From contig JBEKXF010000012.1 of the NCBI GenBank assembly GCA_049512315.1, forward strand, positions 1 to 64,000: DNA of 64,000 bases, read 5' to 3'. A program made the position numbers and the translations under genes. The DNA is from Candidatus Aminicenantales bacterium (lineage in GTDB: Bacteria; Acidobacteriota; Aminicenantia; Aminicenantales; Saccharicenantaceae). Numbering within the stretch: the stretch's first letter is position 1; each line of letters starts with the position of its first letter. Shown here piece after piece: positions 1-64,000 of this stretch. The notes beneath the pieces are model-generated. The model ran no database searches. It saw only the letters and a list, made by a program, of their open reading frames with translations, and had not been told where the DNA came from.

Positions 1-145
1 ACCAGGGACCGGATGTACTCGGCCCCTGGGACTATCGACCCGTAAATCGTCGACGACTTTAGATACATGGCGGCACCTATCATAGCCCAAGGTGTCACCT
101 ATGTATCTGAACGAGCTCAGCGGATATCCGCGGGCGTGGCCGGGC

Positions 146-1108
146 CTATTTTTTGATCTGTTCCTTCAACTTCGTGATCAGCCCGTCAAGGAATTTGACA
201 TGCTCCTGGTCGGTAGCGAAGCCGGCCTTGGCCTTCTCCAGATATTCGACGGCCTTCGGGAAATTGGCCTGGTGGGCATAGCATCGCCCAGCCATCTCCA
301 GGGCCGCGGGGTCGTCCGGCTTCAGGCTGAGGGTCTTTTCAATGAGGGCCAGCGCCTCGTCGATGCGGCTCATCCCGAAGAGGATGATCCCCGAATAGAA
401 GGGGCTGTCGGGGTTCGCAGGGTCGAGCTCCATGGCTTTCCGGTAGGATTCGAGGGCTTTTTCAAGCTCCTTCTGCTGCTGATAACAGACTCCCAGCTGG
501 TAATAGGCCGGGGCGAATTTCGGGGCCAGTTCGGTGACCTGGACGAACGCCGCTGAGGCCTCGGGGAACATGTTCTTCTTTAGATAAGCCAGTCCGATCA
601 GGTACAGCGCGTTGGAGTCTTTGGGGTTTTTCTCCAGGACGGGTTTCAACCCGGAAATGGCGCCGTCGAAATCCCCCTGCCGGATCTTCTCGGCCGCGGC
701 CTTGACCGCGGCTTCCGTCTCCTTCAGGCGGTTGGTCTCCCTGACCAGCTCCTCGCTGGCCAGGACGACGGGAGGGATCTCGACCTTCTCAATGTTCAGC
801 TGGGGCTCCGTGAACTTCCACTCGTCTTCCTTGACGGCAAAGCCGTCCTTCTTGAAGGCGACCTTGTAGACGCCGTGCGGCAGCCCGGCGAACTTGAACG
901 TCCCGTCCTTTTTCGTCTTTAGCGAATAGCTGCGGGACGTCTCCTGGTCCCGGAGCGTAATCTCAACCCCCTCCAGGGGCTGTTTCTGCGGGTCGACGAC
1001 CTTTCCGAGGATGTAGTATTCGCGATACTGTCCGAGGGCGGGCCGAGCGACGAGGAGGCCAGCCAGGACCGAGCCGGCGACCAGGAATGCGAACGCACGG
1101 TGTCTCAT
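146..1108 (-). CDS. Secreted carboxypeptidase-regulatory-like (beta-sandwich) domain + TPR repeat protein
   Basis: Signal peptide; 'ILGKVVDPQKQPLEGVEITL...TKKDGTFKFAGLPHGVYKV' matches the CarboxypepD_reg pattern; the C-terminal half is tandem TPRs (ALYLIGLAYL, AYYQLGVCY). Confidence 0.85.
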   Translation of the reverse strand: MRHRAFAFLVAGSVLAGLLVARPALGQYREYYILGKVVDPQKQPLEGVEITLRDQETSRSYSLKTKKDGTFKFAGLPHGVYKVAFKKDGFAVKEDEWKFTEPQLNIEKVEIPPVVLASEELVRETNRLKETEAAVKAAAEKIRQGDFDGAISGLKPVLEKNPKDSNALYLIGLAYLKKNMFPEASAAFVQVTELAPKFAPAYYQLGVCYQQQKELEKALESYRKAMELDPANPDSPFYSGIILFGMSRIDEALALIEKTLSLKPDDPAALEMAGRCYAHQANFPKAVEYLEKAKAGFATDQEHVKFLDGLITKLKEQIKK

Positions 1109-1111
1109 GAT

Positions 1112-3487
1112 TCACTCCTTCCGCGATTTGTAGAGGTTGGCCTTTTGCAGGGCGTCGTTCATCCGGGCCGAGTCGCCCTTGCGGTTATAGACGTCGGCGA
1201 GCAGGTAATAACCCAGAGCCTTGATCTCGGGCGTCTCGGCGAGCTGCAGGCCGCGCTCGACTTCCGCCTGGACCTCGTCGAGCGGCACGGGCTCGTAGAG
1301 CAGGCCGCGGGCGAGGAGGAGATGCCCGTCGGCGAGCTTCGGAGCGCTCCGGACGACCTCCCGCATCTCGTCGAGGGAGCCAGCCCTGTCGCCCAGCTTG
1401 AACAGCAGCTTCCCCAGATTGAAGCGGGCCTTGTATTCGTTCGGCAGGACCGCGACCTCCTCGGCGTAGGCCGCCCGGGCCTCCTCGAGTCTCCCCTGCT
1501 CTTCGTAGAGCAACCCCAGGTTGTAATGGGCCAGGGGGAATTTCGGAGAATCCCGGATGACCGCCTTGAGCTCCGTTTCGGCCCGGTCATACTGCTTGAG
1601 GCCGACCAGGCAGGCGGCGAGGTTGAGGCGGGTCCGGGTGATCTTCGGCTGGGTCTCGACGGCCTTCTCCATGTACGGCAGGGCCTCGAGGTACTTCTCA
1701 TGGCCCAGGTAAACTTCGCCGAGAAGCGTATACGCCTGGGTGTTCCTCTCGTCGACCGCGAGGGTCCTCTTGCACAGGGCGATGACGTCGTCGTCCCTCT
1801 TCTCCTCGAGCAGGATGTTGGCCAGGCTGACGAGGGCCTGGACCGACTCCGGATCGTCCTTGAGGAGGACGTCCAGCTTGGCCTTGGCCTCCTCGCTGCG
1901 GCCGAGATTCGTGTAGCACGTCGATAAGAGAAGCAGGGCCTGGGGGATCGTCGGCTCTTCCCTGAGGGCCGATTCGAGGAGCCCGGCGGCCTCGCCGTAC
2001 TTCTCGTCGAGGATGAGCTCCCCGGCCCGCATCACGGCCGTGAAGACGGGCAGCTTGTCCTTGGGATCGGCCAGGGAGCCGCCGCTTCCCGTGGCCTTCT
2101 TGGCGGAGACGGGCGCTCCGACGTAGCCCAGGGCCGAAAGCCTCTCCATGGTCTCCTTGTCCAGGTTCGCCGCCTGCGGCTTCGGGCCGCCGACGCTCGT
2201 CTCGGCTATGAGCCGGTCGAGCTCCCCTTTCATCCGTCGGGCGATCGCCGGGGACCCCGCGAGGATATTCGTCTGCTCATCTGGGTCGCGGACAAGGTCA
2301 TAGAGCTCGGCCCGGGGGGCGTCGATGTACTTGTAGCGCGGCGTGCGGAGCGCATGGAGGCCGCTCCAGCCGAACTGGATGTTGGAGGCCATGGCCTCGC
2401 TGTAGGCGGGGACCTCGTCCTTGCGGCCCGGGTGGAACATGAGCGGCACGAGGGAGCGGCCCTGGACCTTGACCGGCGGGGCGACGCCCGCGAGCGTGAG
2501 CACGGTCGGGAACACGTCCGATGTGCTAACTTCTGACGCGACGCGCCGTCCCCGCAGCTCCACGAACGGTGTCACGGCCAGGAACGGGACGTGGAGCGCG
2601 TAGTCATAGACGAAATAGCCGTGCGTTCCCTCGCCGTGGCTGCCGAGGCCCTCGCCGTGGTCACCGACGAGGACCATCACCGTCGACTTGTCCAGGCCGT
2701 TGCGCTCGAGCCAGGAGACGCACCGTCCGATCTGCTCGTCCATGAAGGCGATCTCGCCGTCGTAGAGGCCGGCCGGGCCGCGCCGTCCGTACTCGGACGC
2801 GTAGGGCTCTGGCGGGGCGTAGGGCACGTGGGGGTCGTAGAGATGGATCCAGGCGAAGAACGGGGCCGACTTGTTCTCCTCCAGCCAGGCGAGCGCGGCG
2901 TCCATGACCTCGTTCCCCGGCCGCTGGACCTCGCCGAGGTCGAGATGCTTGTATTTCTTGAGGTCGAACTGGTCGTCGTAATGCTGGAAGCCCTGCTTCA
3001 GGCCCCATCGACCGTCGAGGACGAAGGCGGCGATGAAGGCCCCGGTCCGGTAGCCTTGGGCCGCGAGGACCTCGGCGAGCGTCGTCTCCTCGTCGTTCAA
3101 GGCCGTATTGCCGTTGACCCGGACCCCGTGGTGGGTCGGGTACATCCCGGTCATGATCGTGCAGTGGGACGGGAGGGTCAGCGGCGTCGCAGTCGCGGCC
3201 TGCTCGAACAGGACCCCCCGGCCGGCCAGGGCGTCGAGTGTCGGCGTCCGGACGTTCGTATAGCCGTAGCATGCCAAGTGGTCCGCCCGGGTCGTATCCA
3301 TGGTGACTAGGATGACGTTGGGCGTCCTGACACCCGCTCGGGCCCAGAGGGCCTTGATCCTGCCGGCTCCCTCCTGGACCGGGCGGAGGAGGATCCACGA
3401 CAGGACCGCGACGATGACGGCCCCCGCCGCAAGGAACGGCCAGGGCCGCGGCTTCGTCCTAACTCGCCGGGCGTTCTTCATGGGCAA
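1112..3487 (-). CDS. Sulfatase-like (alkaline phosphatase superfamily) hydrolase with C-terminal TPRs
   Basis: N-terminal TM anchor; PNVILVTMDTTRADH, TLPSH..IMTG.YP..HG, WIHLYDPH, GDHGE, ELYDL..DP.E..N motifs; several TPRs at the C-terminus. Confidence 0.9.
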   Translation of the reverse strand: MPMKNARRVRTKPRPWPFLAAGAVIVAVLSWILLRPVQEGAGRIKALWARAGVRTPNVILVTMDTTRADHLACYGYTNVRTPTLDALAGRGVLFEQAATATPLTLPSHCTIMTGMYPTHHGVRVNGNTALNDEETTLAEVLAAQGYRTGAFIAAFVLDGRWGLKQGFQHYDDQFDLKKYKHLDLGEVQRPGNEVMDAALAWLEENKSAPFFAWIHLYDPHVPYAPPEPYASEYGRRGPAGLYDGEIAFMDEQIGRCVSWLERNGLDKSTVMVLVGDHGEGLGSHGEGTHGYFVYDYALHVPFLAVTPFVELRGRRVASEVSTSDVFPTVLTLAGVAPPVKVQGRSLVPLMFHPGRKDEVPAYSEAMASNIQFGWSGLHALRTPRYKYIDAPRAELYDLVRDPDEQTNILAGSPAIARRMKGELDRLIAETSVGGPKPQAANLDKETMERLSALGYVGAPVSAKKATGSGGSLADPKDKLPVFTAVMRAGELILDEKYGEAAGLLESALREEPTIPQALLLLSTCYTNLGRSEEAKAKLDVLLKDDPESVQALVSLANILLEEKRDDDVIALCKRTLAVDERNTQAYTLLGEVYLGHEKYLEALPYMEKAVETQPKITRTRLNLAACLVGLKQYDRAETELKAVIRDSPKFPLAHYNLGLLYEEQGRLEEARAAYAEEVAVLPNEYKARFNLGKLLFKLGDRAGSLDEMREVVRSAPKLADGHLLLARGLLYEPVPLDEVQAEVERGLQLAETPEIKALGYYLLADVYNRKGDSARMNDALQKANLYKSRKE

Positions 3488-3504
3488 CGTTAAAAGATAG
3501 CGCT

Positions 3505-6249
3505 TTACGGCCTATTTTTCAACAGCGCCTCGTAGACGGCCCAGATCGCGCCGGGCCGCATGTACTTCATCGCCCGGAAGAGCTTGTCCCCGTAGGTCGT
3601 GTTCGGGTCGTTCCAGAGGACCTCATCCGGGTTCAGGTAGGCCTCGGGCGTCTTGAAAAAGTAGCCCTGGCCGAAGGGGCTCCAGACGATGTGGTAGAGT
3701 CCGTAGGCCGTGTGCATCCCCTCCCGGACGAGGCCGTGGAGAATGCAGTCGGAGGCGAAGGCATAAGCGGTGCCGACCCAGACCTCGTCGCCCTGCTGGC
3801 TCCGGAGCTGTTTCCCCCCCGCCGTCCGGCCGTTGACGGCCCCCATCAGTCCCCCGCCGTAGCCGAGGACATTTTTCTCGAAGATCGTCCGGAGCGTCCT
3901 TTTGACCCGCTCGTCGGGGATGATGGGAGTCCGGCTCCCGCTCTCGAGTCCGAGCATCGACGAATACCAAAGGCCGAAAAGCTGGTCGGTCATGATGTCG
4001 TCCGTCTGGGCGTCGATATGGAAATAGCCCGCCTTCTCGTCCCAGAGCTTCTCGAGAGACGCCCGGCCCGATGCGAACCAGGCCCGATACCGGCCGACGG
4101 CGCCGGCGACGTCCAGGCCGGCCACGGTCGTGGCGCCCTGCTTTAGCAGAATGTCCCCCATTTCAGAGGTCGTCTTGAGCGCGGCCAGCCAGAGCAGGCC
4201 GACGTAGGCGCTCTCGCCTTTCATGCGCCAGGTATCGTAGGTCTGGTCGGGGATGCCCTCGTTCAGCGGCACGTGGCTCCGCGGATCGCCGAAGCGCTTT
4301 TCGAGCGTGTCCAGGGCGGCGACGGACGCCCCGAAGATGGTTTTAAGGAATTCCATATCGTGGCCGCCCGCGGCCAGGAAATCACGAAAGGCCCGGAGCG
4401 GGAATTTGGGGTTGAGATCCTTCCAGACGTTCCCGTTCTGCCAGTCGAAGGCGTTGAGGACGACCCAGGGCCGCTGGCGCGGAGAGCCGATGTCGTGAGG
4501 GAGCATGCCCGGGACCTTGACAGTGCTCCAGTAGTCGCTTTTTTTGTCCGCGGGGACCTCCGCGGGGAATGTCTCATCGTAAAGGTAAGCCCGATAGGAG
4601 GAGTCATGGAGCGGCACGGTCCCGGCGAAGAACCTCACGTTGTTGAGCTCGAGCTCGGGCCAGAGCTTGAGGACGTGCCAGCAATAGGAGTCCACGTCGA
4701 ACGTCCCGTACATGAGGTAGTCCGCGCTTTCGAGATAGGTGTGGAGGTTCGTCTCGGCGTCCCAGATACTCGTCTCCGGGAGCACGTAGAGCTCATTGAG
4801 GAGGGCCTGCTTGAACCAGTCCGGGAGCTTCGGGTCACCGATGATCGTTCTCTGCCAGTCGTCGATCGTCTTCTCCCATTCCCGATAGCGGTCCAGGCCC
4901 TCGGCGGCGATGGCCAGGGCATTTCCACCCGTAGCTCCGAAAAACTCCGTATATTTCTTCCTGTACTTCACGCCTGGCTCGAACTCGTAGTAGGGGAAAT
5001 CCCAGGCAACGACGAACGGGACCTCGATCCTTTCTCTCGGCCTGAGGGTCAGCCGGACCGCCAGGGCCGCGGCCGTCGCCCCGTTCTTGCCGGCGACCCT
5101 CGCCGTCCGGGAATCGGCCAGGGTCCCGTCCGGGCCGAATGTCCTCCAGACCTCCGCGCCGTCGCCCCGCGGGTCGAAATCAGTCAGGTAATGGACCTTC
5201 GTTTTCCCGGGGATCTCGAGAGTGGCCATGGCCATGGTGCCGGTCATGGCGTTCCCCTTCCTGATGTCCATGTTCGCTTTCTTGAAGACGATGGCCTTCC
5301 TCGGCCCGTCCTCGACGTATTCGTTCAGGCTCCCCTCGGAATTCCTGTCCCACTTGAAAAGCGCCGGGACGGACGGGCCGGACTGGACCGCCTCCCAGCC
5401 GACCATATTCTCCCAAGTTAGGAGAAGGCTGACTTCGACCGGGCGGTTCTCCCGGTTCTCGGCGATCCACTTATACACGGCGACGGGGAAGCTCGTCTCC
5501 CGGTAGTTCCCCGGGATGACCGGCGAGAGCTGGACGACGGCCAGCTTGACGGGCCAGCCCGCATTTTTTTCATAGGAAAATCCGGACTTGGGGAACAGGG
5601 CGTAGTAGTCCCCTTTCCCCGCCGGACACTTCCAGGCCCAGCTGCCGAGGCCCGCCGCCGCGGCCGGCGCCTCCGTGGAAAGCGTCTGGACGATCGTCCG
5701 GTTCCCGGATCTCATGAAGACGTGGAATTGGTCCGCCCAAACCGTGTCCTCGACCATCCAGCCGGGCTTGAGGAACCAGGTCTCGAAATTCCCGTTCATC
5801 AGCCGTTCGAAGCCGCCGGCACCGATGCCGCCGACCGGGCAGGCGCTCCCCTGGGCCGTGGCGTCGATGTTGCCGTCGGCGATCGTGTGGCCGAAGCTTC
5901 CGAGCGTGTATCCGATCGGACGGTCGAAGGCGCAGGCCGGGAACCCGGCCAGGTTCGAAGGCGAATAGTTCAGGTCCGCTAGGACAAAAGCCAAGATCTC
6001 CTTGTCCGAGCTTTTTCCGGCTTTGCGGGCCTCGCCGATGATCCGGCCGAGCCGGCCGTCGATCTCCCGCCCCATGTCGTCATAGATGCCTTTTTCCATC
6101 AGGAGCTCGAGATGGAGGGCTTCGATCTTCTTCCGGACGCCCGGGCTTTTCGGGGCCGCGGCGGCCCCGGCCAGGGCCGGGACAGCAATGATCAGCAAAA
6201 TCATGGCGATCGCGGAAAAGGCCAGGGTGCGGTTCTTCGGGCTCTTCAT
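3505..6249 (-). CDS. Glycoside hydrolase family 116 (GBA2-like beta-glucosidase/glucosylceramidase), secreted
   Basis: PVGGIGAG, YLES.DY..YGTFDV (nucleophile region), PHDIG.P, WKDLNPKF, PDQTYDTW (acid/base), F.TPEA, YMRP.AIW motifs; signal peptide. Confidence 0.92.
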   Translation of the reverse strand: MKSPKNRTLAFSAIAMILLIIAVPALAGAAAAPKSPGVRKKIEALHLELLMEKGIYDDMGREIDGRLGRIIGEARKAGKSSDKEILAFVLADLNYSPSNLAGFPACAFDRPIGYTLGSFGHTIADGNIDATAQGSACPVGGIGAGGFERLMNGNFETWFLKPGWMVEDTVWADQFHVFMRSGNRTIVQTLSTEAPAAAAGLGSWAWKCPAGKGDYYALFPKSGFSYEKNAGWPVKLAVVQLSPVIPGNYRETSFPVAVYKWIAENRENRPVEVSLLLTWENMVGWEAVQSGPSVPALFKWDRNSEGSLNEYVEDGPRKAIVFKKANMDIRKGNAMTGTMAMATLEIPGKTKVHYLTDFDPRGDGAEVWRTFGPDGTLADSRTARVAGKNGATAAALAVRLTLRPRERIEVPFVVAWDFPYYEFEPGVKYRKKYTEFFGATGGNALAIAAEGLDRYREWEKTIDDWQRTIIGDPKLPDWFKQALLNELYVLPETSIWDAETNLHTYLESADYLMYGTFDVDSYCWHVLKLWPELELNNVRFFAGTVPLHDSSYRAYLYDETFPAEVPADKKSDYWSTVKVPGMLPHDIGSPRQRPWVVLNAFDWQNGNVWKDLNPKFPLRAFRDFLAAGGHDMEFLKTIFGASVAALDTLEKRFGDPRSHVPLNEGIPDQTYDTWRMKGESAYVGLLWLAALKTTSEMGDILLKQGATTVAGLDVAGAVGRYRAWFASGRASLEKLWDEKAGYFHIDAQTDDIMTDQLFGLWYSSMLGLESGSRTPIIPDERVKRTLRTIFEKNVLGYGGGLMGAVNGRTAGGKQLRSQQGDEVWVGTAYAFASDCILHGLVREGMHTAYGLYHIVWSPFGQGYFFKTPEAYLNPDEVLWNDPNTTYGDKLFRAMKYMRPGAIWAVYEALLKNRP

Positions 6250-6277
6250 TTTTCCACCTCCCGATATATCCGGCCGT

Positions 6278-7468
6278 TCAGGCCGCCGGCGTCCGAGGCT
6301 TCTTCAGGGCGCGCCCGATGAAGGCCAGGAGAACGAGGATCATGGCGCAGTTGAAGACCGGGACGAGCAGGCCCTGCCGCAAGCCCGAGGACTGGGCGAT
6401 CTTGCCGACGAGCCAGGGCGCGATCATGCCTCCGCAAAGGCCGACCGAAATGACGACGCTGAAGGCCGTGCCGGTGAACGAGGCGAAATTCTCCCCGACG
6501 ATGGCCAGGGTGGTCGGGTAGATTGCCGAGAAGCCGAGACCGAGGAGGACGGCCCCGGCCATGGCCGGCGCCCCGGACGGCGAGGCGGCCAGCAGGACGG
6601 CCGCGGCCAGGGCCAGGCCCGCGCTGAGGAAGACGAGCTTCTCGCCGTGGAGGGCCTTGGCGAGCCGGGCCGAGAGCAATCTCCCGGCCATGACCGCGGC
6701 CCAATAGCCGGCCAGGACGAGCGCGGCCGCGGACGGGCTGACCCCGAAGGTCTTCTGGAGATAGGTCGATATCCAGCCTCCCGCCGTGAATTCATTCCCG
6801 GACTGGAAGAAAAGCAGGAGGCCGCAGAGCCAGAGAAGAGGGTTCCGGACGACCCGGGCCGCCTGTTTGAGCGGGAATCCCTGGGCCTGCTTGGCCTTCG
6901 GGAACCGGAAGAGGGCGAAGAGCGCGAGCGGGACCAGGCTGAGGAGCGTCGCCAGGACGAGGATCCTGCCGAGACCCAGGGTTTTGAGAAGCGTCCCGAT
7001 CAGGAACGGGATGGTCAGGGCCCCGAAGCCGAAGAAGATCCCCAGCAGGTTGAGGGCTGCCCTGCGCTTCGCGGGGTTGATATCGCTCGTCAGGGCGTTC
7101 GTCCCGCCGTTCAGACCGCCGCCGCCGAAGCCCAGGACGACGGCCGCGATGAGGACGAGGCCGTAGGTCGAGGCCATGGTCAGGAGCAGGAAAGAGGCCG
7201 CGACGAGGAGCGAACAGACGATGAGGAGGACCTTGAAGCCGAAGCGGTCGACCAGCGGCCCGAAAACGATGGTCATGACCAGCATGGCGAAATTCATGGT
7301 CAGGAAAAGGTTCCCGGCCGCCCCCGTGCTGAAACCGATCTTCTCGAAGAGGGACGGCAGGATGGCCCCGAGGACGGCCATGACGATCCCGAAGACGAAC
7401 ATCCCGGCGAAGGCCGAGGACATGAGCTTCGAAGGGTGAGAGGGGGCGGACCGGTCCTGACTCGTCAT
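6278..7468 (-). CDS. MFS sugar transporter (FucP/GlcP-like)
   Basis: About 12 hydrophobic segments and motif A 'GPLVDRFGFK'; lies in a sugar catabolic operon. Confidence 0.88.
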   Translation of the reverse strand: MTSQDRSAPSHPSKLMSSAFAGMFVFGIVMAVLGAILPSLFEKIGFSTGAAGNLFLTMNFAMLVMTIVFGPLVDRFGFKVLLIVCSLLVAASFLLLTMASTYGLVLIAAVVLGFGGGGLNGGTNALTSDINPAKRRAALNLLGIFFGFGALTIPFLIGTLLKTLGLGRILVLATLLSLVPLALFALFRFPKAKQAQGFPLKQAARVVRNPLLWLCGLLLFFQSGNEFTAGGWISTYLQKTFGVSPSAAALVLAGYWAAVMAGRLLSARLAKALHGEKLVFLSAGLALAAAVLLAASPSGAPAMAGAVLLGLGFSAIYPTTLAIVGENFASFTGTAFSVVISVGLCGGMIAPWLVGKIAQSSGLRQGLLVPVFNCAMILVLLAFIGRALKKPRTPAA

Positions 7469-7477
7469 GGAACCTCC

Positions 7478-8257
7478 TTATCGCCGAGCCCGCCTTTTCG
7501 CCTTGAAGGGCCGGTCGTAATAGAACTCGGTGAAGGCCTGATAGACGCCGGCCATGTGGCCTTTCGGGACGCCCTTGACGTTGGGCGAGACGAAGGTCGG
7601 CGGGACTTTCCCCTTTTTCGCCAGGAGCGACGCCGTCTCGGCGACGAGGGCCATGGCGATCGAAACCGCCGCCACGGTTGAGCCCGCGGCCACCCGTTCG
7701 AGCTGACCGACATCGACGAGGGCGTCTTCGGGCGGGACGTGGTTATCGATGGCGACGTCGGCGACCTCGGAGAGGATCTTGCCGGACGAGTGGGAACGCC
7801 GCCCGATCTTCGCGTTCTCGTGGGAGGAGACCGTGACAACCTTGAGGCCGCGCGCCTTGGCCTCGATGGCCATGTCGATCGGGGCGGCGTTCAGTCCGCC
7901 GTGGGAGAAGACGAGCATCACGTCGCGCTTCTCGAGGGGATAGCTTTGGAGGAAGACGCGGGCATAGCCTTCCTGCCGCTCGAGCCAGAGGAGCTCGCGC
8001 GCTCCGCCCGGGCCGATGACGTTCGTCCACATGAGCCGCGGGTCGTAGAGCGGGAAAAAGCCGACGAAGCTCCCGTAGCGGGGGAAGATGTCGAGGACGG
8101 GAATGACGGAGTGGCCGCTCCCGAACATGTAGACCCGGCCTTTTTTCCGGATGGCGGCCGCCATGATCTTCGCCGCATCGCGGATGCGGGGCATTTCTTT
8201 TGTCCGGATCTCCCCCAGGATCTCCTGGATCCGGCCGAGATAAATGGAACCTGACAT
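7478..8257 (-). CDS. SIS-domain sugar-phosphate enzyme (UPF0309-like)
   Basis: FGSGHS, ER..GYA, SHGGLNAAPIDMA, DVAIDNH.P.EDA, PP.F.SPN motifs. Start moved to ATG 8257, which has an AAGGGAG RBS and follows the ROK stop. Confidence 0.85.
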   Translation of the reverse strand: MSGSIYLGRIQEILGEIRTKEMPRIRDAAKIMAAAIRKKGRVYMFGSGHSVIPVLDIFPRYGSFVGFFPLYDPRLMWTNVIGPGGARELLWLERQEGYARVFLQSYPLEKRDVMLVFSHGGLNAAPIDMAIEAKARGLKVVTVSSHENAKIGRRSHSSGKILSEVADVAIDNHVPPEDALVDVGQLERVAAGSTVAAVSIAMALVAETASLLAKKGKVPPTFVSPNVKGVPKGHMAGVYQAFTEFYYDRPFKAKRRARR

Positions 8258-8268
8258 ATCGATCTCCC

Positions 8269-9288
8269 TTATGGAATGGAATCCCAAGCCAGCTTGCCGC
8301 AGCCGTAGAGGCCGGCGTCCTCGCCCAGGGCCGAGAGCTCGACCCGGACTTTCTCCGCGGCCAGCGGCTGGGCCCACCTCCGGAATTCGCGCCGGACGGG
8401 CTCGAGGAAGACGTCCGCGGCCTGGAAAAGGCCGCCGCCGAGGACGACGACCTCGGGGTTGAGGATGCTGACGATATTGGCGATGCCCATGGCGAGGAAG
8501 CGGACGGCGTCTGCGACGACCTCGACCGCCAGGGGATCCTTCTTCCGGGCGGCCGCCGCCACGGTCTCGGCCGTGACGTTATCGACGCTTCCTCCTGCAA
8601 TATCCTTCATGATGGACGGCCGGCCCGTGCTCAGGAGCTCCCGGGCTTTGCGGCCGACGGAATTCCCCGAGGCCTCGGCCTCGAAACAGCCCATCTCCGC
8701 GTAGGCCGGCTTGAAATCCGGGTCGAGCCCGAACCAGCCGACCGCGCCGGCGATGTCCTCATGGCCGCGGACGAGCCTGCCGCCGGCGAGGATCCCGGCG
8801 CCGATCCCCGTGCCCACGGCGAGGAAGACGGCGTCCGCGGCTCCGGCGGCGGCGCCGCGCCAGGCTTCTCCCGCAACGTAGGCGCTCCTGTCGCTTTCCA
8901 GCACAATGGGGGTCTGGGCTGGGGCGACGTGTCCCGGACGATCCCCGCCCGGCTTTCCGGGTCCTTCGGCCTCCGTGATCTTCGCCAGGAGCGGATAGCG
9001 GTCCCAGCCCGGAATGTTGGGCGCCCAGACTCTCCCGGTCGCGCCATAGACGATGCCGGGGATCGAGATCCCGACGGCGAGGATTCGGCCGCCGACCCTC
9101 GCGGCCGTTTTGCCCAGGCTCAGGATCGCTTCGCCGACCTGGTCCGCGGCCCGGTCCCCGCCGGCCCTGTCGATGGAAACTTTCGTTTTCCCCAAGATCC
9201 CTCCCGTTTTCGTGAACAGGGCCGAGGAGATCTTCGTCCCGCCGACGTCGACCCCGCCGCAGAAGTCCTTGCCGCCTGATTCAACCAT
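8269..9288 (-). CDS. ROK family sugar kinase
   Basis: GVDVGGTK, GTGIGAG, GCFEAEASG, LNPEVVVLGGG motifs; no N-terminal HTH. Confidence 0.9.
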   Translation of the reverse strand: MVESGGKDFCGGVDVGGTKISSALFTKTGGILGKTKVSIDRAGGDRAADQVGEAILSLGKTAARVGGRILAVGISIPGIVYGATGRVWAPNIPGWDRYPLLAKITEAEGPGKPGGDRPGHVAPAQTPIVLESDRSAYVAGEAWRGAAAGAADAVFLAVGTGIGAGILAGGRLVRGHEDIAGAVGWFGLDPDFKPAYAEMGCFEAEASGNSVGRKARELLSTGRPSIMKDIAGGSVDNVTAETVAAAARKKDPLAVEVVADAVRFLAMGIANIVSILNPEVVVLGGGLFQAADVFLEPVRREFRRWAQPLAAEKVRVELSALGEDAGLYGCGKLAWDSIP

Positions 9289-9354
9289 CGATCCTCTCGT
9301 TCAATCGGGTCACCCGAAGCACATGTGACATCGATGCACGTCTCCTTGCCCGGA

Positions 9355-11676
9355 CTATCTTTCCGTTAATTGAACGACCCAGACTTCGCCGGGCTTGAGC
9401 GTTTTGCCGACGACGGCCCGGTCCCCCTCGACGGCGGAGTCCACGACCGCTCCCATCTCTACCTCCCGGGCCGCGGCCCGGCCGCCCTTCATCAGGACGG
9501 CGAATTTCGCCGCCACGGCCTTCTCTCCCCGGTTAAAACCGAACAGGATCTTGTAGCCCTCGCCCTCGAGGACGCGGCCTTCGACGACCGCGCCGGGCTC
9601 AGCGGCCGTGACTTCGACCGGCTTCGGGATCTTCAGCCATTCGGCCAGGCCCGCGAAGAGCTTGCCGTTCGCGGGGTTCTTGAAGTGGTGGTAGGCCGAC
9701 CCGGGGAAGGACCCGACGATCATGACCTTCCCTTTTCCGTAGGGTGCATAGACCATGGCCGGCCTCCCGTCGGAAAATTCGGCCAGGACCCGGCTGTCCT
9801 TGCCGAAGACGTCGAAGCTCTCCTCGAAAAAGAGCGCGTCGAGGGTGTCACCGGGCTTGAGGAGCGGAATGGACTCGTGGGCGACCTTGATCCTGATCGC
9901 CGAGGTCTTCGGAATCGGCACGAGCTCGAGCTCGCGGCAGCCCAGGGCGTCGCTGAGGCCGGCGCCGGGGATGACCAGGCTCGAGAACCCTTTCTCATCC
10001 ACCCAGCCGCAGCGGGCCTCGGTCAGGAGCGTCCCGCCGTCCCGGACAAAATCGATGAGCTTCCGGACATGGGGCTGGGACATCTGCACGGGGTACGGCG
10101 CGATGATCAGCTTGTAGCCGGCCGCCCGCGGCGTTCCCAGGTCGTTGACGTGGAGGAAGTCGACCGGGATGTTCCTTTCAAAGAAGGCTCTGTGGATGCC
10201 CTGGAGCGATTCGCTGAGGTTGTTGACGCCGACGGTCTGGCCTTCGCCGGTGAAGGACTGCTGCCCGCCGACCATGTGCGACAGGGGGATATAAAGGATG
10301 GCGATCTCCGCCCGCGAGGGCAGCGCCTTGAGGAAGAGGTCCTTGTTCGCGGTGATCACGCGGGCGATCTTTCCGGCCGCCTCGGCCCGCTCCGTCACTT
10401 TCCCGTCGAGCTCGACCAGGCCGTAGCCGCCCGCCTCGTAGCCCGTGCTCATCGGATAATAGGCGTAGATATTGACCGCCCGGGTCCCGTAGGCCACGGT
10501 GCTCCACATCCAGTCGCGGAGGTCCGCGCTGACCACGGGATAGCTCATCTTCATGCCGAAGACCCCGTAGCCCGCCTGGAGCTCGCCGATGTAAAAGCCC
10601 TTGTTCCCGATGCCCATGGAGCGGACGAAGTCCAGGCCGGACGAGCGGTAATAAGGCGACCAGGGCCGGATGGTCCAGGCGTGCTTGGGATAGATCGACG
10701 CGCCGTAAAAATCCACGCTGTCCGACATCTTGCGGTCATCGGGTGTCCCGGACCAGTCCGGGCGGGTGAAGATCCCGGGGCCCGCCGAATGGCTCGTGAC
10801 CACGGTTTCGGGGAGGACCGATTTGACGGCCTGGGCCTTGAGCCGGAGGTCCTCGGCCAGCTTGTCGGAGATGAACTCCTTCCAGTCGATGTAGTCGGTG
10901 AAGGTCAGAATGGTCCCATAGCGGGGCGGCTGGACCTCCTCCCAGGACCGCACCGTTCTGTACCAGGCCTTGTTGAGGTTGTCCACGCTGACGTACTTTT
11001 TCTTGAGCCATTCCCGGAAGCGCTCCTGCGTCGAATGACAATAGCAGAATTGGACGTAGCTGAGGTCGCCGACATAGTTGACCTCGGCCCAGTTGATGAT
11101 GTGGGGTTCGCTCCAGAGGTCCCAGCCGTAGAGGGCCGGCTTGTCCTTGACGGCCCTGGCCGCCTCGCTGAAAAAGCGGAGGATCTTGTCGCGGACGCCG
11201 GCGTGGTCGAAGCAGAAGCCGGGCGAGGCCTGGGACTCGACGGCGACGCCGTTCGAGGAAACGAACTTCGAATCGGGATGCTTCACCCCGACCCAATCCG
11301 GCGCGGAGTCGATATAAACCTGGACGATGACCCGCAGCCCGACCTCGCCGGCCAGGTCCGTGAGGAGCTTGAGGGCGCTGAAGTCGTACTTCCCTTCCTC
11401 TTTTTCGCAGGCCGTCCACTCGATCCAGGAGCGGACCGTGTTGAAGCCCAGCCGCTTGATCTCGTCGAGGTCCTTCCGCCAAACGTCGCGGGACTGGGGC
11501 GTCACAGTTTCGAGCATGGGCGCCCGGGCCTTTCCGCCGGCGTACCAGACGGAAACCGGGAAAAACCCTTTTGTTTTATCCCCGGGCGCGGACCCGGCCC
11601 GGGGCGCGCCGAAGAGGCCGGCCGTCAGGGCCGAGGTCAGGGCCGTGGCGAAGAGGATCTTGCTTCGTTGTCTCAT
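9355..11676 (-). CDS. GH42-like beta-galactosidase/beta-glycosidase, secreted
   Basis: W..DL..IKRLGFNTVR, W..CE..EG.YDFS, acid/base 'WSEP', nucleophile 'IGELQAG', trimerisation domain 'YKLIIAP...DFVRDGGTL'; signal peptide. Confidence 0.85.
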   Translation of the reverse strand: MRQRSKILFATALTSALTAGLFGAPRAGSAPGDKTKGFFPVSVWYAGGKARAPMLETVTPQSRDVWRKDLDEIKRLGFNTVRSWIEWTACEKEEGKYDFSALKLLTDLAGEVGLRVIVQVYIDSAPDWVGVKHPDSKFVSSNGVAVESQASPGFCFDHAGVRDKILRFFSEAARAVKDKPALYGWDLWSEPHIINWAEVNYVGDLSYVQFCYCHSTQERFREWLKKKYVSVDNLNKAWYRTVRSWEEVQPPRYGTILTFTDYIDWKEFISDKLAEDLRLKAQAVKSVLPETVVTSHSAGPGIFTRPDWSGTPDDRKMSDSVDFYGASIYPKHAWTIRPWSPYYRSSGLDFVRSMGIGNKGFYIGELQAGYGVFGMKMSYPVVSADLRDWMWSTVAYGTRAVNIYAYYPMSTGYEAGGYGLVELDGKVTERAEAAGKIARVITANKDLFLKALPSRAEIAILYIPLSHMVGGQQSFTGEGQTVGVNNLSESLQGIHRAFFERNIPVDFLHVNDLGTPRAAGYKLIIAPYPVQMSQPHVRKLIDFVRDGGTLLTEARCGWVDEKGFSSLVIPGAGLSDALGCRELELVPIPKTSAIRIKVAHESIPLLKPGDTLDALFFEESFDVFGKDSRVLAEFSDGRPAMVYAPYGKGKVMIVGSFPGSAYHHFKNPANGKLFAGLAEWLKIPKPVEVTAAEPGAVVEGRVLEGEGYKILFGFNRGEKAVAAKFAVLMKGGRAAAREVEMGAVVDSAVEGDRAVVGKTLKPGEVWVVQLTER

Positions 11677-11718
11677 CGGTGGCTCACCTCGTTCTTTAGT
11701 TCAACGAATTCCCGCCGG

Positions 11719-12843
11719 TCAGGGGGATCGGAATAACTGCCCGATGACCTCCAGGAGCTCCGACTTGCCGTTCCGGTAATCCTGGCTCAGCTCCCAGATG
11801 ATGACGCCAGCGGACTGCTTGGCCTTGACGTAATCGCACTTCGCGCCGACCGACTGGGTGTCGTCATAACAGACGATCATCCCCGCGTCGGAGCGGCGGA
11901 GATAAGGGACCTGGGCGGTCGCGTCCCAGATCCGGGTCCAGCCCGCGGCGAGAAGGCCCATGGCGTCCGTGTAGGAGTAGTCCGTGCAGGTCATGAACGG
12001 CAGACCGAGCCCGCCGCAATCGAAGGAGCGTCCGTAGAAGGGCACGCCGAGGAGGAGCTTGCCGAGCGGGACCTGTCGCTGGCGGGCATATTGGAAGGTC
12101 TCGTCCACGGACCCGTCCGTATCACCTGCGTCGGCATAGAGGGGGGAGTTGTGGCCGGAATGGTCTGACCAGGATCCGTGGAAGTCATAGGTCATGAAGC
12201 CGATGAAATCGAAGTCCGCGGCCAGCTGCTCGAAGTTGATCCACTGACCGTAATAGTCTCCGGCGGGCGCGGCCATGGTCAGGAGGAGCTGTGGCGTCCG
12301 GGATTTGAGGGCCGTTGAGAGCTCATGGATGAAGAGGGCGAAATTCGCCTGCTCAGTCGGGTTCGAGACGAACTCCCAATCGATGTCCACGCCGTCGTAG
12401 CTGTTCGCCGCGCAGAAGCTGACGACCTGACCGATGAACTTCGCCCGGTTCCCGGACGTCGCGGTCATGCCCGGGAATCCTCCGGCGTTACCCCAGCCGC
12501 CGAGGCTCATGATCATCTTGACGCCGTTCTGGTGGGCGGTGGCGTTGAGCTCGGGGTAGAGGTAATCGGCCGGGACGACGAGGTTTCCGCTCGAATCCGG
12601 CCAGGTAAAGGCATGGGCGATATGGGTCAGGTTCGTGTAGCCGACCTTGGAGTGGCTGAAGACGTCCCGGCTCGAGGAAGCGTAGTAGCCGATGACGACC
12701 TTGGTCAACGGTGTCGGCCGGGGTTCGGGCGTTGTCCCGGATTTCTGGCACGCGACGGCCGCCAGCGCAACCAGGACCACGACCAGGAACAGGACGCCCA
12801 TTGTCCGTGACGGTGACGCGGCGTGTTTTCTGATACAGTTCAA
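11719..12843 (-). CDS. Glycoside hydrolase family 18 (chitinase-like) lipoprotein
   Basis: SLGGW, catalytic DGVDIDWE, MTYDFHG.W, LGVPFYGR, IWELSQD; lipobox 'LAAVAC'. Start is uncertain (TTG 12843 or ATG 12801). Confidence 0.92.
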   Translation of the reverse strand: MNCIRKHAASPSRTMGVLFLVVVLVALAAVACQKSGTTPEPRPTPLTKVVIGYYASSSRDVFSHSKVGYTNLTHIAHAFTWPDSSGNLVVPADYLYPELNATAHQNGVKMIMSLGGWGNAGGFPGMTATSGNRAKFIGQVVSFCAANSYDGVDIDWEFVSNPTEQANFALFIHELSTALKSRTPQLLLTMAAPAGDYYGQWINFEQLAADFDFIGFMTYDFHGSWSDHSGHNSPLYADAGDTDGSVDETFQYARQRQVPLGKLLLGVPFYGRSFDCGGLGLPFMTCTDYSYTDAMGLLAAGWTRIWDATAQVPYLRRSDAGMIVCYDDTQSVGAKCDYVKAKQSAGVIIWELSQDYRNGKSELLEVIGQLFRSP

Positions 12844-12910
12844 TGTCTTCGGCCCAGGGAACTACTTTTATCCCATCCCGGCGATTTTTTCAATCGCCTC
12901 CGAAGCTCTT

Positions 12911-13819
12911 TCAGGCGATCTCGGGAAGGCAGAAGGCGATCTCGTGGGTGGCCCCGCATCCGGCACAGCGGACGGCGGCTTCGAGCCTCTCGCACTTGAC
13001 GCCTTTTTCCGTCCGGAAGTCGAGCTCCCAGCCGCGGCCGCAGGAGCCACACACGGCCGGTGCGACCAGCATGATCTTGAGCCGCCGGGGCCGGCCCAGG
13101 GACCGGCGGACCTCGGGTGTCCGGACCTTGAAATCCATCCCGTGGGCTTCCTTGAGCTCGGCGAGAAAGGAGCGATAAAAGCGGAGGGTCTCCCCCGATT
13201 TCCGGGCGGCGAACTTCCGGGCCGACTCCGTCCGCATGTTCAACGGCAGGACCGCGGCGTAGGTCAGCTCCTTGCTCAGATGGTTCATGATGGCCGTCTC
13301 CAGGTTCCGGCCGCGGAGGGTGGACTTGACGAAGAACTCGGCGACGCCCAGGAGCCCGAACTTGGAGAGGAAATCCGCGTCGTGGATGATGTCGGCCAGC
13401 TTGTTCCGGCGGGCGCCGGCGTTGTAGAGCGAGCGCAGGGCCCGGACGACGTGGCCGACGGCGGCCATGTCCAGCTCCGCGTCTTCGAGGACCTCCCGGG
13501 CGAGACGGGCCGCCGCTTCCTCCTCGGGCTTCTCGTCGCGATGGTAGCGGCCGCCGCTGAACTTCCCCGAGTCGTGGAAGAGGGCCGTCATCGCCGCAAG
13601 GTCCGCGTCTTCCTTTTCCATCTTCGCCAGCCGGAAAGCGAGAGAGGCGACGAGGACGGTGTGCTCCCAAAGAAAGCCGCCGGCAGCGATCTTGCCGCCC
13701 GTGAATTTTATCTCGGACTCCTCGATGAGCTTGCGAACGCGCTCGACGAGGCCGGGGTGACGGGCGGTCAGGGATTTGTAGAAGTCCTGCTGTTTGAGGA
13801 GCATGGGGAACCCGCTCAT
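12911..13819 (-). CDS. HD-domain metal-dependent phosphohydrolase with C-terminal CxxC...CxxC zinc ribbon
   Basis: EHT..VA, LFHDSGK, HDADFL motifs; C-terminal CGSC...CAGC. Start trimmed to ATG 13819 (or 13804) so that it does not overlap mobA. Confidence 0.75.
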   Translation of the reverse strand: MSGFPMLLKQQDFYKSLTARHPGLVERVRKLIEESEIKFTGGKIAAGGFLWEHTVLVASLAFRLAKMEKEDADLAAMTALFHDSGKFSGGRYHRDEKPEEEAAARLAREVLEDAELDMAAVGHVVRALRSLYNAGARRNKLADIIHDADFLSKFGLLGVAEFFVKSTLRGRNLETAIMNHLSKELTYAAVLPLNMRTESARKFAARKSGETLRFYRSFLAELKEAHGMDFKVRTPEVRRSLGRPRRLKIMLVAPAVCGSCGRGWELDFRTEKGVKCERLEAAVRCAGCGATHEIAFCLPEIA

Positions 13820-13888
13820 TATCCCGTTCGGCCCGGCCGAAGTCAAGGACCTCCAAGCACTATCACGGGCAGCGGGAAATGAGCTATC

Positions 13889-14587
13889 ATGAGGAATATG
13901 GAGCGCGAAATCCGGAGCGGCGGGAGACCGGTCACGGTCATCGTCCTGGCCGGCGGCAGGGGTCGCCGGATGAACGCGGACAAGGCCCGGCTCCCGGTCC
14001 GTGGCGAAACGATGCTGGAACGGGTGATCGGCCAGGTCGCGCCTTATTTCAGCGAAATTCTGGTGAGCGTTTCGCCGGGGCAGAAGGTCCACGTCAAGGC
14101 AATGAGCCGGGTCAAGGCCGAGCCGTCGAGGAAATGGAAGGCTGACCACGAGAGCCCCGCGCTGACCACTGCGGCAAAAACGGAACCGGGCGTAAGATTC
14201 GTCGAGGACCAGGTGCCGGACCTCGGACCGCTGGGCGGGATCCTGGCGGGATTACGAGCGGCGGCGAACGACGCCTGCGCCGTCGTCGCCTGCGATATTC
14301 CTGACGTGCATGTCGCTTTGCTACGGAAGCTCGCGAGGGCCGCTGCGGCCGCGGACATCTCCGTCCCCGTGACAAAAGCTGGTCAATTCGAACCCCTTTT
14401 CGCCGTTTACACGAAAGCGGTCATCCCGGAGATCGAGGCCCTCCTCCGCTCCGGAGAGCAGAGCATCCTCCCGCTCTTCGAACACTGCCGCACGGAGCGT
14501 GTCCCGCTTGAGGATGCGGCATGGCTTCGCAACCTCAACACCCGCGGGGATTACGAGTCTTACCTTAAGTCCATTCCCCGGAAATAA
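13889..14587 (+). CDS. mobA: Molybdenum cofactor guanylyltransferase
   Basis: IVLAGGRGRRM..DKA.L, GPLGGI..GL, VACD.P, EPLFAVY, NLNT..DY; adjacent to a bis-MGD enzyme operon. Confidence 0.92.
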   Translation: MRNMEREIRSGGRPVTVIVLAGGRGRRMNADKARLPVRGETMLERVIGQVAPYFSEILVSVSPGQKVHVKAMSRVKAEPSRKWKADHESPALTTAAKTEPGVRFVEDQVPDLGPLGGILAGLRAAANDACAVVACDIPDVHVALLRKLARAAAAADISVPVTKAGQFEPLFAVYTKAVIPEIEALLRSGEQSILPLFEHCRTERVPLEDAAWLRNLNTRGDYESYLKSIPRK

Positions 14588-14614
14588 GGGGCTTTGGGGG
14601 GCCTAAAAAGAAGG

Positions 14615-14655
14615 TAACTCTATTTCTTTCAATGTGTTGCTGTGGTCCGACCCCA
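14615..14655 (+). repeat. Family B repeat, partial copy (IHF-like site + TGTGGTCCGACCCCA end)
   Basis: TAACTCTATTTCTTTCAATGTGTTGCTGTGGTCCGACCCCA aligns without gaps to the last 41 nt of the copies at 45331-45443 and 60331-60443; lies between convergent mobA and dmsC. Confidence 0.65.
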
Positions 14656-14680
14656 TTAGGGCCCCATTAGGACCTGTGCA

Positions 14681-15547
14681 TTAGGGCCGGCGGCCGGGCA
14701 GGCCGTAAAAGAGAAAGCGGCCACTGATCTCTCCTGAAGCGGCGAGAAAAAACGCAGCAAGCAGGACAGCTGGAGGCTCGGCGACCCCCAGAACGGGCCC
14801 GTCCTTGGACGCCACAACGACGGCGAGAAGCGCGGCGCCGGCCAGGAGCGCGGATAACCTGGCCGCATGGAGAGCGGAAGACCCGCCGCCCGGCGGCCGG
14901 AGCGAAGGCCCGGGCTTCACGCCGAACAATCCATGTCCCGGAGCCAGGAGCACGGCGCCGGCGAGGCCGGCCACGACCGAAACGAGGGTGACGGCCAGGA
15001 GAGGCCGATAAAAAGGCGGGGGGTCCGTGAACATGCCGAAAAAGACCGTTGAGGCGGCCGCCCCGAGGACCACGGACGTCAGCAAGAAAGAGATGGGCGT
15101 CGAAGGACTGTTCCAGGCCGGGACGGCCGGGAGCATATAAAGCCTGGACATGCTCAGGATGAACAGCAGGCCGGCCAGCCCGCCGAGGACGAAGAGCGCC
15201 GTGATGAAGGCCGGGCTCCCGGTCCGCTGCCACTCGAAGAACCCGAGAAGGACGGCGATGCCTACGAACACGAGCTCGAAGAGGATCTCGCGGCTCAGCC
15301 AGGACGTCCCGATGTTGCTGAAGATCTTATACGCCCGGACGGGATGATAGAGGTGGAAGAGGGACAGAACGGTCGCCGCGGCCATGAAGCCCAGGACCGC
15401 GAGGACGAGGGTCAGGCGGGCTCCCGCCCCGCCGGATCCCGCCGACATTCCTCCGAATAAAAAAAGCGGCCCGCCGATAAACAGGTAGATCCCGACGGCC
15501 AGCTGCCCGATGACAGTGAAGGCGACGAGGGACCACTCCCCTGCCAC
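14681..15547 (-). CDS. dmsC: DMSO reductase family membrane anchor subunit C
   Basis: EWSLVAFT..GQ.AVG, SLFHL..P.RA, SWLSREI, Y....VPAWN, GE..GR.LFY motifs; GTG start directly follows the dmsB stop. Confidence 0.9.
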   Translation of the reverse strand: MAGEWSLVAFTVIGQLAVGIYLFIGGPLFLFGGMSAGSGGAGARLTLVLAVLGFMAAATVLSLFHLYHPVRAYKIFSNIGTSWLSREILFELVFVGIAVLLGFFEWQRTGSPAFITALFVLGGLAGLLFILSMSRLYMLPAVPAWNSPSTPISFLLTSVVLGAAASTVFFGMFTDPPPFYRPLLAVTLVSVVAGLAGAVLLAPGHGLFGVKPGPSLRPPGGGSSALHAARLSALLAGAALLAVVVASKDGPVLGVAEPPAVLLAAFFLAASGEISGRFLFYGLPGRRP

Positions 15548-16165
15548 TTACACTTCCTCCCAGTTGGCCACCTCGGCCGCTTTGGCGGCGGCTTTGTCCG
15601 CATCCCGATGGGGTTTGATGACGAGTGCGGGCTCGGCCTGGGAGGGTTCGGGGAGCGGGAAGAGCTGCCGGACGTTCCCATATTTTTTCCGCATCTCCGC
15701 GAGGTCGCCGAAATCGAGGGCCCGCAGCGGGCAGGCCGCGACGCAGGCCGGGGGTTCCCCGGCGTCGACGGCATCGTAGCAGAAATGGCACTTCGAGACC
15801 GTGTTTGTCGTGGCGTTGAACCGGATGGCATTATACGGGCAGGCCCACTCGCAGTAACGGCAACCGATGCAGCGCTCCGTCTCGATGAGGACGATCCCGT
15901 CGTCCCGCTTGCCGATGGCCTTGACGGGACAGGAGAAGGCGCAGACGGGTTTTTCGCAGTGGTTACAGGCCATTGAAATGTTGTAGGCGACGACGGACGG
16001 GACCCAGACCTCTCCCCGCTTTTCCCATCCGCCGCCGGCGACTTCGTAGACCCGGCGCCAGAGAAGCCCGGTCTCGAGGTCGTTCCGGTCTTTGCAGGCC
16101 ATCTGGCAGGCCTTGCAGCCCGTGCAGGCCGAGGCGTCGAAAAAGAAGGCGTACTGGGTCACCAT
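15548..16165 (-). CDS. dmsB: DMSO reductase family Fe-S subunit B
   Basis: QYAFFFD...CTGCKACQMACKD, CNHCEKPVC...CP, CIGCRYCEWACPY, KCHFC...PACVAACP.RALDFG; start at ATG 16165. Confidence 0.93.
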   Translation of the reverse strand: MVTQYAFFFDASACTGCKACQMACKDRNDLETGLLWRRVYEVAGGGWEKRGEVWVPSVVAYNISMACNHCEKPVCAFSCPVKAIGKRDDGIVLIETERCIGCRYCEWACPYNAIRFNATTNTVSKCHFCYDAVDAGEPPACVAACPLRALDFGDLAEMRKKYGNVRQLFPLPEPSQAEPALVIKPHRDADKAAAKAAEVANWEEV

Positions 16166-16176
16166 GCCCACCCCCC

Positions 16177-18612
16177 TCAGCCCTTCTCCGCTTTTTCGAC
16201 CTGGACCATGATCGTGTGCTGAGCGTTGCCGAAGGCCAGGGGCGTCCAGCGCTCGGACGAAAGGACGTTGACCGAGCCCCGGCGGTCGACCCCGTCCTTG
16301 TCCGGCGTCCACCAGGCGCCCTGGGGCAGGGCCACGACGCCGGGCATGATCCGGGGCGTCACGCGGCAGGGGACGACCGTAGCCCCTCTGTCGTTGAAAA
16401 CCCGGATCTTGTCGCCGTTCCGGATGTTCCTCGCTCCTGCGTCCACGGGGTTGATGAACAGGCGCTGGGGAAAGGCCTCGTTCAACCAGTCCACATTCTC
16501 CATGGTCGAATGGACACGCGCGAGGTAATGATGCCCGATGGCCGAGAGCGGGAATTTCCTCGCCTCGGGGCCGAACGGGCTCTCCCATTCCTGAATGTAC
16601 TTGGGGATGGCCGGGATCTCGGCCGGCCTGTTCATGTCGTGGAGACGCTTGGAGAAGATCTCGACCTTCCCCGACGGCGTCGGCAGCGGATGTTTCAACG
16701 GGTCCCGCCGGAAATCGGCGAAGGCGATGGCCGGTTTCGTGACCGGGACCGAATAAACCCCCATATTGGATCTCTCGAATTCGTCAAGAGCCGGCAGGCC
16801 CGGGAAGCGGGCCTTCCGGTAGCGGTCGAGCATCCAGGCCGTCCAGTCGCGCTCGCTCCTCCCCTTCGTGTAGGCTTCGCCCACTCCGAGCCGGGCGGCG
16901 ATATCGGCCGCGATCCGGTAGTCGCTCTTGGTCTCAAAGGGCGGGTCCACGATCTTGGGCATGAGCAGGACCTCGTCGCCGTATTTCCAGCCGTCCTCGA
17001 AGCCCCACGTCTCGAACTGGGTGCAGGCCGGGAGGAGGATGTCGGCGAAGCGGCCCGTCGGAGTCAGGAAGTTGTCCTGGACGAGGAGGAACTCGACGAG
17101 CTTCTCGTCCGCCAAGATCTTCGCCGTCCGGTTGATGTTGCTGTGCTGGTTGACAAGGGCGTTGCAGGCGACGGCCCAGATGCACTTGATGCCGGTCGTG
17201 AGCTTGTCGACGCCGCGGACGCCGTCTTCGGGCTCCATCTCCTTGCCCCGCAGGACCGCCTCTGTCCAGAGGAAGCTCGGGATCTGGGCTTGGACCGGGT
17301 TCCGGCCCGTCGGAAACATTAACTCGCGGGGACCGCCGTCGGGGGCCTGGAGGGCGATCCCGCTGGCCCAGCCGCCGGCAACCCCGACGTTCCCGGTGAT
17401 CGCGGCCAGGACGCAGCCGGCCCGGACGACCTGCTCGCCGTAGGCCCGCCGCTGCATGCCGTACCCCTGGTAAAGGACGCCGGGCCTGGTCATGGCGTAC
17501 TCGCGGGCGATCCGGGCGATCGTCTCCCGCGGGACGCCCGTGACCGCCTCGGCCCACTCGGGCGTTTTGGGGACTCCGTCGCGCGTCCCCAGGATGTAAT
17601 CCTTGTAGCTCTCGGCCCCTTCCGCCCCTGGCGGCATCTGGGTTTCGTCGAAGCCGACGCAGTGAGTGCGGACGAACTCCGCGTCGTAGAGTCCCTCCTT
17701 GATCATCACATGGGCCATGGCCGACATCATGGCCGCGTCCGTCCCCGGCCGGATCGGGACCCACTCGTCGGCAAGGGCCACGGCGCTCAATGTCATCCGC
17801 GGGTCGATGCAGACGACGCGGGCCCCTCTTTCGCGGGCCTTCCGGACGATGTACTCGCTGTTCGTCCCGTCGCGCATCTCGGCCGGGTTCCAGCTCCACA
17901 TGAGGATATACTTCGAGTTGAGCCAGTCCTGGCGCTGGTTGCCGGTGACGGCCGTTCCGTAGACGGTCGGGGTGGCCGCTGAGATGGCGGCCCACGAGTA
18001 GCTGTTGTAGAAGCCGAGGGAGCCGCCGAAGAGATTCATCAGGCGCTCGGCCGTCTGCCGGCCGTTCAGCTGGTTGTAGCTTCCCGTTCCGTAGGGGACG
18101 TAGAAGGCCTGGTTCCCGTAAGCGGCCTTGATCCGTCCGAATTCGGCGGCAATCCTGTCCAGGGCTTCGTCCCAGGAGATGCGCTCGAACTTCCCCTCGC
18201 CCCTCTTCCCCACCCTCTTCATCGGGAACTTGAGGCGATCGGGATGATACTGGCGCCGGCGGTAAGCCCGGCCGCGGACGCAGGCTCTGAGCTGGGGGTC
18301 GTCGAGGGTGTCGCCGGGCCGGTCGTCGCCGTCGATCCGGACGATGACGCCGTCACGGACATGGACACGGAGGAGGCAGCGGCCGCCGCAGTTGTGCGAT
18401 GGGCAGCCGGTCCGGACCATCTTCTCTACGACCGGCACAGCCGGGACGGCTTGGGCGGCGTTCGCCGAAGAGGCGGGGCGTTTTTTCCGAAGCCCGGCGG
18501 CGAGCTTGCCCGCCGCCGCGGCCGAAGCGCCGACCCCTGCGCTCCAGCGGAGAAAGCCCCGCCGGCTCATGGAGGCGAGCTCCATTTTTTTCTTGAGGGG
18601 CGCTTGTTTCAT
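16177..18612 (-). CDS. dmsA: DMSO/selenate reductase family molybdoenzyme catalytic subunit A (DmsA/YnfE-like), Tat exported
   Basis: Tat motif SRRGFLR; FS0 motif CPSHNCGGRC...RACVRG; HPDRLKFPMKRVGKRGEGKFERISWDEA; Ser-ligand region YSW; TPSGKVEI; followed by dmsB and dmsC. Confidence 0.9.
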   Translation of the reverse strand: MKQAPLKKKMELASMSRRGFLRWSAGVGASAAAAGKLAAGLRKKRPASSANAAQAVPAVPVVEKMVRTGCPSHNCGGRCLLRVHVRDGVIVRIDGDDRPGDTLDDPQLRACVRGRAYRRRQYHPDRLKFPMKRVGKRGEGKFERISWDEALDRIAAEFGRIKAAYGNQAFYVPYGTGSYNQLNGRQTAERLMNLFGGSLGFYNSYSWAAISAATPTVYGTAVTGNQRQDWLNSKYILMWSWNPAEMRDGTNSEYIVRKARERGARVVCIDPRMTLSAVALADEWVPIRPGTDAAMMSAMAHVMIKEGLYDAEFVRTHCVGFDETQMPPGAEGAESYKDYILGTRDGVPKTPEWAEAVTGVPRETIARIAREYAMTRPGVLYQGYGMQRRAYGEQVVRAGCVLAAITGNVGVAGGWASGIALQAPDGGPRELMFPTGRNPVQAQIPSFLWTEAVLRGKEMEPEDGVRGVDKLTTGIKCIWAVACNALVNQHSNINRTAKILADEKLVEFLLVQDNFLTPTGRFADILLPACTQFETWGFEDGWKYGDEVLLMPKIVDPPFETKSDYRIAADIAARLGVGEAYTKGRSERDWTAWMLDRYRKARFPGLPALDEFERSNMGVYSVPVTKPAIAFADFRRDPLKHPLPTPSGKVEIFSKRLHDMNRPAEIPAIPKYIQEWESPFGPEARKFPLSAIGHHYLARVHSTMENVDWLNEAFPQRLFINPVDAGARNIRNGDKIRVFNDRGATVVPCRVTPRIMPGVVALPQGAWWTPDKDGVDRRGSVNVLSSERWTPLAFGNAQHTIMVQVEKAEKG

Positions 18613-18638
18613 CGCGGCCGTCGGCCGCCCCGCCAGGC

Positions 18639-19103
18639 CTAGACCTGGATCGACAGGAAGACCTGGAGGCCCATCTGGCCGATCTGGTCCTGGATGGCCT
18701 CGATCTCGTCGACGTGGCCGTCCTCGTCCTTGAGGATCGACTCGAGGACCTCGCGAGTGGCATAGTCCTTGAGGTCGCCGGCGAGCACGATGGCCGCGTT
18801 GTAGGACTTGACGGCCCCCATCTCCGCGTCGTGGTCATTGGCGAACATTTTGGGCACTTCGGCGCCGATGTGGAGCGCCTTCAGCTCGCCGACGATGGGC
18901 GTCCCTTCGAGGAAGAGGATGCGGCCGATGAGCTGCTCGGCATGCTTCATTTCGGTGACGGCCCGCTTCTCGATCAGCTTGTGGAGCTTGTCGTAGCCCC
19001 AGTTGTCGCACATCTCGGAATGGACCATGTACTGGTTGATGGCGGTCAGCTCGTCGGCCAGGAGAGAGTTCATAACCTTGATGAGTTTCGGATCGCCTTT
19101 CAT
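18639..19103 (-). CDS. bfr: Bacterioferritin
   Basis: MKGD..., ELTAINQY..H, EMKHAE.LI.RILFLEG.P (heme Met present), DE.GH ferroxidase ligands. Confidence 0.95.
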   Translation of the reverse strand: MKGDPKLIKVMNSLLADELTAINQYMVHSEMCDNWGYDKLHKLIEKRAVTEMKHAEQLIGRILFLEGTPIVGELKALHIGAEVPKMFANDHDAEMGAVKSYNAAIVLAGDLKDYATREVLESILKDEDGHVDEIEAIQDQIGQMGLQVFLSIQV

Positions 19104-19152
19104 GATTGCCTCCTGCTATTCGCGGATTTTCAAACGGTTTGTTTGTGAGTAT

Positions 19153-19181
19153 ATTCTATAATAGAATGGAAAAAAAGACAA
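19153..19181 (-). promoter_or_regulatory. Putative sigma70 promoter for bfr overlapped by a 7-1-7 palindrome
   Basis: Minus strand TTGTCT-17 nt-TAGAAT (19181-19153); perfect inverted repeat ATTCTAT-A-ATAGAAT at 19153-19167. Confidence 0.5.
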
Positions 19182-19192
19182 AGGAGGGACCC

Positions 19193-19492
19193 ATGAAAAG
19201 ACTCCCCGCCCTGGTTCTGGTCCTGGCCCTGGTCATCGCCCTCGCGAGCTGCGCTCCCGGGCCCAATGACCTCGAAAAAACCGCGAGCGCCAAGGGCCGG
19301 ATCGCAGGCTTCTGGCTCGGCCTCTGGCACGGCCTCATCTCCCCGGTGACCTTCATCGTCTCGCTCTTCAACAAGAACGTCCGTCTCTACGAGGTCCACA
19401 ACACCGGCGGCTGGTACAATTTCGGGTTCGTCCTGGGCGCCGGCCTCTTCCTGAGCGGCGGGATCCTAGGCAAGAGAAAGAAATCGCGTTAA
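19193..19492 (+). CDS. Small conserved membrane lipoprotein of unknown function
   Basis: RBS AAGGAGG; lipobox LASC; 'AGFWLGLWHG..SP...YEVHN.GGWYNFGF' hydrophobic core. Confidence 0.75.
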   Translation: MKRLPALVLVLALVIALASCAPGPNDLEKTASAKGRIAGFWLGLWHGLISPVTFIVSLFNKNVRLYEVHNTGGWYNFGFVLGAGLFLSGGILGKRKKSR

Positions 19493-19527
19493 CTCCCGCC
19501 CTGAGGCTCCGCGTCCCATCGATCTTA

Positions 19528-20268
19528 ATGAACGCACCGACCCTGGCCCTCCTGGTCGTGGCCGTCATCTTCACCGCGGCCTTCGTCCGTTCGGCGCTCG
19601 GCTTCGGGGACGCAGTCATCGCCATGCCTTTGCTCGCGGCCTCCGCCGGCCTGAAAACGGCCGCGCCCCTGGTGGCGTTCATGGGACCTGCGATCTCGAT
19701 CCTCATCCTGGCGAAACACTGGCAGAGCGCGGATTTGCGGTCCGCCGCTAAGCTCATCGCCGCCTCGATCGCGGGGATTCCCCTGGGGATTTATCTTCTC
19801 ACGCGCCTGCCCGAGGCCCCGCTCAGGGCGGCACTCGGGATCATCGTCCTTCTCTACGGCCTCTTCGGCCTCCTGAAGCCTGCCATGAGGATCGAAAACG
19901 AAAAAGCGGGGCTTCCCTACATCGTCGGCTTCATCGCGGGCATTTTGGGCGGGGCCTACAACATCAACGGCCCTCCCGCCGTGATCTACGGGATGCTCAA
20001 GGGGTGGCCCCCGGAGCGATTCAGGGCCACGCTGCAGGGATACTTCCTGCCGACCGGTCTTATCATCCTGCTCGGCCACGGAGCGGCCGGACTTTGGACG
20101 GGGCAGGTCCTCAGGCTCTTCGCATATTCCCTGCCGGCGCTCTGCCTGGGAGTCTGGCTCGGAGGGAAAGTCCACAGTCGCGTGCCTGAAAGGCGGTTCA
20201 GGCAGGCGGTCTACGCCTCCCTGGTCATCATGGGCGGATTTCTCGTCCTCCGGGCCCTGCTGACCTAG
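19528..20268 (+). CDS. TSUP family transporter (TauE/SafE sulfite exporter-like)
   Basis: GFG.A.IAMPLL, G..GG.....GPP, FRATL..YF; about 8 TM segments. Confidence 0.85.
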   Translation: MNAPTLALLVVAVIFTAAFVRSALGFGDAVIAMPLLAASAGLKTAAPLVAFMGPAISILILAKHWQSADLRSAAKLIAASIAGIPLGIYLLTRLPEAPLRAALGIIVLLYGLFGLLKPAMRIENEKAGLPYIVGFIAGILGGAYNINGPPAVIYGMLKGWPPERFRATLQGYFLPTGLIILLGHGAAGLWTGQVLRLFAYSLPALCLGVWLGGKVHSRVPERRFRQAVYASLVIMGGFLVLRALLT

Positions 20269-20374
20269 GATTCCAAGTCGTCGTCCGAGCTCGCGAAATC
20301 CCAGGGGAGTGGCATTTTTTCCGGAATACCCTTATGATTTGGGGGAGAACCCGGCTCCGTGAGGTTTCAAAACC

Positions 20375-23300
20375 ATGATCCTTGGCGTTGACATCGGGTC
20401 TTCGGCCACGAAGGCCGTCCTCCTCGATGACGACCTGGGCCCCATCGCATTCAGCGAGGGGCTGAACCGGGGGAATTCAGCCGGCGCCTTCCGTGAGGTC
20501 GCCACCCGGATTCTCGAGGGCCGCGACGGCCTCCGCCTCCGCATCGGGATCACCGGCGCCGGCCGGGAGATCATCCAGGCGCCGCCCGAAGTCTTTCTCT
20601 CCAACGAGGTCGTCGCCGTCGCCCTGGGCGCGGCGCACGGCTATCCCGAAGCCAGGTCCGTCATCGAGATCGGCGCCCAGACCTCCCGCTGGGTCCTGCT
20701 CGATAGGGCCGTCGCGGCCTCCACAGAGCCCGAGATCCTCGACTTCGCCCTGAACGATGTCTGCGCGGCGGGGTCGGGCGCGTTTCTCGAGCAGCAGGCG
20801 GCCCGTCTAAAGTTCAGCATCGAGGATTTCTCCGCCTTGGCCGCCTCGGCCGCGAAGGGGGCGACGATCGCCGGCCGCTGCAGCGTCTTCGCCAAGACCG
20901 ACATGATCCACCTCCAGCAGAAGGGCACCCCGCTCGAGGAGATCGCGTACGGCCTCTGCCAGGCCCTGGTACGGAACTTCGTGGCCACCGTCCTCAAGGG
21001 CCGTGAGGCCCTCCCGCCGGTCCTTCTCGCCGGAGGCGGGGCCCGGAACGCGGGACTCGTCCACGCCTTCCGCGAGGTCCTCGCGCTCGGAGAGGGCGAA
21101 TGGCGTCCGGCGAAGCCGCCGCAATTCCTCGGCGCGCTCGGAGCGGCGGTCGGAGCGGCCAGCGGGAGCAAGGAGATCGACGTTCCCGAAGCCGACGCCA
21201 TCCTCCAGTTCCTCAGGCCCCAAAAGACCGCTCGCAGGGTCCACCCGGTGGCCTTGGGCCCCCTCGAGATGAGCCGCACCCGCGAGCCATCGCCCCGTCC
21301 CGACGAATTCGTTAGGGGACACCTGGGCGTTGATATCGGCTCGGTCAGCACTAACCTCGTCCTCGTCGATGCAGAGGGCCGGGTCCGGGCGGGAGTTTAT
21401 CTCCCGACCAAGGGCCGGCCCATCGAAGCTCTGCGGGAGGGTTACCTCCTCCTCCGGGAGAGATGCCCCGGCGGATTCGAGCTTCTCGGCGTCGGCACGA
21501 CGGGCAGCGGGCGTCACCTCGCCGGCACTCTCCTCCAGGCGGACGTCGTCCACAACGAGATCACCTGCCAGCTCCGGAGCGCGGTCCGATATTTTCCCGA
21601 CGTGGACACGATCTTCGAGATCGGCGGCCAGGACTCCAAATACATCAGCGCCCGCGATGGCAGGATCCTGGATTTCACGATGAACAAGATCTGCGCCGCC
21701 GGCACGGGGTCCTTCCTCGAGGAGCAGGCGGAGATCCTCGGCATCCGGATCGAGGACGAGTTCTCGAGGCTCGCCGCCAGCTCCGAAGCGCCCTCCGACC
21801 TGGGCAGCCGATGCACGGTCTTCATGGAATCCGAGCTCGCCGATTCCCTCGGCCGGGGCGTGCCGGTAGCCGACATCTCGGCCGGGCTGGCCTTCTCGAT
21901 CGCCCGGAACTACCTCGAAAAGGTCGTGGCTGGGCGCCCGGTCGGGAAGGTCATCGTCTTCCAGGGCGGGGTTGCGTCCAACCCCTCGGTCGTCAGGGCC
22001 TTCGCCCTCGAAACCGGCCGGGAGATCCGCGTCCATCCTTTCAATAGGATCTCGGGGGCGATCGGGGCCGCGATCCTGGCCGGGGAAAGAGCCACGGTGG
22101 CAGGGAAAAAGTCCCCCGATGCTGCGGCAATCGGCCGGAGGCTCGGGCAGGACTATGCAGTCACGAGCTTCACCTGCGCCCACTGCTCCAACCGTTGCCA
22201 GGTCAACAGGATCACGTTTGAGGATCGGGTCGCGTTTTTCGGCGACACCTGCGAGCGGTACGCGGCCCGGCAGGGCCTTGGCCCCGCGAACGGGGAGGCG
22301 CCCGTCAGGATGGGCACGTCTCCGCCCGACCTCTTCAGAGAGCGGGAAGACCTCCAAGAAAGCTTCATCCGCAATCCGGCCAACCCCGGCGCGCGGATCG
22401 GAATTCCCAGGGCCTCGGCCCTCTATGAGTTCCTGCCCTTCTGGGCCGCATTCTTCAACCGGCTGGGCTCCGAGGTCCTGGTCTCGCCGGCCAGCCAACC
22501 CGAAATCCTCGAGATGGGTCTCAGGAAAACCCCGGCCGAAACCTGTCTGCCCATCAAGGTCTCCTTCGGGCACATGGAATGGTTCGGCGACAAGTCCGTG
22601 GACCGGGTTTTCTTCCCTTCCGTCATCGACCTCCACCGCGATCCCGCCGAATCGATGTCGCTCTGCCCGTACTCCGAGAATTTCCCGTTCATGGCCAGGG
22701 CCGCGACAAGGACCGAGATCCTCGCGCCATCGGTCTGCCTCAACGGCAACCCGGAGGATTTCGTGAGGTCGGTCGCCGAGGTCCGGGACGCCCTGGGCAA
22801 GAGCGATGCCGATGTCCGGGACGCCTACCAGGCTGCGTCCACGGCCCTGCGGGACTTCCAGAAGGCCCTCCGGCGGAGAGGCCGGGAGGTCCTGGACGGG
22901 CTGAACGGCGACGGGCGGTCCCTTTGGGCCGTCCTCGGCAGGCCTTACACGCTCCATGACCCCTTTCTCAACCTCAACCTGGGCCGGCACCTGGCCAGGC
23001 TCGGCATCGTGGCCCTGCCGATCGACTTCCTTCCGCTCGATGGGATGGGTGGAGCGGACTGGCCCGGCGCCCCTCACTGGCGCTATAACCAGCAGGTCAT
23101 CCAGGCGGCCCTGTGGGCGACGGAGACGCAGGGGATCCGGCCCGTCGTTCTGACCAATTTCGGCTGCGGTCTCGACGCTTTTGCCATGCGTCACGTCCTC
23201 AGGATCTTCGCCGGCGAGCCGCACCTCGTCCTGGAGTTCGACGAGCACCGGGCCGAGGCCGGCCTGATCACCCGGCTCGAGGCGTTCCAGGACGAGGTCC

Positions 23301-24553
23301 GGGAGACGGGGAACGACGGCCGGCGTCCCGCGCCGTCGCGGCGACCGGCCCGGACCCATCCCGAATCCTACGAAGAGAACAAGGACCGGAGGTTCGTCCT
23401 CCCCTATTTCGCCGACCACGCCTTCGCCTTCTCGGGGGCTCTCAGGGGTGTCGGCATCGAGGCCGAAGTCCTGCCGCGCCCCGATGCCGCGACCGTGGCC
23501 CTGGGAGAGCAGCACAGCACGGGTAAGGAATGCCACGCCTACTCCGTCATCGCCGGCGACTTCGTCAAGCTCGTCCGATCAAAGCGGCAGGGGAACGAGG
23601 TCTTCTTCTTTCCAGGCTCCAAGTACACCTGCGTCCTGTCCCAGTACGACAAGGCCTTGAACTATCTGGCCGAGGATCTGGGGATCGCGGACCTCGAGGC
23701 CTTCGCCCCGACAGGCGACGCCCTGGCCCAGCTCCTAACCATGAAGGGGCTGAAGTTCCTCTGGCAGGGGCTGGTGGCCATCGACCTCCTCGTCCGGGCC
23801 TCGTGCGCGATCCGGCCCTACGAGGTCAGGAAAGGGGCAACCGACGAGGCCCATCTCGCGAACCTCAAGGATGTCGAGGCCGGCCTGGCGTCGGGAGGAA
23901 TCGCCCCGGCCCTCAAGAGATGCGCCGAGCGGCTGACGTCCGTCAAGAAGCGGGAAAGGCCGCGGCCGGTCGTGGGCGTCGCCGGCGACATCTATACGCG
24001 GATCAATCCCGTGGCCAACCACGACCTGTTCCTCAAACTGGAGGAGCTCGGCTGCGAAGTCAGGCCGTCGTCCTTCTTCGTCGACGAAGTGGACTTCGAC
24101 CTCGGCCGGAGCCTCCGGCAAAAGCTCGTCGGCCGCATGTACGGGGCGTCATCGGTTATGGCCCTCCTCTACCTCCGGAAGGAGGTCGAGAAGATGAAGG
24201 TCCGCAAGACCCTGGAGCGGGCCGGGCCGATCGGGAAGGACCCGACCTACAGCGATATCGTGAAGTTCAGCTCGCCCTACGTCGGACCCGATAACAACCA
24301 GTTCCTTTTTCTCAATATTGCCAAGATGGTCGCGTTCGCCCGGCAGGGCGTGGACGGCGTTATCAACGCCATCTGCTTCAACTGCATGCTCGGGGCCGTC
24401 GCTGCGACCATCGCCTCAAAGATCCGGGAGGATTACGGCCAGATCCCCATCCCCACCTTCACCTACACCGGGTCCGAGCTGGCGGCCGAAAGGACCAAGC
24501 TCGAGGCCTTCGTCTACCAGGTCAAGCAATACGCCAAGCGTAAGGAGCGCTGA
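20375..24553 (+). CDS. Fused acyl-CoA dehydratase activase-related protein (2x BadF/BcrAD ATPase + 2 reductase/dehydratase-like domains), PlsA/Ger-like
   Basis: Two activase modules (GVDIGS..TK/TN, EIG.Q.SK/SR, CAAG.G.FLE.QA, RC.VF); linker CAHCSNRC; C-terminal ETCLPIK, NFGCGLD, DEH, FNCMLG. Confidence 0.88.
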   Translation: MILGVDIGSSATKAVLLDDDLGPIAFSEGLNRGNSAGAFREVATRILEGRDGLRLRIGITGAGREIIQAPPEVFLSNEVVAVALGAAHGYPEARSVIEIGAQTSRWVLLDRAVAASTEPEILDFALNDVCAAGSGAFLEQQAARLKFSIEDFSALAASAAKGATIAGRCSVFAKTDMIHLQQKGTPLEEIAYGLCQALVRNFVATVLKGREALPPVLLAGGGARNAGLVHAFREVLALGEGEWRPAKPPQFLGALGAAVGAASGSKEIDVPEADAILQFLRPQKTARRVHPVALGPLEMSRTREPSPRPDEFVRGHLGVDIGSVSTNLVLVDAEGRVRAGVYLPTKGRPIEALREGYLLLRERCPGGFELLGVGTTGSGRHLAGTLLQADVVHNEITCQLRSAVRYFPDVDTIFEIGGQDSKYISARDGRILDFTMNKICAAGTGSFLEEQAEILGIRIEDEFSRLAASSEAPSDLGSRCTVFMESELADSLGRGVPVADISAGLAFSIARNYLEKVVAGRPVGKVIVFQGGVASNPSVVRAFALETGREIRVHPFNRISGAIGAAILAGERATVAGKKSPDAAAIGRRLGQDYAVTSFTCAHCSNRCQVNRITFEDRVAFFGDTCERYAARQGLGPANGEAPVRMGTSPPDLFREREDLQESFIRNPANPGARIGIPRASALYEFLPFWAAFFNRLGSEVLVSPASQPEILEMGLRKTPAETCLPIKVSFGHMEWFGDKSVDRVFFPSVIDLHRDPAESMSLCPYSENFPFMARAATRTEILAPSVCLNGNPEDFVRSVAEVRDALGKSDADVRDAYQAASTALRDFQKALRRRGREVLDGLNGDGRSLWAVLGRPYTLHDPFLNLNLGRHLARLGIVALPIDFLPLDGMGGADWPGAPHWRYNQQVIQAALWATETQGIRPVVLTNFGCGLDAFAMRHVLRIFAGEPHLVLEFDEHRAEAGLITRLEAFQDEVRETGNDGRRPAPSRRPARTHPESYEENKDRRFVLPYFADHAFAFSGALRGVGIEAEVLPRPDAATVALGEQHSTGKECHAYSVIAGDFVKLVRSKRQGNEVFFFPGSKYTCVLSQYDKALNYLAEDLGIADLEAFAPTGDALAQLLTMKGLKFLWQGLVAIDLLVRASCAIRPYEVRKGATDEAHLANLKDVEAGLASGGIAPALKRCAERLTSVKKRERPRPVVGVAGDIYTRINPVANHDLFLKLEELGCEVRPSSFFVDEVDFDLGRSLRQKLVGRMYGASSVMALLYLRKEVEKMKVRKTLERAGPIGKDPTYSDIVKFSSPYVGPDNNQFLFLNIAKMVAFARQGVDGVINAICFNCMLGAVAATIASKIREDYGQIPIPTFTYTGSELAAERTKLEAFVYQVKQYAKRKER

Positions 24554-24571
24554 CCCACGACTCACACGGAT

Positions 24572-24781
24572 AATTACGGTGACACACAACCAATTACCGA
24601 AATTGTCTAGCTTCCCCGAACTCATCTTTCTTTGAAATCGCCCGGCAAGGTGATTACCCGAGGCTTCCCTTGTCGGGATCGCGCCATCCCACAAGCTCTA
24701 TATTTAATTATAAAATTCAAGCCGGCTGGACGATTTTCGCCCCATCGCGTAATTAGGGATTTCGTTGTGTGTCCCCGAAAT
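24572..24781. repeat. Family A REP-like inverted pair (REPIN-like)
   Basis: AATTACGGTGACACACAACCAATTACCGAAATT (24572-24604, +) and its inverted variant ATTTCGGGGACACACAACGAAATCCCTAATT (24751-24781, -), between convergent genes. Confidence 0.85.
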
Positions 24782-24785
24782 GGGC

Positions 24786-27620
24786 TTACTTCAGATCGAC
24801 CGTTTCCGCTGCGCCGTAATAGATCCCGTTGAACAGAAGCTTGAAGGTCGCATGGGGTTGGCCGCGGAAGGCGATCTCTGGTCCATAAAGGAAAAGCTTC
24901 CCCTTCCCCACCTCGGCTTCGGCGACCTGGACGCTCCGCCACAGGTACTGCTCGCCCCAGGCCCAGCCGCTCCGGAGAAGCTTCCCCGTGTCGAACCAGG
25001 CCACTGGCCTGACGCCCCTCAACCCGGCGTCCGGCAGGAGCTCGAAGGAGGGCGTGTTGTCGAAGAAAACGTCCACCGTATCCGGCATGCCGCAGGCCAA
25101 CGGGTTCGTCGTGTCCAGCCGGGCCCTCATCAGGGACCCGGGCACGAAGAACTTCTCCATCCCGAGCGGCTTTTCCTTGCCGTCCGCCGTTTTCTCGACC
25201 AGGGCGTTGGCGACCGGGAGGCCGAAGTGGTAGGCCAGGGCCGTGGCCGTATCCAGCGCCAGCACCGTTCCTCCCTCCTCAACGAACTGCCGGATCTTCG
25301 GGACCGTCTTGTCCGCCGTGATGCGCCCGATCCGGCTTCGATATTCGGCGGGCACGTTCTCCGGCGCCGCCGCCTGGAAATCGCGGAAGCTCGTCTCGCC
25401 GGAGTCGGCGGGCTGAACCCTGGGGATCGACCCTCCGACGAAGATGAGGACATCGAACTTGCTCTTGAGGTTCCCCTCGTCCAGGGCGGGCGCGAACACG
25501 AGCTCGTAGGGGAACTCGAACTGCTCGAGGAGCCAGCGGATCCAGCCCGAAGCGATCGACCCGCCGTACGTGTCCCAGAGCCCGATCCGTGGCAGTTTGA
25601 GCTTGAAGGCCTCGCCTTTCGGAGCCGCATCCAGCCTCTCGATCGTCAGTCCGATGTCGCGGGCCGCTTTTTCAAGGACCGAGCGGACTGACGGCGTCGC
25701 GGGCACGTAGATCGTCCCCGCGGGATAACTCTTCCCGGCCGCCGCGAGATCACTCTTCAGCCAGTAGGCCTCGCCCCCCGCCTTGAGGGCCCTGTTGACG
25801 GCGATAAACGTATCGTTGACCCGATGGTCCAGCACGTACCCGGCGGCACCAGCCTTCGCCTCCAACCGGCCCGCCGGTGGCTTGATGATGTCCGCGACGG
25901 CCTCGAACGTCCCGTCGAATCCGTCGAGGATCCTGTCGAAGGAGACCCCCATCTGGAAGGCGAGCGTCCAGCCGGCGGCGTCGTAAGGCGGCACGGGCGG
26001 TCCGCCCGGATAGGCCAGGTCGTTCGGATGGTCCTGCGGCTCGAACATGGACAGGACGTGCGGCCGGAAGGCCTGGGCCGTCTTCACGACGTAGGAACCC
26101 GTGGGATAGACCTTGCCGCTCGCGGCGAATTCTTTCGAGGCCCGGAGCACCTCGCAGCCATTCTTCAAGAGGGCGTTGACGAACTTCACGGCCGTTAGGA
26201 AATCGGCCTGGTCCGAGGGGATGACGTAGCCGCGCGGGTCCCGGGCGTCCTTGTCAAATAGGAGGTCGTAGTACTTCATCGGGACGCCGACGCGACCTCG
26301 CCCGGAGCCGCCCGGCCCGGACCCCGACGCCGCCTCCTGGCCTCTGTCCTTGGCCACGGCCGCCTCGACCTTGGCCACGCTCCCCGGCACGATCGTCCAC
26401 GAATCCTGACTCCCCTTCTCGATCGCGTGTTTGCCCATCAGGTAGCGCCGGTAGAGGAAATCCTCCCGGTTCTTGGAGGCCACGTCCATGATGGCCTTAT
26501 CCGCCGTGACGGCATATTCGATGGACTGGCGGAAGTGCCATTTCTGCGGGGCGATCGGATAAGGATAATCCTCCTCGGGCAAAAGGCGCTGGGGGATGAA
26601 TGGGATGTCGACGGGGGTCGGGCTGCCGATCGCCTCGGTCAGGATGCCGATGATGTTGTGGAAATAGGCGGTACTGCGAAGCCCGCCGTTCCACCAGGTC
26701 GAGTACGAGGCCCCAGAGCGCATGATCGCGCCGGGCTTTCCCTCGGCAACGAACCGGTTGTGCATGGCCGCGCTCACGAGGTCGATCCCGACCGGGATGA
26801 GCGGGTCGAAGACATAATTGAATGGGTCGCGGAAGGGCGGGGCGAAGAGGACCGTGCCGGCCGGCCCGGTCTGATGGTGATTATAGAGGATCTGAGGGTG
26901 CCACTCGCGGTAGAGCACGCGATTGACGGCTTCGGTCTCGGGCTGGGTGGCCATGTAGGAATCGCGGTTGTTGTCGTGGCCGATGTATTTCTGATAGAGG
27001 ACCGGGACCCCGGTCATTGAACGTTTGGCGGGGTCTTTCTCCCGCATATACCAGTTGGCCACGAGCTCCAAGCCATCGGGATTGGAGGGCACGGCGAGCA
27101 GGACGACGTCGTCAAGGAGGCGCCGAGTCTCGGCATCGTCCCGGCTCACCATCTGCCAGACGAGCTCGATGAGCTGCTGTGAGCCAAGGATCTCGGTTGC
27201 GTGGAGGCCGCCGTCGATCCAGACGACGGCTTTGCCCTCCGCGGCCAGGCGGCGGGCTCCGGCATCGTCGAGCCCCTTGGCCAGGGCCAGGCGCCTCGCG
27301 ATATCTTTATAGCGGTTGAGCCGGCCGTGGTTTCGGGGCGAAGTGATGATCGCCATGACCATGGGGCGGCCCTCGGCCGTCCTGCCGATATCGACGAGCG
27401 TCATCCGGTCGGACTCGGCGTCGAGCTTCTTCCAGTAGGCCAGAAGCTTGGTGTAGTTGACGAGTTGATAGTCGTCGCCGACGTTAAAGCCGAACTGTTC
27501 CTTGGGGCTCGTGACCCTGGCCTCGGCCTGGAGAGACCCGAGGGCCAGGATGAAAGCCAGGAGGCCGATGGTCGCCCGAACGCTTGACCCGAAGCGGAAG
27601 CCGTGGTTGCCGAAGTTCAT
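24786..27620 (-). CDS. Secreted M14 zinc carboxypeptidase-like protein
   Basis: GGLHATE (HxxE), NPDG, DNNRD, HHQ; C-terminal class-I GATase-like domain. Start set at ATG 27620 after a GGAGG RBS. Confidence 0.88.
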   Translation of the reverse strand: MNFGNHGFRFGSSVRATIGLLAFILALGSLQAEARVTSPKEQFGFNVGDDYQLVNYTKLLAYWKKLDAESDRMTLVDIGRTAEGRPMVMAIITSPRNHGRLNRYKDIARRLALAKGLDDAGARRLAAEGKAVVWIDGGLHATEILGSQQLIELVWQMVSRDDAETRRLLDDVVLLAVPSNPDGLELVANWYMREKDPAKRSMTGVPVLYQKYIGHDNNRDSYMATQPETEAVNRVLYREWHPQILYNHHQTGPAGTVLFAPPFRDPFNYVFDPLIPVGIDLVSAAMHNRFVAEGKPGAIMRSGASYSTWWNGGLRSTAYFHNIIGILTEAIGSPTPVDIPFIPQRLLPEEDYPYPIAPQKWHFRQSIEYAVTADKAIMDVASKNREDFLYRRYLMGKHAIEKGSQDSWTIVPGSVAKVEAAVAKDRGQEAASGSGPGGSGRGRVGVPMKYYDLLFDKDARDPRGYVIPSDQADFLTAVKFVNALLKNGCEVLRASKEFAASGKVYPTGSYVVKTAQAFRPHVLSMFEPQDHPNDLAYPGGPPVPPYDAAGWTLAFQMGVSFDRILDGFDGTFEAVADIIKPPAGRLEAKAGAAGYVLDHRVNDTFIAVNRALKAGGEAYWLKSDLAAAGKSYPAGTIYVPATPSVRSVLEKAARDIGLTIERLDAAPKGEAFKLKLPRIGLWDTYGGSIASGWIRWLLEQFEFPYELVFAPALDEGNLKSKFDVLIFVGGSIPRVQPADSGETSFRDFQAAAPENVPAEYRSRIGRITADKTVPKIRQFVEEGGTVLALDTATALAYHFGLPVANALVEKTADGKEKPLGMEKFFVPGSLMRARLDTTNPLACGMPDTVDVFFDNTPSFELLPDAGLRGVRPVAWFDTGKLLRSGWAWGEQYLWRSVQVAEAEVGKGKLFLYGPEIAFRGQPHATFKLLFNGIYYGAAETVDLK

Positions 27621-27673
27621 GGGCCTGCCCTCCTCGAACATTGATCATGAGAAACGATGTGTGCTGCCCGATA

Positions 27674-30424
27674 TTATTTTTTCGTCTTGGCCTCGCCGAG
27701 GACGACCCGGAAGCCCGTATACTCCGTCGACGCCTGGCCGACGCGCACCTTGACATCCGCCGGCCGGTCGGCGCTTCCGCCCGCCGCTTGACCGCTTCCG
27801 TCCTTGGCGATCACCCACTCGGCGACGTTCCCGCCGAGGTCGAAAACGAGGGCCTCGCCGTCCTTGCCCGCCCCGCTGAAGCTCCCGGCTTGCTTCAAGA
27901 GCGGGGCACCGGCGCCGAGCTCCTTGACTTTCGCCTCGAGACGCCGGGCGTCGTCCGGGTTCAGCGCGTAGCCGGCCCAGTAATCGAGCGTGTTCTCCCC
28001 GCTCAGTCCTTCGTAGAGAGATGAGACTTCGTCCTCGTTCGGCAGCCGCCAGGCTTGGCCGGTCGTTTTCGAGAGCCACGCGGCATAGGCCTTCGCTTTT
28101 TCGAAGGGGATTTCATTGGCCGGATAATTCTCGGTCCCGGGAGCCACGGGATACGAAGGGTCGAAAGCCACGTATTGCGCCCGCGTCACTTCGAAGCGGC
28201 CGATCTCGAGCTCGCCCCGTTTCACGACCTCGGGGATGACGATGTTCGCCGCCTTTCCAGCAACGCCGTACTTCGCCCCGGCCCTGGCGATGTCCTTCCT
28301 CCGCAGCGCCTGGCCAAGAGGCGAATCCTTCTTGAAGGCCTCGTTCTCCGCGGCGAGCGTTTTGAAAAAGTAACGGTCGAACCAGGTCATCTCCTCCTCG
28401 ACCTTCCGGAGCTGGTGGGCGTATTCCTGCAGGCTGTGCGGCTCCCCCGGGAAGAGGCAGAATTTCACGGGAACTTTGCCCAGGTGATAGAGGGTCCGGT
28501 AGTGGGTCCAACCCTGGCTCGTCGGGACGTTCCGGTCCTCCGTCCCGAAGAAGATGATGGTCGGCGCCTTGACCCTGTCGAGCTTGAAGAGCGGCGAGAT
28601 CCGGACGTAGAGCTCCGGGTCTTCGAGCGGCGACTTGCCGAGGTAGTACGAGTCGAAGGACTCGCCGAAGTCCACATTGGCCCAGTCGCTGATGAACTCG
28701 ACATCGCCCGCGCCCGCCGCGACGACCTTGTAGCGGTCGGGGTTGGCGACGCTCACTCCGATCGACAGGATGGACCCGTTCGACCAGCCGAAGGTCCCGA
28801 CCCGGTCCGGGTCGACCAGGCCCTTTTCGACAAGGAGATCCACTCCCTTCTCGATGTCCTCGACCGGATAGTCGTAGTAATGGCCGCAGCAGATGGATTC
28901 GACGAATTTGAGGCCGTAGTTGGAGCTGCCGTGGTAGTTCGGCTTGAGAATGAACGCCCCCCTCTGGCAGATGAGCTGATGGGCGTAGGCCCAGCTTTCG
29001 TCCCACAGGTCCATATCCGCCCCGGCCGGCCCGCCGTGCGGAGCGGTGAGGAGAGGGTATTTCTTCCCGGGCTGGTAATCTTTCGGGTAATATAGGAGTC
29101 CCTCGATCTCTTCGCCCAGGGCTCCCTTCCAGCGGACGACCTCGGTTTTTGCGATGATCTTGTTCTTGAAGCCGGGATTCAGGTCCGTGATCTTAACGGC
29201 GTTGGTCAGCTTGTTTCCGTCGAGCGTCGCCCGGTACCACTGGGCCGGCAGGCTCGCCGTCGAATATTCATAAACGACGGTCCTGGCATCGTCGCTCACC
29301 GAAAACCCGGACAGGTTCTTCATGTGCTCGCCCTCGATGTCCGCCTTCGTCCAGGCGAGCCCGCTTTTCGCGTACCGGGCCGGCTGGAGCCGGGCCCCGG
29401 CCGCGAGCAGGGCGACAAAGCCGTCGGGTGTCGCCTTCAATCCGCCTCCGAGGCCGTTGTCCCAGGCCAGGTCGACCCTGAGGCTCCGGCCCGAGGCCAA
29501 GTCATAGAAATAGACGAGCGTGATCGAAGCGGTGAAGAACCGCGGGTCCGTGGAGTACGGGGCCGCGATATAGAAGCCGCTTCCGTCGCGGGCGCGCTCG
29601 AGGCCCATGGGAGCGATCCGCTGCCCCGCGAAAAGCTCCTTCTGCCCGCCCTTGACGAGGTCATAGACATAAGTCTTCGGTAGGATCTTGTGGTCCCACT
29701 CGAAGCTCAGGTATTGCCCGTGGACGGTGAGCGCGTGCCGACCGTCCGGCGTCACGGCCCATGACTGGATGAAGTCCGTGTTGTCCGTGAGACGGCTGAC
29801 CTTCCTGTCCTTCACGGCCAGCTTGAAGAGCCGGACGGGGGGCTCATGGTTGACGTCATCGACGACCCGCGTCGTATCCTTGATCTTCCTGAGCTCCTGC
29901 TCGTAGAGGGCCGGGTCCTCCTGGGCGCTGAAGATGACGGTGTCGTTATCGACCCATTCATAGCCCTGGATGCCGCGGGCGAGCTCGGTCACGGGATACG
30001 GCTCGCCGCCGAAAAGGCTCATGAGCCAAAGCTGGGATTTCGCGAGGTCGGGGTTCGGCTTCGGCAAAGGCCGGGTGCTCTGGAAGGAGATCCATTCCCC
30101 GTTCGGCGACCACTTCGGCAGGCCGTTGTTTTCCGTGCCGCGCGTCAGCTGGATCTCCTTTTTGGTCTCGAGGTTCGTCAGGAAAAGGTTCGAGACGCGG
30201 CCGTTTTTATCCTTGTCCATCTGAGTCTTCACCCAGACGGCCCATTTTCCGTCGGGCGAGATCTCCCATTGTCCGGAGGATTCGGCCGTGAGGATGTCTT
30301 CGGGGGTCCAGGGCGTCATCTTCGTTCCGCCGGGTTTCGGCGCGTCCTCGGCCGACGCGATCGGCCCGAAGAAAAAGACGGCCGAGAGGATGACGGCCGA
30401 CATCACCAGCCATTTTGTTTTCAT
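27674..30424 (-). CDS. S9 prolyl oligopeptidase family protein (beta-propeller + catalytic domain) fused to a C-terminal FGE/SUMF1-like domain
   Basis: PD40-like repeats (WSPNG), HGGP, GWSNGS nucleophile, GTEDRNV, EPH; C-terminal 'EVT..QY..F...P...I.F..A.AYAAWLS..TG..WRLP.E.E...DLGGNVAEW...GFRVV'. Confidence 0.88.
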   Translation of the reverse strand: MKTKWLVMSAVILSAVFFFGPIASAEDAPKPGGTKMTPWTPEDILTAESSGQWEISPDGKWAVWVKTQMDKDKNGRVSNLFLTNLETKKEIQLTRGTENNGLPKWSPNGEWISFQSTRPLPKPNPDLAKSQLWLMSLFGGEPYPVTELARGIQGYEWVDNDTVIFSAQEDPALYEQELRKIKDTTRVVDDVNHEPPVRLFKLAVKDRKVSRLTDNTDFIQSWAVTPDGRHALTVHGQYLSFEWDHKILPKTYVYDLVKGGQKELFAGQRIAPMGLERARDGSGFYIAAPYSTDPRFFTASITLVYFYDLASGRSLRVDLAWDNGLGGGLKATPDGFVALLAAGARLQPARYAKSGLAWTKADIEGEHMKNLSGFSVSDDARTVVYEYSTASLPAQWYRATLDGNKLTNAVKITDLNPGFKNKIIAKTEVVRWKGALGEEIEGLLYYPKDYQPGKKYPLLTAPHGGPAGADMDLWDESWAYAHQLICQRGAFILKPNYHGSSNYGLKFVESICCGHYYDYPVEDIEKGVDLLVEKGLVDPDRVGTFGWSNGSILSIGVSVANPDRYKVVAAGAGDVEFISDWANVDFGESFDSYYLGKSPLEDPELYVRISPLFKLDRVKAPTIIFFGTEDRNVPTSQGWTHYRTLYHLGKVPVKFCLFPGEPHSLQEYAHQLRKVEEEMTWFDRYFFKTLAAENEAFKKDSPLGQALRRKDIARAGAKYGVAGKAANIVIPEVVKRGELEIGRFEVTRAQYVAFDPSYPVAPGTENYPANEIPFEKAKAYAAWLSKTTGQAWRLPNEDEVSSLYEGLSGENTLDYWAGYALNPDDARRLEAKVKELGAGAPLLKQAGSFSGAGKDGEALVFDLGGNVAEWVIAKDGSGQAAGGSADRPADVKVRVGQASTEYTGFRVVLGEAKTKK

Positions 30425-30526
30425 GAGACACCTCGAAGGAAGGAAAATCGGGGATCGCGGGGGAACGTTCGCTCGCCCATGGATATGGGATTCTTCACCT
30501 ATTCGAGGCCCGATGTCAAGCCGGGG

Positions 30527-31531
30527 TCAATGGCTGGAAAAGGTGACGGAGAAGGCGGGCGAGCCGTGGGCGACGCCGGCAGTGGTCGTCACGTGGTAGC
30601 GGCTGCGGTGATTGCGCACGACCAGGCGGCCGATGACATAGCCGAGGACGCCGCCCACCAGCGAGTCCGAGAGCCAGTGCTTGTTCTCGGTCGTCCGCGA
30701 CAGCGCTACACCCGTGGCCGTCGTATATGCCAGGATGGGCACCCAGACGCTCTCCCGATATTGCATGGCTACGACCGTGGCCAGGCTGAAAGCCGTGATC
30801 GAGTGTCCCCCGGGGAAGGAATCGTATCTCCCCGTCTGCCCCGATTCGAACCTCTCGAAAAATCCGACCGGCCCGGACCAGTGGTCGACCCCATCGGCCC
30901 AGAACGGTCGCTGCCGCCCGAAGATCCCCTTGAGGAACGTGACCAGGATATTACTCTGCACCATCGCGCTGGCGGCCAGGACGGCGGTCTCGGTCGATTT
31001 CTTATCGCCGCCGATCAAGCCGACGCCCAGGAACACCGCCGCCGTCCCCCAGGCCCCGTAGGACCCCATCTGGGTAATGACCGGGCTGACTCCGCGGACC
31101 CAGGCATGTGCCTCCCGATAATTCATAAACCCCCGGTGGATCGCCTCGTCGTTCGCGATCAGGAGTCCGGTGAGGGTTGCCAAGCCCGCGATGGGCAGGA
31201 TATCACGGCTCCGGATGTGGACCGGGTAGCTCCAGATTTGCCCGGCGTCTTTCAGGAAATCGCGGGAAATGGATCTGAACGAGAATTCCCCGCCCCGAGG
31301 CGGGGCGGCCGGAAGAGAAGGACCGGTCGCCTGGGGAGTCGAAAGAGAGAGAGTCGGTGGGACGGCCGGGGTGGGAGCCGGTTGAGCAGCGGAGGCCCCG
31401 CAAATCGATAGCGAGAAAAGTTGCGAGAGCCTGTTCTCCGGCACCTCGGAAGCTTGATCCCTCGCGACGAGCTGGAACGGGAGGGCGGCCAGCAGCAGGA
31501 AGACCGCGGCCCAGATCATGTTTTTCTTCAT
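30527..31531 (-). CDS. PAP2 family phosphatase
   Basis: K....R.RP, SFPGGH, SR....KHWLSD...G motifs; signal peptide. Confidence 0.87.
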   Translation of the reverse strand: MKKNMIWAAVFLLLAALPFQLVARDQASEVPENRLSQLFSLSICGASAAQPAPTPAVPPTLSLSTPQATGPSLPAAPPRGGEFSFRSISRDFLKDAGQIWSYPVHIRSRDILPIAGLATLTGLLIANDEAIHRGFMNYREAHAWVRGVSPVITQMGSYGAWGTAAVFLGVGLIGGDKKSTETAVLAASAMVQSNILVTFLKGIFGRQRPFWADGVDHWSGPVGFFERFESGQTGRYDSFPGGHSITAFSLATVVAMQYRESVWVPILAYTTATGVALSRTTENKHWLSDSLVGGVLGYVIGRLVVRNHRSRYHVTTTAGVAHGSPAFSVTFSSH

Positions 31532-31667
31532 CTCTATCTCGTCCTTCTAAGAAGATTCGCGGCACACGATACCGAATCCCATTGTTTCTTATCTTAACAA
31601 AAAACCCGGAGCTTGTGAATCCGGAGGAATGGGATACAATATGGGTGTCCCCGAGGGAGAGGTTGGC

Positions 31668-32237
31668 ATGAAAAAAAGAGGCATTTGCCCGGTCATCATC
31701 CTGCTCGTTCTCACGGCTGGGGCCTTCGCGGCCGCCCGCGCCGGCGCTTCCGCCCCGCGTCCCGGCCGGGGACAGGAGCAGGCTGAGAGGCCGAAGCTTT
31801 ACGCCCGCAGAGTCATGTTCGAGCAGAACGTGAAAAACTCCGGGGACGCCCTGGGAGAGCCCGACGGGCGCTTCGCCGAGATCGCTCCCGGCGGCCAGCT
31901 GGTCCTCCTCCTGGAGGACAGGATCTATCCGTCCGGGAGCTTCGACGCCGGGGTCGTCGTCACGAGGGAAGAGTCGCAATACGGCCTGGAGGGCTGGTTC
32001 CTGGTGGGCGGCACGCCGGAGGACCCGCAGTTCGCCTGGATGCCCCTAGTCAGGGGCCAGTCGCCCAGGAGCTTCCGCGTGGCGGTCCGGGAAGCGATTG
32101 AGGGGAGCGCCGGCCTGAACATGATCCGGATCTCCAACGCCGGCACGAAGCCGATCCTGCTCGACGCCGTCGTCGGCTACGGCCGGAAGGAGACGGGTGG
32201 GCGGAAGCCTGCCCTTGTCGGCCGCCTCCCGCTGTGA
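31668..32237 (+). CDS. Secreted hypothetical protein
   Basis: Signal peptide after a GGAGAGG RBS; 'ALGEPDG...GGQLVL...LDAV' suggests a beta-sandwich; GC3-biased codons. Confidence 0.65.
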   Translation: MKKRGICPVIILLVLTAGAFAAARAGASAPRPGRGQEQAERPKLYARRVMFEQNVKNSGDALGEPDGRFAEIAPGGQLVLLLEDRIYPSGSFDAGVVVTREESQYGLEGWFLVGGTPEDPQFAWMPLVRGQSPRSFRVAVREAIEGSAGLNMIRISNAGTKPILLDAVVGYGRKETGGRKPALVGRLPL

Positions 32238-32359
32238 TAAGATAGAAGACTAAAAACCGGGCAGGACAGAGTCAAAACCGACCGTTTCCCCACCCGCGAG
32301 AAGTCATTTCGGCCGACCCTCGTCCCCTTGTGTTTTAAAGGATTGGATAAAGGATAAAA

Positions 32360-33634
32360 ATGTATTTCACGGAACTCAACCTCGACCCGCGGCTCCAGCA
32401 GAGCATCGCCGAGCGGGGCTACGTCGAATTGACGGCGGTCCAGGAGCAGACCCTGGCCAGGACGCTTGAGGGCCAGGACGTCGCCGTCCAGTCCCAGACC
32501 GGGACGGGCAAGACCGCGGCCTTCCTCATCACCCTCTACGAGAAGATGCTCGAAGCCGGGCCGGGCGCCCGGCAAACAGCGCTGATCATCAGCCCGACCC
32601 GCGAGCTCGCCGTCCAGATCGAAGGCGAGGCCAACCTCCTCAACCGTCACCTCGGTTTCTCCGTCGGCTGCTTTTACGGCGGCGTGGGCTACGCCATCCA
32701 GCTCGGGGCCCTAAAGGACGGCGTGGACATCATGATCGGGACGCCGGGCCGGCTCCTCGACTTGAGCGACAGCGGCCGCCTGAGCCTGAAGGAGGTCGGG
32801 TATCTCGTCATCGACGAGGCCGACCGGCTGTTCGACATGGGCTTCCTCCCGGACCTCAAGAAAATCATCAAGAAAATGCCCGAGCGCAGCCGCCGCCAGA
32901 GTATGCTTTTCAGCGCGACGCTCAACCGCATCTCCCGGCTCATGGCCGCCGAATACCTCAACCGCCCGGTGTCGATCGAGGTCACGCCCGAACAGCTGAC
33001 CGTGGACACGATCACCCAGGAGCTCTACCACGTCAAGAGCCACATCAAGCTGAACCTCCTCCTGGGCCTCCTCCAGAGGAACGCCCCGCGCAACGTCCTC
33101 ATCTTCGCCAACATGCGGCACCACGCCTTCCGTCTGGCCAAGGAGCTCGAGGCCAATGGATACCGGGCGTTCCACCTGACCGGGGACCTGCCGCAGAAGG
33201 ACAGGCTCAGGGTCATCCAGAATTTCATGGCCGGCAAGTTCCCGATCCTCGTCGCCACGGACGTCGCCGCCCGCGGCCTTCACATCGACGACCTGGAGAT
33301 GGTCATCAATTACGACATCCCCCAGGACTTCGAGAACTACGTCCACAGGATCGGGCGGACGGCCCGGGCCGGGAAGGGCGGCAAGGCCATCACCCTGGCC
33401 AGCGAGGGCACCTCCGAGCACCTCGAGGCCATCGAGCGCTTTATCGGGATGAAGATCCCCGTCAAGCCCGTCACCGACGACCTGTTCGCCCGCGACCTGA
33501 GCCTCGAGAAAATGCCCAAGCAGGGCTGGGGAAAAGGGCCGCGGCCGGCCGGCGGGCGTCCGCACCGAAGGACGAGCTCGGGGCCGGGACGGAGCTACGG
33601 AAGGGGCGGGAGCGGCCCTGGCTCCCGGCACTGA
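32360..33634 (+). CDS. DEAD-box RNA helicase (RhlB/RhlE-like)
   Basis: Q motif, QTGTGKT, PTRELA, TPGRL, DEAD, SAT, TDVAARG, YVHRIGRTAR; RG-rich tail. Confidence 0.95.
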   Translation: MYFTELNLDPRLQQSIAERGYVELTAVQEQTLARTLEGQDVAVQSQTGTGKTAAFLITLYEKMLEAGPGARQTALIISPTRELAVQIEGEANLLNRHLGFSVGCFYGGVGYAIQLGALKDGVDIMIGTPGRLLDLSDSGRLSLKEVGYLVIDEADRLFDMGFLPDLKKIIKKMPERSRRQSMLFSATLNRISRLMAAEYLNRPVSIEVTPEQLTVDTITQELYHVKSHIKLNLLLGLLQRNAPRNVLIFANMRHHAFRLAKELEANGYRAFHLTGDLPQKDRLRVIQNFMAGKFPILVATDVAARGLHIDDLEMVINYDIPQDFENYVHRIGRTARAGKGGKAITLASEGTSEHLEAIERFIGMKIPVKPVTDDLFARDLSLEKMPKQGWGKGPRPAGGRPHRRTSSGPGRSYGRGGSGPGSRH

Positions 33635-33691
33635 ACCGCGGACGGGGAGAAAGACCCGCGTCGCGATCCGATCGGGGTCGCCCTTCTCATC

Positions 33692-34585
33692 TCAATTCGA
33701 GCGGCTGACGGTCCCCGTCCGCCGCTCGATCGAGGTCTCGAACAGGTCGGCCAGGCGGCTGTAGCCGGCCTCGAGCCGCTCGCGGAATGGCCGGAGCGAG
33801 ACGTCGATCGCCTCCGGCACGCCGTCCTGCCAGGGAAGGCGGGTGCGGTCGGCGTCCATCGCCTTGACCTCGGCGGCGAGCGCCTCGCCCCACTTGTCCT
33901 GAGCTCCGCCCGCATGTCCTTCCTGAAGCTTCACGAGCTGACAGTGGAGCATGGGAAGGACGAGGCGATGGATCCGCATGAGGTTCATGTCCTTGCTCAC
34001 GGCCAGGGCGTCCTGGTCGTCGGGGTCGGCCGGATCCCTCCCAGGTCGGCCAAACCGCAAGCCAGCGCCGTCCGTCGGCGGCTTCTTGAGCCAGGCATGG
34101 TAGGCGACGACATAAAGATAATAATATTCGCCCGCACCCATCTCCTTATCGAGAAGGGCCTGGGCGCGGATTTTCAGGAAATCCGAGATCTGCGGGACCA
34201 TCCCCAGTCCGGTCCTGACGGCTTGAAAGATATTCCTCGGTCCCCGGCCTTGGCCGGACCCGCTGTCCCGGTCCTTCATCAGGATATCGAGCGACTCCTC
34301 GAGCTTCGCCCGGGCCGGGGCCGCGGCGTCGCGGACAGAGAGGAAGGCCTCGAGGCGGGCCGCCGGGATGGCCCCACCGGGGTCCGGGCAGTAGTCCTCG
34401 ACGCGGCCGTACTTGGCCGTGAGGGACCTCATCAGCCCGTCCGAGTCCCTGAATCCCTGGGTCGTATTCCGGATGAGGAAATAGCCGGCGATGACCAGGA
34501 CGATGACGATGACCACCGCCCCGCCGCAGCCGATGCCGAGTCCGAGAAGCCACTTGTTGGGCGATCTCTTCGGCGTCATTTCCAT
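33692..34585 (-). CDS. Single-pass membrane hypothetical protein
   Basis: AAGGAG RBS before ATG 34585; 'KWLLGLGIGCGG..VIVIVLVIAGYF' anchor followed by a helical soluble domain. Confidence 0.7.
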   Translation of the reverse strand: MEMTPKRSPNKWLLGLGIGCGGAVVIVIVLVIAGYFLIRNTTQGFRDSDGLMRSLTAKYGRVEDYCPDPGGAIPAARLEAFLSVRDAAAPARAKLEESLDILMKDRDSGSGQGRGPRNIFQAVRTGLGMVPQISDFLKIRAQALLDKEMGAGEYYYLYVVAYHAWLKKPPTDGAGLRFGRPGRDPADPDDQDALAVSKDMNLMRIHRLVLPMLHCQLVKLQEGHAGGAQDKWGEALAAEVKAMDADRTRLPWQDGVPEAIDVSLRPFRERLEAGYSRLADLFETSIERRTGTVSRSN

Positions 34586-34596
34586 GGGCTCTCTCC

Positions 34597-35982
34597 TTAA
34601 TGCGGCAATCCGAAGACAAAATAGACCAGGCAGAGGAGGGCCAGGACGACGGATCCGGCCTTGACCTCCTTGAACCGCCCGGTGACGGCCTTGAACAGCG
34701 GCCACAGGACGAGCCCGGCCGTCAGGCCGTTGGCGACGTTGTAAGTGAAGACCATGACGACGATCGTAGCAAAGGCCGGGACGAGCTCCGTCATGTCCTC
34801 GAAATCAACCCTCCGGATGGACCCGAGCATCAGCACCCCGACGGCGACGAGGGCGGGCCCGTAGGCGTAATGCAGGTGCTGCAACGGCGCGACGAGGGGG
34901 ATGAAGAAAAGGGAAACTGCGAAGAGCGCGGCCGTCGTGACCGCCGCCAGACCGGTTCGTGCTCCTTCCCGGATACCGGTAGCCGATTCGATGTAGGCGC
35001 CGCTCGTCGAGGTGCCGACAAGGGCGCTGAAGACGCAGGTCGCAGCGTCCACCATCATGGGCCGCTCGATCTGTGGGAAATTTCCCTTCTCGTCGAGCAT
35101 CCCGGCCGCAGCGCCCAACCCGACGAGGGTCCCCAGAGTGTCCAGGAAACCCATCAGGAAGAGGGTCAGCAGGATGGGTAGGAAGCTCAGGCGGAGGACG
35201 CCGGCGATATCGAGCTTGAGGGCGATGGGGGCCAGACTGAATTCACCCCTGAAGGGCAGCGCGACGACGGCGCGGGGGGCCTCCCCCAAGCCGAGCGCAT
35301 AGCCGAGGGCCGCCGTGACGGCGATGCCCAGCAGGATCCCGCCCCGGACCCGGAGATGGAGAAGGATGGAGATGAGGACGAAGCCGAAGACGGCGAGAAG
35401 GACCTGGGGGCTGTGGAGGTTGCCGATCTTCACGGGCACGTCGGGCGCCGAGAGAACGGGCGAGCCGTCCCGCAAGAGCGCCTGCGGGGCCATCCCGGCG
35501 GCCCCGCTCGTGACGATCCCGGTCTCATAGAGGCCGATGAAGGCCAGGAAGAGACCGATGCCGACGGCGAAGCTATACTTCAGGCTCGGGGAGATGGAGT
35601 TAGCGAGCCACGACCGGACGCCGAGGAGGGTGATGAGGGCGAAGGCCAGCCCGCTGACGAACACGGCCCCGAGCCTGAGCTGCCAGCCGATGCCCATGGC
35701 GGCCAGGCCGAAGGCGATGAAGGCGTTCTCGCCCATGTACGGCGCGACGGCGATCGGCCGGTTGGCGTAGAGCCCCATCAGGAGCGAGCCGAAGGCCGCG
35801 GCCAGGATGGTCGCCACCGTGCTCGGCCCCTGCGGGATGCCGGCGAAGCTCAGGATGGCGGGGTTGACGACGATGATGTAGGCCATGGTGATGAAGGTCG
35901 TCGCCCCGCCCAGGACCTCGGTCCGGACGTTCGTTCCCTTTTCCTTAAGCTTGAAGATCCGTTCGGCCAACGGATCCTTCAT
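34597..35982 (-). CDS. NCS2/AzgA family purine permease
   Basis: TEVLGG.TTFITMAYII.VNP.IL, APYMGENAF, GIGLFLAFIG, DTLGTL, YIESATGI.EGARTG. Start at ATG 35982 (GGGAGG RBS). Confidence 0.92.
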   Translation of the reverse strand: MKDPLAERIFKLKEKGTNVRTEVLGGATTFITMAYIIVVNPAILSFAGIPQGPSTVATILAAAFGSLLMGLYANRPIAVAPYMGENAFIAFGLAAMGIGWQLRLGAVFVSGLAFALITLLGVRSWLANSISPSLKYSFAVGIGLFLAFIGLYETGIVTSGAAGMAPQALLRDGSPVLSAPDVPVKIGNLHSPQVLLAVFGFVLISILLHLRVRGGILLGIAVTAALGYALGLGEAPRAVVALPFRGEFSLAPIALKLDIAGVLRLSFLPILLTLFLMGFLDTLGTLVGLGAAAGMLDEKGNFPQIERPMMVDAATCVFSALVGTSTSGAYIESATGIREGARTGLAAVTTAALFAVSLFFIPLVAPLQHLHYAYGPALVAVGVLMLGSIRRVDFEDMTELVPAFATIVVMVFTYNVANGLTAGLVLWPLFKAVTGRFKEVKAGSVVLALLCLVYFVFGLPH

Positions 35983-36024
35983 CGAGAGCCTCCCGGCGCC
36001 GGCGCCTGATGCGACGTTTTTTTT

Positions 36025-36054
36025 ACTGTATCCGAAGGAGAGAGGACGTGTCAA
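36025..36054 (-). promoter_or_regulatory. Putative sigma70 promoter for the NCS2 permease
   Basis: Minus strand TTGACA-18 nt-TACAGT. Confidence 0.45.
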
Positions 36055-36195
36055 CGGCCTCAGCCATCGAACCGGCTCGCGCCCGGGGCGCCCTCCTGTG
36101 ACCCAGGCGGCGCATTTTTGGAGGCTTCCTCCGAGGAAGGATGTGTTTCTTTCCTGGCCAGCTCAGGCGACGGACGGATATGATATATTGGAAGC

Positions 36196-36873
36196 ATGAA
36201 GACGAACCTGAAATACGTTGCCGTGTCCTTTGCCCTGGTCCTGGCTTTGTCCCCGGCGGGCGCCCGGGAGAAGCAGGAGCGAAAGGACCATCAGGTCCAG
36301 AGCGTCGAGATCAAGGAGTACCGGGGCGAAAAGCTCGACCCGATCGAGAAATTCGAAGAGAACTCAATCAAGGGGCCCCAGCACGTCGATATTCGGAAAT
36401 ATTCTCTGAAGATCGGCGGGCTTGTGGACAAACCCGTCAGCTATTCCTATGAGCAGGTGTTGTCGCACAAGGCCGAATCCAAGGTCACCATCATCCATTG
36501 CGTCGAGGGCTGGGACGTGAAGATCCTCTGGGAAGGCGTCCCGATCGCCGAGCTCCTGGGAGAGGCGGGCCCGAAGCCGACCGCGAACACGGTCATCTTC
36601 AAGTCGGCCGACGGCTACTCGACCTCCCTGCCGCTCGACTATATCACCAAGAAAAATATCCTCCTCGCCTATAAAATGAATGGCCTGATCCTGCCCGAAG
36701 AGAGGGGGTTCCCATTCCAGGTCGTCGCGGAGGACAAGTGGGGCTACAAGTGGGCCAAATGGGTCACGGCCGTAGAACTCACGAATGACCCGTCCTACAA
36801 GGGTTATTGGGAGAGCCGGGGCTACAACAACGGCGGCGACCACAGCGGCCCGATTTTCGAAAAAAAGAAATAA
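36196..36873 (+). CDS. Sulfite oxidase family molybdopterin-binding domain protein (MsrP/YuiH-like)
   Basis: L.IGGLVDKP, HCVEGW (Mo-Cys), YSTSLPL, LAYKMNG..LP.E.GFP, GYKWAKWV, GYWE.RGY. Confidence 0.88.
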   Translation: MKTNLKYVAVSFALVLALSPAGAREKQERKDHQVQSVEIKEYRGEKLDPIEKFEENSIKGPQHVDIRKYSLKIGGLVDKPVSYSYEQVLSHKAESKVTIIHCVEGWDVKILWEGVPIAELLGEAGPKPTANTVIFKSADGYSTSLPLDYITKKNILLAYKMNGLILPEERGFPFQVVAEDKWGYKWAKWVTAVELTNDPSYKGYWESRGYNNGGDHSGPIFEKKK

Positions 36874-36892
36874 AGAAGGAGGGACGGCCCGG

Positions 36893-37564
36893 CTAAACGG
36901 CCATCATCTTGAATCTGCAGCGCTGCCCGCCCCTCAGGACCGAGTCGACCAGCTCGACCTCCACCGGCCGCCCGAGGATCCGCTCGTGCATCTCCTTGAC
37001 GTAGCCGACGGAGCAGAGGCAATACGTGGGTGAGATCTTTCCGGCCGACTGGGCCTCGGCCATCGGGCAGAGGCAGATCTTCTCCGGGGACGCCTGGCCG
37101 GTTTCCGCGGAGCTCACGAATTCGAAATTGATCACCTTCCCGTCCATTGAGTAGCCCTTATCTTTTCCGTTCCGGGCAACCCATTCGGTGAACTTCTGGA
37201 GCGCGTCCGGCCCGGACTGCCGCTTTTGAGGCCCGGCATAAGCGCTGTAGCAGGCCTTCCCATTGGCCATCATCAGCTTCTTGCGCGACGGCTCGTCGAT
37301 CGTCCGGTCCATGGCCTCGAAGAAGCGCCTGACCCAGCCGTCGCCGAATTCCATGCGCTTGGCCGCCCGTTCGACCGTCTTTTCGCCGGGTTTGGTCTGG
37401 GCGACGGCTTTCGCCGGAGAGGCCGCGGAAACGGGCTTGGACCCGGACGTCTGCCCTCCAAACGCGGTGTGCATGCCGGACGCCGCCGCGCACATGCACG
37501 TGCCGACGCCGATCTTGCCGAGGGCCGCGATGAACTCTTTGCGGTTGATGATCTTTTCTTTCAT
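36893..37564 (-). CDS. Cys-rich hypothetical protein (DUF6144/V4R-like) with a Tat-like leader
   Basis: NRKEFI leader; GKAC, CLCP, YCLCSVGY, VEVELVDSVLRGG.RC.F; start ATG 37564 after GGGAGG. Confidence 0.7.
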   Translation of the reverse strand: MKEKIINRKEFIAALGKIGVGTCMCAAASGMHTAFGGQTSGSKPVSAASPAKAVAQTKPGEKTVERAAKRMEFGDGWVRRFFEAMDRTIDEPSRKKLMMANGKACYSAYAGPQKRQSGPDALQKFTEWVARNGKDKGYSMDGKVINFEFVSSAETGQASPEKICLCPMAEAQSAGKISPTYCLCSVGYVKEMHERILGRPVEVELVDSVLRGGQRCRFKMMAV

Positions 37565-37590
37565 GTGGGCCTCCCTTGCCATTATTAAAT

Positions 37591-37607
37591 AGCACATTTT
37601 GTGCCAA
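37591..37607 (-). promoter_or_regulatory. Putative sigma54 (-24/-12) promoter
   Basis: Minus strand TTGGCACAAAATGTGCT: GG and GC exactly 10 nt apart, about 26 nt upstream of the ATG at 37564. Confidence 0.6.
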
Positions 37608-37756
37608 TCATGAAAGAGCCGCCCCAGGCGAAAAACGAAGATATGCAGAGCGATGAGCGAAGGCCGAGCCAAGGAAATTTACATTCTCCCCATCGATTTT
37701 ATACGGGATGGCCATCTTGGCTTCTCTGCCCCGCGTCCGTAATTCACTGCACGTGC

Positions 37757-37785
37757 TTGACCCGCCCCGCGGCCGGCGTTATATA
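37757..37785 (+). promoter_or_regulatory. Putative sigma70 promoter for the acyltransferase gene
   Basis: TTGACC-17 nt-TATATA upstream of ATG 37851. Confidence 0.5.
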
Positions 37786-37850
37786 TTTCCAGGGGTCGGT
37801 GGCTGTCGCCGCCCCGGATCTAAGGCATTAAAGATGAGTCAAAGCGGCAC

Positions 37851-38528
37851 ATGACGCGACCCAGGATGGGCTTCTGGTACCGGGCGGGATGGTCCTTCTT
37901 CCGGGCCGTCTTCGCCGCCTTTTTCCGTTGGCGCGTCTTCAATGCCGGCCGCGTCCCGGACGCAGGCCCGGTGATCCTGGCTGCCAACCATGCGAGCTAT
38001 CTCGACCCGCCGCTCGTCGGGTCGGCCCTGCCGCGGATGGTGGTCATGCTGGCCCGTCGGTCGCTCTTTCGCTTTCCCGGATTCGGACGCCTGCTCAGGC
38101 TCTGGCATGCCGTGCCCGTCGATCCCGGAAGCGGGTCCGCGGCGGCCCTGAAAACGATCCTCAGCCGCCTGGCGGCCGGAAACGCAGTGCTCATTTTCCC
38201 CGAAGGCGCGCGCAGCTTCGACGGCCGGCTTCAACCGGCCCGGGCCGGCCTCGGGCTGGTCGTGATCAAATCCACGGCTCCCGTCGTGCCCGTCCGGATC
38301 TGGGGCAGCCACGAAACCTACGGGCGGGGCAGCCTTCTCCCCCGCCCTGGGCGCATCACGGTCAAGTACGGCAAGCCGCTCGTCTTCAGCGAATTGCGCG
38401 AGGAGGCCGGCCGCTGTTCAAAGCCGCGTTGGAAAGAGATCTGCCGCGAGGTCGCCGACCGGGTCATGGCCGAGATCGCCGTGATGGAGCCGGTTCCGGA
38501 CAAGGAGCCACACGGGCCGGATCGTTAA
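37851..38528 (+). CDS. plsC: 1-acyl-sn-glycerol-3-phosphate acyltransferase
   Basis: NHASYLD (HX4D), FPEGARS, PVVPV.I.G motifs. Confidence 0.88.
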   Translation: MTRPRMGFWYRAGWSFFRAVFAAFFRWRVFNAGRVPDAGPVILAANHASYLDPPLVGSALPRMVVMLARRSLFRFPGFGRLLRLWHAVPVDPGSGSAAALKTILSRLAAGNAVLIFPEGARSFDGRLQPARAGLGLVVIKSTAPVVPVRIWGSHETYGRGSLLPRPGRITVKYGKPLVFSELREEAGRCSKPRWKEICREVADRVMAEIAVMEPVPDKEPHGPDR

Positions 38529-38613
38529 AGAACGTCAGACACTAAATAACCGCATGGAGCCTGGAGATTTGCGGCAATCTCAGCACTCGGCTGAAAATAA
38601 GAGAAAAATGGAA

Positions 38614-38699
38614 TGCCGGGGGCCGGGCTCGAACCGGCATGGGGCTTGCGCCCCGAGGAATTTTAAGTCCCTTGCGTCTGCCAATTCCGCCACCCCGGC
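38614..38699 (-). tRNA. tRNA-Leu (anticodon UAA)
   Basis: Minus strand GCCGGGGTGGCGGAATTGGCAGACGC-AAGGGA-CTTAAAA-TTCCT-long variable arm-GCCGGTTCGAGCCCGGC-CCCCGGCA; acceptor stem pairs; CCA not encoded. Confidence 0.95.
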
Positions 38700-38815
38700 G
38701 ACGGCTCATTTTTAACACGGTCGTGTTTGCCGGTCAAGGAATTCGCGAGCGCTCTGACGACTTCATGAGGCGGAAAAGGAATAAGCGATGTCCCGGGCAG
38801 TTGCCTCCGCTAGGG

Positions 38816-41800
38816 TCATCGGGCGGCTATTCGCTCCACGGTCCGCAAAGTCACGGGGCCCAGTAATCCGGACTCGACCAGCGGTTCGCCTTTCTTCCAC
38901 AGCCGCCAGCTCACGAACGTGAAACGGCCGGTCGGGCTCGGTTTTCCCTCCTGAACCCACCGCGGCCACGCCTTGAGCGTGCCGTTGGGGTTCCGTTCGC
39001 TGTCCTCGGGCAGGTCTTCGTCGCCGATCATCCGGTTGACCCAAAGATTCGTCACGCCGACCTCGAGGGTGTTCGGGCCGGGCGTCAGAACGCCGGTCAC
39101 GTCGACGCGATAGGGCGGCTTCCAGAGAACTCCCAGGTCCTGTCCGTTGAGCTTCACCCGGGCCATGATCTGGACCTTGCCCAGATCCAGATAAACGCGC
39201 CGGTCATCGCCAAACAACTCGCCCGGCGCGCTGATCGTCTTGGCATAAACCGCGGTGCCGGAGAAGTGCTTCAGGCCGGGGTCGCCGTGCTTTGTCCAAG
39301 AGACAAGCTTTGCCAGCGTCACCCGCTCGGGCGCCCCCCAGCCCGGCGGGAGCCGCAGCTCCCACGGGCCGGAGATCTCGACCATGGGTGTCCCGGGTGC
39401 GTCGGCGCGCAGCGTGCGGCCGGACGCCGTCTTCAGCTCGTAGCGGCCCGGTTGCCACGCTTCGACGAAGAGTCTCCCGTTCTCGTCCGAGCGGACCTCG
39501 GCCACGGGCTCGACGCCCGGGACGACGGGGAAGCTCACGGTCTCCGGGTCCCGGCCTCTCGCCTGAAGAGACTTCCCGCTCGCACTGTAATCCACGATCA
39601 GCGTTTTCACGACGCCGAAGGCCGGGTCGTCGCCCTCGGCCAGGCGCGCCACCTGGAGGCTCGTCTCGCCGCTGTCCAGGATCGCCTGGACCCGGGCCCG
39701 CACATCGCGGGAGCGCTTCGAATCGTCGAGGACCCCGTAGACGGCCTTCTCGACCATGATCCTCCCCTTCGGCCCGGCAGCCGGTGCGATCGTCCGGCCG
39801 TCGCGCGCGATGCTCACCACCGGGTCAAATGCTCCCGCGTTCCGTCGAAACACGACGAACACCGAGCCACTCGGCTCGAAGTGGACCGGGACGCGGGTCG
39901 TGCCGCCGGCCTCCTCGTAGATTGCCACGGGCTCGATCCGGCCGGTCTCCGGCCGCCAGAGCTCGGGGCGCTTGCCGGTGACCCGAAACACGCAGGTCGC
40001 TTCCGCCGGCTGTGGATTTCGGCTCGCCACGAAATAGATCTCCGTATCGCCGGCGCTCCGGTGGATCCACCGGACAAACGGCGGGGCCGAGAAATCCGGG
40101 GCCACCCCGAGCCCGGCGAGGACCTGCTCGGGCGACTTGCCCGTCAAGACCTTACCTCTGCCCCAGAGTTCGCCGGCAAGCTCTCGGACTTCCGCGTCGC
40201 ACTTCGGGTAACCGGCGAGGCCCGGCGATCCCGCCGGCCGGACCGGCCCGACGACCGTCGCGCCGGCCGCGACGAGCTCCTTGACCTTCCTAAGCAGCGC
40301 CGGCGTCATGCGGGTCGTTTCCGGCAGGACGAGCAGCCGGTAGCTCATGCCGTCGGGCAGGACAAGCCGTTCATTCTTGACCGTCATCCGGGTGAGGAGG
40401 ACCTCCGGCGTGCAGACGTCGTAGTCGTAGCCGGCGCGGTCGTGACCCCGGAATTCCTGGGGCGCGGCTTCAGGCTGAAGGTAGCAGATGTCGGCCACGA
40501 ACGTCCCTTCCCGGAGAAGGTCCTGGCAGCGCGCCAGGTATTCGTGCCACGGCCCCGACTCCTCCCACCAGGTATCGGTCCGCTCATAGTGAAGCCCCCA
40601 CGGCCCCATCGTCATGCCCGGCCGGTAGCCGAGCCACGGCTGCATCGCGTAGCGGTGGAAGACGAACCGGTTGACGCCTTCGCAAAAGGCCCGGTCGCCG
40701 AGCGCCTTGATGGTCGCGGGATGCTCGAGCCATCGCTCGCGGTCGCCGGCCGTGAACGACTCGGCTCCCAGGATGCGGCGGCCGTAGATATGTGCCGCCG
40801 AGGCCATCTGCTTCAGGGTTTCGAAGGCCCCGCCGCCGATCCAGAACTCGCCCATCGGCTCGTCGGCCCGGCCGCCGTACGTGATATCGTCGCACGGGCC
40901 GCCGTACGCTTCTATGGACAGGCGCAATCCGTGCTGGCGGGCGAGCTCCGCCATGTGTCCGGCGTAATTCTCGACGAGCAGGTCCGTGACGGTTTGCCGC
41001 AGGTCCCACAGGAACCGCTCTGAGATCTCGAGGCTGTCCACAACCCGGCCCGTGAAGACGGGGAGGTATGGCAGCGGGTCGTAAGCCCGCCGTTTCCGGA
41101 ATTCCTCCCTCATCCGCTCCGTCCAGTTCTGGGCCCCGTTCTCCCAACTGTCGATATGGGTCGCCACCAGCGTTTTGCCCGCTGCGGGGCCGACATCGGC
41201 GATGAGCTTGGCTATCATGCCGGCGAACTGGGCCTCGATACCCTCCCGGCTCAGCTTATCGCACTCGAGCCCGCGGCCGCTGGCCGGCGCCGGCGCGTTC
41301 TCGACCCCCGTGCCGGTGTGGCCGAAGCGCATGACCGTCCATTTGCCGGCCGGGACATCCCAGGCGAGATGCCCGCCCTTGTCCATCCGCGCGGTGAGGT
41401 CGACGATCCTGGCCGGGTCGATGGTCATCCCCGGCGGAAGCTTGGCCTCCGCCGCCGGCGGCACCTCCTTCCGTTCATAGAACGCCTTGCCCTTGATGGC
41501 GGCAATCCGGTACTCCCCCGGCGCCGGAAAGGCGAGGACGGCGATGTCGCGGTAGAACCCATGATCGGCCTCCGGCCGCGGCAGGCTCCCGTCGAAGCGC
41601 CGCGGGCCGGAGAGGTCGGTCCCCGTCCAGACGACTTTCTGCATGGACTGCTCGGGCTTGATCCAGGGGCCGCCGCTCCCGTTCCAGCCGGCGTCGTCGT
41701 TCATGTTCACTTCGAGCCCGAGCCGCCCGGCCTCGGCGACGGCGTGCTTGAACAATTCCCGCCAGCGGGCGCCCATGAACGCCGCCGGCCCCACGGGCGC

Positions 41801-42031
41801 GCCCTGGTCCACCTCCATGATCAGGACGCCGCCGATGCCGACCCGCTTCATGGCCTCGAGGTCGGCCGTGATCCCTTCGCGGGTGATGTTGCTGTTCAGC
41901 CAGAACCAGTAGACCCAGGGCCGGGCCGAGTCCGGCGGTTTGACGAAACCCTTGGCCAGGTCGTCCGCTCCCCGCGCGGCCCCCGCCAGCAGACACAAGG
42001 CCATGATCTTGGTCAGGAGTTGTTTCTTCAT
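38816..42031 (-). CDS. GH106 alpha-L-rhamnosidase-like glycoside hydrolase, secreted
   Basis: PP.SARP.VYWFW...NIT.EGITADLEAMK..GIGG, GW..SGGPWI, HIDSWE, EAYG, PMGEFW, AESFT, G.NRFVFH; C-terminal GH2-type sugar-binding domain (YLDLG...SGLLGPV). Confidence 0.9.
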   Translation of the reverse strand: MKKQLLTKIMALCLLAGAARGADDLAKGFVKPPDSARPWVYWFWLNSNITREGITADLEAMKRVGIGGVLIMEVDQGAPVGPAAFMGARWRELFKHAVAEAGRLGLEVNMNDDAGWNGSGGPWIKPEQSMQKVVWTGTDLSGPRRFDGSLPRPEADHGFYRDIAVLAFPAPGEYRIAAIKGKAFYERKEVPPAAEAKLPPGMTIDPARIVDLTARMDKGGHLAWDVPAGKWTVMRFGHTGTGVENAPAPASGRGLECDKLSREGIEAQFAGMIAKLIADVGPAAGKTLVATHIDSWENGAQNWTERMREEFRKRRAYDPLPYLPVFTGRVVDSLEISERFLWDLRQTVTDLLVENYAGHMAELARQHGLRLSIEAYGGPCDDITYGGRADEPMGEFWIGGGAFETLKQMASAAHIYGRRILGAESFTAGDRERWLEHPATIKALGDRAFCEGVNRFVFHRYAMQPWLGYRPGMTMGPWGLHYERTDTWWEESGPWHEYLARCQDLLREGTFVADICYLQPEAAPQEFRGHDRAGYDYDVCTPEVLLTRMTVKNERLVLPDGMSYRLLVLPETTRMTPALLRKVKELVAAGATVVGPVRPAGSPGLAGYPKCDAEVRELAGELWGRGKVLTGKSPEQVLAGLGVAPDFSAPPFVRWIHRSAGDTEIYFVASRNPQPAEATCVFRVTGKRPELWRPETGRIEPVAIYEEAGGTTRVPVHFEPSGSVFVVFRRNAGAFDPVVSIARDGRTIAPAAGPKGRIMVEKAVYGVLDDSKRSRDVRARVQAILDSGETSLQVARLAEGDDPAFGVVKTLIVDYSASGKSLQARGRDPETVSFPVVPGVEPVAEVRSDENGRLFVEAWQPGRYELKTASGRTLRADAPGTPMVEISGPWELRLPPGWGAPERVTLAKLVSWTKHGDPGLKHFSGTAVYAKTISAPGELFGDDRRVYLDLGKVQIMARVKLNGQDLGVLWKPPYRVDVTGVLTPGPNTLEVGVTNLWVNRMIGDEDLPEDSERNPNGTLKAWPRWVQEGKPSPTGRFTFVSWRLWKKGEPLVESGLLGPVTLRTVERIAAR

Positions 42032-42143
42032 GACTTATTTCCCCTTCCTTGGGCTATCATCACCGGTCCGATCGTCCCGGCTTCCCTGCGTCGAAACGGA
42101 ATCCTCGATCGGCCGCTCCCCCCCGACCGCCGAAACCGGAGGG

Positions 42144-42986
42144 TTATTGGCTGTCCGCCAGCTTCACGTCGACCGAGAGAGAATATCTCTTGGTATTCGA
42201 CGAACTTGGGCGCGACATGGCGTCGAAGGTGTCCAGGAATTCCTGGGACCAAGTCCTGCCGGTCCCGGACTGATAGCCGCTGTTCGACGCCTGGACTTCC
42301 CGACTGGCTTGGGTGCTGAGGCTCCGGTTCTCGACCCCTCCCCACTCGAATAGAACCCTGACGGTCGCTCCCGGCCCCGCCCCGATCCCCCCCGGGACGA
42401 ACTCCGGGGAGGCCAGGGGGATCCGGAATTCATAGGTCGCCTGGGCCGCCGATTCCGAGACGCCGAAATCCGGGGGATCGCTGTCCGATTGACGCCGGAG
42501 GGGTCCGAACGTGCTCCCCTTCGCATCGACGGCGAAGGCCATGAAGACCGCATGCCAGGCGGTTTTCCTGATCTCGGCCTTCTCCGCGTCCGTCAGGACC
42601 GCACCCCGGCTTTCTTGCCAAGCGATATATCCGTCGGCGGAGACGGACCTGCTCAAGAACAGGACGCCGTTCCCGGGCTTTTGGGCTTTCCCGGGATGGC
42701 TGAGGATCGTTATTCCCGTGGCGTCGAAGGCCTTCCGGGAATCGGGGTTTTTCAGGACGACCAGGACGTAGAGGTTCCGGCCGTCGTTCTGGAAAGCGAG
42801 CTCCGCGCCGGACTTCTTGTCCGGGGTGAAGCTGCCCAGGCGCCATTCGTCGGCCTGACCATCGATGCTGACGGGAGACAGGGCCCGGCGGCTTTCAACG
42901 GCCTGGACTTCGGGCAACGCGGCGGCCCGGGCGAAAACGGCCAGGACGACCGGCCCCATCCATCGAAGGAGCTTTCTCGCCGGCAT
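42144..42986 (-). CDS. Secreted hypothetical protein (DOMON/CBM9-like beta-sandwich)
   Basis: Signal peptide; 'PVSIDGQADEW...QNDGRNLYV...YEFRIPL' is typical of CBM9/DOMON-like folds. Confidence 0.6.
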   Translation of the reverse strand: MPARKLLRWMGPVVLAVFARAAALPEVQAVESRRALSPVSIDGQADEWRLGSFTPDKKSGAELAFQNDGRNLYVLVVLKNPDSRKAFDATGITILSHPGKAQKPGNGVLFLSRSVSADGYIAWQESRGAVLTDAEKAEIRKTAWHAVFMAFAVDAKGSTFGPLRRQSDSDPPDFGVSESAAQATYEFRIPLASPEFVPGGIGAGPGATVRVLFEWGGVENRSLSTQASREVQASNSGYQSGTGRTWSQEFLDTFDAMSRPSSSNTKRYSLSVDVKLADSQ

Positions 42987-43027
42987 GTCTTCCTCCCCGA
43001 AGGGATTGTATCACAGATCACGGCTTT

Positions 43028-45376
43028 TCAGCGGACGACGATCTCGTCGACGAAGACCCAGGACGGACCACCGGCCGAGACGTGCCAGTCGGGCAGACGC
43101 TTCGTCCCTTCGATGCGGAAACGGACAAACCGCACGGAACCTTCGAAAGGGCCCTTCCAGGCAAAGGGTCGGATGACTTCCTCCCCCTGGTGGTCGCCCT
43201 CAACCGCGATCGCGCCGACGTCGTGAAAGGAGGAGCCGTCGGAAGATACGGAGCACGCGACGCGGTCCGGATGAAGGATCCAGCTCCGGAAGTCCGAAAG
43301 CGTGCTCAGGGAGATCTCCCGCGCCGCGACCGGCTTCCCGAGATCGAGCGTCAGCGTGAAATCGAGGCCCTCCCAGCCGAGCCAGTGGACCTTGCAGTCG
43401 CTCGCCCCGCGGACGCCGTTCGTCAGGATGCTCAGGTCCCCGTTCGCGTACTTGGGCGAAGGCAGAGGATCAGCCGCGACCGGCCGCCGGAACGCCAGGT
43501 TGCCCTCGACCTGGACGTCGATGAAGCGCTTCGCGGCGTCATAATAATCCCTGGGCGTGAGGCCCGACTCGCTGAGCGTCCGGACCCCGCCCGCCTCGCA
43601 CCTCGCATAAAACTCATCGAGGAGGCGCGCCATTTCCGGCTTCGCAGAGAACCTCCCGTCCTTTTCGGCGTAGAAGCCGCGCGGCCCGAACATGTCGTTC
43701 TTGCCGATCTCGAGCATGGCATACATCAGGGGGAGCCGCGCCGTCCTCACCCGTCCGAGCACCGCGGGGTCGCCGGCCGCGGCAGCTTCCGCCTTGTCGA
43801 AGAGGGAGTTGTAGGCCGAAACGTCCGCGGCCGATAAGTAATCTCCCGCGTGGACTGCCGGCGGCTCGTAGATATCGAGCTTCCCCCCCGTCCGCTCGAG
43901 CGCCCCGCGCACGGCGTCGATGTCTCCCCGGATGAATGGTCCGGCCTTCCCGTAATAGCCGTTGAGGAATTCGTTCATCACGGCGCTCGCATCCGCCTCC
44001 GGGTTCCAGAGGAGTCGCGCCAGAAGGTACGACTTGAGCTCGCTGAACTCATGCCCGGGGCTCGTGTTGGTCTGCTGGAAATGCTGGCGGACGCCGTGGC
44101 GGACGAAGAAACGGATGTTGGGCTGGAGGACGTGGAGGTTCGGGAAGGGCGAGACGTGGTGCGAGAAATTGACCGTGTAATCCCAGAGATAGAGATTGCC
44201 GCAGATCCGGCTCCAGTCCTTGATATCGCGTACGAACGACCGGCTCGACGGGTCCTCGTCGATGGGCAGGCTCCGGTTGAGCTCGATCGTGCAGAGCATG
44301 ACCTGGACGTTCGGGGCCGGCGGGGTCAGGCGCGGGGCCGGGCGCGAATACTGGTAGGCCAGGGTCGAGATGGTCTTGTCCGGGAAGAGGGCGGCCACAC
44401 GGTTCACGAAGCGGATGACCGGCCCGGCCGGCGAGCCCTCCTCGTCGATCGTCTTCCGGCACTCGGGACACTGGCAGTAGGAGAGATTGTCGTTCTGGCT
44501 GACCGACCAGATTTGCTTATCCGGCTGGGCAGCCATCTCCTCCCTGAGCCTCGCGACGACGATGTCGAAGACCTCGGGCCGCGACAGGCAGGGCTGGTCG
44601 ATGACGCGCTTGCCGTTCACCAGGGCGAAATACTCGGGGTGGTCGGCGAAGTACGTCTGCCAGGGAACGAGCTTCTGGAGGGTGTGGACGTAATAACCCT
44701 TCCCGTAAAGGTCGTCCTGGACGTGGAGCCTCATCCAGTCCCGGTAATCCGGGTCCTGGGCAAACTCGCCGTAGACGATGCGCATGGCATTGACAGGATT
44801 ATCGAGGTCGAAGGTGCAGCCCAGGACGACGTCATCCCGATGGGGGAAGAATTCGACGGTCGGACTGTATTTGCGGCAGCCGAAATATTTTTCGAGGAGA
44901 TGGACGACTCCGTAGATCGCGCCCTTTCCGCTCCCGCTCACGATATAAAGGTTCCGAAGGGACGTGGCGATGATAAAGCCATCGTTGCGAAGGGAAGAGA
45001 TCTGGGACCTGAGCTCCGGGGGCAGGTCTTTTTGCGGGAAGCCGATGGCGGCGACGTTTTCGCGGCCGGGCTCGCCCGCCGTCCTGATCGGCACGACCAC
45101 GCCGCTCATCTTTTGAACGGATGACTGGAGGATCTGCGCGGCGCGCTGCTCGGTCGCGCCCGCATCGTTCGGGATCTCGATCGCGCCCACAGGCCGGCCT
45201 TTGTCCACAAAGACAAAAGCCCGCGAGCACGGGCTGGACTGGACCGGTGCCGGCGCCGGGGCTGTTCTGGCCGTCCCGCCGGGCGCACACGCCGCCGCCC
45301 AGACGAGCGCCGCCGCGAGAATCAGAAAAATGGGGTCGGGCCTCAGTATCTTATTGTTATTAATTAATTTAGTCAT
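43028..45376 (-). CDS. DUF4838 domain putative glycoside hydrolase lipoprotein with C-terminal discoidin-like domain
   Basis: Lipobox AAAC; GH67/GH20-type N-domain (DGF....GAIYGV..LLE); HPEYFAL..GKR, QPCLS.P, SVSQND...YCQC..C, LAYQY, WDY, LLWNP. Confidence 0.82.
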   Translation of the reverse strand: MTKLINNNKILRPDPIFLILAAALVWAAACAPGGTARTAPAPAPVQSSPCSRAFVFVDKGRPVGAIEIPNDAGATEQRAAQILQSSVQKMSGVVVPIRTAGEPGRENVAAIGFPQKDLPPELRSQISSLRNDGFIIATSLRNLYIVSGSGKGAIYGVVHLLEKYFGCRKYSPTVEFFPHRDDVVLGCTFDLDNPVNAMRIVYGEFAQDPDYRDWMRLHVQDDLYGKGYYVHTLQKLVPWQTYFADHPEYFALVNGKRVIDQPCLSRPEVFDIVVARLREEMAAQPDKQIWSVSQNDNLSYCQCPECRKTIDEEGSPAGPVIRFVNRVAALFPDKTISTLAYQYSRPAPRLTPPAPNVQVMLCTIELNRSLPIDEDPSSRSFVRDIKDWSRICGNLYLWDYTVNFSHHVSPFPNLHVLQPNIRFFVRHGVRQHFQQTNTSPGHEFSELKSYLLARLLWNPEADASAVMNEFLNGYYGKAGPFIRGDIDAVRGALERTGGKLDIYEPPAVHAGDYLSAADVSAYNSLFDKAEAAAAGDPAVLGRVRTARLPLMYAMLEIGKNDMFGPRGFYAEKDGRFSAKPEMARLLDEFYARCEAGGVRTLSESGLTPRDYYDAAKRFIDVQVEGNLAFRRPVAADPLPSPKYANGDLSILTNGVRGASDCKVHWLGWEGLDFTLTLDLGKPVAAREISLSTLSDFRSWILHPDRVACSVSSDGSSFHDVGAIAVEGDHQGEEVIRPFAWKGPFEGSVRFVRFRIEGTKRLPDWHVSAGGPSWVFVDEIVVR

Positions 45377-45443
45377 CGCAAAGGTCGCTTTTTTGGCCTT
45401 AACTCGTTACTTTTGACCCCGAAAACGACGAGTTAAGAATCCC
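45331..45443 (-). repeat. Family B 113-bp repeat, copy overlapping the start of the DUF4838 gene
   Basis: Gapless 80/113 identity (hand count) to 60331-60443; internal hairpin CTTAACTCGT...ACGAGTTAAG; ends CTGAGGCCCGACCCCA. Confidence 0.88.
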
Positions 45444-45552
45444 ACGGCAATTTAGTCCAAGATGGCCGCTCGCGTCAAATCAAATGGAAGGATCGCGCCT
45501 AGAACTAGTGCCCGGAGTCAGGCGGTGCCGGAAACGTTCGGCAAGTCCAGCG

Positions 45553-47313
45553 CTAGTATCTCCAGCTTTTGAGGTCCGCACCGGCCGGGGCGGTCTTTTC
45601 CATTCGCTTAACTGCGACGGGGATGTACATCTGGTGATACCGGAGGCGCGAGACGTAGTTCGGCTGACCGTGGTCGCCGTTCCAGCAGTGCTCGGCCCGG
45701 TCGCCGTAATCCACCTGCCCGTCATAATATGGATTTTTCGTGTTTTTGAGGAAGGCCTCCATCAGGTAGACCGCGTTGTTGAGGTAGAAGTTGTCCATGT
45801 CGCCGACATAAATATGGATCTTTCCTTTGAGCTTCGGGCCGAGGGTCTTCCATTCGGCTTCGAGCTTGTCGCGGAGGTCGTAGCGTTTCCAGGACTCGGC
45901 GACCTTGCGGTCGATCTCGCCGGTGAGCTTGTCCCAGATCGGCGCGGGATAGCCGTCGGGGCCGGCGGGACTGAAAACCGCCTGCCAGATGTCCCACTGG
46001 TCGCCCGATCGCGAATGGGTCCCGAGGGCGAGCTCGCGGTGGTTCGCCTCCTCGAGAGTCGTGCCGACCTCGCCCAGGTAGTTGCGGGTTCCGGGCCGGG
46101 GCGTCTTCTTCCACCGGCTGTCCACGTAGTAGGCGTTCCTGTGCTCGTAGATGTTGACGATCGTGTAGGCCCGGAAATCGATCGGGTCGGGGCAGGCCGC
46201 GTAGCAGCCGTTGAACTCGTCGGGGTAGAAGATCTGGGAGGCCAGGGCTTCCCAGCCGCCCGTCGAGCCGCCGTAGAGGAAGCGGGCCCAGCCCTGGCCA
46301 ATCCCCCGGTACTTCTTCTCGATATAGGGGATGAGCTCACGGACGATGGCGTCGCCGTAAGGGCCGAGGTTGGCCGAGTTCACGGCGTAGGAATCGTCGT
46401 AATAGGGGTTGGCGTGCTGGATCTCCATGACGATGACCCGCGGGAAATTCGGCCCTGTCCATTCCTTATAGAAGTCATACGCGTATTGTTCCTGGATCCG
46501 GTTGTATCCCGGGATGTGGAAGCGGTCGCTCCAGTCGGGCTCGAGCTTCGGGTCGGGCGGCGTTTCCCGGAATCCCGAGACTGTGTCAGGGAAATGCCCG
46601 TGGAAGACCATCAGCGGATAGCGGGCCTCAGGGTGGGAATCGAACCCCTCGGGGAGGAGAAGGCAGGCGCCGAGGCACATGGGCCGGCCCCAGAAGTTGG
46701 TCAGGAGCTCGCTCTGGATCTTCTCGTGCCGGACGTATTTTGTGTCCTTGGGCGGGGCGATAGGCGGGATCTCCCGGTCGAGAACGATCCTGACCGTTCC
46801 CGTCTTCGCCGGGTCGATGGTCATTTGGCGAGGAGCGCTGTAGAGGTTCCCGGGCGCGGCGTTCCATCTCTGGCCTTCGCCGCGGTCCATGGGCAGCTTC
46901 ACGACATGGCCGTCCGACCTGTGAAAGGTCTCGTAGCGATGGAGAAGGGCCTGGACGGAGTATTCCCCGGGCGGCAAGCCGGCCAGGCTCCGCAGCGGAT
47001 AGCCGAAGGCCGAGGCGTCAACCAACGCCTCTGCGCCGGGCGCGAGGCCGTCCACGTCAACCCCAAAAACGAGCTGGGTGTTCGGACCGTCGCTGATCTG
47101 GAAGCGCGGCTCGGCTTTTCCGTCGGTCGAGATGAGGAGGAGCAGCCGGCCGTCGAGAGGCGTCTTCGAACGCTCGGCCGGAAAGCTGACCGCAAAACGG
47201 AGCTCAGTGGACGCGGACGGGGCGCGGGACAAACCCCCAATGGCCAGGCCCGCCGTGAGGAAGAGCGCCGCGACAACGGCGATCTTCCCGGCGCAATAAA
47301 AAATACATCTCAT
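45553..47313 (-). CDS. Secreted putative esterase (alpha/beta hydrolase)
   Basis: S.LL..FWGR, LLP.GF..HP..RYP, SANLGPYGDA...ELIP.IE, GGSTGGW nucleophile elbow, GDMDNFYL. Confidence 0.82.
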   Translation of the reverse strand: MRCIFYCAGKIAVVAALFLTAGLAIGGLSRAPSASTELRFAVSFPAERSKTPLDGRLLLLISTDGKAEPRFQISDGPNTQLVFGVDVDGLAPGAEALVDASAFGYPLRSLAGLPPGEYSVQALLHRYETFHRSDGHVVKLPMDRGEGQRWNAAPGNLYSAPRQMTIDPAKTGTVRIVLDREIPPIAPPKDTKYVRHEKIQSELLTNFWGRPMCLGACLLLPEGFDSHPEARYPLMVFHGHFPDTVSGFRETPPDPKLEPDWSDRFHIPGYNRIQEQYAYDFYKEWTGPNFPRVIVMEIQHANPYYDDSYAVNSANLGPYGDAIVRELIPYIEKKYRGIGQGWARFLYGGSTGGWEALASQIFYPDEFNGCYAACPDPIDFRAYTIVNIYEHRNAYYVDSRWKKTPRPGTRNYLGEVGTTLEEANHRELALGTHSRSGDQWDIWQAVFSPAGPDGYPAPIWDKLTGEIDRKVAESWKRYDLRDKLEAEWKTLGPKLKGKIHIYVGDMDNFYLNNAVYLMEAFLKNTKNPYYDGQVDYGDRAEHCWNGDHGQPNYVSRLRYHQMYIPVAVKRMEKTAPAGADLKSWRY

Positions 47314-47335
47314 GATAACCTCCTCAGTCCGTTAT

Positions 47336-49021
47336 TTATTTTTCGCCCATTCGGGTAATTTCAAACTCGCATGGCTTTCCCGGTTGCGTCTGCGAAAGGA
47401 TGATAAAGATGAGCCCGTTTTCCATTTTGAAATCCAGGGGCAGGCCATCGGCAAGGGCGCTGACTTTTGTGCCGGGGCGCGCAGGCGAAAAACGAACTCC
47501 GAGCTTTTGCGGGCCGCTGCCCTCGTACGTCCCGGAGATACGGTCCGACTGCATGTGATATCGGAGAACCCGGCCGCGCCATCTCAGAGTCTGGCCGAAA
47601 CCCTGGCGCCAAAAATCATTCGTGACGGTAGGCGCAAGAACGACTGAGCCGTCAAGGCCCATATTCACGCCCAGAAGGAAGCGCTGAACGATGCGGATCA
47701 GGTTCGCCGGATATTCGCAATAGGTGTTGGGGCCGACCGCTTTGGCACCTCCCCTGCCGTCCGGCTGATACCGTTCGCGCCAATAGTAGCCGTTCCTGGT
47801 GCCTTCTTTGCAGACTCTCCGGATCCCGCGCATGAGGCCTTCAGCGTCCCCCATGCGGGACCGGGCTTGCGCGTCCAGGAACCAGACACGACCCATGGCC
47901 GCCAAGTCGTGCCGGTCGGTGTGGGTGAATTCCCAATCCTCGTAGTTCTCCGGACGCGTCGCGATGCCTGTGGGCATGCCGCCGTAATAGAAACCACTAT
48001 CGTTCTTGAGCTTCGGCCAGAGGACGGCCACCTGTTCCGGTGTCGCGACGTCCAGGGCGATGGCCGCCCAGTCGACGTCCGTCAGCCCGTGACTCGAGAT
48101 CAATCCGTGCTGGGGATTGTCGTATTCGGCGAATTGCTCTTTTTCTTTGACCCAGAACCGCGACACGAAATTCCGTCTGATGCGTTCGGCCAGATTCTCG
48201 TATTTCTTGGCTCTCTCCGCGTTCCCCGCCACGCGATTCAGGGCAGCCACCCGGCGAAAGGCGTCGACGGCATGGCCCTGCGCGACGCCGTCATGCTCGA
48301 TCCGGGCGGGGCGCTCGACATAATAGCCCGCGCCCCTGACGGCGCCGGAGTCGTCGACGAGAGAGGCCAAATGATCCGCCGCCAGGTTGACCGTGGGGAG
48401 CTGGGCCGTAAGCCAGTTCATATCGAGCGTCCTCCGGAAGATGTCGTCTGCGTTCTGGATATAGGTCGGGTCGGCCAGGGCCGCCAAGGGATTCCCAGGG
48501 ACCCAGTGGGCGTACAACCCGCCGTTGGCGGCAACCGTGGCCAGGTGGTCGCCCTCCCCTACCTGCTTTCCGGCCAGATTCGGCAGGACCGCGATCGGCA
48601 GGGCGCCGTCCGGCCGCTGGAACGAGCGAACATAATCCCAGTTGGCCTTGATCACATCGACCCGGCCGAGCCAAAGCAGAGCGTCGGTCATCTGGTGACC
48701 GTCAAGCGACGGGTACGTATAGCCGTATCCAAATCCTTGCCCGTCGGCGCAGACCGACCAGTAGCCGAAAAAAACCTTCGGGTTGACTGCCGCGATGACA
48801 TTCTGCGCAGCCGCTCGCTCATACGCCCGCGCGATCGCCCGGTCCGGGAGGTCGGGCCAATCTCCTGCGTCGGACGATTGCTGCCCTGGCCTGTTTTCGA
48901 ATACCTGCGGCTTGGTTTTTTCGACCTGCTGTTCGAAGTCGCGGGCCTGGGCCTGAGACGTCGCCATGAATAGGCACCCGAGGGCTGCCGACAGCACCAG
49001 GATGATTTCTCTGGCCCTCAT
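47336..49021 (-). CDS. Secreted protein, probable (alpha/alpha)6 glycosidase-like
   Basis: Signal peptide; helical pattern 'A.LNR.AG....A.KYE.LAE.I...F..RFW', 'WRERY', 'RFLLGV' resembling six-hairpin glycosidases. Confidence 0.55.
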   Translation of the reverse strand: MRAREIILVLSAALGCLFMATSQAQARDFEQQVEKTKPQVFENRPGQQSSDAGDWPDLPDRAIARAYERAAAQNVIAAVNPKVFFGYWSVCADGQGFGYGYTYPSLDGHQMTDALLWLGRVDVIKANWDYVRSFQRPDGALPIAVLPNLAGKQVGEGDHLATVAANGGLYAHWVPGNPLAALADPTYIQNADDIFRRTLDMNWLTAQLPTVNLAADHLASLVDDSGAVRGAGYYVERPARIEHDGVAQGHAVDAFRRVAALNRVAGNAERAKKYENLAERIRRNFVSRFWVKEKEQFAEYDNPQHGLISSHGLTDVDWAAIALDVATPEQVAVLWPKLKNDSGFYYGGMPTGIATRPENYEDWEFTHTDRHDLAAMGRVWFLDAQARSRMGDAEGLMRGIRRVCKEGTRNGYYWRERYQPDGRGGAKAVGPNTYCEYPANLIRIVQRFLLGVNMGLDGSVVLAPTVTNDFWRQGFGQTLRWRGRVLRYHMQSDRISGTYEGSGPQKLGVRFSPARPGTKVSALADGLPLDFKMENGLIFIILSQTQPGKPCEFEITRMGEK

Positions 49022-49208
49022 CGTTCCACTCTCGGCTCGTATCCTTTCGACGCGCCTTCCCGGCGAAAAACAAGTTATCGCGCGTCCCGGCCGAAGTCAA
49101 GGCTCGGCGGGGCCGTCATGAACGGGCAGCTTGCGCGGATGATGACGCGAGCGTCCGCCCTCTCTTGCATCGGGGCCACGAAATGGAGAAGAATAGGCTT
49201 CAGGTCCG

Positions 49209-51491
49209 ATGAAAACGGCCGTCAAAGTTAAAAAAAAATCGGGGGCGTCAATGAATCGCAGATCCAGGTTCTCCGCATCATTCCGTTTCCGGGCGTCCGG
49301 CTTGGCCTTGGCCGCGGCGGCGTTCGTTTTTCTTCTTTGGGCCGGCGGAACGAGCGCATTCTCCAATGATCCAAGAACCCCGGCCAGCGAAAAAAGCAAA
49401 GCCATCCTTGACTATATCCATCACATCGATCAATCCCTCTCCTCCGAACGGCTGGACCGCTATCTCAGGTATTTCACGGCCGAGCCCCACGTCGCTTCCT
49501 CACCCCGGAATAACGCTCTGGCCCAATTCATCCTCGACGAGTGGCAATCCTTCGGGCTCGAGGACGTCCGCCTGGCGGAGTATGACGTCCTCCTTTCATT
49601 CCCCGAGCGCATCGCCGTGGAGATCATTGCTCCCAAAAAACTCTCCCTGTCCCTCAAAGAAGACAGCGTCCCTCAGGACCCGGACACGCTGCGGCGGGAT
49701 GTCGGACTCCCCTACAATGCCTATTCGGCCTCCGGGAATATCGTCGCGCCCGTCGTCTACGCCAACAGCGGAAACCCGCAGGATTATGACCTCATCGAAA
49801 GAAGCGGCATCGACCTGAAGGGCAAGATCGCCCTCGTCCGCTACTCGGAACCGTATTCTTATCGCGGCTTCAAGGCCCAAACCGCCCAGCAACGCGAGCT
49901 GGCCGCTCTCCTGATCTATTCCGACCCGAAAGAGGACGGCTCCGCCCGCGGCCCGGTCTTCCCCGATGGCCCATGGGGGCCGATGAGTCACATCCAGCGG
50001 GGCGGGATCCCCTTTGACTTCATCTATCCCGGCGACCCGCTGACGCCCGGCTGGGCCTCCGTTCCCGGAGCGAAAAGGCTATCGCTCGAGGAGAGCGCGG
50101 CCGTCCCCAAGATCATCAGCATTCCCATTTCGGCCCGCGACGCTCTTCCGCTCTTCCAAATGATGGGCGGACCCCAAGCGCCGAAAGAATGGCGGGGAGC
50201 GCTCCCGGTCACTTATCGCCTCGGAGGCGACCTCCCCCGCGTCCATATCGATATCAAAATGGACAACTCGACGCGCAAGATCATCGACGTCATCGGCTGC
50301 ATCAGGGGGAGCGAAGACCCTGAACAGGCCGTGCTCGTCGGCAACCACCGCGACGCGTGGGTCTTCGGCGGGCTCGACCCGTCGAGCGGGACGGCCTGCC
50401 TGATGGAGCTGGCCCGGGCCTTCGGAGAGGCTAAGAAGGCCGGCTTCCGTCCCCGGCGCTCGGTCTATTTCGCGAGCTGGGACGCCGAGGAATTCACCCT
50501 TACCGGCTCGACCGAATGGGGGGAGGAAAACCGGGACTGGCTCGGCCAAAGCCTCATCGCCTACCTCAATGTTGACAGCTCTGCCGACGGCAAGGACTTC
50601 AATGTCGCGGCGGTGCCCGCGCTTTCGCGGATCATCCTCGGGGCTCTCTATGACGTTTCCGATCCAACGACTGGGCAAACGGTCTACGAGCGCTGGAAAA
50701 AGGGCCCCCAGGAGAAGGGGACGATCGCCACGGCCTCGGGCAGCGGCCGGATCAACGCGATCGGCAGCGGGTCCGACCACACCGTCTTTCTCAACCATCT
50801 CTGCGCCCCGGCCCTGGACATGAACTTCTCGGGAGACTACGGGGTTTATCATTCCATATACGACGACTATTACTGGATGAGGCACTTCGGCGACCCGGGG
50901 ATGCGGTACACGAAAGCGCTGGACCGGATCTGGGCGCGCATCGCCGTCGACCTGGCCTCGAGCCCGCTCGTCCCCCTGGACTATGAAACATACGCCACGG
51001 AGCTCAAAGCGTACCTCGAGGAGTGGGCCAAGCCGTTCGACCCCGCGAAGAAAAAGCTCGGACCGCTCTTCGGGCTCGTCGAGGAGATGAGACGGGCGGC
51101 GGCCGGAATCAGTCCGGCTCTCTTCGGCGGAAGCGCGGCTGGGAAGCCGCCGGAGAGGGGGACATGGCCAAGCACGGTAGGGGCGACTGGAGTGGAGCCC
51201 GGGACGGAGGTCGCGGCGGAAAAAAGGGGCGAAGCCAACCGGCTCCTGATCGAGGTCGAAAGGGATTTCGCGCTCCCCGAAGGCATCCCGAACAGGAGCT
51301 GGTTCAAGCACCTCGTTTTCGGGACGCGCTCGACCTACGTGGCGCTCCTCCTCCCGGAGCTGACCGAAGCGGCCGAGGCGGGGAACGAGAAGGGCGTGGA
51401 GGCCGCCATCGCCCACCTCGAAGCCGCTGTCGGCAAGGTGACCCTCAGGCTGAAAAATATCGCCGCGATCCTTGGTCATCCCGGGACCTGA
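49209..51491 (+). CDS. M28B glutamate carboxypeptidase II-like peptidase (PA + TfR dimerisation domains)
   Basis: PHVAS, Y.VLLS.P, GDPLTPG, GNHRDAW..G..DPSSG, SWDAEEF...GSTEW, YLNVD, GSGSDH, YHS.YD, RSWFKH. Start may be 49251. Confidence 0.92.
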   Translation: MKTAVKVKKKSGASMNRRSRFSASFRFRASGLALAAAAFVFLLWAGGTSAFSNDPRTPASEKSKAILDYIHHIDQSLSSERLDRYLRYFTAEPHVASSPRNNALAQFILDEWQSFGLEDVRLAEYDVLLSFPERIAVEIIAPKKLSLSLKEDSVPQDPDTLRRDVGLPYNAYSASGNIVAPVVYANSGNPQDYDLIERSGIDLKGKIALVRYSEPYSYRGFKAQTAQQRELAALLIYSDPKEDGSARGPVFPDGPWGPMSHIQRGGIPFDFIYPGDPLTPGWASVPGAKRLSLEESAAVPKIISIPISARDALPLFQMMGGPQAPKEWRGALPVTYRLGGDLPRVHIDIKMDNSTRKIIDVIGCIRGSEDPEQAVLVGNHRDAWVFGGLDPSSGTACLMELARAFGEAKKAGFRPRRSVYFASWDAEEFTLTGSTEWGEENRDWLGQSLIAYLNVDSSADGKDFNVAAVPALSRIILGALYDVSDPTTGQTVYERWKKGPQEKGTIATASGSGRINAIGSGSDHTVFLNHLCAPALDMNFSGDYGVYHSIYDDYYWMRHFGDPGMRYTKALDRIWARIAVDLASSPLVPLDYETYATELKAYLEEWAKPFDPAKKKLGPLFGLVEEMRRAAAGISPALFGGSAAGKPPERGTWPSTVGATGVEPGTEVAAEKRGEANRLLIEVERDFALPEGIPNRSWFKHLVFGTRSTYVALLLPELTEAAEAGNEKGVEAAIAHLEAAVGKVTLRLKNIAAILGHPGT

Positions 51492-51551
51492 ATCCCGACT
51501 AAATTGATGGGCCCAAAAATGCGGGGCGTGCTAAGATAACGGCAAGGGGAC

Positions 51552-52328
51552 ATGAAAAAGAACCGAGTTCTCGCCTGCGCCGTCGCTCTCTCCTTCTGCC
51601 TGCCCCTGGTCGCCGGCGCCGACATCCGTGTCCTCGGGACTCTGAGCGTCGAGCCGGCCCCGGAGTGGGGGCGCAGGGCGACGGACCTCACGATCGCCCG
51701 GGAATGGTGGTTCGCCCGGGACCGGATGGCGTTCATCACCCAGGACTGGCGATTCGTTTTCGACAAGACCCGCGGTCGCATCCTCGTCATCAACACCACG
51801 GACCGGTATTTCGTGGAGGCGGGCATGACGGCGGACTCACTTGAGCTCGTCGACCCCGGTTACGTCGGAGCCCTCGGCCGTTTCCGGGCCAACGGGGCCG
51901 TCGAGAGATCCCCGAAAAAGAAGACGGTCCTCGGCCGGGAATGCGCGGGCACGGTCGTCTCGGAATGGCTTGTCAACGACAACCAGCATTTTTTCGACAG
52001 GGATAGGACGATCTACGCCACCACCGACGTCCCCTTCGACTGGCGCCTGAGCCGGGACCTCGCCGCGTGGATGCTCTCCTTCTTTAATCCCGAGATGACC
52101 TATTTCGGGGGGATGCGGTCCATCGAGGGATTCCCGCTGGCCGAGACCGATGTCTACGTCCGGAACACCCAGAGGATGGCCTACGGCACCGAGGTCACGG
52201 ACATCCGGGAGGCGACTCCGCCGGGCGGCTTCTACGACATCCCCGAAGGATTCAGCCGGAGGGAGAAGCTATCCCAGCGCGACCTCCTCGCCATGCGCCA
52301 GATCCTTTACCTCGTCTATTACTTCTGA
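51552..52328 (+). CDS. Secreted hypothetical protein (DUF4412-like)
   Basis: Signal peptide; 'KKTVLGREC...IEGFPL...FYDIPEGF' pattern. Confidence 0.6.
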   Translation: MKKNRVLACAVALSFCLPLVAGADIRVLGTLSVEPAPEWGRRATDLTIAREWWFARDRMAFITQDWRFVFDKTRGRILVINTTDRYFVEAGMTADSLELVDPGYVGALGRFRANGAVERSPKKKTVLGRECAGTVVSEWLVNDNQHFFDRDRTIYATTDVPFDWRLSRDLAAWMLSFFNPEMTYFGGMRSIEGFPLAETDVYVRNTQRMAYGTEVTDIREATPPGGFYDIPEGFSRREKLSQRDLLAMRQILYLVYYF

Positions 52329-52330
52329 TC

Positions 52331-52471
52331 AATTTCGGTGACACACAACTCAACCACTCAATTCCCCCGGAAATTGGGTTTTCCAAATGGCGAACACGGT
52401 ACCCATTCCCGAATTTGTCTGCAGGCGGTATTTCGGTAATTAGATATATGTCACCGAAATATCACCGAAAT
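52331..52471. repeat. Family A REP-like mosaic (3 units)
   Basis: AATTTCGGTGACACACAACTC... (52331, +), degenerate unit ending CCCGAATTT (52385-52416), inverted unit ATTTCGGTAATTAGATATATGTCACCGAAAT (52430-52460) followed by a duplicated TCACCGAAAT. Confidence 0.88.
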
Positions 52472-52488
52472 AGGCGAAGAGGCGGATC

Positions 52489-55443
52489 TCAGGGCTCGGC
52501 CGCGGCCCGGGCCGCCGCCTCGATGGCGATGGCCGCGACCGCGGACCCGTAATCGAGGTCGATATTCCCCATCGTGTCCTGCGTGTCGTGATAGCCGGTG
52601 CGGTTGATATCGTAGTTTTCCATGAAGAGCACGACCGGCACGCCGACATCCGAGAAGATCTGGCCGTCGGTGTTGAACAGGGAACTCAGAGGGTTCTCCG
52701 GCGTCCGGATCTCGCCGAACAGCCGGGGATAGAGGGCGATCTCCGGCAGGCGGGCCGGGTCGGGACTCCGCTTTCCGCGCCCCCGCCCCCGGCGCTCGGG
52801 GCCCCGGTTCCCGTCCTCCGCTTTCAGGTTCCAGATCCGGTTGGCCGCATAAGCGTGCCGGGCGAGCTTCAGTGAACCGGCGCCCCTCCCCGGGGACATC
52901 TGAAAGACGTCCCGCTCGCTGTCCAGGTTGTGGGCGATCATGTCCATGACGAAAACCCCCGCCACGCGCGTCCCGGCGAGGTTGACGGTCTCGCCGCCCG
53001 CGAGTCGCATCCGGAGCGACCCCTCCACCAGAGTCCGGCAGAAATGGCGTGCGCCCATGCAGTCGGCCGGGAACTCCTCGCCCGTGAGATGGAGCAGCCA
53101 GACATCCCGCTCGAGGCGCCCCTCCTTGGCCAGCCTCAGGAAAACCGGCCCCGCCCGGAGGAGCGTCGCTGTCGCCGAATGATTGTCGTCCGCTCCGGCG
53201 GCCGCGATCCGGACGCCGTCCCCGCCTCTGGACTTGTCGTACCGGTCTTCCATGTAGGCCGTGTCGTAATGGTCGGCCAGGACGATCGCTTCCCGACGGT
53301 TCTTCCCGGGGATGACGACCAGGATGTCCCGCTCATGGGTCTTCCCGTCCTGGTTTTCCTTCCAGCCGCCGAAGATCGAGTAATCGAAATCCGTCTTCCA
53401 GTAGAACGGGACCTCGCCGCAAAGGGCCGTCCCTTTCATGCCCGCCGCCACGATGGCCTGCCGGTGGCGGTCCATGAGATAGTCGCCGAGGGCCTCGAGG
53501 TCGCGGCGACAGTGGGAGAGACAGCTCAACGTCAGGGGGTCCTGGGCGCAGTCGGCGTTGTCCTTGTTGACATAGCGGCCGTGGGCGAGAAGCGCGATGT
53601 CGTTCCAGAGGCCCTCCTCGAAAGCGCGCGTGGCGGTCTCGGCGTAGGTCACGGATTCTGAAACGACATGGGCCGCCCCGGCGGATCCCGGCGCGGACGC
53701 GGCCGGCGGTTCGAGGATCCGCCCGATCTCGCGCTGGATCGCCCGCCCTTTCGGGGGGTCCGCCGACCGATCAGCCAGAGAGGAGGACCAGGCGTCGAGC
53801 GACTCCTCTTCGGCCAGGCGCAGGAGGTGCCGGGCAAAATCCCGCGGTAACGGCCGGCCGTCGAGGAGCGTATGGCTGTTCAATAGGGCCAGGATATTCA
53901 GCGGCGTCTGATGCGTGTAATGCTCGCGCAGATGATCGCAGATCCGCAGCGCTTCGAGGTAGGTTTCGCGGCGGAGAAACCGGGGCCAGAGAAAGAGCGG
54001 ACGGGCCGGGTCCGGTGGATCCGCCCGATAAGCCGTCAGGCAGCCGAGCGGCGCTCCGGGCAGGACCTCGGCCCGCGACTTCTCTTCCGACCAGAAGGCC
54101 GCGAGCGGCCGGTGCCAGTAAATCTCGTGGCGTCCGACCCGCATCGCCGGGAATTGGAAGCGATAGCTGAAAAGCCCGCCCTTGGCCACCGCCTCGCCGG
54201 CCGCGTAAATCTGACCGGGATCGGCGTTCGGCCCGTCGAGGAGCAGCCGCGAATCCTCGGTCCAGATCTGGCAGTTCCGGGCCAGGGGTTTGTCGTAAAG
54301 GCCGATCGCGTCGGGCGCGGTGCTGAAGAGGACCCTGGCGACCCGGTCCTCGAGCCTGCTCAAGGCCACATCATCCTCGTAGCGGCGGACGCGGTTCCAG
54401 CGGCTCGTCCGCTTGTACGTGTTGAGCAGCAGCTCCCCATGGATCTCCGGGGGAACCCGGCCGGTCCCTTCTTCATGAAGCCATCCCGACTGCGGGATGC
54501 GGAAGCCGCCGGGCGCGCCATGACGGGCCGCGAGGCGCTGCAGGGAAATCTGCATGGCCAGGGGCAGCTTTTCCTGGAGGCGGATATAGTCGCGCTCCCC
54601 CCAGAAAACGAGGCTTCCCGGGTAAGGCAGCAGGACGAGCTTCCCTGAAAAATAGCGCTGTTTGACCTTCTCCGGAAGGCGGGCGAAGGGCCGGAAGGTC
54701 AGGAGATAGCGAACGTCGTCGAAGGCCGCCGCCCCCGCGTCGACGAGGAGCGGCGCCGTCCAAGAAGGAAGGGCGGCCTCAATCCAGTACGGGAACCGCG
54801 GGTCCGGCTCCGTCGGCAGGACCCGGAACCCGGTCGGCCGAAGCCCGGCTGAGCCTTTAACGGGCTCGCCGTACACTCGGGAGAGAAGATCGACCAGGAA
54901 GGCAAGCGATCCGCTCTCTGGAAGCTCCCGGTCCGGAGCCGAGCGGAATCCCTTCCAGAAGGCTTGTTCGGGCCCCTGCTCGCTCGACCCGAAAAACGTC
55001 CAGCGGACGCGCCCCTTATCATCCTGGGTCCTCGACAGGGCCAGCGGGAGAAAAACGACATAGCACTCGCGGCCGAGCAGCGCGGTCCGGGCCAGAAGCT
55101 CGGGCGGGCAGTAGGGATTGTCGACGAGGTTCCGGCCTTTGTGCCCGGGGATGCGGAATTCGGGCTTGCCCCGCCCCAGCCTGACGAGGGCCCCGACGAT
55201 CTCCTCGGCGAGATGCTCGAGCCCCGGCTTGAGCTCGTACTCCTCCTCGATCTCGGGGATCGCCCAGCCGTAGGGGTCATCGTCCGAAAAAGGCAGGGCT
55301 TCCCGGTCACCGTAGGGCTTGCGGCCGAGCCGCGGCGGCGGCATGAATTCCGAGTAGGCGGGAAGCGGGAAGCTCCCTTTGCCGTCCAGCCACGGGAAGC
55401 CCTCCATCAGGAGCCGCCAGCCGGTCGGGGTGGTCGGGCTCAT
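52489..55443 (-). CDS. Large protein: about 640-aa N-terminal region of unknown function fused to a C-terminal M28 metallopeptidase domain
   Basis: C-terminal DHYDT, GADDN.S.T, TGEE, MDMI, YH...D motifs; no signal peptide. Confidence 0.78.
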   Translation of the reverse strand: MSPTTPTGWRLLMEGFPWLDGKGSFPLPAYSEFMPPPRLGRKPYGDREALPFSDDDPYGWAIPEIEEEYELKPGLEHLAEEIVGALVRLGRGKPEFRIPGHKGRNLVDNPYCPPELLARTALLGRECYVVFLPLALSRTQDDKGRVRWTFFGSSEQGPEQAFWKGFRSAPDRELPESGSLAFLVDLLSRVYGEPVKGSAGLRPTGFRVLPTEPDPRFPYWIEAALPSWTAPLLVDAGAAAFDDVRYLLTFRPFARLPEKVKQRYFSGKLVLLPYPGSLVFWGERDYIRLQEKLPLAMQISLQRLAARHGAPGGFRIPQSGWLHEEGTGRVPPEIHGELLLNTYKRTSRWNRVRRYEDDVALSRLEDRVARVLFSTAPDAIGLYDKPLARNCQIWTEDSRLLLDGPNADPGQIYAAGEAVAKGGLFSYRFQFPAMRVGRHEIYWHRPLAAFWSEEKSRAEVLPGAPLGCLTAYRADPPDPARPLFLWPRFLRRETYLEALRICDHLREHYTHQTPLNILALLNSHTLLDGRPLPRDFARHLLRLAEEESLDAWSSSLADRSADPPKGRAIQREIGRILEPPAASAPGSAGAAHVVSESVTYAETATRAFEEGLWNDIALLAHGRYVNKDNADCAQDPLTLSCLSHCRRDLEALGDYLMDRHRQAIVAAGMKGTALCGEVPFYWKTDFDYSIFGGWKENQDGKTHERDILVVIPGKNRREAIVLADHYDTAYMEDRYDKSRGGDGVRIAAAGADDNHSATATLLRAGPVFLRLAKEGRLERDVWLLHLTGEEFPADCMGARHFCRTLVEGSLRMRLAGGETVNLAGTRVAGVFVMDMIAHNLDSERDVFQMSPGRGAGSLKLARHAYAANRIWNLKAEDGNRGPERRGRGRGKRSPDPARLPEIALYPRLFGEIRTPENPLSSLFNTDGQIFSDVGVPVVLFMENYDINRTGYHDTQDTMGNIDLDYGSAVAAIAIEAAARAAAEP

Positions 55444-55452
55444 GGGGTCAGC

Positions 55453-56787
55453 TCACGATCCCGCGAGCCGCACGGGATCCGCGTTCGGCACGGCTTGATA
55501 GGACACGTAGCTTCCCCGCCGGTCCCTGGCCACGGGCATTCGCATGAGCCAGGTTCCCTGCCGCACCTCGACGGCCGTCCATGCGGCCGGAACGTATGTT
55601 TTCAGGGTGAGCGGCAGGTCGTAGACCCCGGCCGCGAGGTCGTGCCCCACCGTCACGTCGATCACGTCCCCAGCCCGCGAGGCCTGGACCCGGGCGTGCA
55701 TGCGCTCTCTCATGTACTTCGTCACATCCTGGAATGTCGCCACCCAGATCTGATCTTGCTTCGACTTGATGTAGCCGAAATATTCCGTGAGCTCCGCGCC
55801 CGTCTTCGGTTCCCAACCGATGCCGTCGACGCCGTGGAAGACGAGCACGAGCCACATGTTGTCGTGCGCGGCGACCGTGTCGATCCACGATCTCATCAGG
55901 CTCATCGGGGTTTTCGTCAGGGCCCCGCGCTGCCACTGCACGTACTCTTTCGTGGACGCGGCCGGGTCCTTCACGCTCGAGCGGTCGAGCTCTTCCAGGA
56001 ACGGCTCGGGCAGGCGGTTCCGCGACGCCGGATAGCGGGCGAGCGCATAACGGAGGACCCGCTCGTCCTCGGTGCCGTAGGGACATTCGACGGTGAAAGT
56101 GTGCTTGGGGCCGAGGTGATCGAGGATCTCCTTGCGGCTCTTCTCGAGCTCATAAACAAGGTTGGCCTCGTCAAGGACCGCCAGGCGGGGATGCGTGACC
56201 GTATGGCTGGAAAATTCGTAGCCCCGTTCCGCCAGCGCCTTCAGCTCATCCCACGTGACCGCGTCCCGCTTCCCGGCGACGACATCCGATTTTGTTTCTT
56301 TCTGGAAAGCGCCGCGGCGTACCTTAGCGTAGGCCTCGTCGATCAGCCGGAAGGCCTCTTCGGCTTTGCCGTCCTCGTACAGCTCGCCGGCCCGGCTGTG
56401 GTATTCGAGAGTCCCGCGGAGGGCGAGGTGGCCGATCGCGGAGGCCCGTTCGAAAAAATTGTCACTGTTGGTCGGCACGCCGGCGGTCTCACGGATGATA
56501 GCTCGGGTCGGGCGGCCGATGAACGTGCCGGGGTATCGGGAGCCCGGAATGTCGCCCGTGATGATGTGGAAGGTCGCGGGGAAGCCAAGCCCGTTCATGA
56601 TGGGCACCGCGACGCGGAACTGGTTGATGCTTTTATCATCAAAGGTCAGCGAAACCGCCGCCCGCTTTTCGAACCGCCACTTGGCGATCTCCGTTTGTCC
56701 TACTTCGGCGTCTTGGCCCGGAGAGGAGCGAAGGGCGAGGCAAATGATCCCCGCCATGGCGAGCCAAGAACAGGTCACGCGCTTCAT
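55453..56787 (-). CDS. Secreted polysaccharide deacetylase (NodB/CE4-like)
   Basis: AVSLTFDD, ATF.I, GYEFSSHTVTHP.L, PYG, WLVLVFHG. Start ATG 56787 after GAGGAGG. Confidence 0.82.
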   Translation of the reverse strand: MKRVTCSWLAMAGIICLALRSSPGQDAEVGQTEIAKWRFEKRAAVSLTFDDKSINQFRVAVPIMNGLGFPATFHIITGDIPGSRYPGTFIGRPTRAIIRETAGVPTNSDNFFERASAIGHLALRGTLEYHSRAGELYEDGKAEEAFRLIDEAYAKVRRGAFQKETKSDVVAGKRDAVTWDELKALAERGYEFSSHTVTHPRLAVLDEANLVYELEKSRKEILDHLGPKHTFTVECPYGTEDERVLRYALARYPASRNRLPEPFLEELDRSSVKDPAASTKEYVQWQRGALTKTPMSLMRSWIDTVAAHDNMWLVLVFHGVDGIGWEPKTGAELTEYFGYIKSKQDQIWVATFQDVTKYMRERMHARVQASRAGDVIDVTVGHDLAAGVYDLPLTLKTYVPAAWTAVEVRQGTWLMRMPVARDRRGSYVSYQAVPNADPVRLAGS

Positions 56788-56840
56788 CCGAACCTCCTCG
56801 TCCGAACCAGGCACCGCGCCGCGTCTCTTATTTTGCCCCA

Positions 56841-57002
56841 AATTTTGGTGACACACAACTCCATCGCTTAATTTCTCCTCCGAGATAGGGACACCATACT
56901 TATTTCCGAATTTCACAGCCTGCGTGAATTTCGGCATAGAGTCGAGTGTCACCGAAATTTTGCCTGTGAGAATTCTGGTAATTAGTTGTGTGTCACCGAA
57001 TT
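56841..57002. repeat. Family A REP-like mosaic (4 units)
   Basis: Units at 56841 (+, AATTTTGGTGACACACAACTC), 56886 (+, GGGACACCATACTTATTTCCGAATTT), 56927-56959 (-, AATTTCGGTGACACTCGACTCTATGCCGAAATT) and 56971-57002 (-, AATTCGGTGACACACAACTAATTACCAGAATT). Confidence 0.9.
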
Positions 57003-58221
57003 AGGGGAGGCGGGAGCCCCAGCCGGTTTCGACGGCATAATTCATGCACCTGGCGAAAATCCCGTAATCGAATTCCGGGCAAACGATGCCTTTGCGCTCG
57101 AGGATGGGCCGGGATCTCGCCGTCTCGAAAACCCGGGCATCCCTCATGTAGGGCCCGTAAGCCTCCACGTAATGATCGTAGAGCGCCTCGAGGGGGTTCC
57201 TGGGTTTCTCCCTGAATTCCTCCGGGCCGCAAGCCCTGATTCCCGTCATCCGGAAAAGGCGGCAGCTGTAGTCGATGATGTCCCCGATCCGTTTCGCCCG
57301 GCCGTTGACGATATGGAAGACGCCTCCGCCGGGTGCTCCCTCCATGATCGCTAGGAACGCCCCCGTGAAATAATCAACGGGGATGAGGTCGATGCCTCCC
57401 TCGCCCGCCACTTCGATCCGTAAGGGAAGATGGATCGAGCCGTCGGCATCGATCCGCACCCCGATTTCGGCGGCCTTTCGGCCCCCGCGCTCGCGGATGT
57501 CTTTCTCATAGACGTCACGGATAAAGAGGGCCGTCCGCACGGGGAAATAGACGGCATTGAAGAGGAGGCTTCTCCCCGTCCGCGAATCCCCATAGACGAT
57601 GGACGGCCGATAGATCGTCAACCCTAAGCCCGCCTCTCCGCAGGCCGCCGCGGCCGCATGTTCGCCCCGGCATTTCGTCTCTTCGTAGGCGTTCCAGAAC
57701 TCGCAGGGCGTCACGAGGTCTTCGGGGCAGACGCCGGTCGTCTTGCCCGCGACAAACGCCGTGCTCACGTGGTGAAAAAAATACGCTTGGCTCTCACGGG
57801 CGAATTCCAGGACATTCGCGAGCCCAGCGCTATTGACCTCCTCCACCTCTTCCCTTTTCCTCTCGGAAAACGCCGTATTCGAAGCGCAGTGAATGATCTC
57901 GTCCGTCTCGAGAAGCAGCCCTCGCACGTCCTCCGCGGGAATGCCCAACCCCGGCCGCGTGATGTCGCCCTCGACGGCCCTGAGCCCTCGACGGTCGCCT
58001 TCCGACAGGCCGAACCAATCGAGGAGCCCGCGCACCCGGTCCTCTGCCCGCCGCGCGCCGCTCGAGCGGGCGAGGAGCGTAACGCGGAAACCCCGCCTGA
58101 GAAGCTCGACGGCGATGTGACTCCCCAGGAACCCGGTCCCGCCCGTCAGGAAAAAGCGGGTGGAGCGGTCCGTTCGCTTTTTCTCGATCTTCTCCCGGGA
58201 GATCCGCGCGGCGCTCGTCAT
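57001..58221 (-). CDS. Extended SDR, NAD_binding_4 (male-sterility / thioester reductase / fatty acyl-CoA reductase-like)
   Basis: FLTGGTGFLG, VEGDIT.P.LG, IIHCAS, HVSTAFV, N.YEETK..GE, YRPSIV.GDS.TG, PVDY. Confidence 0.85.
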   Translation of the reverse strand: MTSAARISREKIEKKRTDRSTRFFLTGGTGFLGSHIAVELLRRGFRVTLLARSSGARRAEDRVRGLLDWFGLSEGDRRGLRAVEGDITRPGLGIPAEDVRGLLLETDEIIHCASNTAFSERKREEVEEVNSAGLANVLEFARESQAYFFHHVSTAFVAGKTTGVCPEDLVTPCEFWNAYEETKCRGEHAAAAACGEAGLGLTIYRPSIVYGDSRTGRSLLFNAVYFPVRTALFIRDVYEKDIRERGGRKAAEIGVRIDADGSIHLPLRIEVAGEGGIDLIPVDYFTGAFLAIMEGAPGGGVFHIVNGRAKRIGDIIDYSCRLFRMTGIRACGPEEFREKPRNPLEALYDHYVEAYGPYMRDARVFETARSRPILERKGIVCPEFDYGIFARCMNYAVETGWGSRLP

Positions 58222-58272
58222 CTCATCTGCCTTCTCACGCTTTCTGCACCCCGCACCCCCTCCGCAGCCGCC

Positions 58273-60126
58273 CTAGTCCAGGCGATAGAGGAAGTTCTCC
58301 TTCCGCGAGCAGCCCTGGGAAAAGACATACATGAGGAACGTGACGCCCTTCGTTTTGGCCGCCAATCCGTCGAGCCACGGCCCGATCTCGGTCATGGCGT
58401 CCGCGATTTTCTTTTTGTCGGCGGGGTCGGTGTGCTCGATGTAATAGTCGTATTCGAGGATGGCCCGCTTCCCGAAGTCCATCGGCGTCAGGAAGCCATA
58501 GTCGTGCTCGATCTTGCGGGCATCGGCGATCCGCACGAAACCGGCGATGATGCCGTTGATGACCTCGATCTTGTCGAGCGGCACGTAAACGAGGAAGGCG
58601 AACATGTGCTTGCGTCTCGACATGCGGGCGCTGACGATCCGGAACATGTTGAGCCAGACCATGTCGGTCATCTCGGGCCGGGCGTAGAGCCGGGCATAAA
58701 ATTCCCTAAGGTCCTCGTCGACCGACCCGGCGATCGTCTCCGGCGACGGCTGGAGGACGGCCTCGACGACGGGCCTCATCTCCGGGCTGCAGAGGATCTC
58801 GTAGAGAGGCGCATTGCCTTCGTATGTCGAGGCGATCCCGGCGAGCTCGCTGTCGGCGAGCCGGGGCAAGCCGAGCATGAGCGTCCGGAAAAGCGCGCTG
58901 TCGATGACGGCCGTTCCGGCCATTTTCCTGATCGCCTCGCGGCCGTGGGCGTCGGCGACGGCGAAAACCAGGTACTTGATGCCCAGGACCTCGGGCAGGA
59001 GGTTCTTGATCTTCTCGGCGAGCTCCCGGGACGGCGACATGAAGTTCGAGATGTAGTGGCCGCCGAGGACGGCCAGGGCCAGGGCGAGCCGGCGCCGGCT
59101 CAGATCTCGGGCGAAAGCCACCGCCTTATCGAAACTTGTGAACGGCACGAGGATGCCTTCCTCGTCGTCGGTGACCGGATGGAGCTTGACCACGGCCTTC
59201 GTGCAGACGCCGGGAGACGGGATCATGGCGTGGTCGAAGGCGAAGACGTTCGGCGCGCTCTTGTCGTTGAGGCGGAAGACTTTGCCTTTCCGGTCCACGA
59301 ATTCCATGTCGATGAATCCGTCCGCGGCCGTCCCGTAGACGTTGGACCAGGTGGAGAACGTCCCCGTGCAGACGAGGTTGCCGCAGACGGTGGCCGCGGG
59401 CTCGGCGGCGTTCACACGGTAGCCCCGCTTATAGGCTTCCTTCTGGAGCTCGAACGACGTGACGCCCGGCTCGACGGCGACGCACCAGTTGTCCGCATCG
59501 AATTCGATTTTTCGCATCCGGTTCATGTCGAGGACGATCCCCTCGGTGAACACGAACCCGAAGACGCTCCCGCCGTTCCCCCGGATGGCGAAGGGGATCT
59601 TGAGCTCGTCGGCCAGAACCACGACCGCGGCGACCTCGTCCCTCGAGCCGGGCAGAACGACGTAGCGCGGCATCTGGATCCCGGCCAGAGGGAACGGATC
59701 GTCGGCGTAGGTGAACAGGATGGCCGGGTCGTTGGTCGCCCATTCGTCACCGACGATCGTTCGCAAGCGCTTCAGGACGGCGTCCTCTTTCGGCTTATGG
59801 ACCGGTTTTTTCGCGGCGAGGTGCTCGCGGACATGGTGCTTGAGCGCTTCCATGACCTTGACCGGCCGCATCCCGGTCACGAAATGGCACTGCTTGTCGC
59901 AGATGCCGCAGAGCGTGCAGGTGTCGGCGGCTTCGACCAGAGCTTCCGTGACAGGGATGAGATCTTCAGCCAGGGCGCGATAGAGGTCCATCCGCCCTTG
60001 GGGATAGAAAGCCACGTAATGCCTCTCCGGGCCCGAAGGACAGAGTCCGGTATCGAGATAATCGATCTTGCACATGGCATAGTGCCGGCACTGGGCGGCG
60101 GTTTTTCTGGCGCTTTCGTCGATCAT
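58273..60126 (-). CDS. Fe-S cluster / FAD-binding (PCMH-type, GlcD/Dld-like) oxidoreductase
   Basis: N-terminal C..Y.MC...CP and CTLCGICDKQC; then P..VVLP.SRDEV..VV..A....IP...RGNGG, LDMNRM, VEPGV. Start ATG 60126 after GGAGG. Confidence 0.8.
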   Translation of the reverse strand: MIDESARKTAAQCRHYAMCKIDYLDTGLCPSGPERHYVAFYPQGRMDLYRALAEDLIPVTEALVEAADTCTLCGICDKQCHFVTGMRPVKVMEALKHHVREHLAAKKPVHKPKEDAVLKRLRTIVGDEWATNDPAILFTYADDPFPLAGIQMPRYVVLPGSRDEVAAVVVLADELKIPFAIRGNGGSVFGFVFTEGIVLDMNRMRKIEFDADNWCVAVEPGVTSFELQKEAYKRGYRVNAAEPAATVCGNLVCTGTFSTWSNVYGTAADGFIDMEFVDRKGKVFRLNDKSAPNVFAFDHAMIPSPGVCTKAVVKLHPVTDDEEGILVPFTSFDKAVAFARDLSRRRLALALAVLGGHYISNFMSPSRELAEKIKNLLPEVLGIKYLVFAVADAHGREAIRKMAGTAVIDSALFRTLMLGLPRLADSELAGIASTYEGNAPLYEILCSPEMRPVVEAVLQPSPETIAGSVDEDLREFYARLYARPEMTDMVWLNMFRIVSARMSRRKHMFAFLVYVPLDKIEVINGIIAGFVRIADARKIEHDYGFLTPMDFGKRAILEYDYYIEHTDPADKKKIADAMTEIGPWLDGLAAKTKGVTFLMYVFSQGCSRKENFLYRLD

Positions 60127-60255
60127 GCCAAACCCTCCATCGTAGCTCGTTTGCTCGCGGCCGCGCTGACCTGCCGGTAGCCGAAAGAAACTTTGTCTGT
60201 CGTCAGTCCATTCCCTGCCCGTAGCCCAGTCATTTTTGTTATCCATTATACAAAT

Positions 60256-60287
60256 AATTCGGTGACACACAACTCATTACCGAAATT
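60256..60287 (+). repeat. Family A REP-like hairpin, single unit
   Basis: AATTCGGTGACACACAACTCATTACCGAAATT. Confidence 0.88.
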
Positions 60288-60330
60288 CTCTCAGGGAGTG
60301 AATGAAGGAAGGGAAACGTCGGAAACGTCG

Positions 60331-60443
60331 GGAATCCTTAACTCCTCCTTTTTGCCCAAGAAAACAACGACTTAAGGCCAAAAAAGTGGCCTTTTTTGCG
60401 CGTATATGATTTTTAATCAGTAACTTACTGAGGCCCGACCCCA
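60331..60443 (+). repeat. Family B 113-bp repeat
   Basis: Gapless match to the reverse complement of 45331-45443; contains AATCAGTAACTTA (IHF consensus WATCARNNNNTTR) immediately before CTGAGGCCCGACCCCA. Confidence 0.88.
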
Positions 60444-60452
60444 ATTAAACAA

Positions 60453-61112
60453 TTAAAGGACTTGGCCGTCGAAGAGGCGGATGGTCCGCTCGGAGCAGGC
60501 GGCGATGTGGTCGTTGTGGGTGACCATGACGATCGTCCGCCCTTCCTTCCAGAGCCGCCCCAGGATCTCCATGATCTCCTCGCCGCTCTTCGAGTCGAGG
60601 TTTCCCGTCGGCTCGTCGGCGAGCAATATCGGCGGGTCGTTCGCGAGCGCCCGCGCCAGCGCGATCCGCTGCTGCTGCCCTCCCGAAAGCTCCGACGGCC
60701 GGTGGTCGCGCCACTCGTAGAGCCCGACCGCGTTCAGGAGCTCCGTGACCCTTTCCTTCCGCTTCCTCCCGTTCTTCCCGTCGAAGAGCATCGGCAGCTC
60801 GATATTTTCCCAGGCCGTCGCGTAGGGCAGGAGGTTGAAATTCTGGAAGACGAACCCGATCTTGCGGTTGCGCACGGCGGCGAGCTGGTCGAACGTCAGG
60901 CCCGCCACCTTGTCGCTGTCGAGGACGTACTCCCCCGCCGTCGGCGTGTCCAGGCAGCCGATGATATTCATCAGCGTCGACTTCCCCGAACCCGAGGGCC
61001 CCATGATCGAGACGAACTCGCCCTTTCCGATCTTCAGGGAGATGCCCCGGAGCGCCTCCAGCGTCTGGCTCCCCGTCTGATAGACTTTGGTGATGCCGTT
61101 GAGCTTGATCAT
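60453..61112 (-). CDS. ABC transporter ATP-binding protein (MacB/LolD family)
   Basis: GPSGSGKST, LSGGQQQR, LLADEPTGNLD, VTH. Confidence 0.95.
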   Translation of the reverse strand: MIKLNGITKVYQTGSQTLEALRGISLKIGKGEFVSIMGPSGSGKSTLMNIIGCLDTPTAGEYVLDSDKVAGLTFDQLAAVRNRKIGFVFQNFNLLPYATAWENIELPMLFDGKNGRKRKERVTELLNAVGLYEWRDHRPSELSGGQQQRIALARALANDPPILLADEPTGNLDSKSGEEIMEILGRLWKEGRTIVMVTHNDHIAACSERTIRLFDGQVL

Positions 61113-61134
61113 GATGACCCTCTATTCATGCTCT

Positions 61135-62385
61135 CTATTCATAGCGGAGTGACTCGATGGGGTTCGACCGCGAGGCCCGGAGCGCCGGGAAGATCCCCGA
61201 CAGGAAAACGAGGATGCCCAGGATGACCATGTAGGCGACGAGGATCTGCAGCGAAAAGACCGGCCGCAGGAGATAAGCCTCGATCCCGAACGAATCGTAA
61301 TTGATGGGGGCGAGCCGGATGAGGCTGACGACGTTGAACGCCGTGATGAGCCCCCAGAAGGTCCCCTTGGCAAAGACAAAGAGCGTCTCCAGGAAAAACT
61401 GCTGGACGATGACCCGCCGTCGGGCCCCGATGGCCAGCTTGATCCCGATCTCCTTGGTCCGCTCCTTGGCGACGGCATACATCAGGTTCGTGACGCCGAC
61501 GGCCCCAATGAGCAGAGTCAGGGCACCGATGATGCCGAGGAAAATCTCGATCCCCTTGAAGACGGCCATGCCCTCCTTGTTGTTCTCGATGGTGTTCCAG
61601 AAGCTCGTGGCGTAGCGGTCGTCGGGATCGAAGCGGTATTTCCGCCCGAAGAGCGTCCGGACCCGGGCTTCGATAAGCTTGGACCGAGAGGCCTCATAGG
61701 GTTGGATATGGATCTGATTGATGCGCCGCCGGTTGTCAATTTGCTGGTAGGCGTAGAACGGGAGGTAGATCTGGTCGGCGTCCGGGCCGTTGTACATCGA
61801 ATCCTGGATTTTCTTCATGAGGATCCCGATCACGGTGAAGGGGATGCGGTTGATGACGATCTGCTTCCCGACCGGGTCCCCGGCGCCGAATAGGTCGGCC
61901 GCGACCTTCCAACCGATGAATGCGACCTTCCGGCCCTCGACAACGTCGTCGGCGTCGAGGAACCTGCCCCCGAGCTGGGGGACCTGCGTCCTCATCACGC
62001 CGAATTCGGCCGTCGTGCCGTGGACGTTCCGGTTGATCTCCTTGCCGTTGGCCGACACCTGGAAATAGCTATAGGATTCCGGGGCGATGCGCATGATCTC
62101 CGGGATCCGGTCCTTGAGGTAGTCGATGTCCTCCGGGTACAGCGATATCTGCCGCCCCTTCGGCAGCCCTTCGAATTCGAGCGAGGTCTGGCCGCCGTAG
62201 ACCATGATCAGCGTGTCGCCGAGCCCGCTGAACGCGACCTGGAACTGCGTGGACATGCCCCGGCCGAAGGCCATGAGGAGGAGGATCGAAAGCGTCCCCC
62301 AGAAGAGGGCGAAGGTGATGAGCGAGGCCTTCTTCCGGCGCTTCCGGTACTCGCTCCAGAAAAATCGAGGCAGCGTCAGGTTCAT
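61135..62385 (-). CDS. ABC transporter permease (MacB/FtsX family)
   Basis: Periplasmic core plus C-terminal TMs; GVTNLM...KERTKEIGIKLAIGA...QF..E, PIESLRYE. Confidence 0.92.
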   Translation of the reverse strand: MNLTLPRFFWSEYRKRRKKASLITFALFWGTLSILLLMAFGRGMSTQFQVAFSGLGDTLIMVYGGQTSLEFEGLPKGRQISLYPEDIDYLKDRIPEIMRIAPESYSYFQVSANGKEINRNVHGTTAEFGVMRTQVPQLGGRFLDADDVVEGRKVAFIGWKVAADLFGAGDPVGKQIVINRIPFTVIGILMKKIQDSMYNGPDADQIYLPFYAYQQIDNRRRINQIHIQPYEASRSKLIEARVRTLFGRKYRFDPDDRYATSFWNTIENNKEGMAVFKGIEIFLGIIGALTLLIGAVGVTNLMYAVAKERTKEIGIKLAIGARRRVIVQQFFLETLFVFAKGTFWGLITAFNVVSLIRLAPINYDSFGIEAYLLRPVFSLQILVAYMVILGILVFLSGIFPALRASRSNPIESLRYE

Positions 62386-62386
62386 G

Positions 62387-63628
62387 CTATTTCCTCAGCG
62401 CCTCGATCGGGTCGGTGGACGCGGCCGTCCGGGCCGGAATCATCCCGGCGATGACGCCAATGACGAGCAGGATCAGGATCGTGGAAACGATAACGAGCGG
62501 GTTGAGGACGGGGACGCCGACGAATTCGGTAAAGCCGCCCGCGGGGAACGCCTTGGTCGCCTGGATAGCGCCGGCCGCCAGGCCGAAGCCGATGAGCCCG
62601 CCGAGGAGCATGATGACGAGCGACTCGCTAAAAAACTGCCGGAGGATGGTCCGGCGCCGCGCGCCGACCGCGAGCTTCACGCCGATCTCCCGCGTCCGCT
62701 CGTCCACGACGACCCGCATGATCGAGGCCACCCCGACGCCGCCCACGAGGAGCGTGAACGAGCCGATGACCCCGAGGAAGACCGTGAAGGCCATGAAGAA
62801 CGTCGTGAACGTCTTCTCGAATTCCATAGTGTCCCAGATGGAGATGGCGTCCGGGTCGGCGGGATCATAGCCGATCAGCTTGGCCAGATGCCCTTTGACG
62901 TCGTTCGTGACGGCCTTGCTCCGGCCGAGGTTGAGGGGGCGGAAAATGAAGTTCGAGACATACTTGTAGCCGTAGAGCGAGGAAAAGGTCGTCCAGGCGA
63001 TGAAGGCGCAGCGCTCGTCGCGCTGGCCGTTATAGTTCGAGTTCTGCTGCTTCGTGCGCATGACCCCGACGACGGTGAAGGGGACGCCGTCGATAAAAAT
63101 CGCCTTGCCGACGGGCTCCTCGTTGGCGAAGAGGTCGGTCGCGAGGACGTCCCCGATGAAGCAGACGCGTTTGCGGGCGGCCATGTCCTCGTCATCAATG
63201 AACCGCCCCTTCCCGGCGATCGTGTTCCGCATGCGCTCGAACTGCGGGTTGACGCCTCGGACCGTATCCCGGTATTCCTTCCGGCCGTAGCTGATGAGGG
63301 AGTCGCGCCTGCCGACGAACTCGGGGCTGATGAGGTCGATGCCGGGGACCTTCTCCGGGATGGCCTCGACCACTTCCGGGGTGAGGCGCACGGCCTTGCC
63401 CCGGACGAACCCCTGCCAGGGAAGGGTCGTCCGCGAGGGGAAGGCGAGGACGATCCCTTCCCCCATGCCGTGGAACCGCTTGATCTGGGCCTTGGAGACG
63501 GAGTCGCCGAAGGCGATGAGGAGGACGACGGAAAACGTCCCCCAGACGACCCCGGACAGGGTCAGGATCGTCCGGAGCGGCTGGCGGACGAGGTCCCGGA
63601 AGAGGTTGCGGAAGAAGATCCCGATCAT
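62387..63628 (-). CDS. ABC transporter permease (MacB/FtsX family)
   Basis: RTILTLSGV.WG, GGVGVASIM...V.ERTREIGVKLAVGA, DPIEALR. Confidence 0.92.
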   Translation of the reverse strand: MIGIFFRNLFRDLVRQPLRTILTLSGVVWGTFSVVLLIAFGDSVSKAQIKRFHGMGEGIVLAFPSRTTLPWQGFVRGKAVRLTPEVVEAIPEKVPGIDLISPEFVGRRDSLISYGRKEYRDTVRGVNPQFERMRNTIAGKGRFIDDEDMAARKRVCFIGDVLATDLFANEEPVGKAIFIDGVPFTVVGVMRTKQQNSNYNGQRDERCAFIAWTTFSSLYGYKYVSNFIFRPLNLGRSKAVTNDVKGHLAKLIGYDPADPDAISIWDTMEFEKTFTTFFMAFTVFLGVIGSFTLLVGGVGVASIMRVVVDERTREIGVKLAVGARRRTILRQFFSESLVIMLLGGLIGFGLAAGAIQATKAFPAGGFTEFVGVPVLNPLVIVSTILILLVIGVIAGMIPARTAASTDPIEALRK

Positions 63629-63667
63629 GGGCTCGCGGCCTTCTTATCTGATCACGCGGTCACTCGA

Positions 63668-64000
63668 TCACTTGATTTCGCGGGGAGGCTTCTCGACGAC
63701 CTTCTCGCCCTCTTTGAGTCCGGACACGATCTCGATGTTCAGCCCGTCGGAGAGCCCGGTCTGGACCTCGACCTTGCGGGTCTTCTGCTCGCCCGGGGCC
63801 TGGGTTTCGGGCACCTCGACGAACCGCTTGCCGTTCTCGAAGATGACCAGCCGCTCGGGGAGCATCAGGACCTGCTTACGGTCGCGGATCCGGATGCTGG
63901 CCGTGGCCGAGAATCCGGCGCGGAGGACCATCCCCGGGTCCTTGACAATGGAGATCTCGATGTCGAAGAGGGTGGCGTTCCCTTCCTTCTTGGCCTTGGG
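63668..64000 (-). CDS. Efflux RND/MacA-type periplasmic adaptor subunit (3' part; runs off the window)
   Basis: LRAGFSATASI...LP.....ENG..FV...V.TGLSDGLNIEI.SGL.EGE.V; lies upstream of the permeases. Confidence 0.85.
   Translation of the reverse strand, partial: PKAKKEGNATLFDIEISIVKDPGMVLRAGFSATASIRIRDRKQVLMLPERLVIFENGKRFVEVPETQAPGEQKTRKVEVQTGLSDGLNIEIVSGLKEGEKVVEKPPREIK

Follow-up and report, generated by a model that had tools for sequence, protein, structure and literature searches.

The AT-rich repeat units found at four loci of the 64,000-nucleotide stretch of Candidatus Aminicenantales DNA analysed here (the window) very probably form a lineage-restricted REP/REPIN-type family with TIRtron-like terminal inverted repeats, and the cognate gene of this family is P0001, a RAYT-like Y1 gene that is vertically inherited and present in one copy. 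This reading draws on the observed anatomy of the units, their association with the gene, the co-occurrence of the two across genomes, the extragenic bias of the units, and the family and fold of the encoded protein. A preliminary description of the window had proposed an undescribed, non-autonomous REP/REPIN-like repeat system with its own HUH nuclease. The proposed system is supported by units that flank such a gene in three genomes and are dispersed and mostly extragenic; the word undescribed applies to the sequence family only, as systems of this type have been published before (PMC3733652, PMC6006769), the present one occurring in an uncultured Aminicenantes lineage. The AT-rich feature is explained without a new signal, and it should therefore no longer be mistaken for an operator, terminator or small RNA in annotations.

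The window was searched with nhmmer using a model built from 46 seed units, and it was determined that eight units of the family (family I) are present, seven of them at E<=0.01, with units at all four loci that had been named (Table 1). The number reported earlier was about 10 units. Eight of these are family I units and the other two are degenerate middle units, one of which (56887-56910) matches a sister family (family II) with a chance expectation of 0.01 in the window. The middle unit of locus 2 (52394-52418) gave no independent match by either pattern search and was assigned by alignment. When the 14-mer core was searched with up to three mismatches, 11 matches were obtained in the window, compared with 2.49 expected, and 0 of 100 shuffles reached 11. 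Several other features given in the preliminary description were also recovered. The units are AT-rich in a GC-rich background (consensus ~38% G+C, counted by eye, versus 60.8% for the genome), the genes on either side of loci 1 and 2 are convergent, an alignment of loci 2 and 3 shows a common composite layout, and the unit at 56970-57004 covers the stop codon (57001-57003) of the SDR-like gene, which has NAD_binding_4/Epimerase matches. Additionally, the unit at 52330-52363 begins directly 3' of the stop codon of gene 51552..52328.

Table 1. Repeat units at the four loci of the window (positions counted from its first nucleotide)
Feature	Position	Strand	Evidence
Family I unit, left arm of 211-bp inverted pair, convergent genes on both sides (locus 1)	24572-24605	+	nhmmer E 9.4e-9
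Family I unit, right arm (locus 1), variant core GGGGACAC	24749-24782	-	nhmmer E 8e-6
Family I unit, left arm of composite element (locus 2)	52330-52363	+	nhmmer E 7.3e-6
Degenerate middle unit (locus 2), end CCGAATTT	52394-52418, bounds approximate	+	alignment with the locus 3 sister-family unit
Family I unit, right arm (locus 2)	52428-52460	-	nhmmer E 3.2e-5
Family I unit, left arm of composite element (locus 3)	56841-56873	+	nhmmer E 6e-5; alignment with locus 2
Sister-family (family II, GGGGACACAATAC...TTTCCGAA) unit within locus 3	56887-56910	+	pattern match, 2 mismatches
Degenerate family I unit (locus 3), weak	56927-56959	-	nhmmer E 0.47; core with 2 mismatches
Family I unit over stop codon of SDR-like gene 57001..58221(-)	56970-57004	-	nhmmer E 1.5e-8
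Lone family I unit (locus 4), junction of FAD_binding_4 gene start and ABC-transporter gene stop	60255-60288	+	nhmmer E 7.8e-10

The family is spread over the 3.55-Mb genome from which the window comes (G000), in which the core GGTGACACACAAC occurs in 33 exact copies and in 47 copies with at most one mismatch. A total of 56 units at E<=1, and 52 at E<=0.01, were detected with nhmmer. With a MAG of 77 contigs and genes called by a crude ORF heuristic, these repeat counts are lower bounds. The four units with E>0.01 were excluded from the conservation, covariation, gene-context and outer-end-copy counts, and one of the 47 core matches (G000:C8:48885), which lies in a coding-like context without unit flanks, was kept out of the seed alignment. 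Of the 52 units, 36 lie wholly clear of the crude ORFs, which together take up 88% of the genome, a bias with a binomial P of ~1e-21; nine units are more than half within an ORF, and seven of these touch the ORF end. Both features, many dispersed copies and an extragenic bias, accord with a REP/REPIN-RAYT system.

According to the preliminary description, the genome should also contain, at another site, a HUH nuclease cognate to the units. Such a gene exists in a single copy on contig C18, where it stands between two inverted units, 60537-60569(+) and 61401-61433(-). This Y1_Tnp gene, P0001 (G000:C18:60680-61372), encodes 230 aa with HUH and Tyr motifs, and its nearest paralogue in the genome is 42% identical. 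The protein scores 45 bits with Pfam Y1_Tnp (cut-off 23) and contains the motifs NHVH, WQ, RYVECNP and PWSS; among 13 homologues N59-H60-V61-H62 is invariant and Y119 and N123 are nearly invariant. By sequence, the TnpA-REP protein 4ER8 is the closest solved relative (E 5e-4). The two align in their HUH and Tyr/Asn motifs, the conserved residues of P0001 falling on the HMH and Y-I-Y-I-N-P stretches of 4ER8. An AlphaFold model of P0001 (pLDDT 87.6) likewise has 4ER8_A as its top fold match (Foldseek E 4e-9, TM 0.74 on the target), ranked above the IS608, ISDra2 and IS200 transposases. With the NCBIfam models, P0001 scores 58.7 bits for the equivalog NF047646 REP_Tyr_transpos, under its cut-off of 80, and 18.6 bits for NF033573 transpos_IS200, under its cut-off of 55. 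No Pfam match was obtained at E<=10 for the C-terminal residues 140-230, a part of the protein that has confident helices at 158-204 in the model and a conserved block, TGRP.G..F...LE..TGR. A separate, true IS200-like gene (136 bits) is present at G000:C44:9084-9449.

P0001 lies between a tRNA gene and an rpoD-like gene, and this 2.9-kb tRNA-RAYT-rpoD region is syntenic in two congeneric genomes, G002 (91% identity) and G006 (83% identity). The orthologues encoded there are 90% and 83% identical to P0001, respectively, and are flanked alike by inverted units (G002:C41, G006:C21). The G006 orthologue was considered as a pseudogene and this was rejected, as its in-frame TGA is an earlier natural stop that closes an ORF of 220 aa.

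The alignment of the 52 units was used to examine their anatomy. The columns CGGTGACACACAACT are 81-100% conserved, compared with 63-96% for the 3' stem half, so that conservation peaks in a 15-nt sequence block rather than in a stem. The loop, previously described as variable, is the best-conserved part. Pairing over 8-10 bp is possible within the unit consensus, and 907 of 1166 cells are paired. Covariation within the unit hairpin exceeded that of shuffles at 0 of 11 pairs in the 52 units and at one of 11 pairs, marginally (0.033), in 106 unique units; the marginal value plausibly reflects the A-type arms as a subtype (see below). The earlier suggestion of selection on structure is therefore not upheld, there being no convincing covariation at any stem pair in either set. 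It had cited a compensatory stem change in the unit at 24749-24782. The T-A to G-C change is real, but it occurs in one of the 52 units and two other stem pairs are broken there. The GTAG / CGTC foot is absent from the consensus of the 52 units on both strands.

These properties bear on whether the units act mainly as RNA, either as small RNAs or as hairpins at transcript 3' ends with a role in termination or stability, and are kept for that function with only a historical link to the transposase. We regard this as very unlikely. The stems are AT-rich without a T-run, covariation is absent as described above, and none of the 11 terminator-like sites predicted in 51500-61000 and 23500-26000 (9 versus 8.4 and 2 versus 2.4 in shuffles, respectively), nor any promoter-like site there, falls on a unit. 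The clusters of units have no bias to gene 3' ends, and the sole Rfam match in the window at the gathering threshold is a tRNA (38614-38699(-)), with none on the units. Position and folding are in favour of this reading: one unit starts at 52330 after the stop at 52328 and another lies over the stop at 57001, a unit provides the stop codon of the locus 1 gene in G006 and G003, many copies are conserved in position between species, and paired units fold into long hairpins (below). Secondary roles of an RNA-level type have been reported for classical REPs (PMC3733652). An RNA-level role and the transposase reading are not mutually exclusive.

Adjacent (+,-) units within 300 bp form 22 pairs of 72-211 bp that fold as long hairpins of -11 to -38 kcal/mol (DNA parameters), and a (+,-) pair is also found in 20 of 30 MAG loci. 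Single units are common as well (~9 in G000). Thirteen of the 22 pairs combine an A-type arm (TAAATAC[AC]CTAAAT) with a B-type arm (TAATTACCGAAAT). Over the whole unit, partner arms resemble each other no more closely than arms drawn at random (p 0.71), and they show a weak excess of likeness in the core only (p 0.024); given this weak or absent concordance, replication of the doublets as units is not claimed. The core motif has the consensus GGTGACAC. Short tandem copies of the outer 8-12 nt of the unit accompany 10 of the 52 units, versus 2 of 52 at the opposite flank, and a partial copy of this type is seen in the window at 52461-52470, beyond the unit at 52428-52460. Inverted pairs of this size with conserved outer ends have the general anatomy of MITEs and could be relics of a conventional insertion sequence of the DDE type that ends in the same inverted repeats. 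That origin is extremely improbable, as the Y1/HUH gene, in three genomes, is the only one that was found enclosed by the units, single units are common, and no direct duplication is evident at locus 2 in the one filled/empty comparison (with G004, by eye).

The genes around the 32 clusters of units in G000 are convergent in seven cases, tandem in 16 and divergent in nine (background 372, 1448 and 372). The nine clusters between divergent genes lie where promoters are expected, and together with the conservation peak in a sequence block they would suit operator or nucleoid-protein binding sites, that is, a regulon signal for which the flanking of the transposase gene is incidental or autoregulatory. 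It is very improbable that this accounts for the family, since clusters are found in all gene contexts, one pair lies in frame within hrpA, and the window neighbours of the units are functionally unrelated (peptidases, SDR, deacetylase, ABC ATPase). The presence of the family also tracks one transposase orthologue across genomes, and paralogous transposase genes have their own variant units, both of which likewise speak against binding sites of this sort.

The distribution of the repeats was determined with a 26-mer. With up to two mismatches it occurs 35 times in G000, 38 in G002, 61 in G006 and 14 in G003, and 0-1 times in each of 37 other genomes searched; the exact 26-mer is found in three of 185,579 species genomes, all of them Aminicenantales MAGs. 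RAYT orthologues of >=83% identity are limited to G000, G002 and G006. Four of eight congeners have the repeats and three of those four have the orthologue; G003 has the fewest and most degenerate units of the four and a syntenic site without the RAYT.

Orthologous loci in relatives, a comparison suggested in the preliminary description, are mostly occupied. Units are present at the orthologous sites of all four window loci in G002, of three in G006 (two beside a rearranged neighbour) and of three in G003, as a single unit or remnant. Because flank identity is 76-92% with units at orthologous sites in these genomes, most copies are old. A unit downstream of the left-flank gene of locus 1 is also found in G002 and G003, and the 5' half of one only in G006; G006 was rejected as an empty site as this half is kept, and locus 1 gives no clean presence/absence case. 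At locus 2, G004 has no unit and ~7 bp (about 10 bp by eye) between the convergent genes. At the locus 4 junction, G002 has a single unit of family I where G004 has an inverted pair of family II, and in G006 a family I pair adjoins the ABC gene with a different left neighbour. In hrpA an in-frame pair is present in G000, a single unit in G003 and none in G001 and G004. Locus 2 and hrpA are cases of gain or loss of units. The repeats are seen at the edges of between-species differences in gene content and in frame in a helicase gene.

Family II (GGGGACACAATAC...) is widespread in the order, and G004 contains 54 of its units, 22 of them exact. Neither of the two Y1_Tnp genes in the 140-contig assembly of G004 is flanked by family II units, so abundance without an identified cognate gene occurs, with the caveat of that contig number. 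Paralogous RAYTs with 50-56% identity were examined at seven loci in other genomes of the order. Three of the seven genes are bracketed by inverted units that are related but distinct (GGGGACACAATAC..TTCCGAATT, CGGTGACAGTAAC..), three have such units beside the gene only, and one (L041) has unrelated repeats. The sister-family units near paralogous genes carry GGGGACAC, the variant core of one window unit (24749-24782).

In the mechanism we propose, the enzyme would recognise the conserved core CGG(T/G)GACACACAAC and the adjoining short palindrome (ATTTCGGT...ACCGAAAT) on single-stranded DNA and would nick and rejoin at the core/palindrome. The units, usually inverted doublets able to fold long hairpins, would be copied into or lost from extragenic sites. 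Binding and cutting of the units by P0001, the position of the cut and continued movement of units are inferred. A wider reading, which we offer as a tentative possibility, is a radiation of subclass-2.1-type RAYTs in Aminicenantales, each with its own GGKGACAC repeats, in which families are born, swapped and orphaned and the outer-end copies are enzyme footprints. On this reading, repeat families in the lineage seem to arise, to take one another's place at a given junction between genes (families I and II at locus 4) and to lose their gene (family II in G004), and the tandem copies of the outer 8-12 nt could be footprints of a cut-and-rejoin site near ...CGGT|G. If the footprints are real, the cleavage site of an uncharacterised RAYT class could be read from sequence alone. 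These genomes also provide a natural series for the rise and decay of REP-type populations in an uncultured phylum, with genomes that have both gene and repeats, repeats whose gene has been lost from its syntenic site, and a sister family for which no gene was identified.

The system can be compared with several known ones. IS200/IS605 elements (IS608, ISDra2) share its HUH-Y1 fold and presumably its single-strand chemistry. Unlike them, P0001 is one gene copy rather than several identical ones, falls below the transpos_IS200 cut-off (18.6 bits versus 55), and has as its ends inverted copies of one unit that also stands alone. The classical REP/REPIN-RAYT systems of Escherichia coli and Pseudomonas (Bertels and Rainey 2011, PMC3116915) share a single-copy syntenic RAYT with its own flanking repeats, inverted doublets that form hairpins, extragenic copies, a family that tracks the gene, and 4ER8 as the best structural match. 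The units described here differ in having no GTAG foot, in being AT-rich rather than GC-rich, in conserving a sequence block and not a stem and in occurring in tens rather than hundreds of copies, and P0001 is below the REP_Tyr_transpos cut-off. E. coli BIMEs are mosaics of alternating REP subtypes (PMC6006769), and the 13 of 22 pairs with two arm subtypes and the two-family mosaics at loci 2 and 3 are similar in design, although BIME motifs have no sequence relationship to the subtypes and spacers seen here. Diversification of REP classes and the "orthoswitch" were described by Nunvar et al. 2013 (PMC3686654). Here too RAYT paralogues have diversified together with their repeats, and the locus 4 junction has family I in G000/G002 and family II in G004, but the two families are those of paralogous genes at different loci and not of one syntenic gene with changed repeats.

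Judged by its motifs, predicted fold and core GG(T/G)GACAC, the system appears closest to the TIRtron/TIRYT class. TIRYTs are TIR-associated tyrosine transposases with the flanking TIR motif GGGGWSAS. Di Nocera et al. 2013 (PMC3733652) describe a well-defined group of them in Acidobacteria and, in Koribacter versatilis, a TIR repeat family that goes with one TIRYT gene out of three. Quentin et al. 2018 (PMC6006769) equate TIRtron/TIRYT with TnpA-REP subclass 2.1, and in the scheme of Bertels et al. 2017 (PMC5581495) this subclass is RAYT group 1. The traits of the subclass (NHVH / W[EQ] / YIELNP-like motifs, an SS tail motif and a median of 238 aa; PMC6006769 Table 1) are shared by P0001. In both cases a RAYT-like Y1 gene encodes some 230-240 aa that include NHVH, W[EQ], Y..[LC]NP and a PWSS tail, and the subclass is assigned here by motifs and length. 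The consensus GGTGACAC agrees with GGGGWSAS at 7 of 8 positions, and GGGGACAC of the 24749-24782 unit and the sister-family units at 8 of 8; most copies here differ by a T at the third position. The repeats are in both cases moderately abundant and occur in dimers or clusters, but the ~56 units exceed the group 1 average of 12 occurrences for flanking 16-mers (PMC5581495). The C-terminal HTH-like domain described for subclass 2.1, with Bac_DnaA_C, HTH_23 or HTH_28 similarity (PMC6006769), is undetected by Pfam in P0001. Quentin et al. found no REP-like sequences beside subclass 2.1 genes. In contrast, the link between gene and repeats is clear here in three genomes and provides a clean three-species example of a group 1 / subclass 2.1 RAYT with a cognate repeat population, a link that has so far been weakly documented.

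The AT-rich repeat units (family I) reported in the preliminary description are present in the sequence at all four loci of the window (loci 1-4), and its main inference, that they form a repeat system with its own HUH nuclease elsewhere in the genome, proved right, as a RAYT gene of the source genome (G000) is bracketed by family I units. In the window, 11 matches to the 14-mer core were observed at ≤3 mismatches against 2.49 expected, and none of 100 shuffles reached 11. Across G000 (3.55 Mb, 77 contigs, 60.8% G+C) the 13-mer core occurs 33 times exactly, 47 times at ≤1 mismatch and 85 times at ≤2 mismatches, many of the 2-mismatch matches being plainly chance matches within coding DNA. An ungapped 37-nt profile was built from 46 of the 47 matches at ≤1 mismatch, the excluded match having no unit flanks, and it found 56 family I units in G000 at E ≤ 1, of which 52 have E ≤ 0.01. 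The window contains eight family I units, and its contig C12, which represents 2.5% of the genome, contains 12.

Six Y1_Tnp matches were found in G000. The predicted cognate HUH nuclease was located as a 230-aa ORF with the motifs NHVH, WQ and RYVECNP, and the gene has a tRNA gene on one side and an rpoD-like gene on the other. The protein (P0001) scores 45 bits against Pfam Y1_Tnp and 58.7 bits against NCBIfam REP_Tyr_transpos, which is below the cut-off of 80, and the score against transpos_IS200 (18.6 bits) is far lower. The sole relative of solved structure to emerge from the sequence search is 4ER8, the E. coli TnpA-REP, with which the catalytic motifs are aligned. A predicted model of P0001 (pLDDT 87.6, built on 13 homologues) is nearest to 4ER8_A (E 4e-9), before the IS608, ISDra2 and IS200 transposases. 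The best-supported mechanism is mobilisation of the units by the product of this gene, which is inferred.

Positions of the repeat units, genes and comparison sites (G000, source genome; other G handles, further Aminicenantales genomes; C, contig; L, extracted locus)
Feature	Position	Strand	Remark
RAYT gene (P0001)	G000:C18:60680-61372		
Left bracketing unit of RAYT gene	G000:C18:60537-60569	+	family I
Right bracketing unit of RAYT gene	G000:C18:61401-61433	-	family I
Inverted repeats of first further Y1_Tnp gene	G000:C15:35734/36724		TGGGGTCGGACC..
Inverted repeats of second further Y1_Tnp gene	G000:C6:22052/23276		AGGGGTCAAATC..
Related copy of first repeat	window 14636-14655	-	TGGGGTCGGACC..
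Related copy of first repeat	window 45331-45350	+	TGGGGTCGGACC..
Related copy of first repeat	window 60424-60443	-	TGGGGTCGGACC..
42%-identical RAYT paralogue	G000:C15:68354-69010	-	L004 1189-1866
tRNA-rpoD site without RAYT gene	G003:C14:258154-258229		L069 about 2849-2924
Unit with T-A to G-C stem change	window 24749-24782		
Tandem partial copies	window 52461-52470		
Tandem partial copies	G000:C18:60510-60536		
Middle unit of locus 3	window 56887-56910		family II
Inverted pair in HrpA-like helicase gene	G000:C44:14140-14267		family I; L074 2141-2268
Segment with loci 2 and 3	window 52330-57004		
Position corresponding to loci 2 and 3	G006:C48:10843-12638		
Locus 4 with left junction	window 60236-60288		
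Same left junction	G004:C69:10800-10914		family II pair

In G000, each of two other Y1_Tnp genes is bracketed by inverted repeats of its own. The first such repeat family has 9 copies at ≤4 mismatches and three related copies in the window, and the second repeat, which is 54 nt long, has 12 copies. A 42%-identical RAYT paralogue in the same genome has Phe at the position expected for the catalytic Tyr and Asp for a conserved Asn (RFIENDP). It is adjoined by a self-complementary unit, GGTGACACGCACC...CATGTCACC, that is found in only 4 places in the genome, and the paralogue and its unit may be an inactive system.

A search of 185,579 species genomes for the exact 26-mer returned 30 stretches in 3 records, whose titles all name Candidatus Aminicenantales or Aminicenantes MAGs. 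Within the order, 41 genomes were compared: the pattern at ≤2 mismatches occurs 35 times in G000, 38 in G002, 14 in G003 and 61 in G006, which belong to one genus, and 0-1 times in each other genome, four congeners included. Orthologues of the RAYT gene are found only in G002 (90% identity) and G006 (83%), both flanked by units, and the 2.9-kb locus is syntenic throughout the three genomes. A stop inside the G006 copy was considered as a pseudogene stop and rejected, as it is an earlier natural end that leaves a 220-aa ORF. The syntenic site consists of 76 bp with no gene in G003 and of 220-295 bp of unrelated spacer in G001, G004 and G007. Of the family I genomes, G003 has the smallest number of units and the smallest proportion of exact copies. 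This pattern fits decay after gene loss, but the G003 assembly is only 62% complete. At this tRNA-rpoD site of G003 the RAYT gene and both units are absent, and four bases, ACGG, are retained after the conserved host sequence CGTCAATT, at the point from which the G000 element extends; they are possibly an excision remnant or a chance match. RAYT paralogues with 50-56% identity were examined at 7 loci of other genera; related but distinct inverted units bracket the gene at three of these and lie only beside the gene at another three, and the repeats at the remaining locus (L041) are unrelated.

Family I units have the consensus TCTATTTCGGTGACACACAACTAATTACCGAAATTCG, in which the block CGGTGACACACAACT shows 81-100% conservation per column in the 52 units versus 63-96% for the 3' half TACCGAAAT, and therefore what had been described as a variable loop is in fact the best-conserved core of the element. 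Pairing is possible in the consensus between ATTTCGGT and ACCGAAAT, plus one G-T and one A-T. When intra-unit covariation was examined, none of 11 pairs was above column shuffles in the 52 units, and only 1 of 11 was marginal (0.033) in 106 unique units, a set that takes in 54 units of three other genomes. The compensatory stem change that had been put forward as a sign of selection on structure is a single T-A to G-C case, in a unit where two other stem pairs are broken and where the GGGG core has the same form as in the sister family and the published motif. With covariation absent, the argument for hairpin selection is not supported. Long hairpins are formed on folding by all 22 adjacent (+,-) family I pairs, which span 72-211 bp with the conserved core always outermost, and two arm subtypes are combined in 13 of them. 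The higher-order layout noted previously at loci 2 and 3 is indeed a composite layout common to both.

Additionally, the outer 8 nt of the unit are partly copied in tandem just beyond the conserved end in 10 of the 52 units (≤1 mismatch), two of which are represented in the table, and in the opposite flank of only 2 of the 52. A unit flanking the RAYT gene has two tandem partial copies of its own outer end. These copies could result from slippage or could be the footprint of cutting and rejoining.

The middle unit of locus 3, which had been regarded as degenerate, belongs to a different family, as it is a copy of the sister family II (GGGGACACAATAC..TTTCCGAA) with 2 mismatches. At ≤2 mismatches, family II is found in 25 of the 41 genomes of the order, including 8 of 8 of the genus (G000 11, G001 37, G004 54 and G017 57 copies), and it flanks RAYT paralogues of 53-56% identity in G003, G006 and G017. 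No such paralogue is found in G000 with its 11 units, and neither of the two Y1_Tnp genes of G004 is flanked by family II despite the 54 units there; this abundance without a flanked Y1 gene is a point against a simple story.

Under a crude ORF model that covers 88% of G000, 36 of the 52 family I units are wholly outside ORFs (P about 1e-21). More than half of the unit is inside an ORF in 9 cases, 7 of which touch the ORF end, and the remaining 2 are paired within one long gene that encodes a helicase. The gene contexts of the 32 clusters (7 convergent, 16 tandem, 9 divergent), set against the background (372, 1448 and 372, respectively), thus reveal no strong association with the 3' ends of genes. 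In the stretches scanned, none of the units coincides with a terminator-like or promoter-like site, and an Rfam search of the window reported a tRNA alone, with no match at the units. Outside the window, a gene for a 1383-aa HrpA-like helicase (domains DEAD, Helicase_C, HA2_C, OB_NTP_bind and DUF3418) carries an in-frame family I inverted pair between HA2_C and the OB fold, which adds ~43 residues. The same spot has one degenerate unit, in frame, in G003 and a short linker without a unit in G001 and G004.

The comparison of orthologous sites covered loci 1-4 of the window, the RAYT locus and the insertion site in hrpA. The window copies are mostly old: a unit is present at all four window loci in G002, at three in G003 (a single unit or remnant) and at three in G006, where a 5' half unit is retained at locus 1, a compact pair follows the 258-aa gene and another pair adjoins the ABC gene but differs in its left neighbour. 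G004 has no unit at locus 2, and the convergent genes are about 7 bp apart (about 10 bp by eye). Clusters also show indel differences among the species. After the 258-aa gene, G006 has a single compact inverted pair that joins the flanks, with the SDR-like gene immediately beyond it; the 4.5 kb between loci 2 and 3 are therefore missing at this position. In the window these 4.5 kb encode an M28 peptidase and a polysaccharide deacetylase. The deacetylase orthologue of G006 is on another contig (C2), and G004 has the peptidase with no deacetylase match there, so that gene-content breakpoints coincide with repeats. At locus 4, G000, G002 and G004 share the left junction (..CCATTATACA..); next to it stands a family I unit in the first two genomes and a family II pair in the third, and the end of a third family adjoins the ABC gene in G001 and G000; thus, one intergenic site is used by three repeat families. 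The differences between orthologous sites are no demonstration of current mobility, and the lack of covariation and the old orthologous copies are points against a simple story.

Di Nocera et al. (2013, PMC3733652) apply the names TIRtron and TIRYT to RAYT-like genes that have long inverted repeats on either side, often with the shared motif GGGGWSAS; their repeat families are moderately abundant, in dimers or clusters, and the Acidobacteria TIRYT group is sharply defined. Quentin et al. (2018, PMC6006769) place most TIRYTs in subclass 2.1, for which they give NHVH, W[EQ] and YIELNP-like motifs, a tail with SS, a length of 238 aa (median) and the entry 'REP: no'. The 16-mers flanking group 1 genes occur about 12 times on average according to Bertels et al. 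(2017, PMC5581495), and RAYTs and REPs co-diversify, with REP classes partly replaced, according to Nunvar et al. (2013, PMC3686654). Among the matches listed in a literature search, no paper joins Aminicenantes with RAYT, REPIN or 'extragenic palindrom', and the terms TIRYT and TIRtron occur only in PMC3733652 and PMC6006769. The present protein and repeat agree with the TIRtron/TIRYT/subclass 2.1 description on every motif checked with two exceptions: family I has T at core position 3, unlike the TIRtron motif, and the C-terminal HTH-like domain of subclass 2.1 was not detected in P0001. The repeats are a new sequence family of an already known kind of system.

Follow-up and report, generated by a model that had tools for sequence, protein, structure and literature searches.

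A dispersed repeat of a Candidatus Aminicenantales genome, almost certainly a TIRtron terminal inverted repeat, carries a predicted IHF box at a fixed position

Introduction

Elements in which the gene of a Y1 transposase lies between long terminal inverted repeats (TIRs) were described by Di Nocera et al. 2013 (PMC3733652) and are known as TIRtrons or TIRYTs. In the main text of that paper the motif GGGGWSAS is common but not defining, since other TIRs are unrelated. TIRYTs make up a large Y1 subclass, TnpA-Y1 subclass 2.1, present in 14.9% of strains (Quentin et al. 2018, PMC6006769) and equivalent to RAYT group 1 (Bertels 2017, PMC5581495). In the literature searched, the TIRYT or TIRtron name was found in two sequence surveys only, PMC3733652 and PMC6006769, each with a single occurrence of IHF, in the reference list. 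The main text of PMC3733652 has no 108-nt layout with an IHF box, phased tracts and a dyad; IHF in TIRYT ends was likewise not found in the literature searched or in supplement text, and figures and alignment files may show these TIRs. When the terminal 11-mers were sought in the literature as literal text, the matches listed were unrelated by title. The strongly conserved end layout with a predicted IHF box presented below is apparently undescribed in the literature searched.

The stretch of DNA analysed here, called the window, comprises 64,000 nt (G000:C12:1-64000) of a genome of 3.55 Mb and 60.8% GC (G000). A sequence-only reading of the window had noted a dispersed repeat and proposed an independent REP+IHF composite element, possibly a nucleoid-organising or transposase-assembly site, a proposal to be given up if the repeat proved the terminal remnant of a known IS.

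Results

Copies of the repeat in the window

The gapless inverted pair on which the reading was based was recovered as described: 45331-45443, taken as the reverse complement, and 60331-60443 are identical at 80 of 113 positions and share their last 18 nt. This is the longest inverted pair within the window (blastn E 7e-9 versus the 3.55-Mb genome). The repeat is gapless over the 113 bp, but its final A belongs to the flank and the element is about 108 nt long (45332-45439 and 60335-60442). The third, partial copy is also real, with a match spanning 14598-14655 (nhmmer E 3e-7) from which the inner part is absent. The three 13-mers compared to the IHF consensus are as claimed, with zero mismatches to WATCARNNNNTTR at 60415-60427, two at 45347-45359 and one in the third copy. 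The features of the window are the following, with positions in the repeat counted inward from its terminus.

43028..45376, minus strand: DUF4838 lipoprotein-like gene; the TIR contains its predicted ATG and its first 15 codons
45332..45439, plus strand: full solo TIR, terminus at 45332 and read inward, 67/108 identical to the left TIRtron end
45332..45342, plus strand: terminal motif GGGGTCGGGCC, position 1 variable across the clade
45347..45359, minus strand: predicted IHF-consensus box with 2 mismatches (positions 16-28), A/T tract on its 5' side
45397..45437, no strand: inner dyad CTTAA..TTTT..AAAA..TTAAG (positions 66-106)
60335..60442, minus strand: full solo TIR, terminus at 60442, 65/108 identical to the left TIRtron end
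60415..60427, plus strand: perfect IHF-consensus box AATCAGTAACTTA
60337..60377, no strand: inner dyad of the 60442 copy
60442..60457, minus strand: 8-nt junction stutter, two units made up of 7 flanking nt and position 1; the stutter and the stop of the ABC ATPase gene 60453-61112 overlap
60255..60292, plus strand: arm from another TIR family, GGTGACAC, which makes up a hybrid dimer with the opposing 60442 copy
14598..14654, minus strand: partial TIR which retains the terminus and the IHF box (1 mismatch) and has lost the inner dyad
14655..14686, minus strand: junction stutter of three CCTAAT units, separating the DmsC stop from the terminus

The TIRtron on contig C15 and its transposase

The RAYT-like gene that the earlier reading had suggested looking for is present on another contig, where two inverted, outward-pointing copies of the repeat bracket the gene of a 243-aa Y1/HUH transposase (G000:C15:35735-36744). 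The guess of a transposase-assembly site is supported. In this arrangement the repeat is the TIR of a Y1 transposase element, and we regard the repeat as almost certainly a dispersed copy of the TIR of this TIRtron.

The gene scores above the cut-off for PF01797 (Y1_Tnp), and HuH (H60, H62), Y123 and N127 are invariant in 75/75 relatives of the transposase. The motif reads YIDLNM, with M at that position in at least 90% of the 75. The predicted model (mean pLDDT 85) has its best fold match in TnpA-REP 4ER8 (E 1.9e-7) and shows a helical C-terminal extension; a Pfam scan of the 75 members gave no HTH and no DNA-binding domain besides Y1_Tnp, and a PDB sequence search gave no match. The G000 enzyme matches NF047646 at 72.7 bits, below the cut-off of 80. 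At 243 aa, versus a typical 260-268, it is without the tail encoded by the right TIR and may for this reason be impaired. No match to the element was obtained in plasmid and phage collections. A contig of run X4 bypasses the TIRtron, a weak observation with only 30 nt on one side.

The repeat family in the genome

A dispersed family was borne out by a genome profile search with nhmmer, which returned 22 full copies plus partials. The seeds were 22 full-looking copies chosen by eye from 45 terminal-motif matches, and as these same copies seeded the profile their scores are circular; beyond them the search gave three clear partials (C12:14598, C23, C24) and four weak ones (E 0.04-0.5), and the inner dyad matched itself in reverse; the reversed genome gave 0 matches at E <= 1. 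The seed alignment has one gap column and a mean pairwise identity of 61%. The 22 full copies are the two TIRtron ends, six copies in three back-to-back dimers (241, 242 and 253 bp) and 14 solos. Two further TIRYT genes are carried by G000, each with a TIR family of its own; the GGTGACAC family is one of these and constitutes the ends of the TIRYT on C18.

Among 29 termini, 15 face stops and 14 face starts according to heuristic gene calls, and on this count integron-like cassette arrays are unsupported. A structured RNA was rejected too: over the TIRtron Rfam has no match at E <= 1, and its sole match in the window is a tRNA.

Spread among relatives and other phyla

Within the genus, where the kin available for counting are few and mutually non-independent, the TIR pattern occurs 16, 19, 13 and 4 times in genomes in which the enzyme was found (the last being 55% complete), and 7 (G001), 3 (G002), 1 (62% complete) and 2 times in those in which it was not found. 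The TIRtron occupies the same locus across the genus. Its right-hand neighbours differ between species. Each of five additional genomes has 4-18 TIR matches, and the transposase has up to 8 matches, whole or partial, within one genome. For the cross-phylum sample the 80 best loci were taken from 600 confirmed GTDB loci of the transposase clade; they come from Desulfobacterota, Gammaproteobacteria, Nitrospirota, Planctomycetota and Acidobacteriota. The exact terminal motif is present at 60/80 upstream and 66/80 downstream ends of these best 80, and the 108-nt layout is found again at both ends in the different phyla.

These data bear on the proposal that the repeat is a host REP+IHF composite like RIB/BIME-1 of E. 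coli, serving nucleoid organisation or transcript ends independently of any element. Such a role would agree with the old solos which persist at orthologous sites with their motifs intact, with the copies remaining in G001 and G002, and with the 15 of 29 termini whose distance from a stop codon is at most 57 nt. It is at odds with the bracketing of the transposase by the same TIR in most of the 80 loci, with the lack of a GTAG tag and of the REP-linker-iREP layout, and with a number of about 25 copies, few for a genome-wide lattice. We consider it very improbable, and as the origin of the repeat largely refuted. Independence of any element is not supported with a Y1 gene flanked on C15, and the repeat is, in spirit, the terminal remnant which the reading itself had named as decisive, here a TIRYT end.

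Anatomy of the 108-nt end

Read from its end, the TIR is composed of GGGTCGGRCC (positions 2-11), the IHF-consensus box (16-28), an A/T tract, AA/TT steps phased with a period of about 11 bp, and the dyad (66-106). Of 172 ends, 76% have a G at position 1. With up to one mismatch the box is found at offset 16 in 11/22 G000 copies, 27/60 upstream ends and 37/66 downstream ends (maximum of 3 in a best-offset shuffle control); the 60 and 66 ends had been selected by the terminal motif alone, and in the cross-phylum ends the box is seen solely at this offset. The WATCAR half by itself occurs in 77/126 ends versus a shuffle maximum of 13. The fixed IHF-like spacing noted in the window accordingly extends to further copies in G000 and across phyla: in the 103 ends used for the spacing test, with 23 too-short ends left out, the best fit is unshifted for the box in 94 and for the dyad in 87. 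The column profile of the box fits WATCARNNNNTTR, with the middle four bases mostly free and a 5' tract of 69-81% A/T. Two IHF/HU-family genes of G000 score higher as IHF than as HU, both under the NCBIfam cut-offs. From the motif and its spacing, IHF is the probable binder of positions 16-28.

The other two TIR families have no box at a fixed place. Ends of the GGTGACAC family show none (at most 2/21; 1/37) and in those of the GGGGTCAAATC family it is weak (at most 5/16), and the idea that TIRYT ends carry an IHF box throughout was rejected. A PWM separates left from right ends (56/60, 54/66); the difference goes with the tail of the protein, for which the right TIR codes, and an asymmetry of the ends as such was discarded.

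The alternative is that the ends are processed as single-stranded hairpins like those of IS200/IS605 or REP, the IHF-like box having a role in the promoter of the transposase or being incidental. Characterised Y1 enzymes, as far as PMC8266576 and PMC6006769 report them, all use ssDNA, which in PMC8266576 takes the form of hairpins. For both window copies the inner hairpin described in the earlier reading does fold, at z -4.0 and -3.2; across the genome z <= -2 is reached in just 11/22 copies, and in G000 neither pairing nor covariation exceeds permutation. Across taxa the outer half-sites of the dyad covary (0/1000 permutations reach the observed value, relatedness being uncontrolled), as a hairpin would require, while the spacer positions between them are not paired above chance in any set. 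Since the spacers fail to covary, we read the dyad as a symmetric protein-binding site and not as a hairpin. A promoter would suit the upstream TIR, which stops directly before the start codon of the transposase, and the box is weak at up to one mismatch in G191 (1/17), G192 (0/11) and G193 (4/18); it is, however, equally strong at the downstream end, where a promoter is unneeded, and the spacing of box and dyad and the phasing of about 11 bp are conserved. Hairpin processing is on these grounds unlikely, though it is the most serious competitor of a double-stranded protein platform.

History of the window copies and of neighbouring genes

The 15 kb between the window copies is ordinary chromosome, syntenic with its flanks in relatives, so that the two copies are not the ends of one 15-kb element and a composite transposon at 45332-60442 was rejected. 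Tn3-like elements have GGGG ends with an IHF site, and the copies could be imagined as ends of a Tn3-like DDE transposon or MITE with the interval as its cargo. The GGGG termini do point outward in the dimers and around the 15-kb interval; target site duplications (TSDs) are lacking, the gene enclosed by the TIRs encodes a Y1 and not a DDE enzyme, and the interval is syntenic and its two copies differ in history, which leaves this explanation with a negligible probability.

The 45332 copy is whole in 6/7 genus relatives and a terminal remnant in the seventh. Read outward, this TIR provides an in-frame ATG and the N-terminus of the DUF4838 gene in G000 and in 6/7 relatives, with a 1-nt shift in G007, and the copy is now predicted to supply the start codon of a host gene. 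A regular expression for the TIR-derived N-terminus matched 9/120 DUF4838 homologues, two of them chance-like. In P0004 this N-terminus is repeated in frame.

At the 60442 site, among six relatives, a TIR of the same family is present in G001 alone, the GGTGACAC family in G002, G004 and G006, and neither family in G005 and G007; a metagenome pattern scan found no orthologue of the site among the 118 loci listed. The three dimer sites show the other family, the same family or nothing in relatives, and dimers at orthologous sites are present, absent or replaced. Given this variable content, dimers are gained and lost, and the same sites are used by more than one family. The 14654 site has a copy in relatives, whole in G004 and G006; in G004 and G005 the terminus is joined inside the end of the DmsC gene, and these junctions suggest deletions next to the TIR end.

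Junctions

At two-ended loci a possible TSD is at most 3 nt long in 47/48, and no TSD was seen on comparison of filled and empty dimer sites. Outside the terminus there is only a weak A/T-A/T-T bias. Junctions were analysed for 172 ends showing at least three of five layout features. Perfect tandem repeats across the junction, here called stutters, occur in 31/172 versus 1.4% (maximum 3.5%) at pseudo-junctions, and in 25/172, versus 0.5% of controls, the unit consists of 5-13 nt of flank plus 1-30 nt of TIR start. Larger duplications anchored at the terminus, with units of 34, 120, 286, about 804 and about 890 nt, are found in complete genomes, each starting 5-10 nt outside the terminus and running inward. 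Taken together, duplications start 5-13 nt outside the terminus and extend inward from 1 to about 890 nt. Truncated copies keep the terminus.

A short stretch of flank also accompanies copies. Among within-genome pairs of at least 90% identity, 12/13 share 6-10 nt ending at position 1, compared to 0.33% of 6633 between-genome pairs; pairs sharing at least 25 nt were excluded, and the 13 are non-independent, coming from few genomes and including some local tandem copies. Near-identical copies at distant sites have 5-9 nt of outside flank in common and then diverge. Strain variants of the junctions come from contigs, not reads: the strain of run X5 lacks one unit of the 8-nt stutter at 60442, a loss not listed for X2-X4. 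In X4, 11 additional nt stand behind the solo C15:39959, and the left TIRtron end carries one G more. As the outer limit of the duplicated units is narrow and the inner limit broad, we infer that the GGGTCGG strand is nicked a few nt beyond the end and that synthesis of variable inward extent follows.

Stutters and shared flanks might instead arise where protein bound tightly to the TIR forms a roadblock, by slippage during replication or by repair and with no programmed nick. Some stutter units switch at short microhomologies (by eye) and unit lengths vary at both ends, as slippage would predict, and stutters made by the polymerase slipping at the bound complex would count against a nick. Slippage in place fails to explain the 5-9 nt of flank common to near-identical distant copies, and the duplications of up to about 890 nt keep one of their ends constant, close to the terminus. 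We judge the roadblock explanation improbable, less so than a host composite and more so than hairpin processing.

Discussion

A proposed mechanism

On balance we favour a model in which the TIR would be a double-stranded loading site bent by IHF, the enzyme nicking outside the GGGTCGG end and copying inward in a one-ended, rolling-circle fashion; the route of outside nick and inward copying, taken by itself, has about an even chance of being right. IHF would bind positions 16-28 and, together with the phased A/T tracts, fold the inner dyad toward the terminus, and the transposase would bind terminus and dyad. Its tyrosine would attach to the 5' end of a nick placed on the strand that reads flank and then GGGTCGG, predicted 5-10 nt outside this end, and from the free 3' end a host polymerase would synthesise into the element. 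Stutters would result from early resealing; longer runs would produce tandem TIRs, duplications of TIR plus gene, and one-ended copies which land elsewhere as solos.

More speculatively, and with the odds somewhat against it, a widespread Y1 clade may have abandoned the hairpin mode on ssDNA for a relaxosome-like platform of 108 bp of IHF-bent dsDNA, with a nick outside the end at no fixed sequence and an abortive rolling-circle spread of ends, dimers and gene pieces that rewrites the starts and stops of neighbouring genes.

The origin from a TIRtron explains the dispersed repeat family, and the window shows a transposon end serving as the predicted start of a gene, that of the DUF4838 protein. 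The junctions offer sequence evidence of where the enzyme would break DNA. The clade provides 108 bp as a defined substrate, a candidate cofactor from the host and a prediction of both the strand and the position of the nick, which makes the chemistry testable by existing assays. If IHF and dsDNA were required, this would be a Y1 transposase acting like a relaxase and not like IS608 or TnpA-REP.

Comparison with known systems

The element resembles the TIRtrons of PMC3733652, as far as these are described there, in the Y1 gene flanked by long TIRs rather than REPs, the G-rich terminus, the overlap of a TIR with the 3' end of the gene, and the moderately abundant single, dimeric and grouped TIRs (here 14 solos and three dimers). 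It differs in the terminus itself, GGGGTCGG, which fits the motif GGGGWSAS of that paper in 0/22 copies and 2/126 ends, position 7 being G.

With subclass 2.1 as presented in PMC6006769 the enzyme shares the NHxH, WE and YIxLN motifs, a size of about 240-265 aa, the lack of REPs, a low copy number and a single locus across the genus. It has Y---NM instead of Y---NP and no SS motif, and up to 8 whole or partial matches in one genome; the C-terminal extension, an HTH in subclass 2.1, is helical in the model and without a Pfam HTH in the 75 members.

REPIN/RAYT and BIME-1/RIB systems, in the accounts of PMC3333891 and PMC8266576, are alike in that inverted, non-autonomous dimers accompany a sessile Y1 gene, the repeat includes an IHF site and many copies lie near gene 3' ends. 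The tagged hairpin of REP and BIME-1 is missing here, a GTAG, GTGG or CGTC tag standing at the foot of the palindrome in 2/22 copies; the IHF site of BIME-1/RIB is in the REP-iREP linker, whereas here a predicted box (16-28) is in each arm, adjoining the terminus; and the arms are 108 nt long compared to 20-40 nt for a REP.

IS91, in the part of its description available in PMC13181058, likewise combines an HUH enzyme and no TSD with one sharp and one variable end and one-ended transposition. Its ori and ter ends differ and its target is a tetranucleotide, whereas here both ends are alike and both stutter, and the break, unlike that of IS91, appears to be outside the conserved end. The relaxosome at oriT of the F plasmid (PMC7690428), where IHF and accessory sites assist HUH nicking by shaping dsDNA, is as outlined there a working analogy only; conjugation genes are absent here and the Y1 enzyme is small and has no helicase.

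By its sequence features the element is not a member of the REP/BIME-1, DDE MITE or IS91 groups; as judged on the same features it is a TIRtron by arrangement, and a variant one by its terminus and its Y---NM motif.

Coding sequence and orientation of the TIR

In the genome studied (G000), the stop codon and last residues (e.g. GVGPQ) of five convergent genes come from the studied TIR, at the sites listed here.

TIRs supplying the stop codon and last residues of a gene, G000
C5:276
C7:100661
C31:13106
C15:35735
C15:36744

At the loci L041-L120 the transposase has a C-terminal tail of ~25-30 residues, often ending in ENxYFW, that is encoded in the right TIR, a dual-coding end. In G193, an 87 kb segment (C1:7002298-7089078) carries six TIRs, all in one orientation, and genome-wide 15 of the 18 TIRs are on one strand.

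Two further TIRYT families

A second TIRYT (a Y1/HUH transposase gene between long TIRs) lies at G000:C18:60680-61369; its TIR is the GGTGACAC repeat family, which has copies in the window.

Copies of the GGTGACAC family in the window
24572-24782
52331-52461
56841-57003
60255-60292

Stutters, short tandem repeats across the TIR/flank junction, are likewise present in this family; 11 nt at window 52451 are missing from the close-strain runs X2, X4 and X5. The third TIRYT (L003, G000:C6:22230) is frameshifted; its ends are the self-complementary GGGGTCAAATC, a family of ~14 dispersed copies which in the relatives G006 and G007 is stacked immediately outside the studied TIR.

Genes and mobile elements near TIR copies

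At window 60130-60260, a methyltransferase-like gene (ubiE-like, labelled by eye) comes after the junction in the genus relatives G001, G002, G004, G005 and G007; it is deleted in G000, where the first codons alone are left. Small toxin-antitoxin-like genes, recognised by eye, surround solo and truncated TIRs at G000 C12:82659-85600 and C31:25999-30353.

Close to contig ends, TIR copies of G000 (C21:167, C23:209, C24:54472) are interrupted by a repeat of another kind, probably the end of an IS, which also adjoins the G001 copy (L029). The TIR copy at C44:8900 has an IS200-type tnpA (L001, G000:C44:9030-9473) directly against its inner end. The RAYT-like gene L004 (G000:C15:68354-69010), followed by a sugar-epimerase-like gene, has Phe at the position of the catalytic Tyr.
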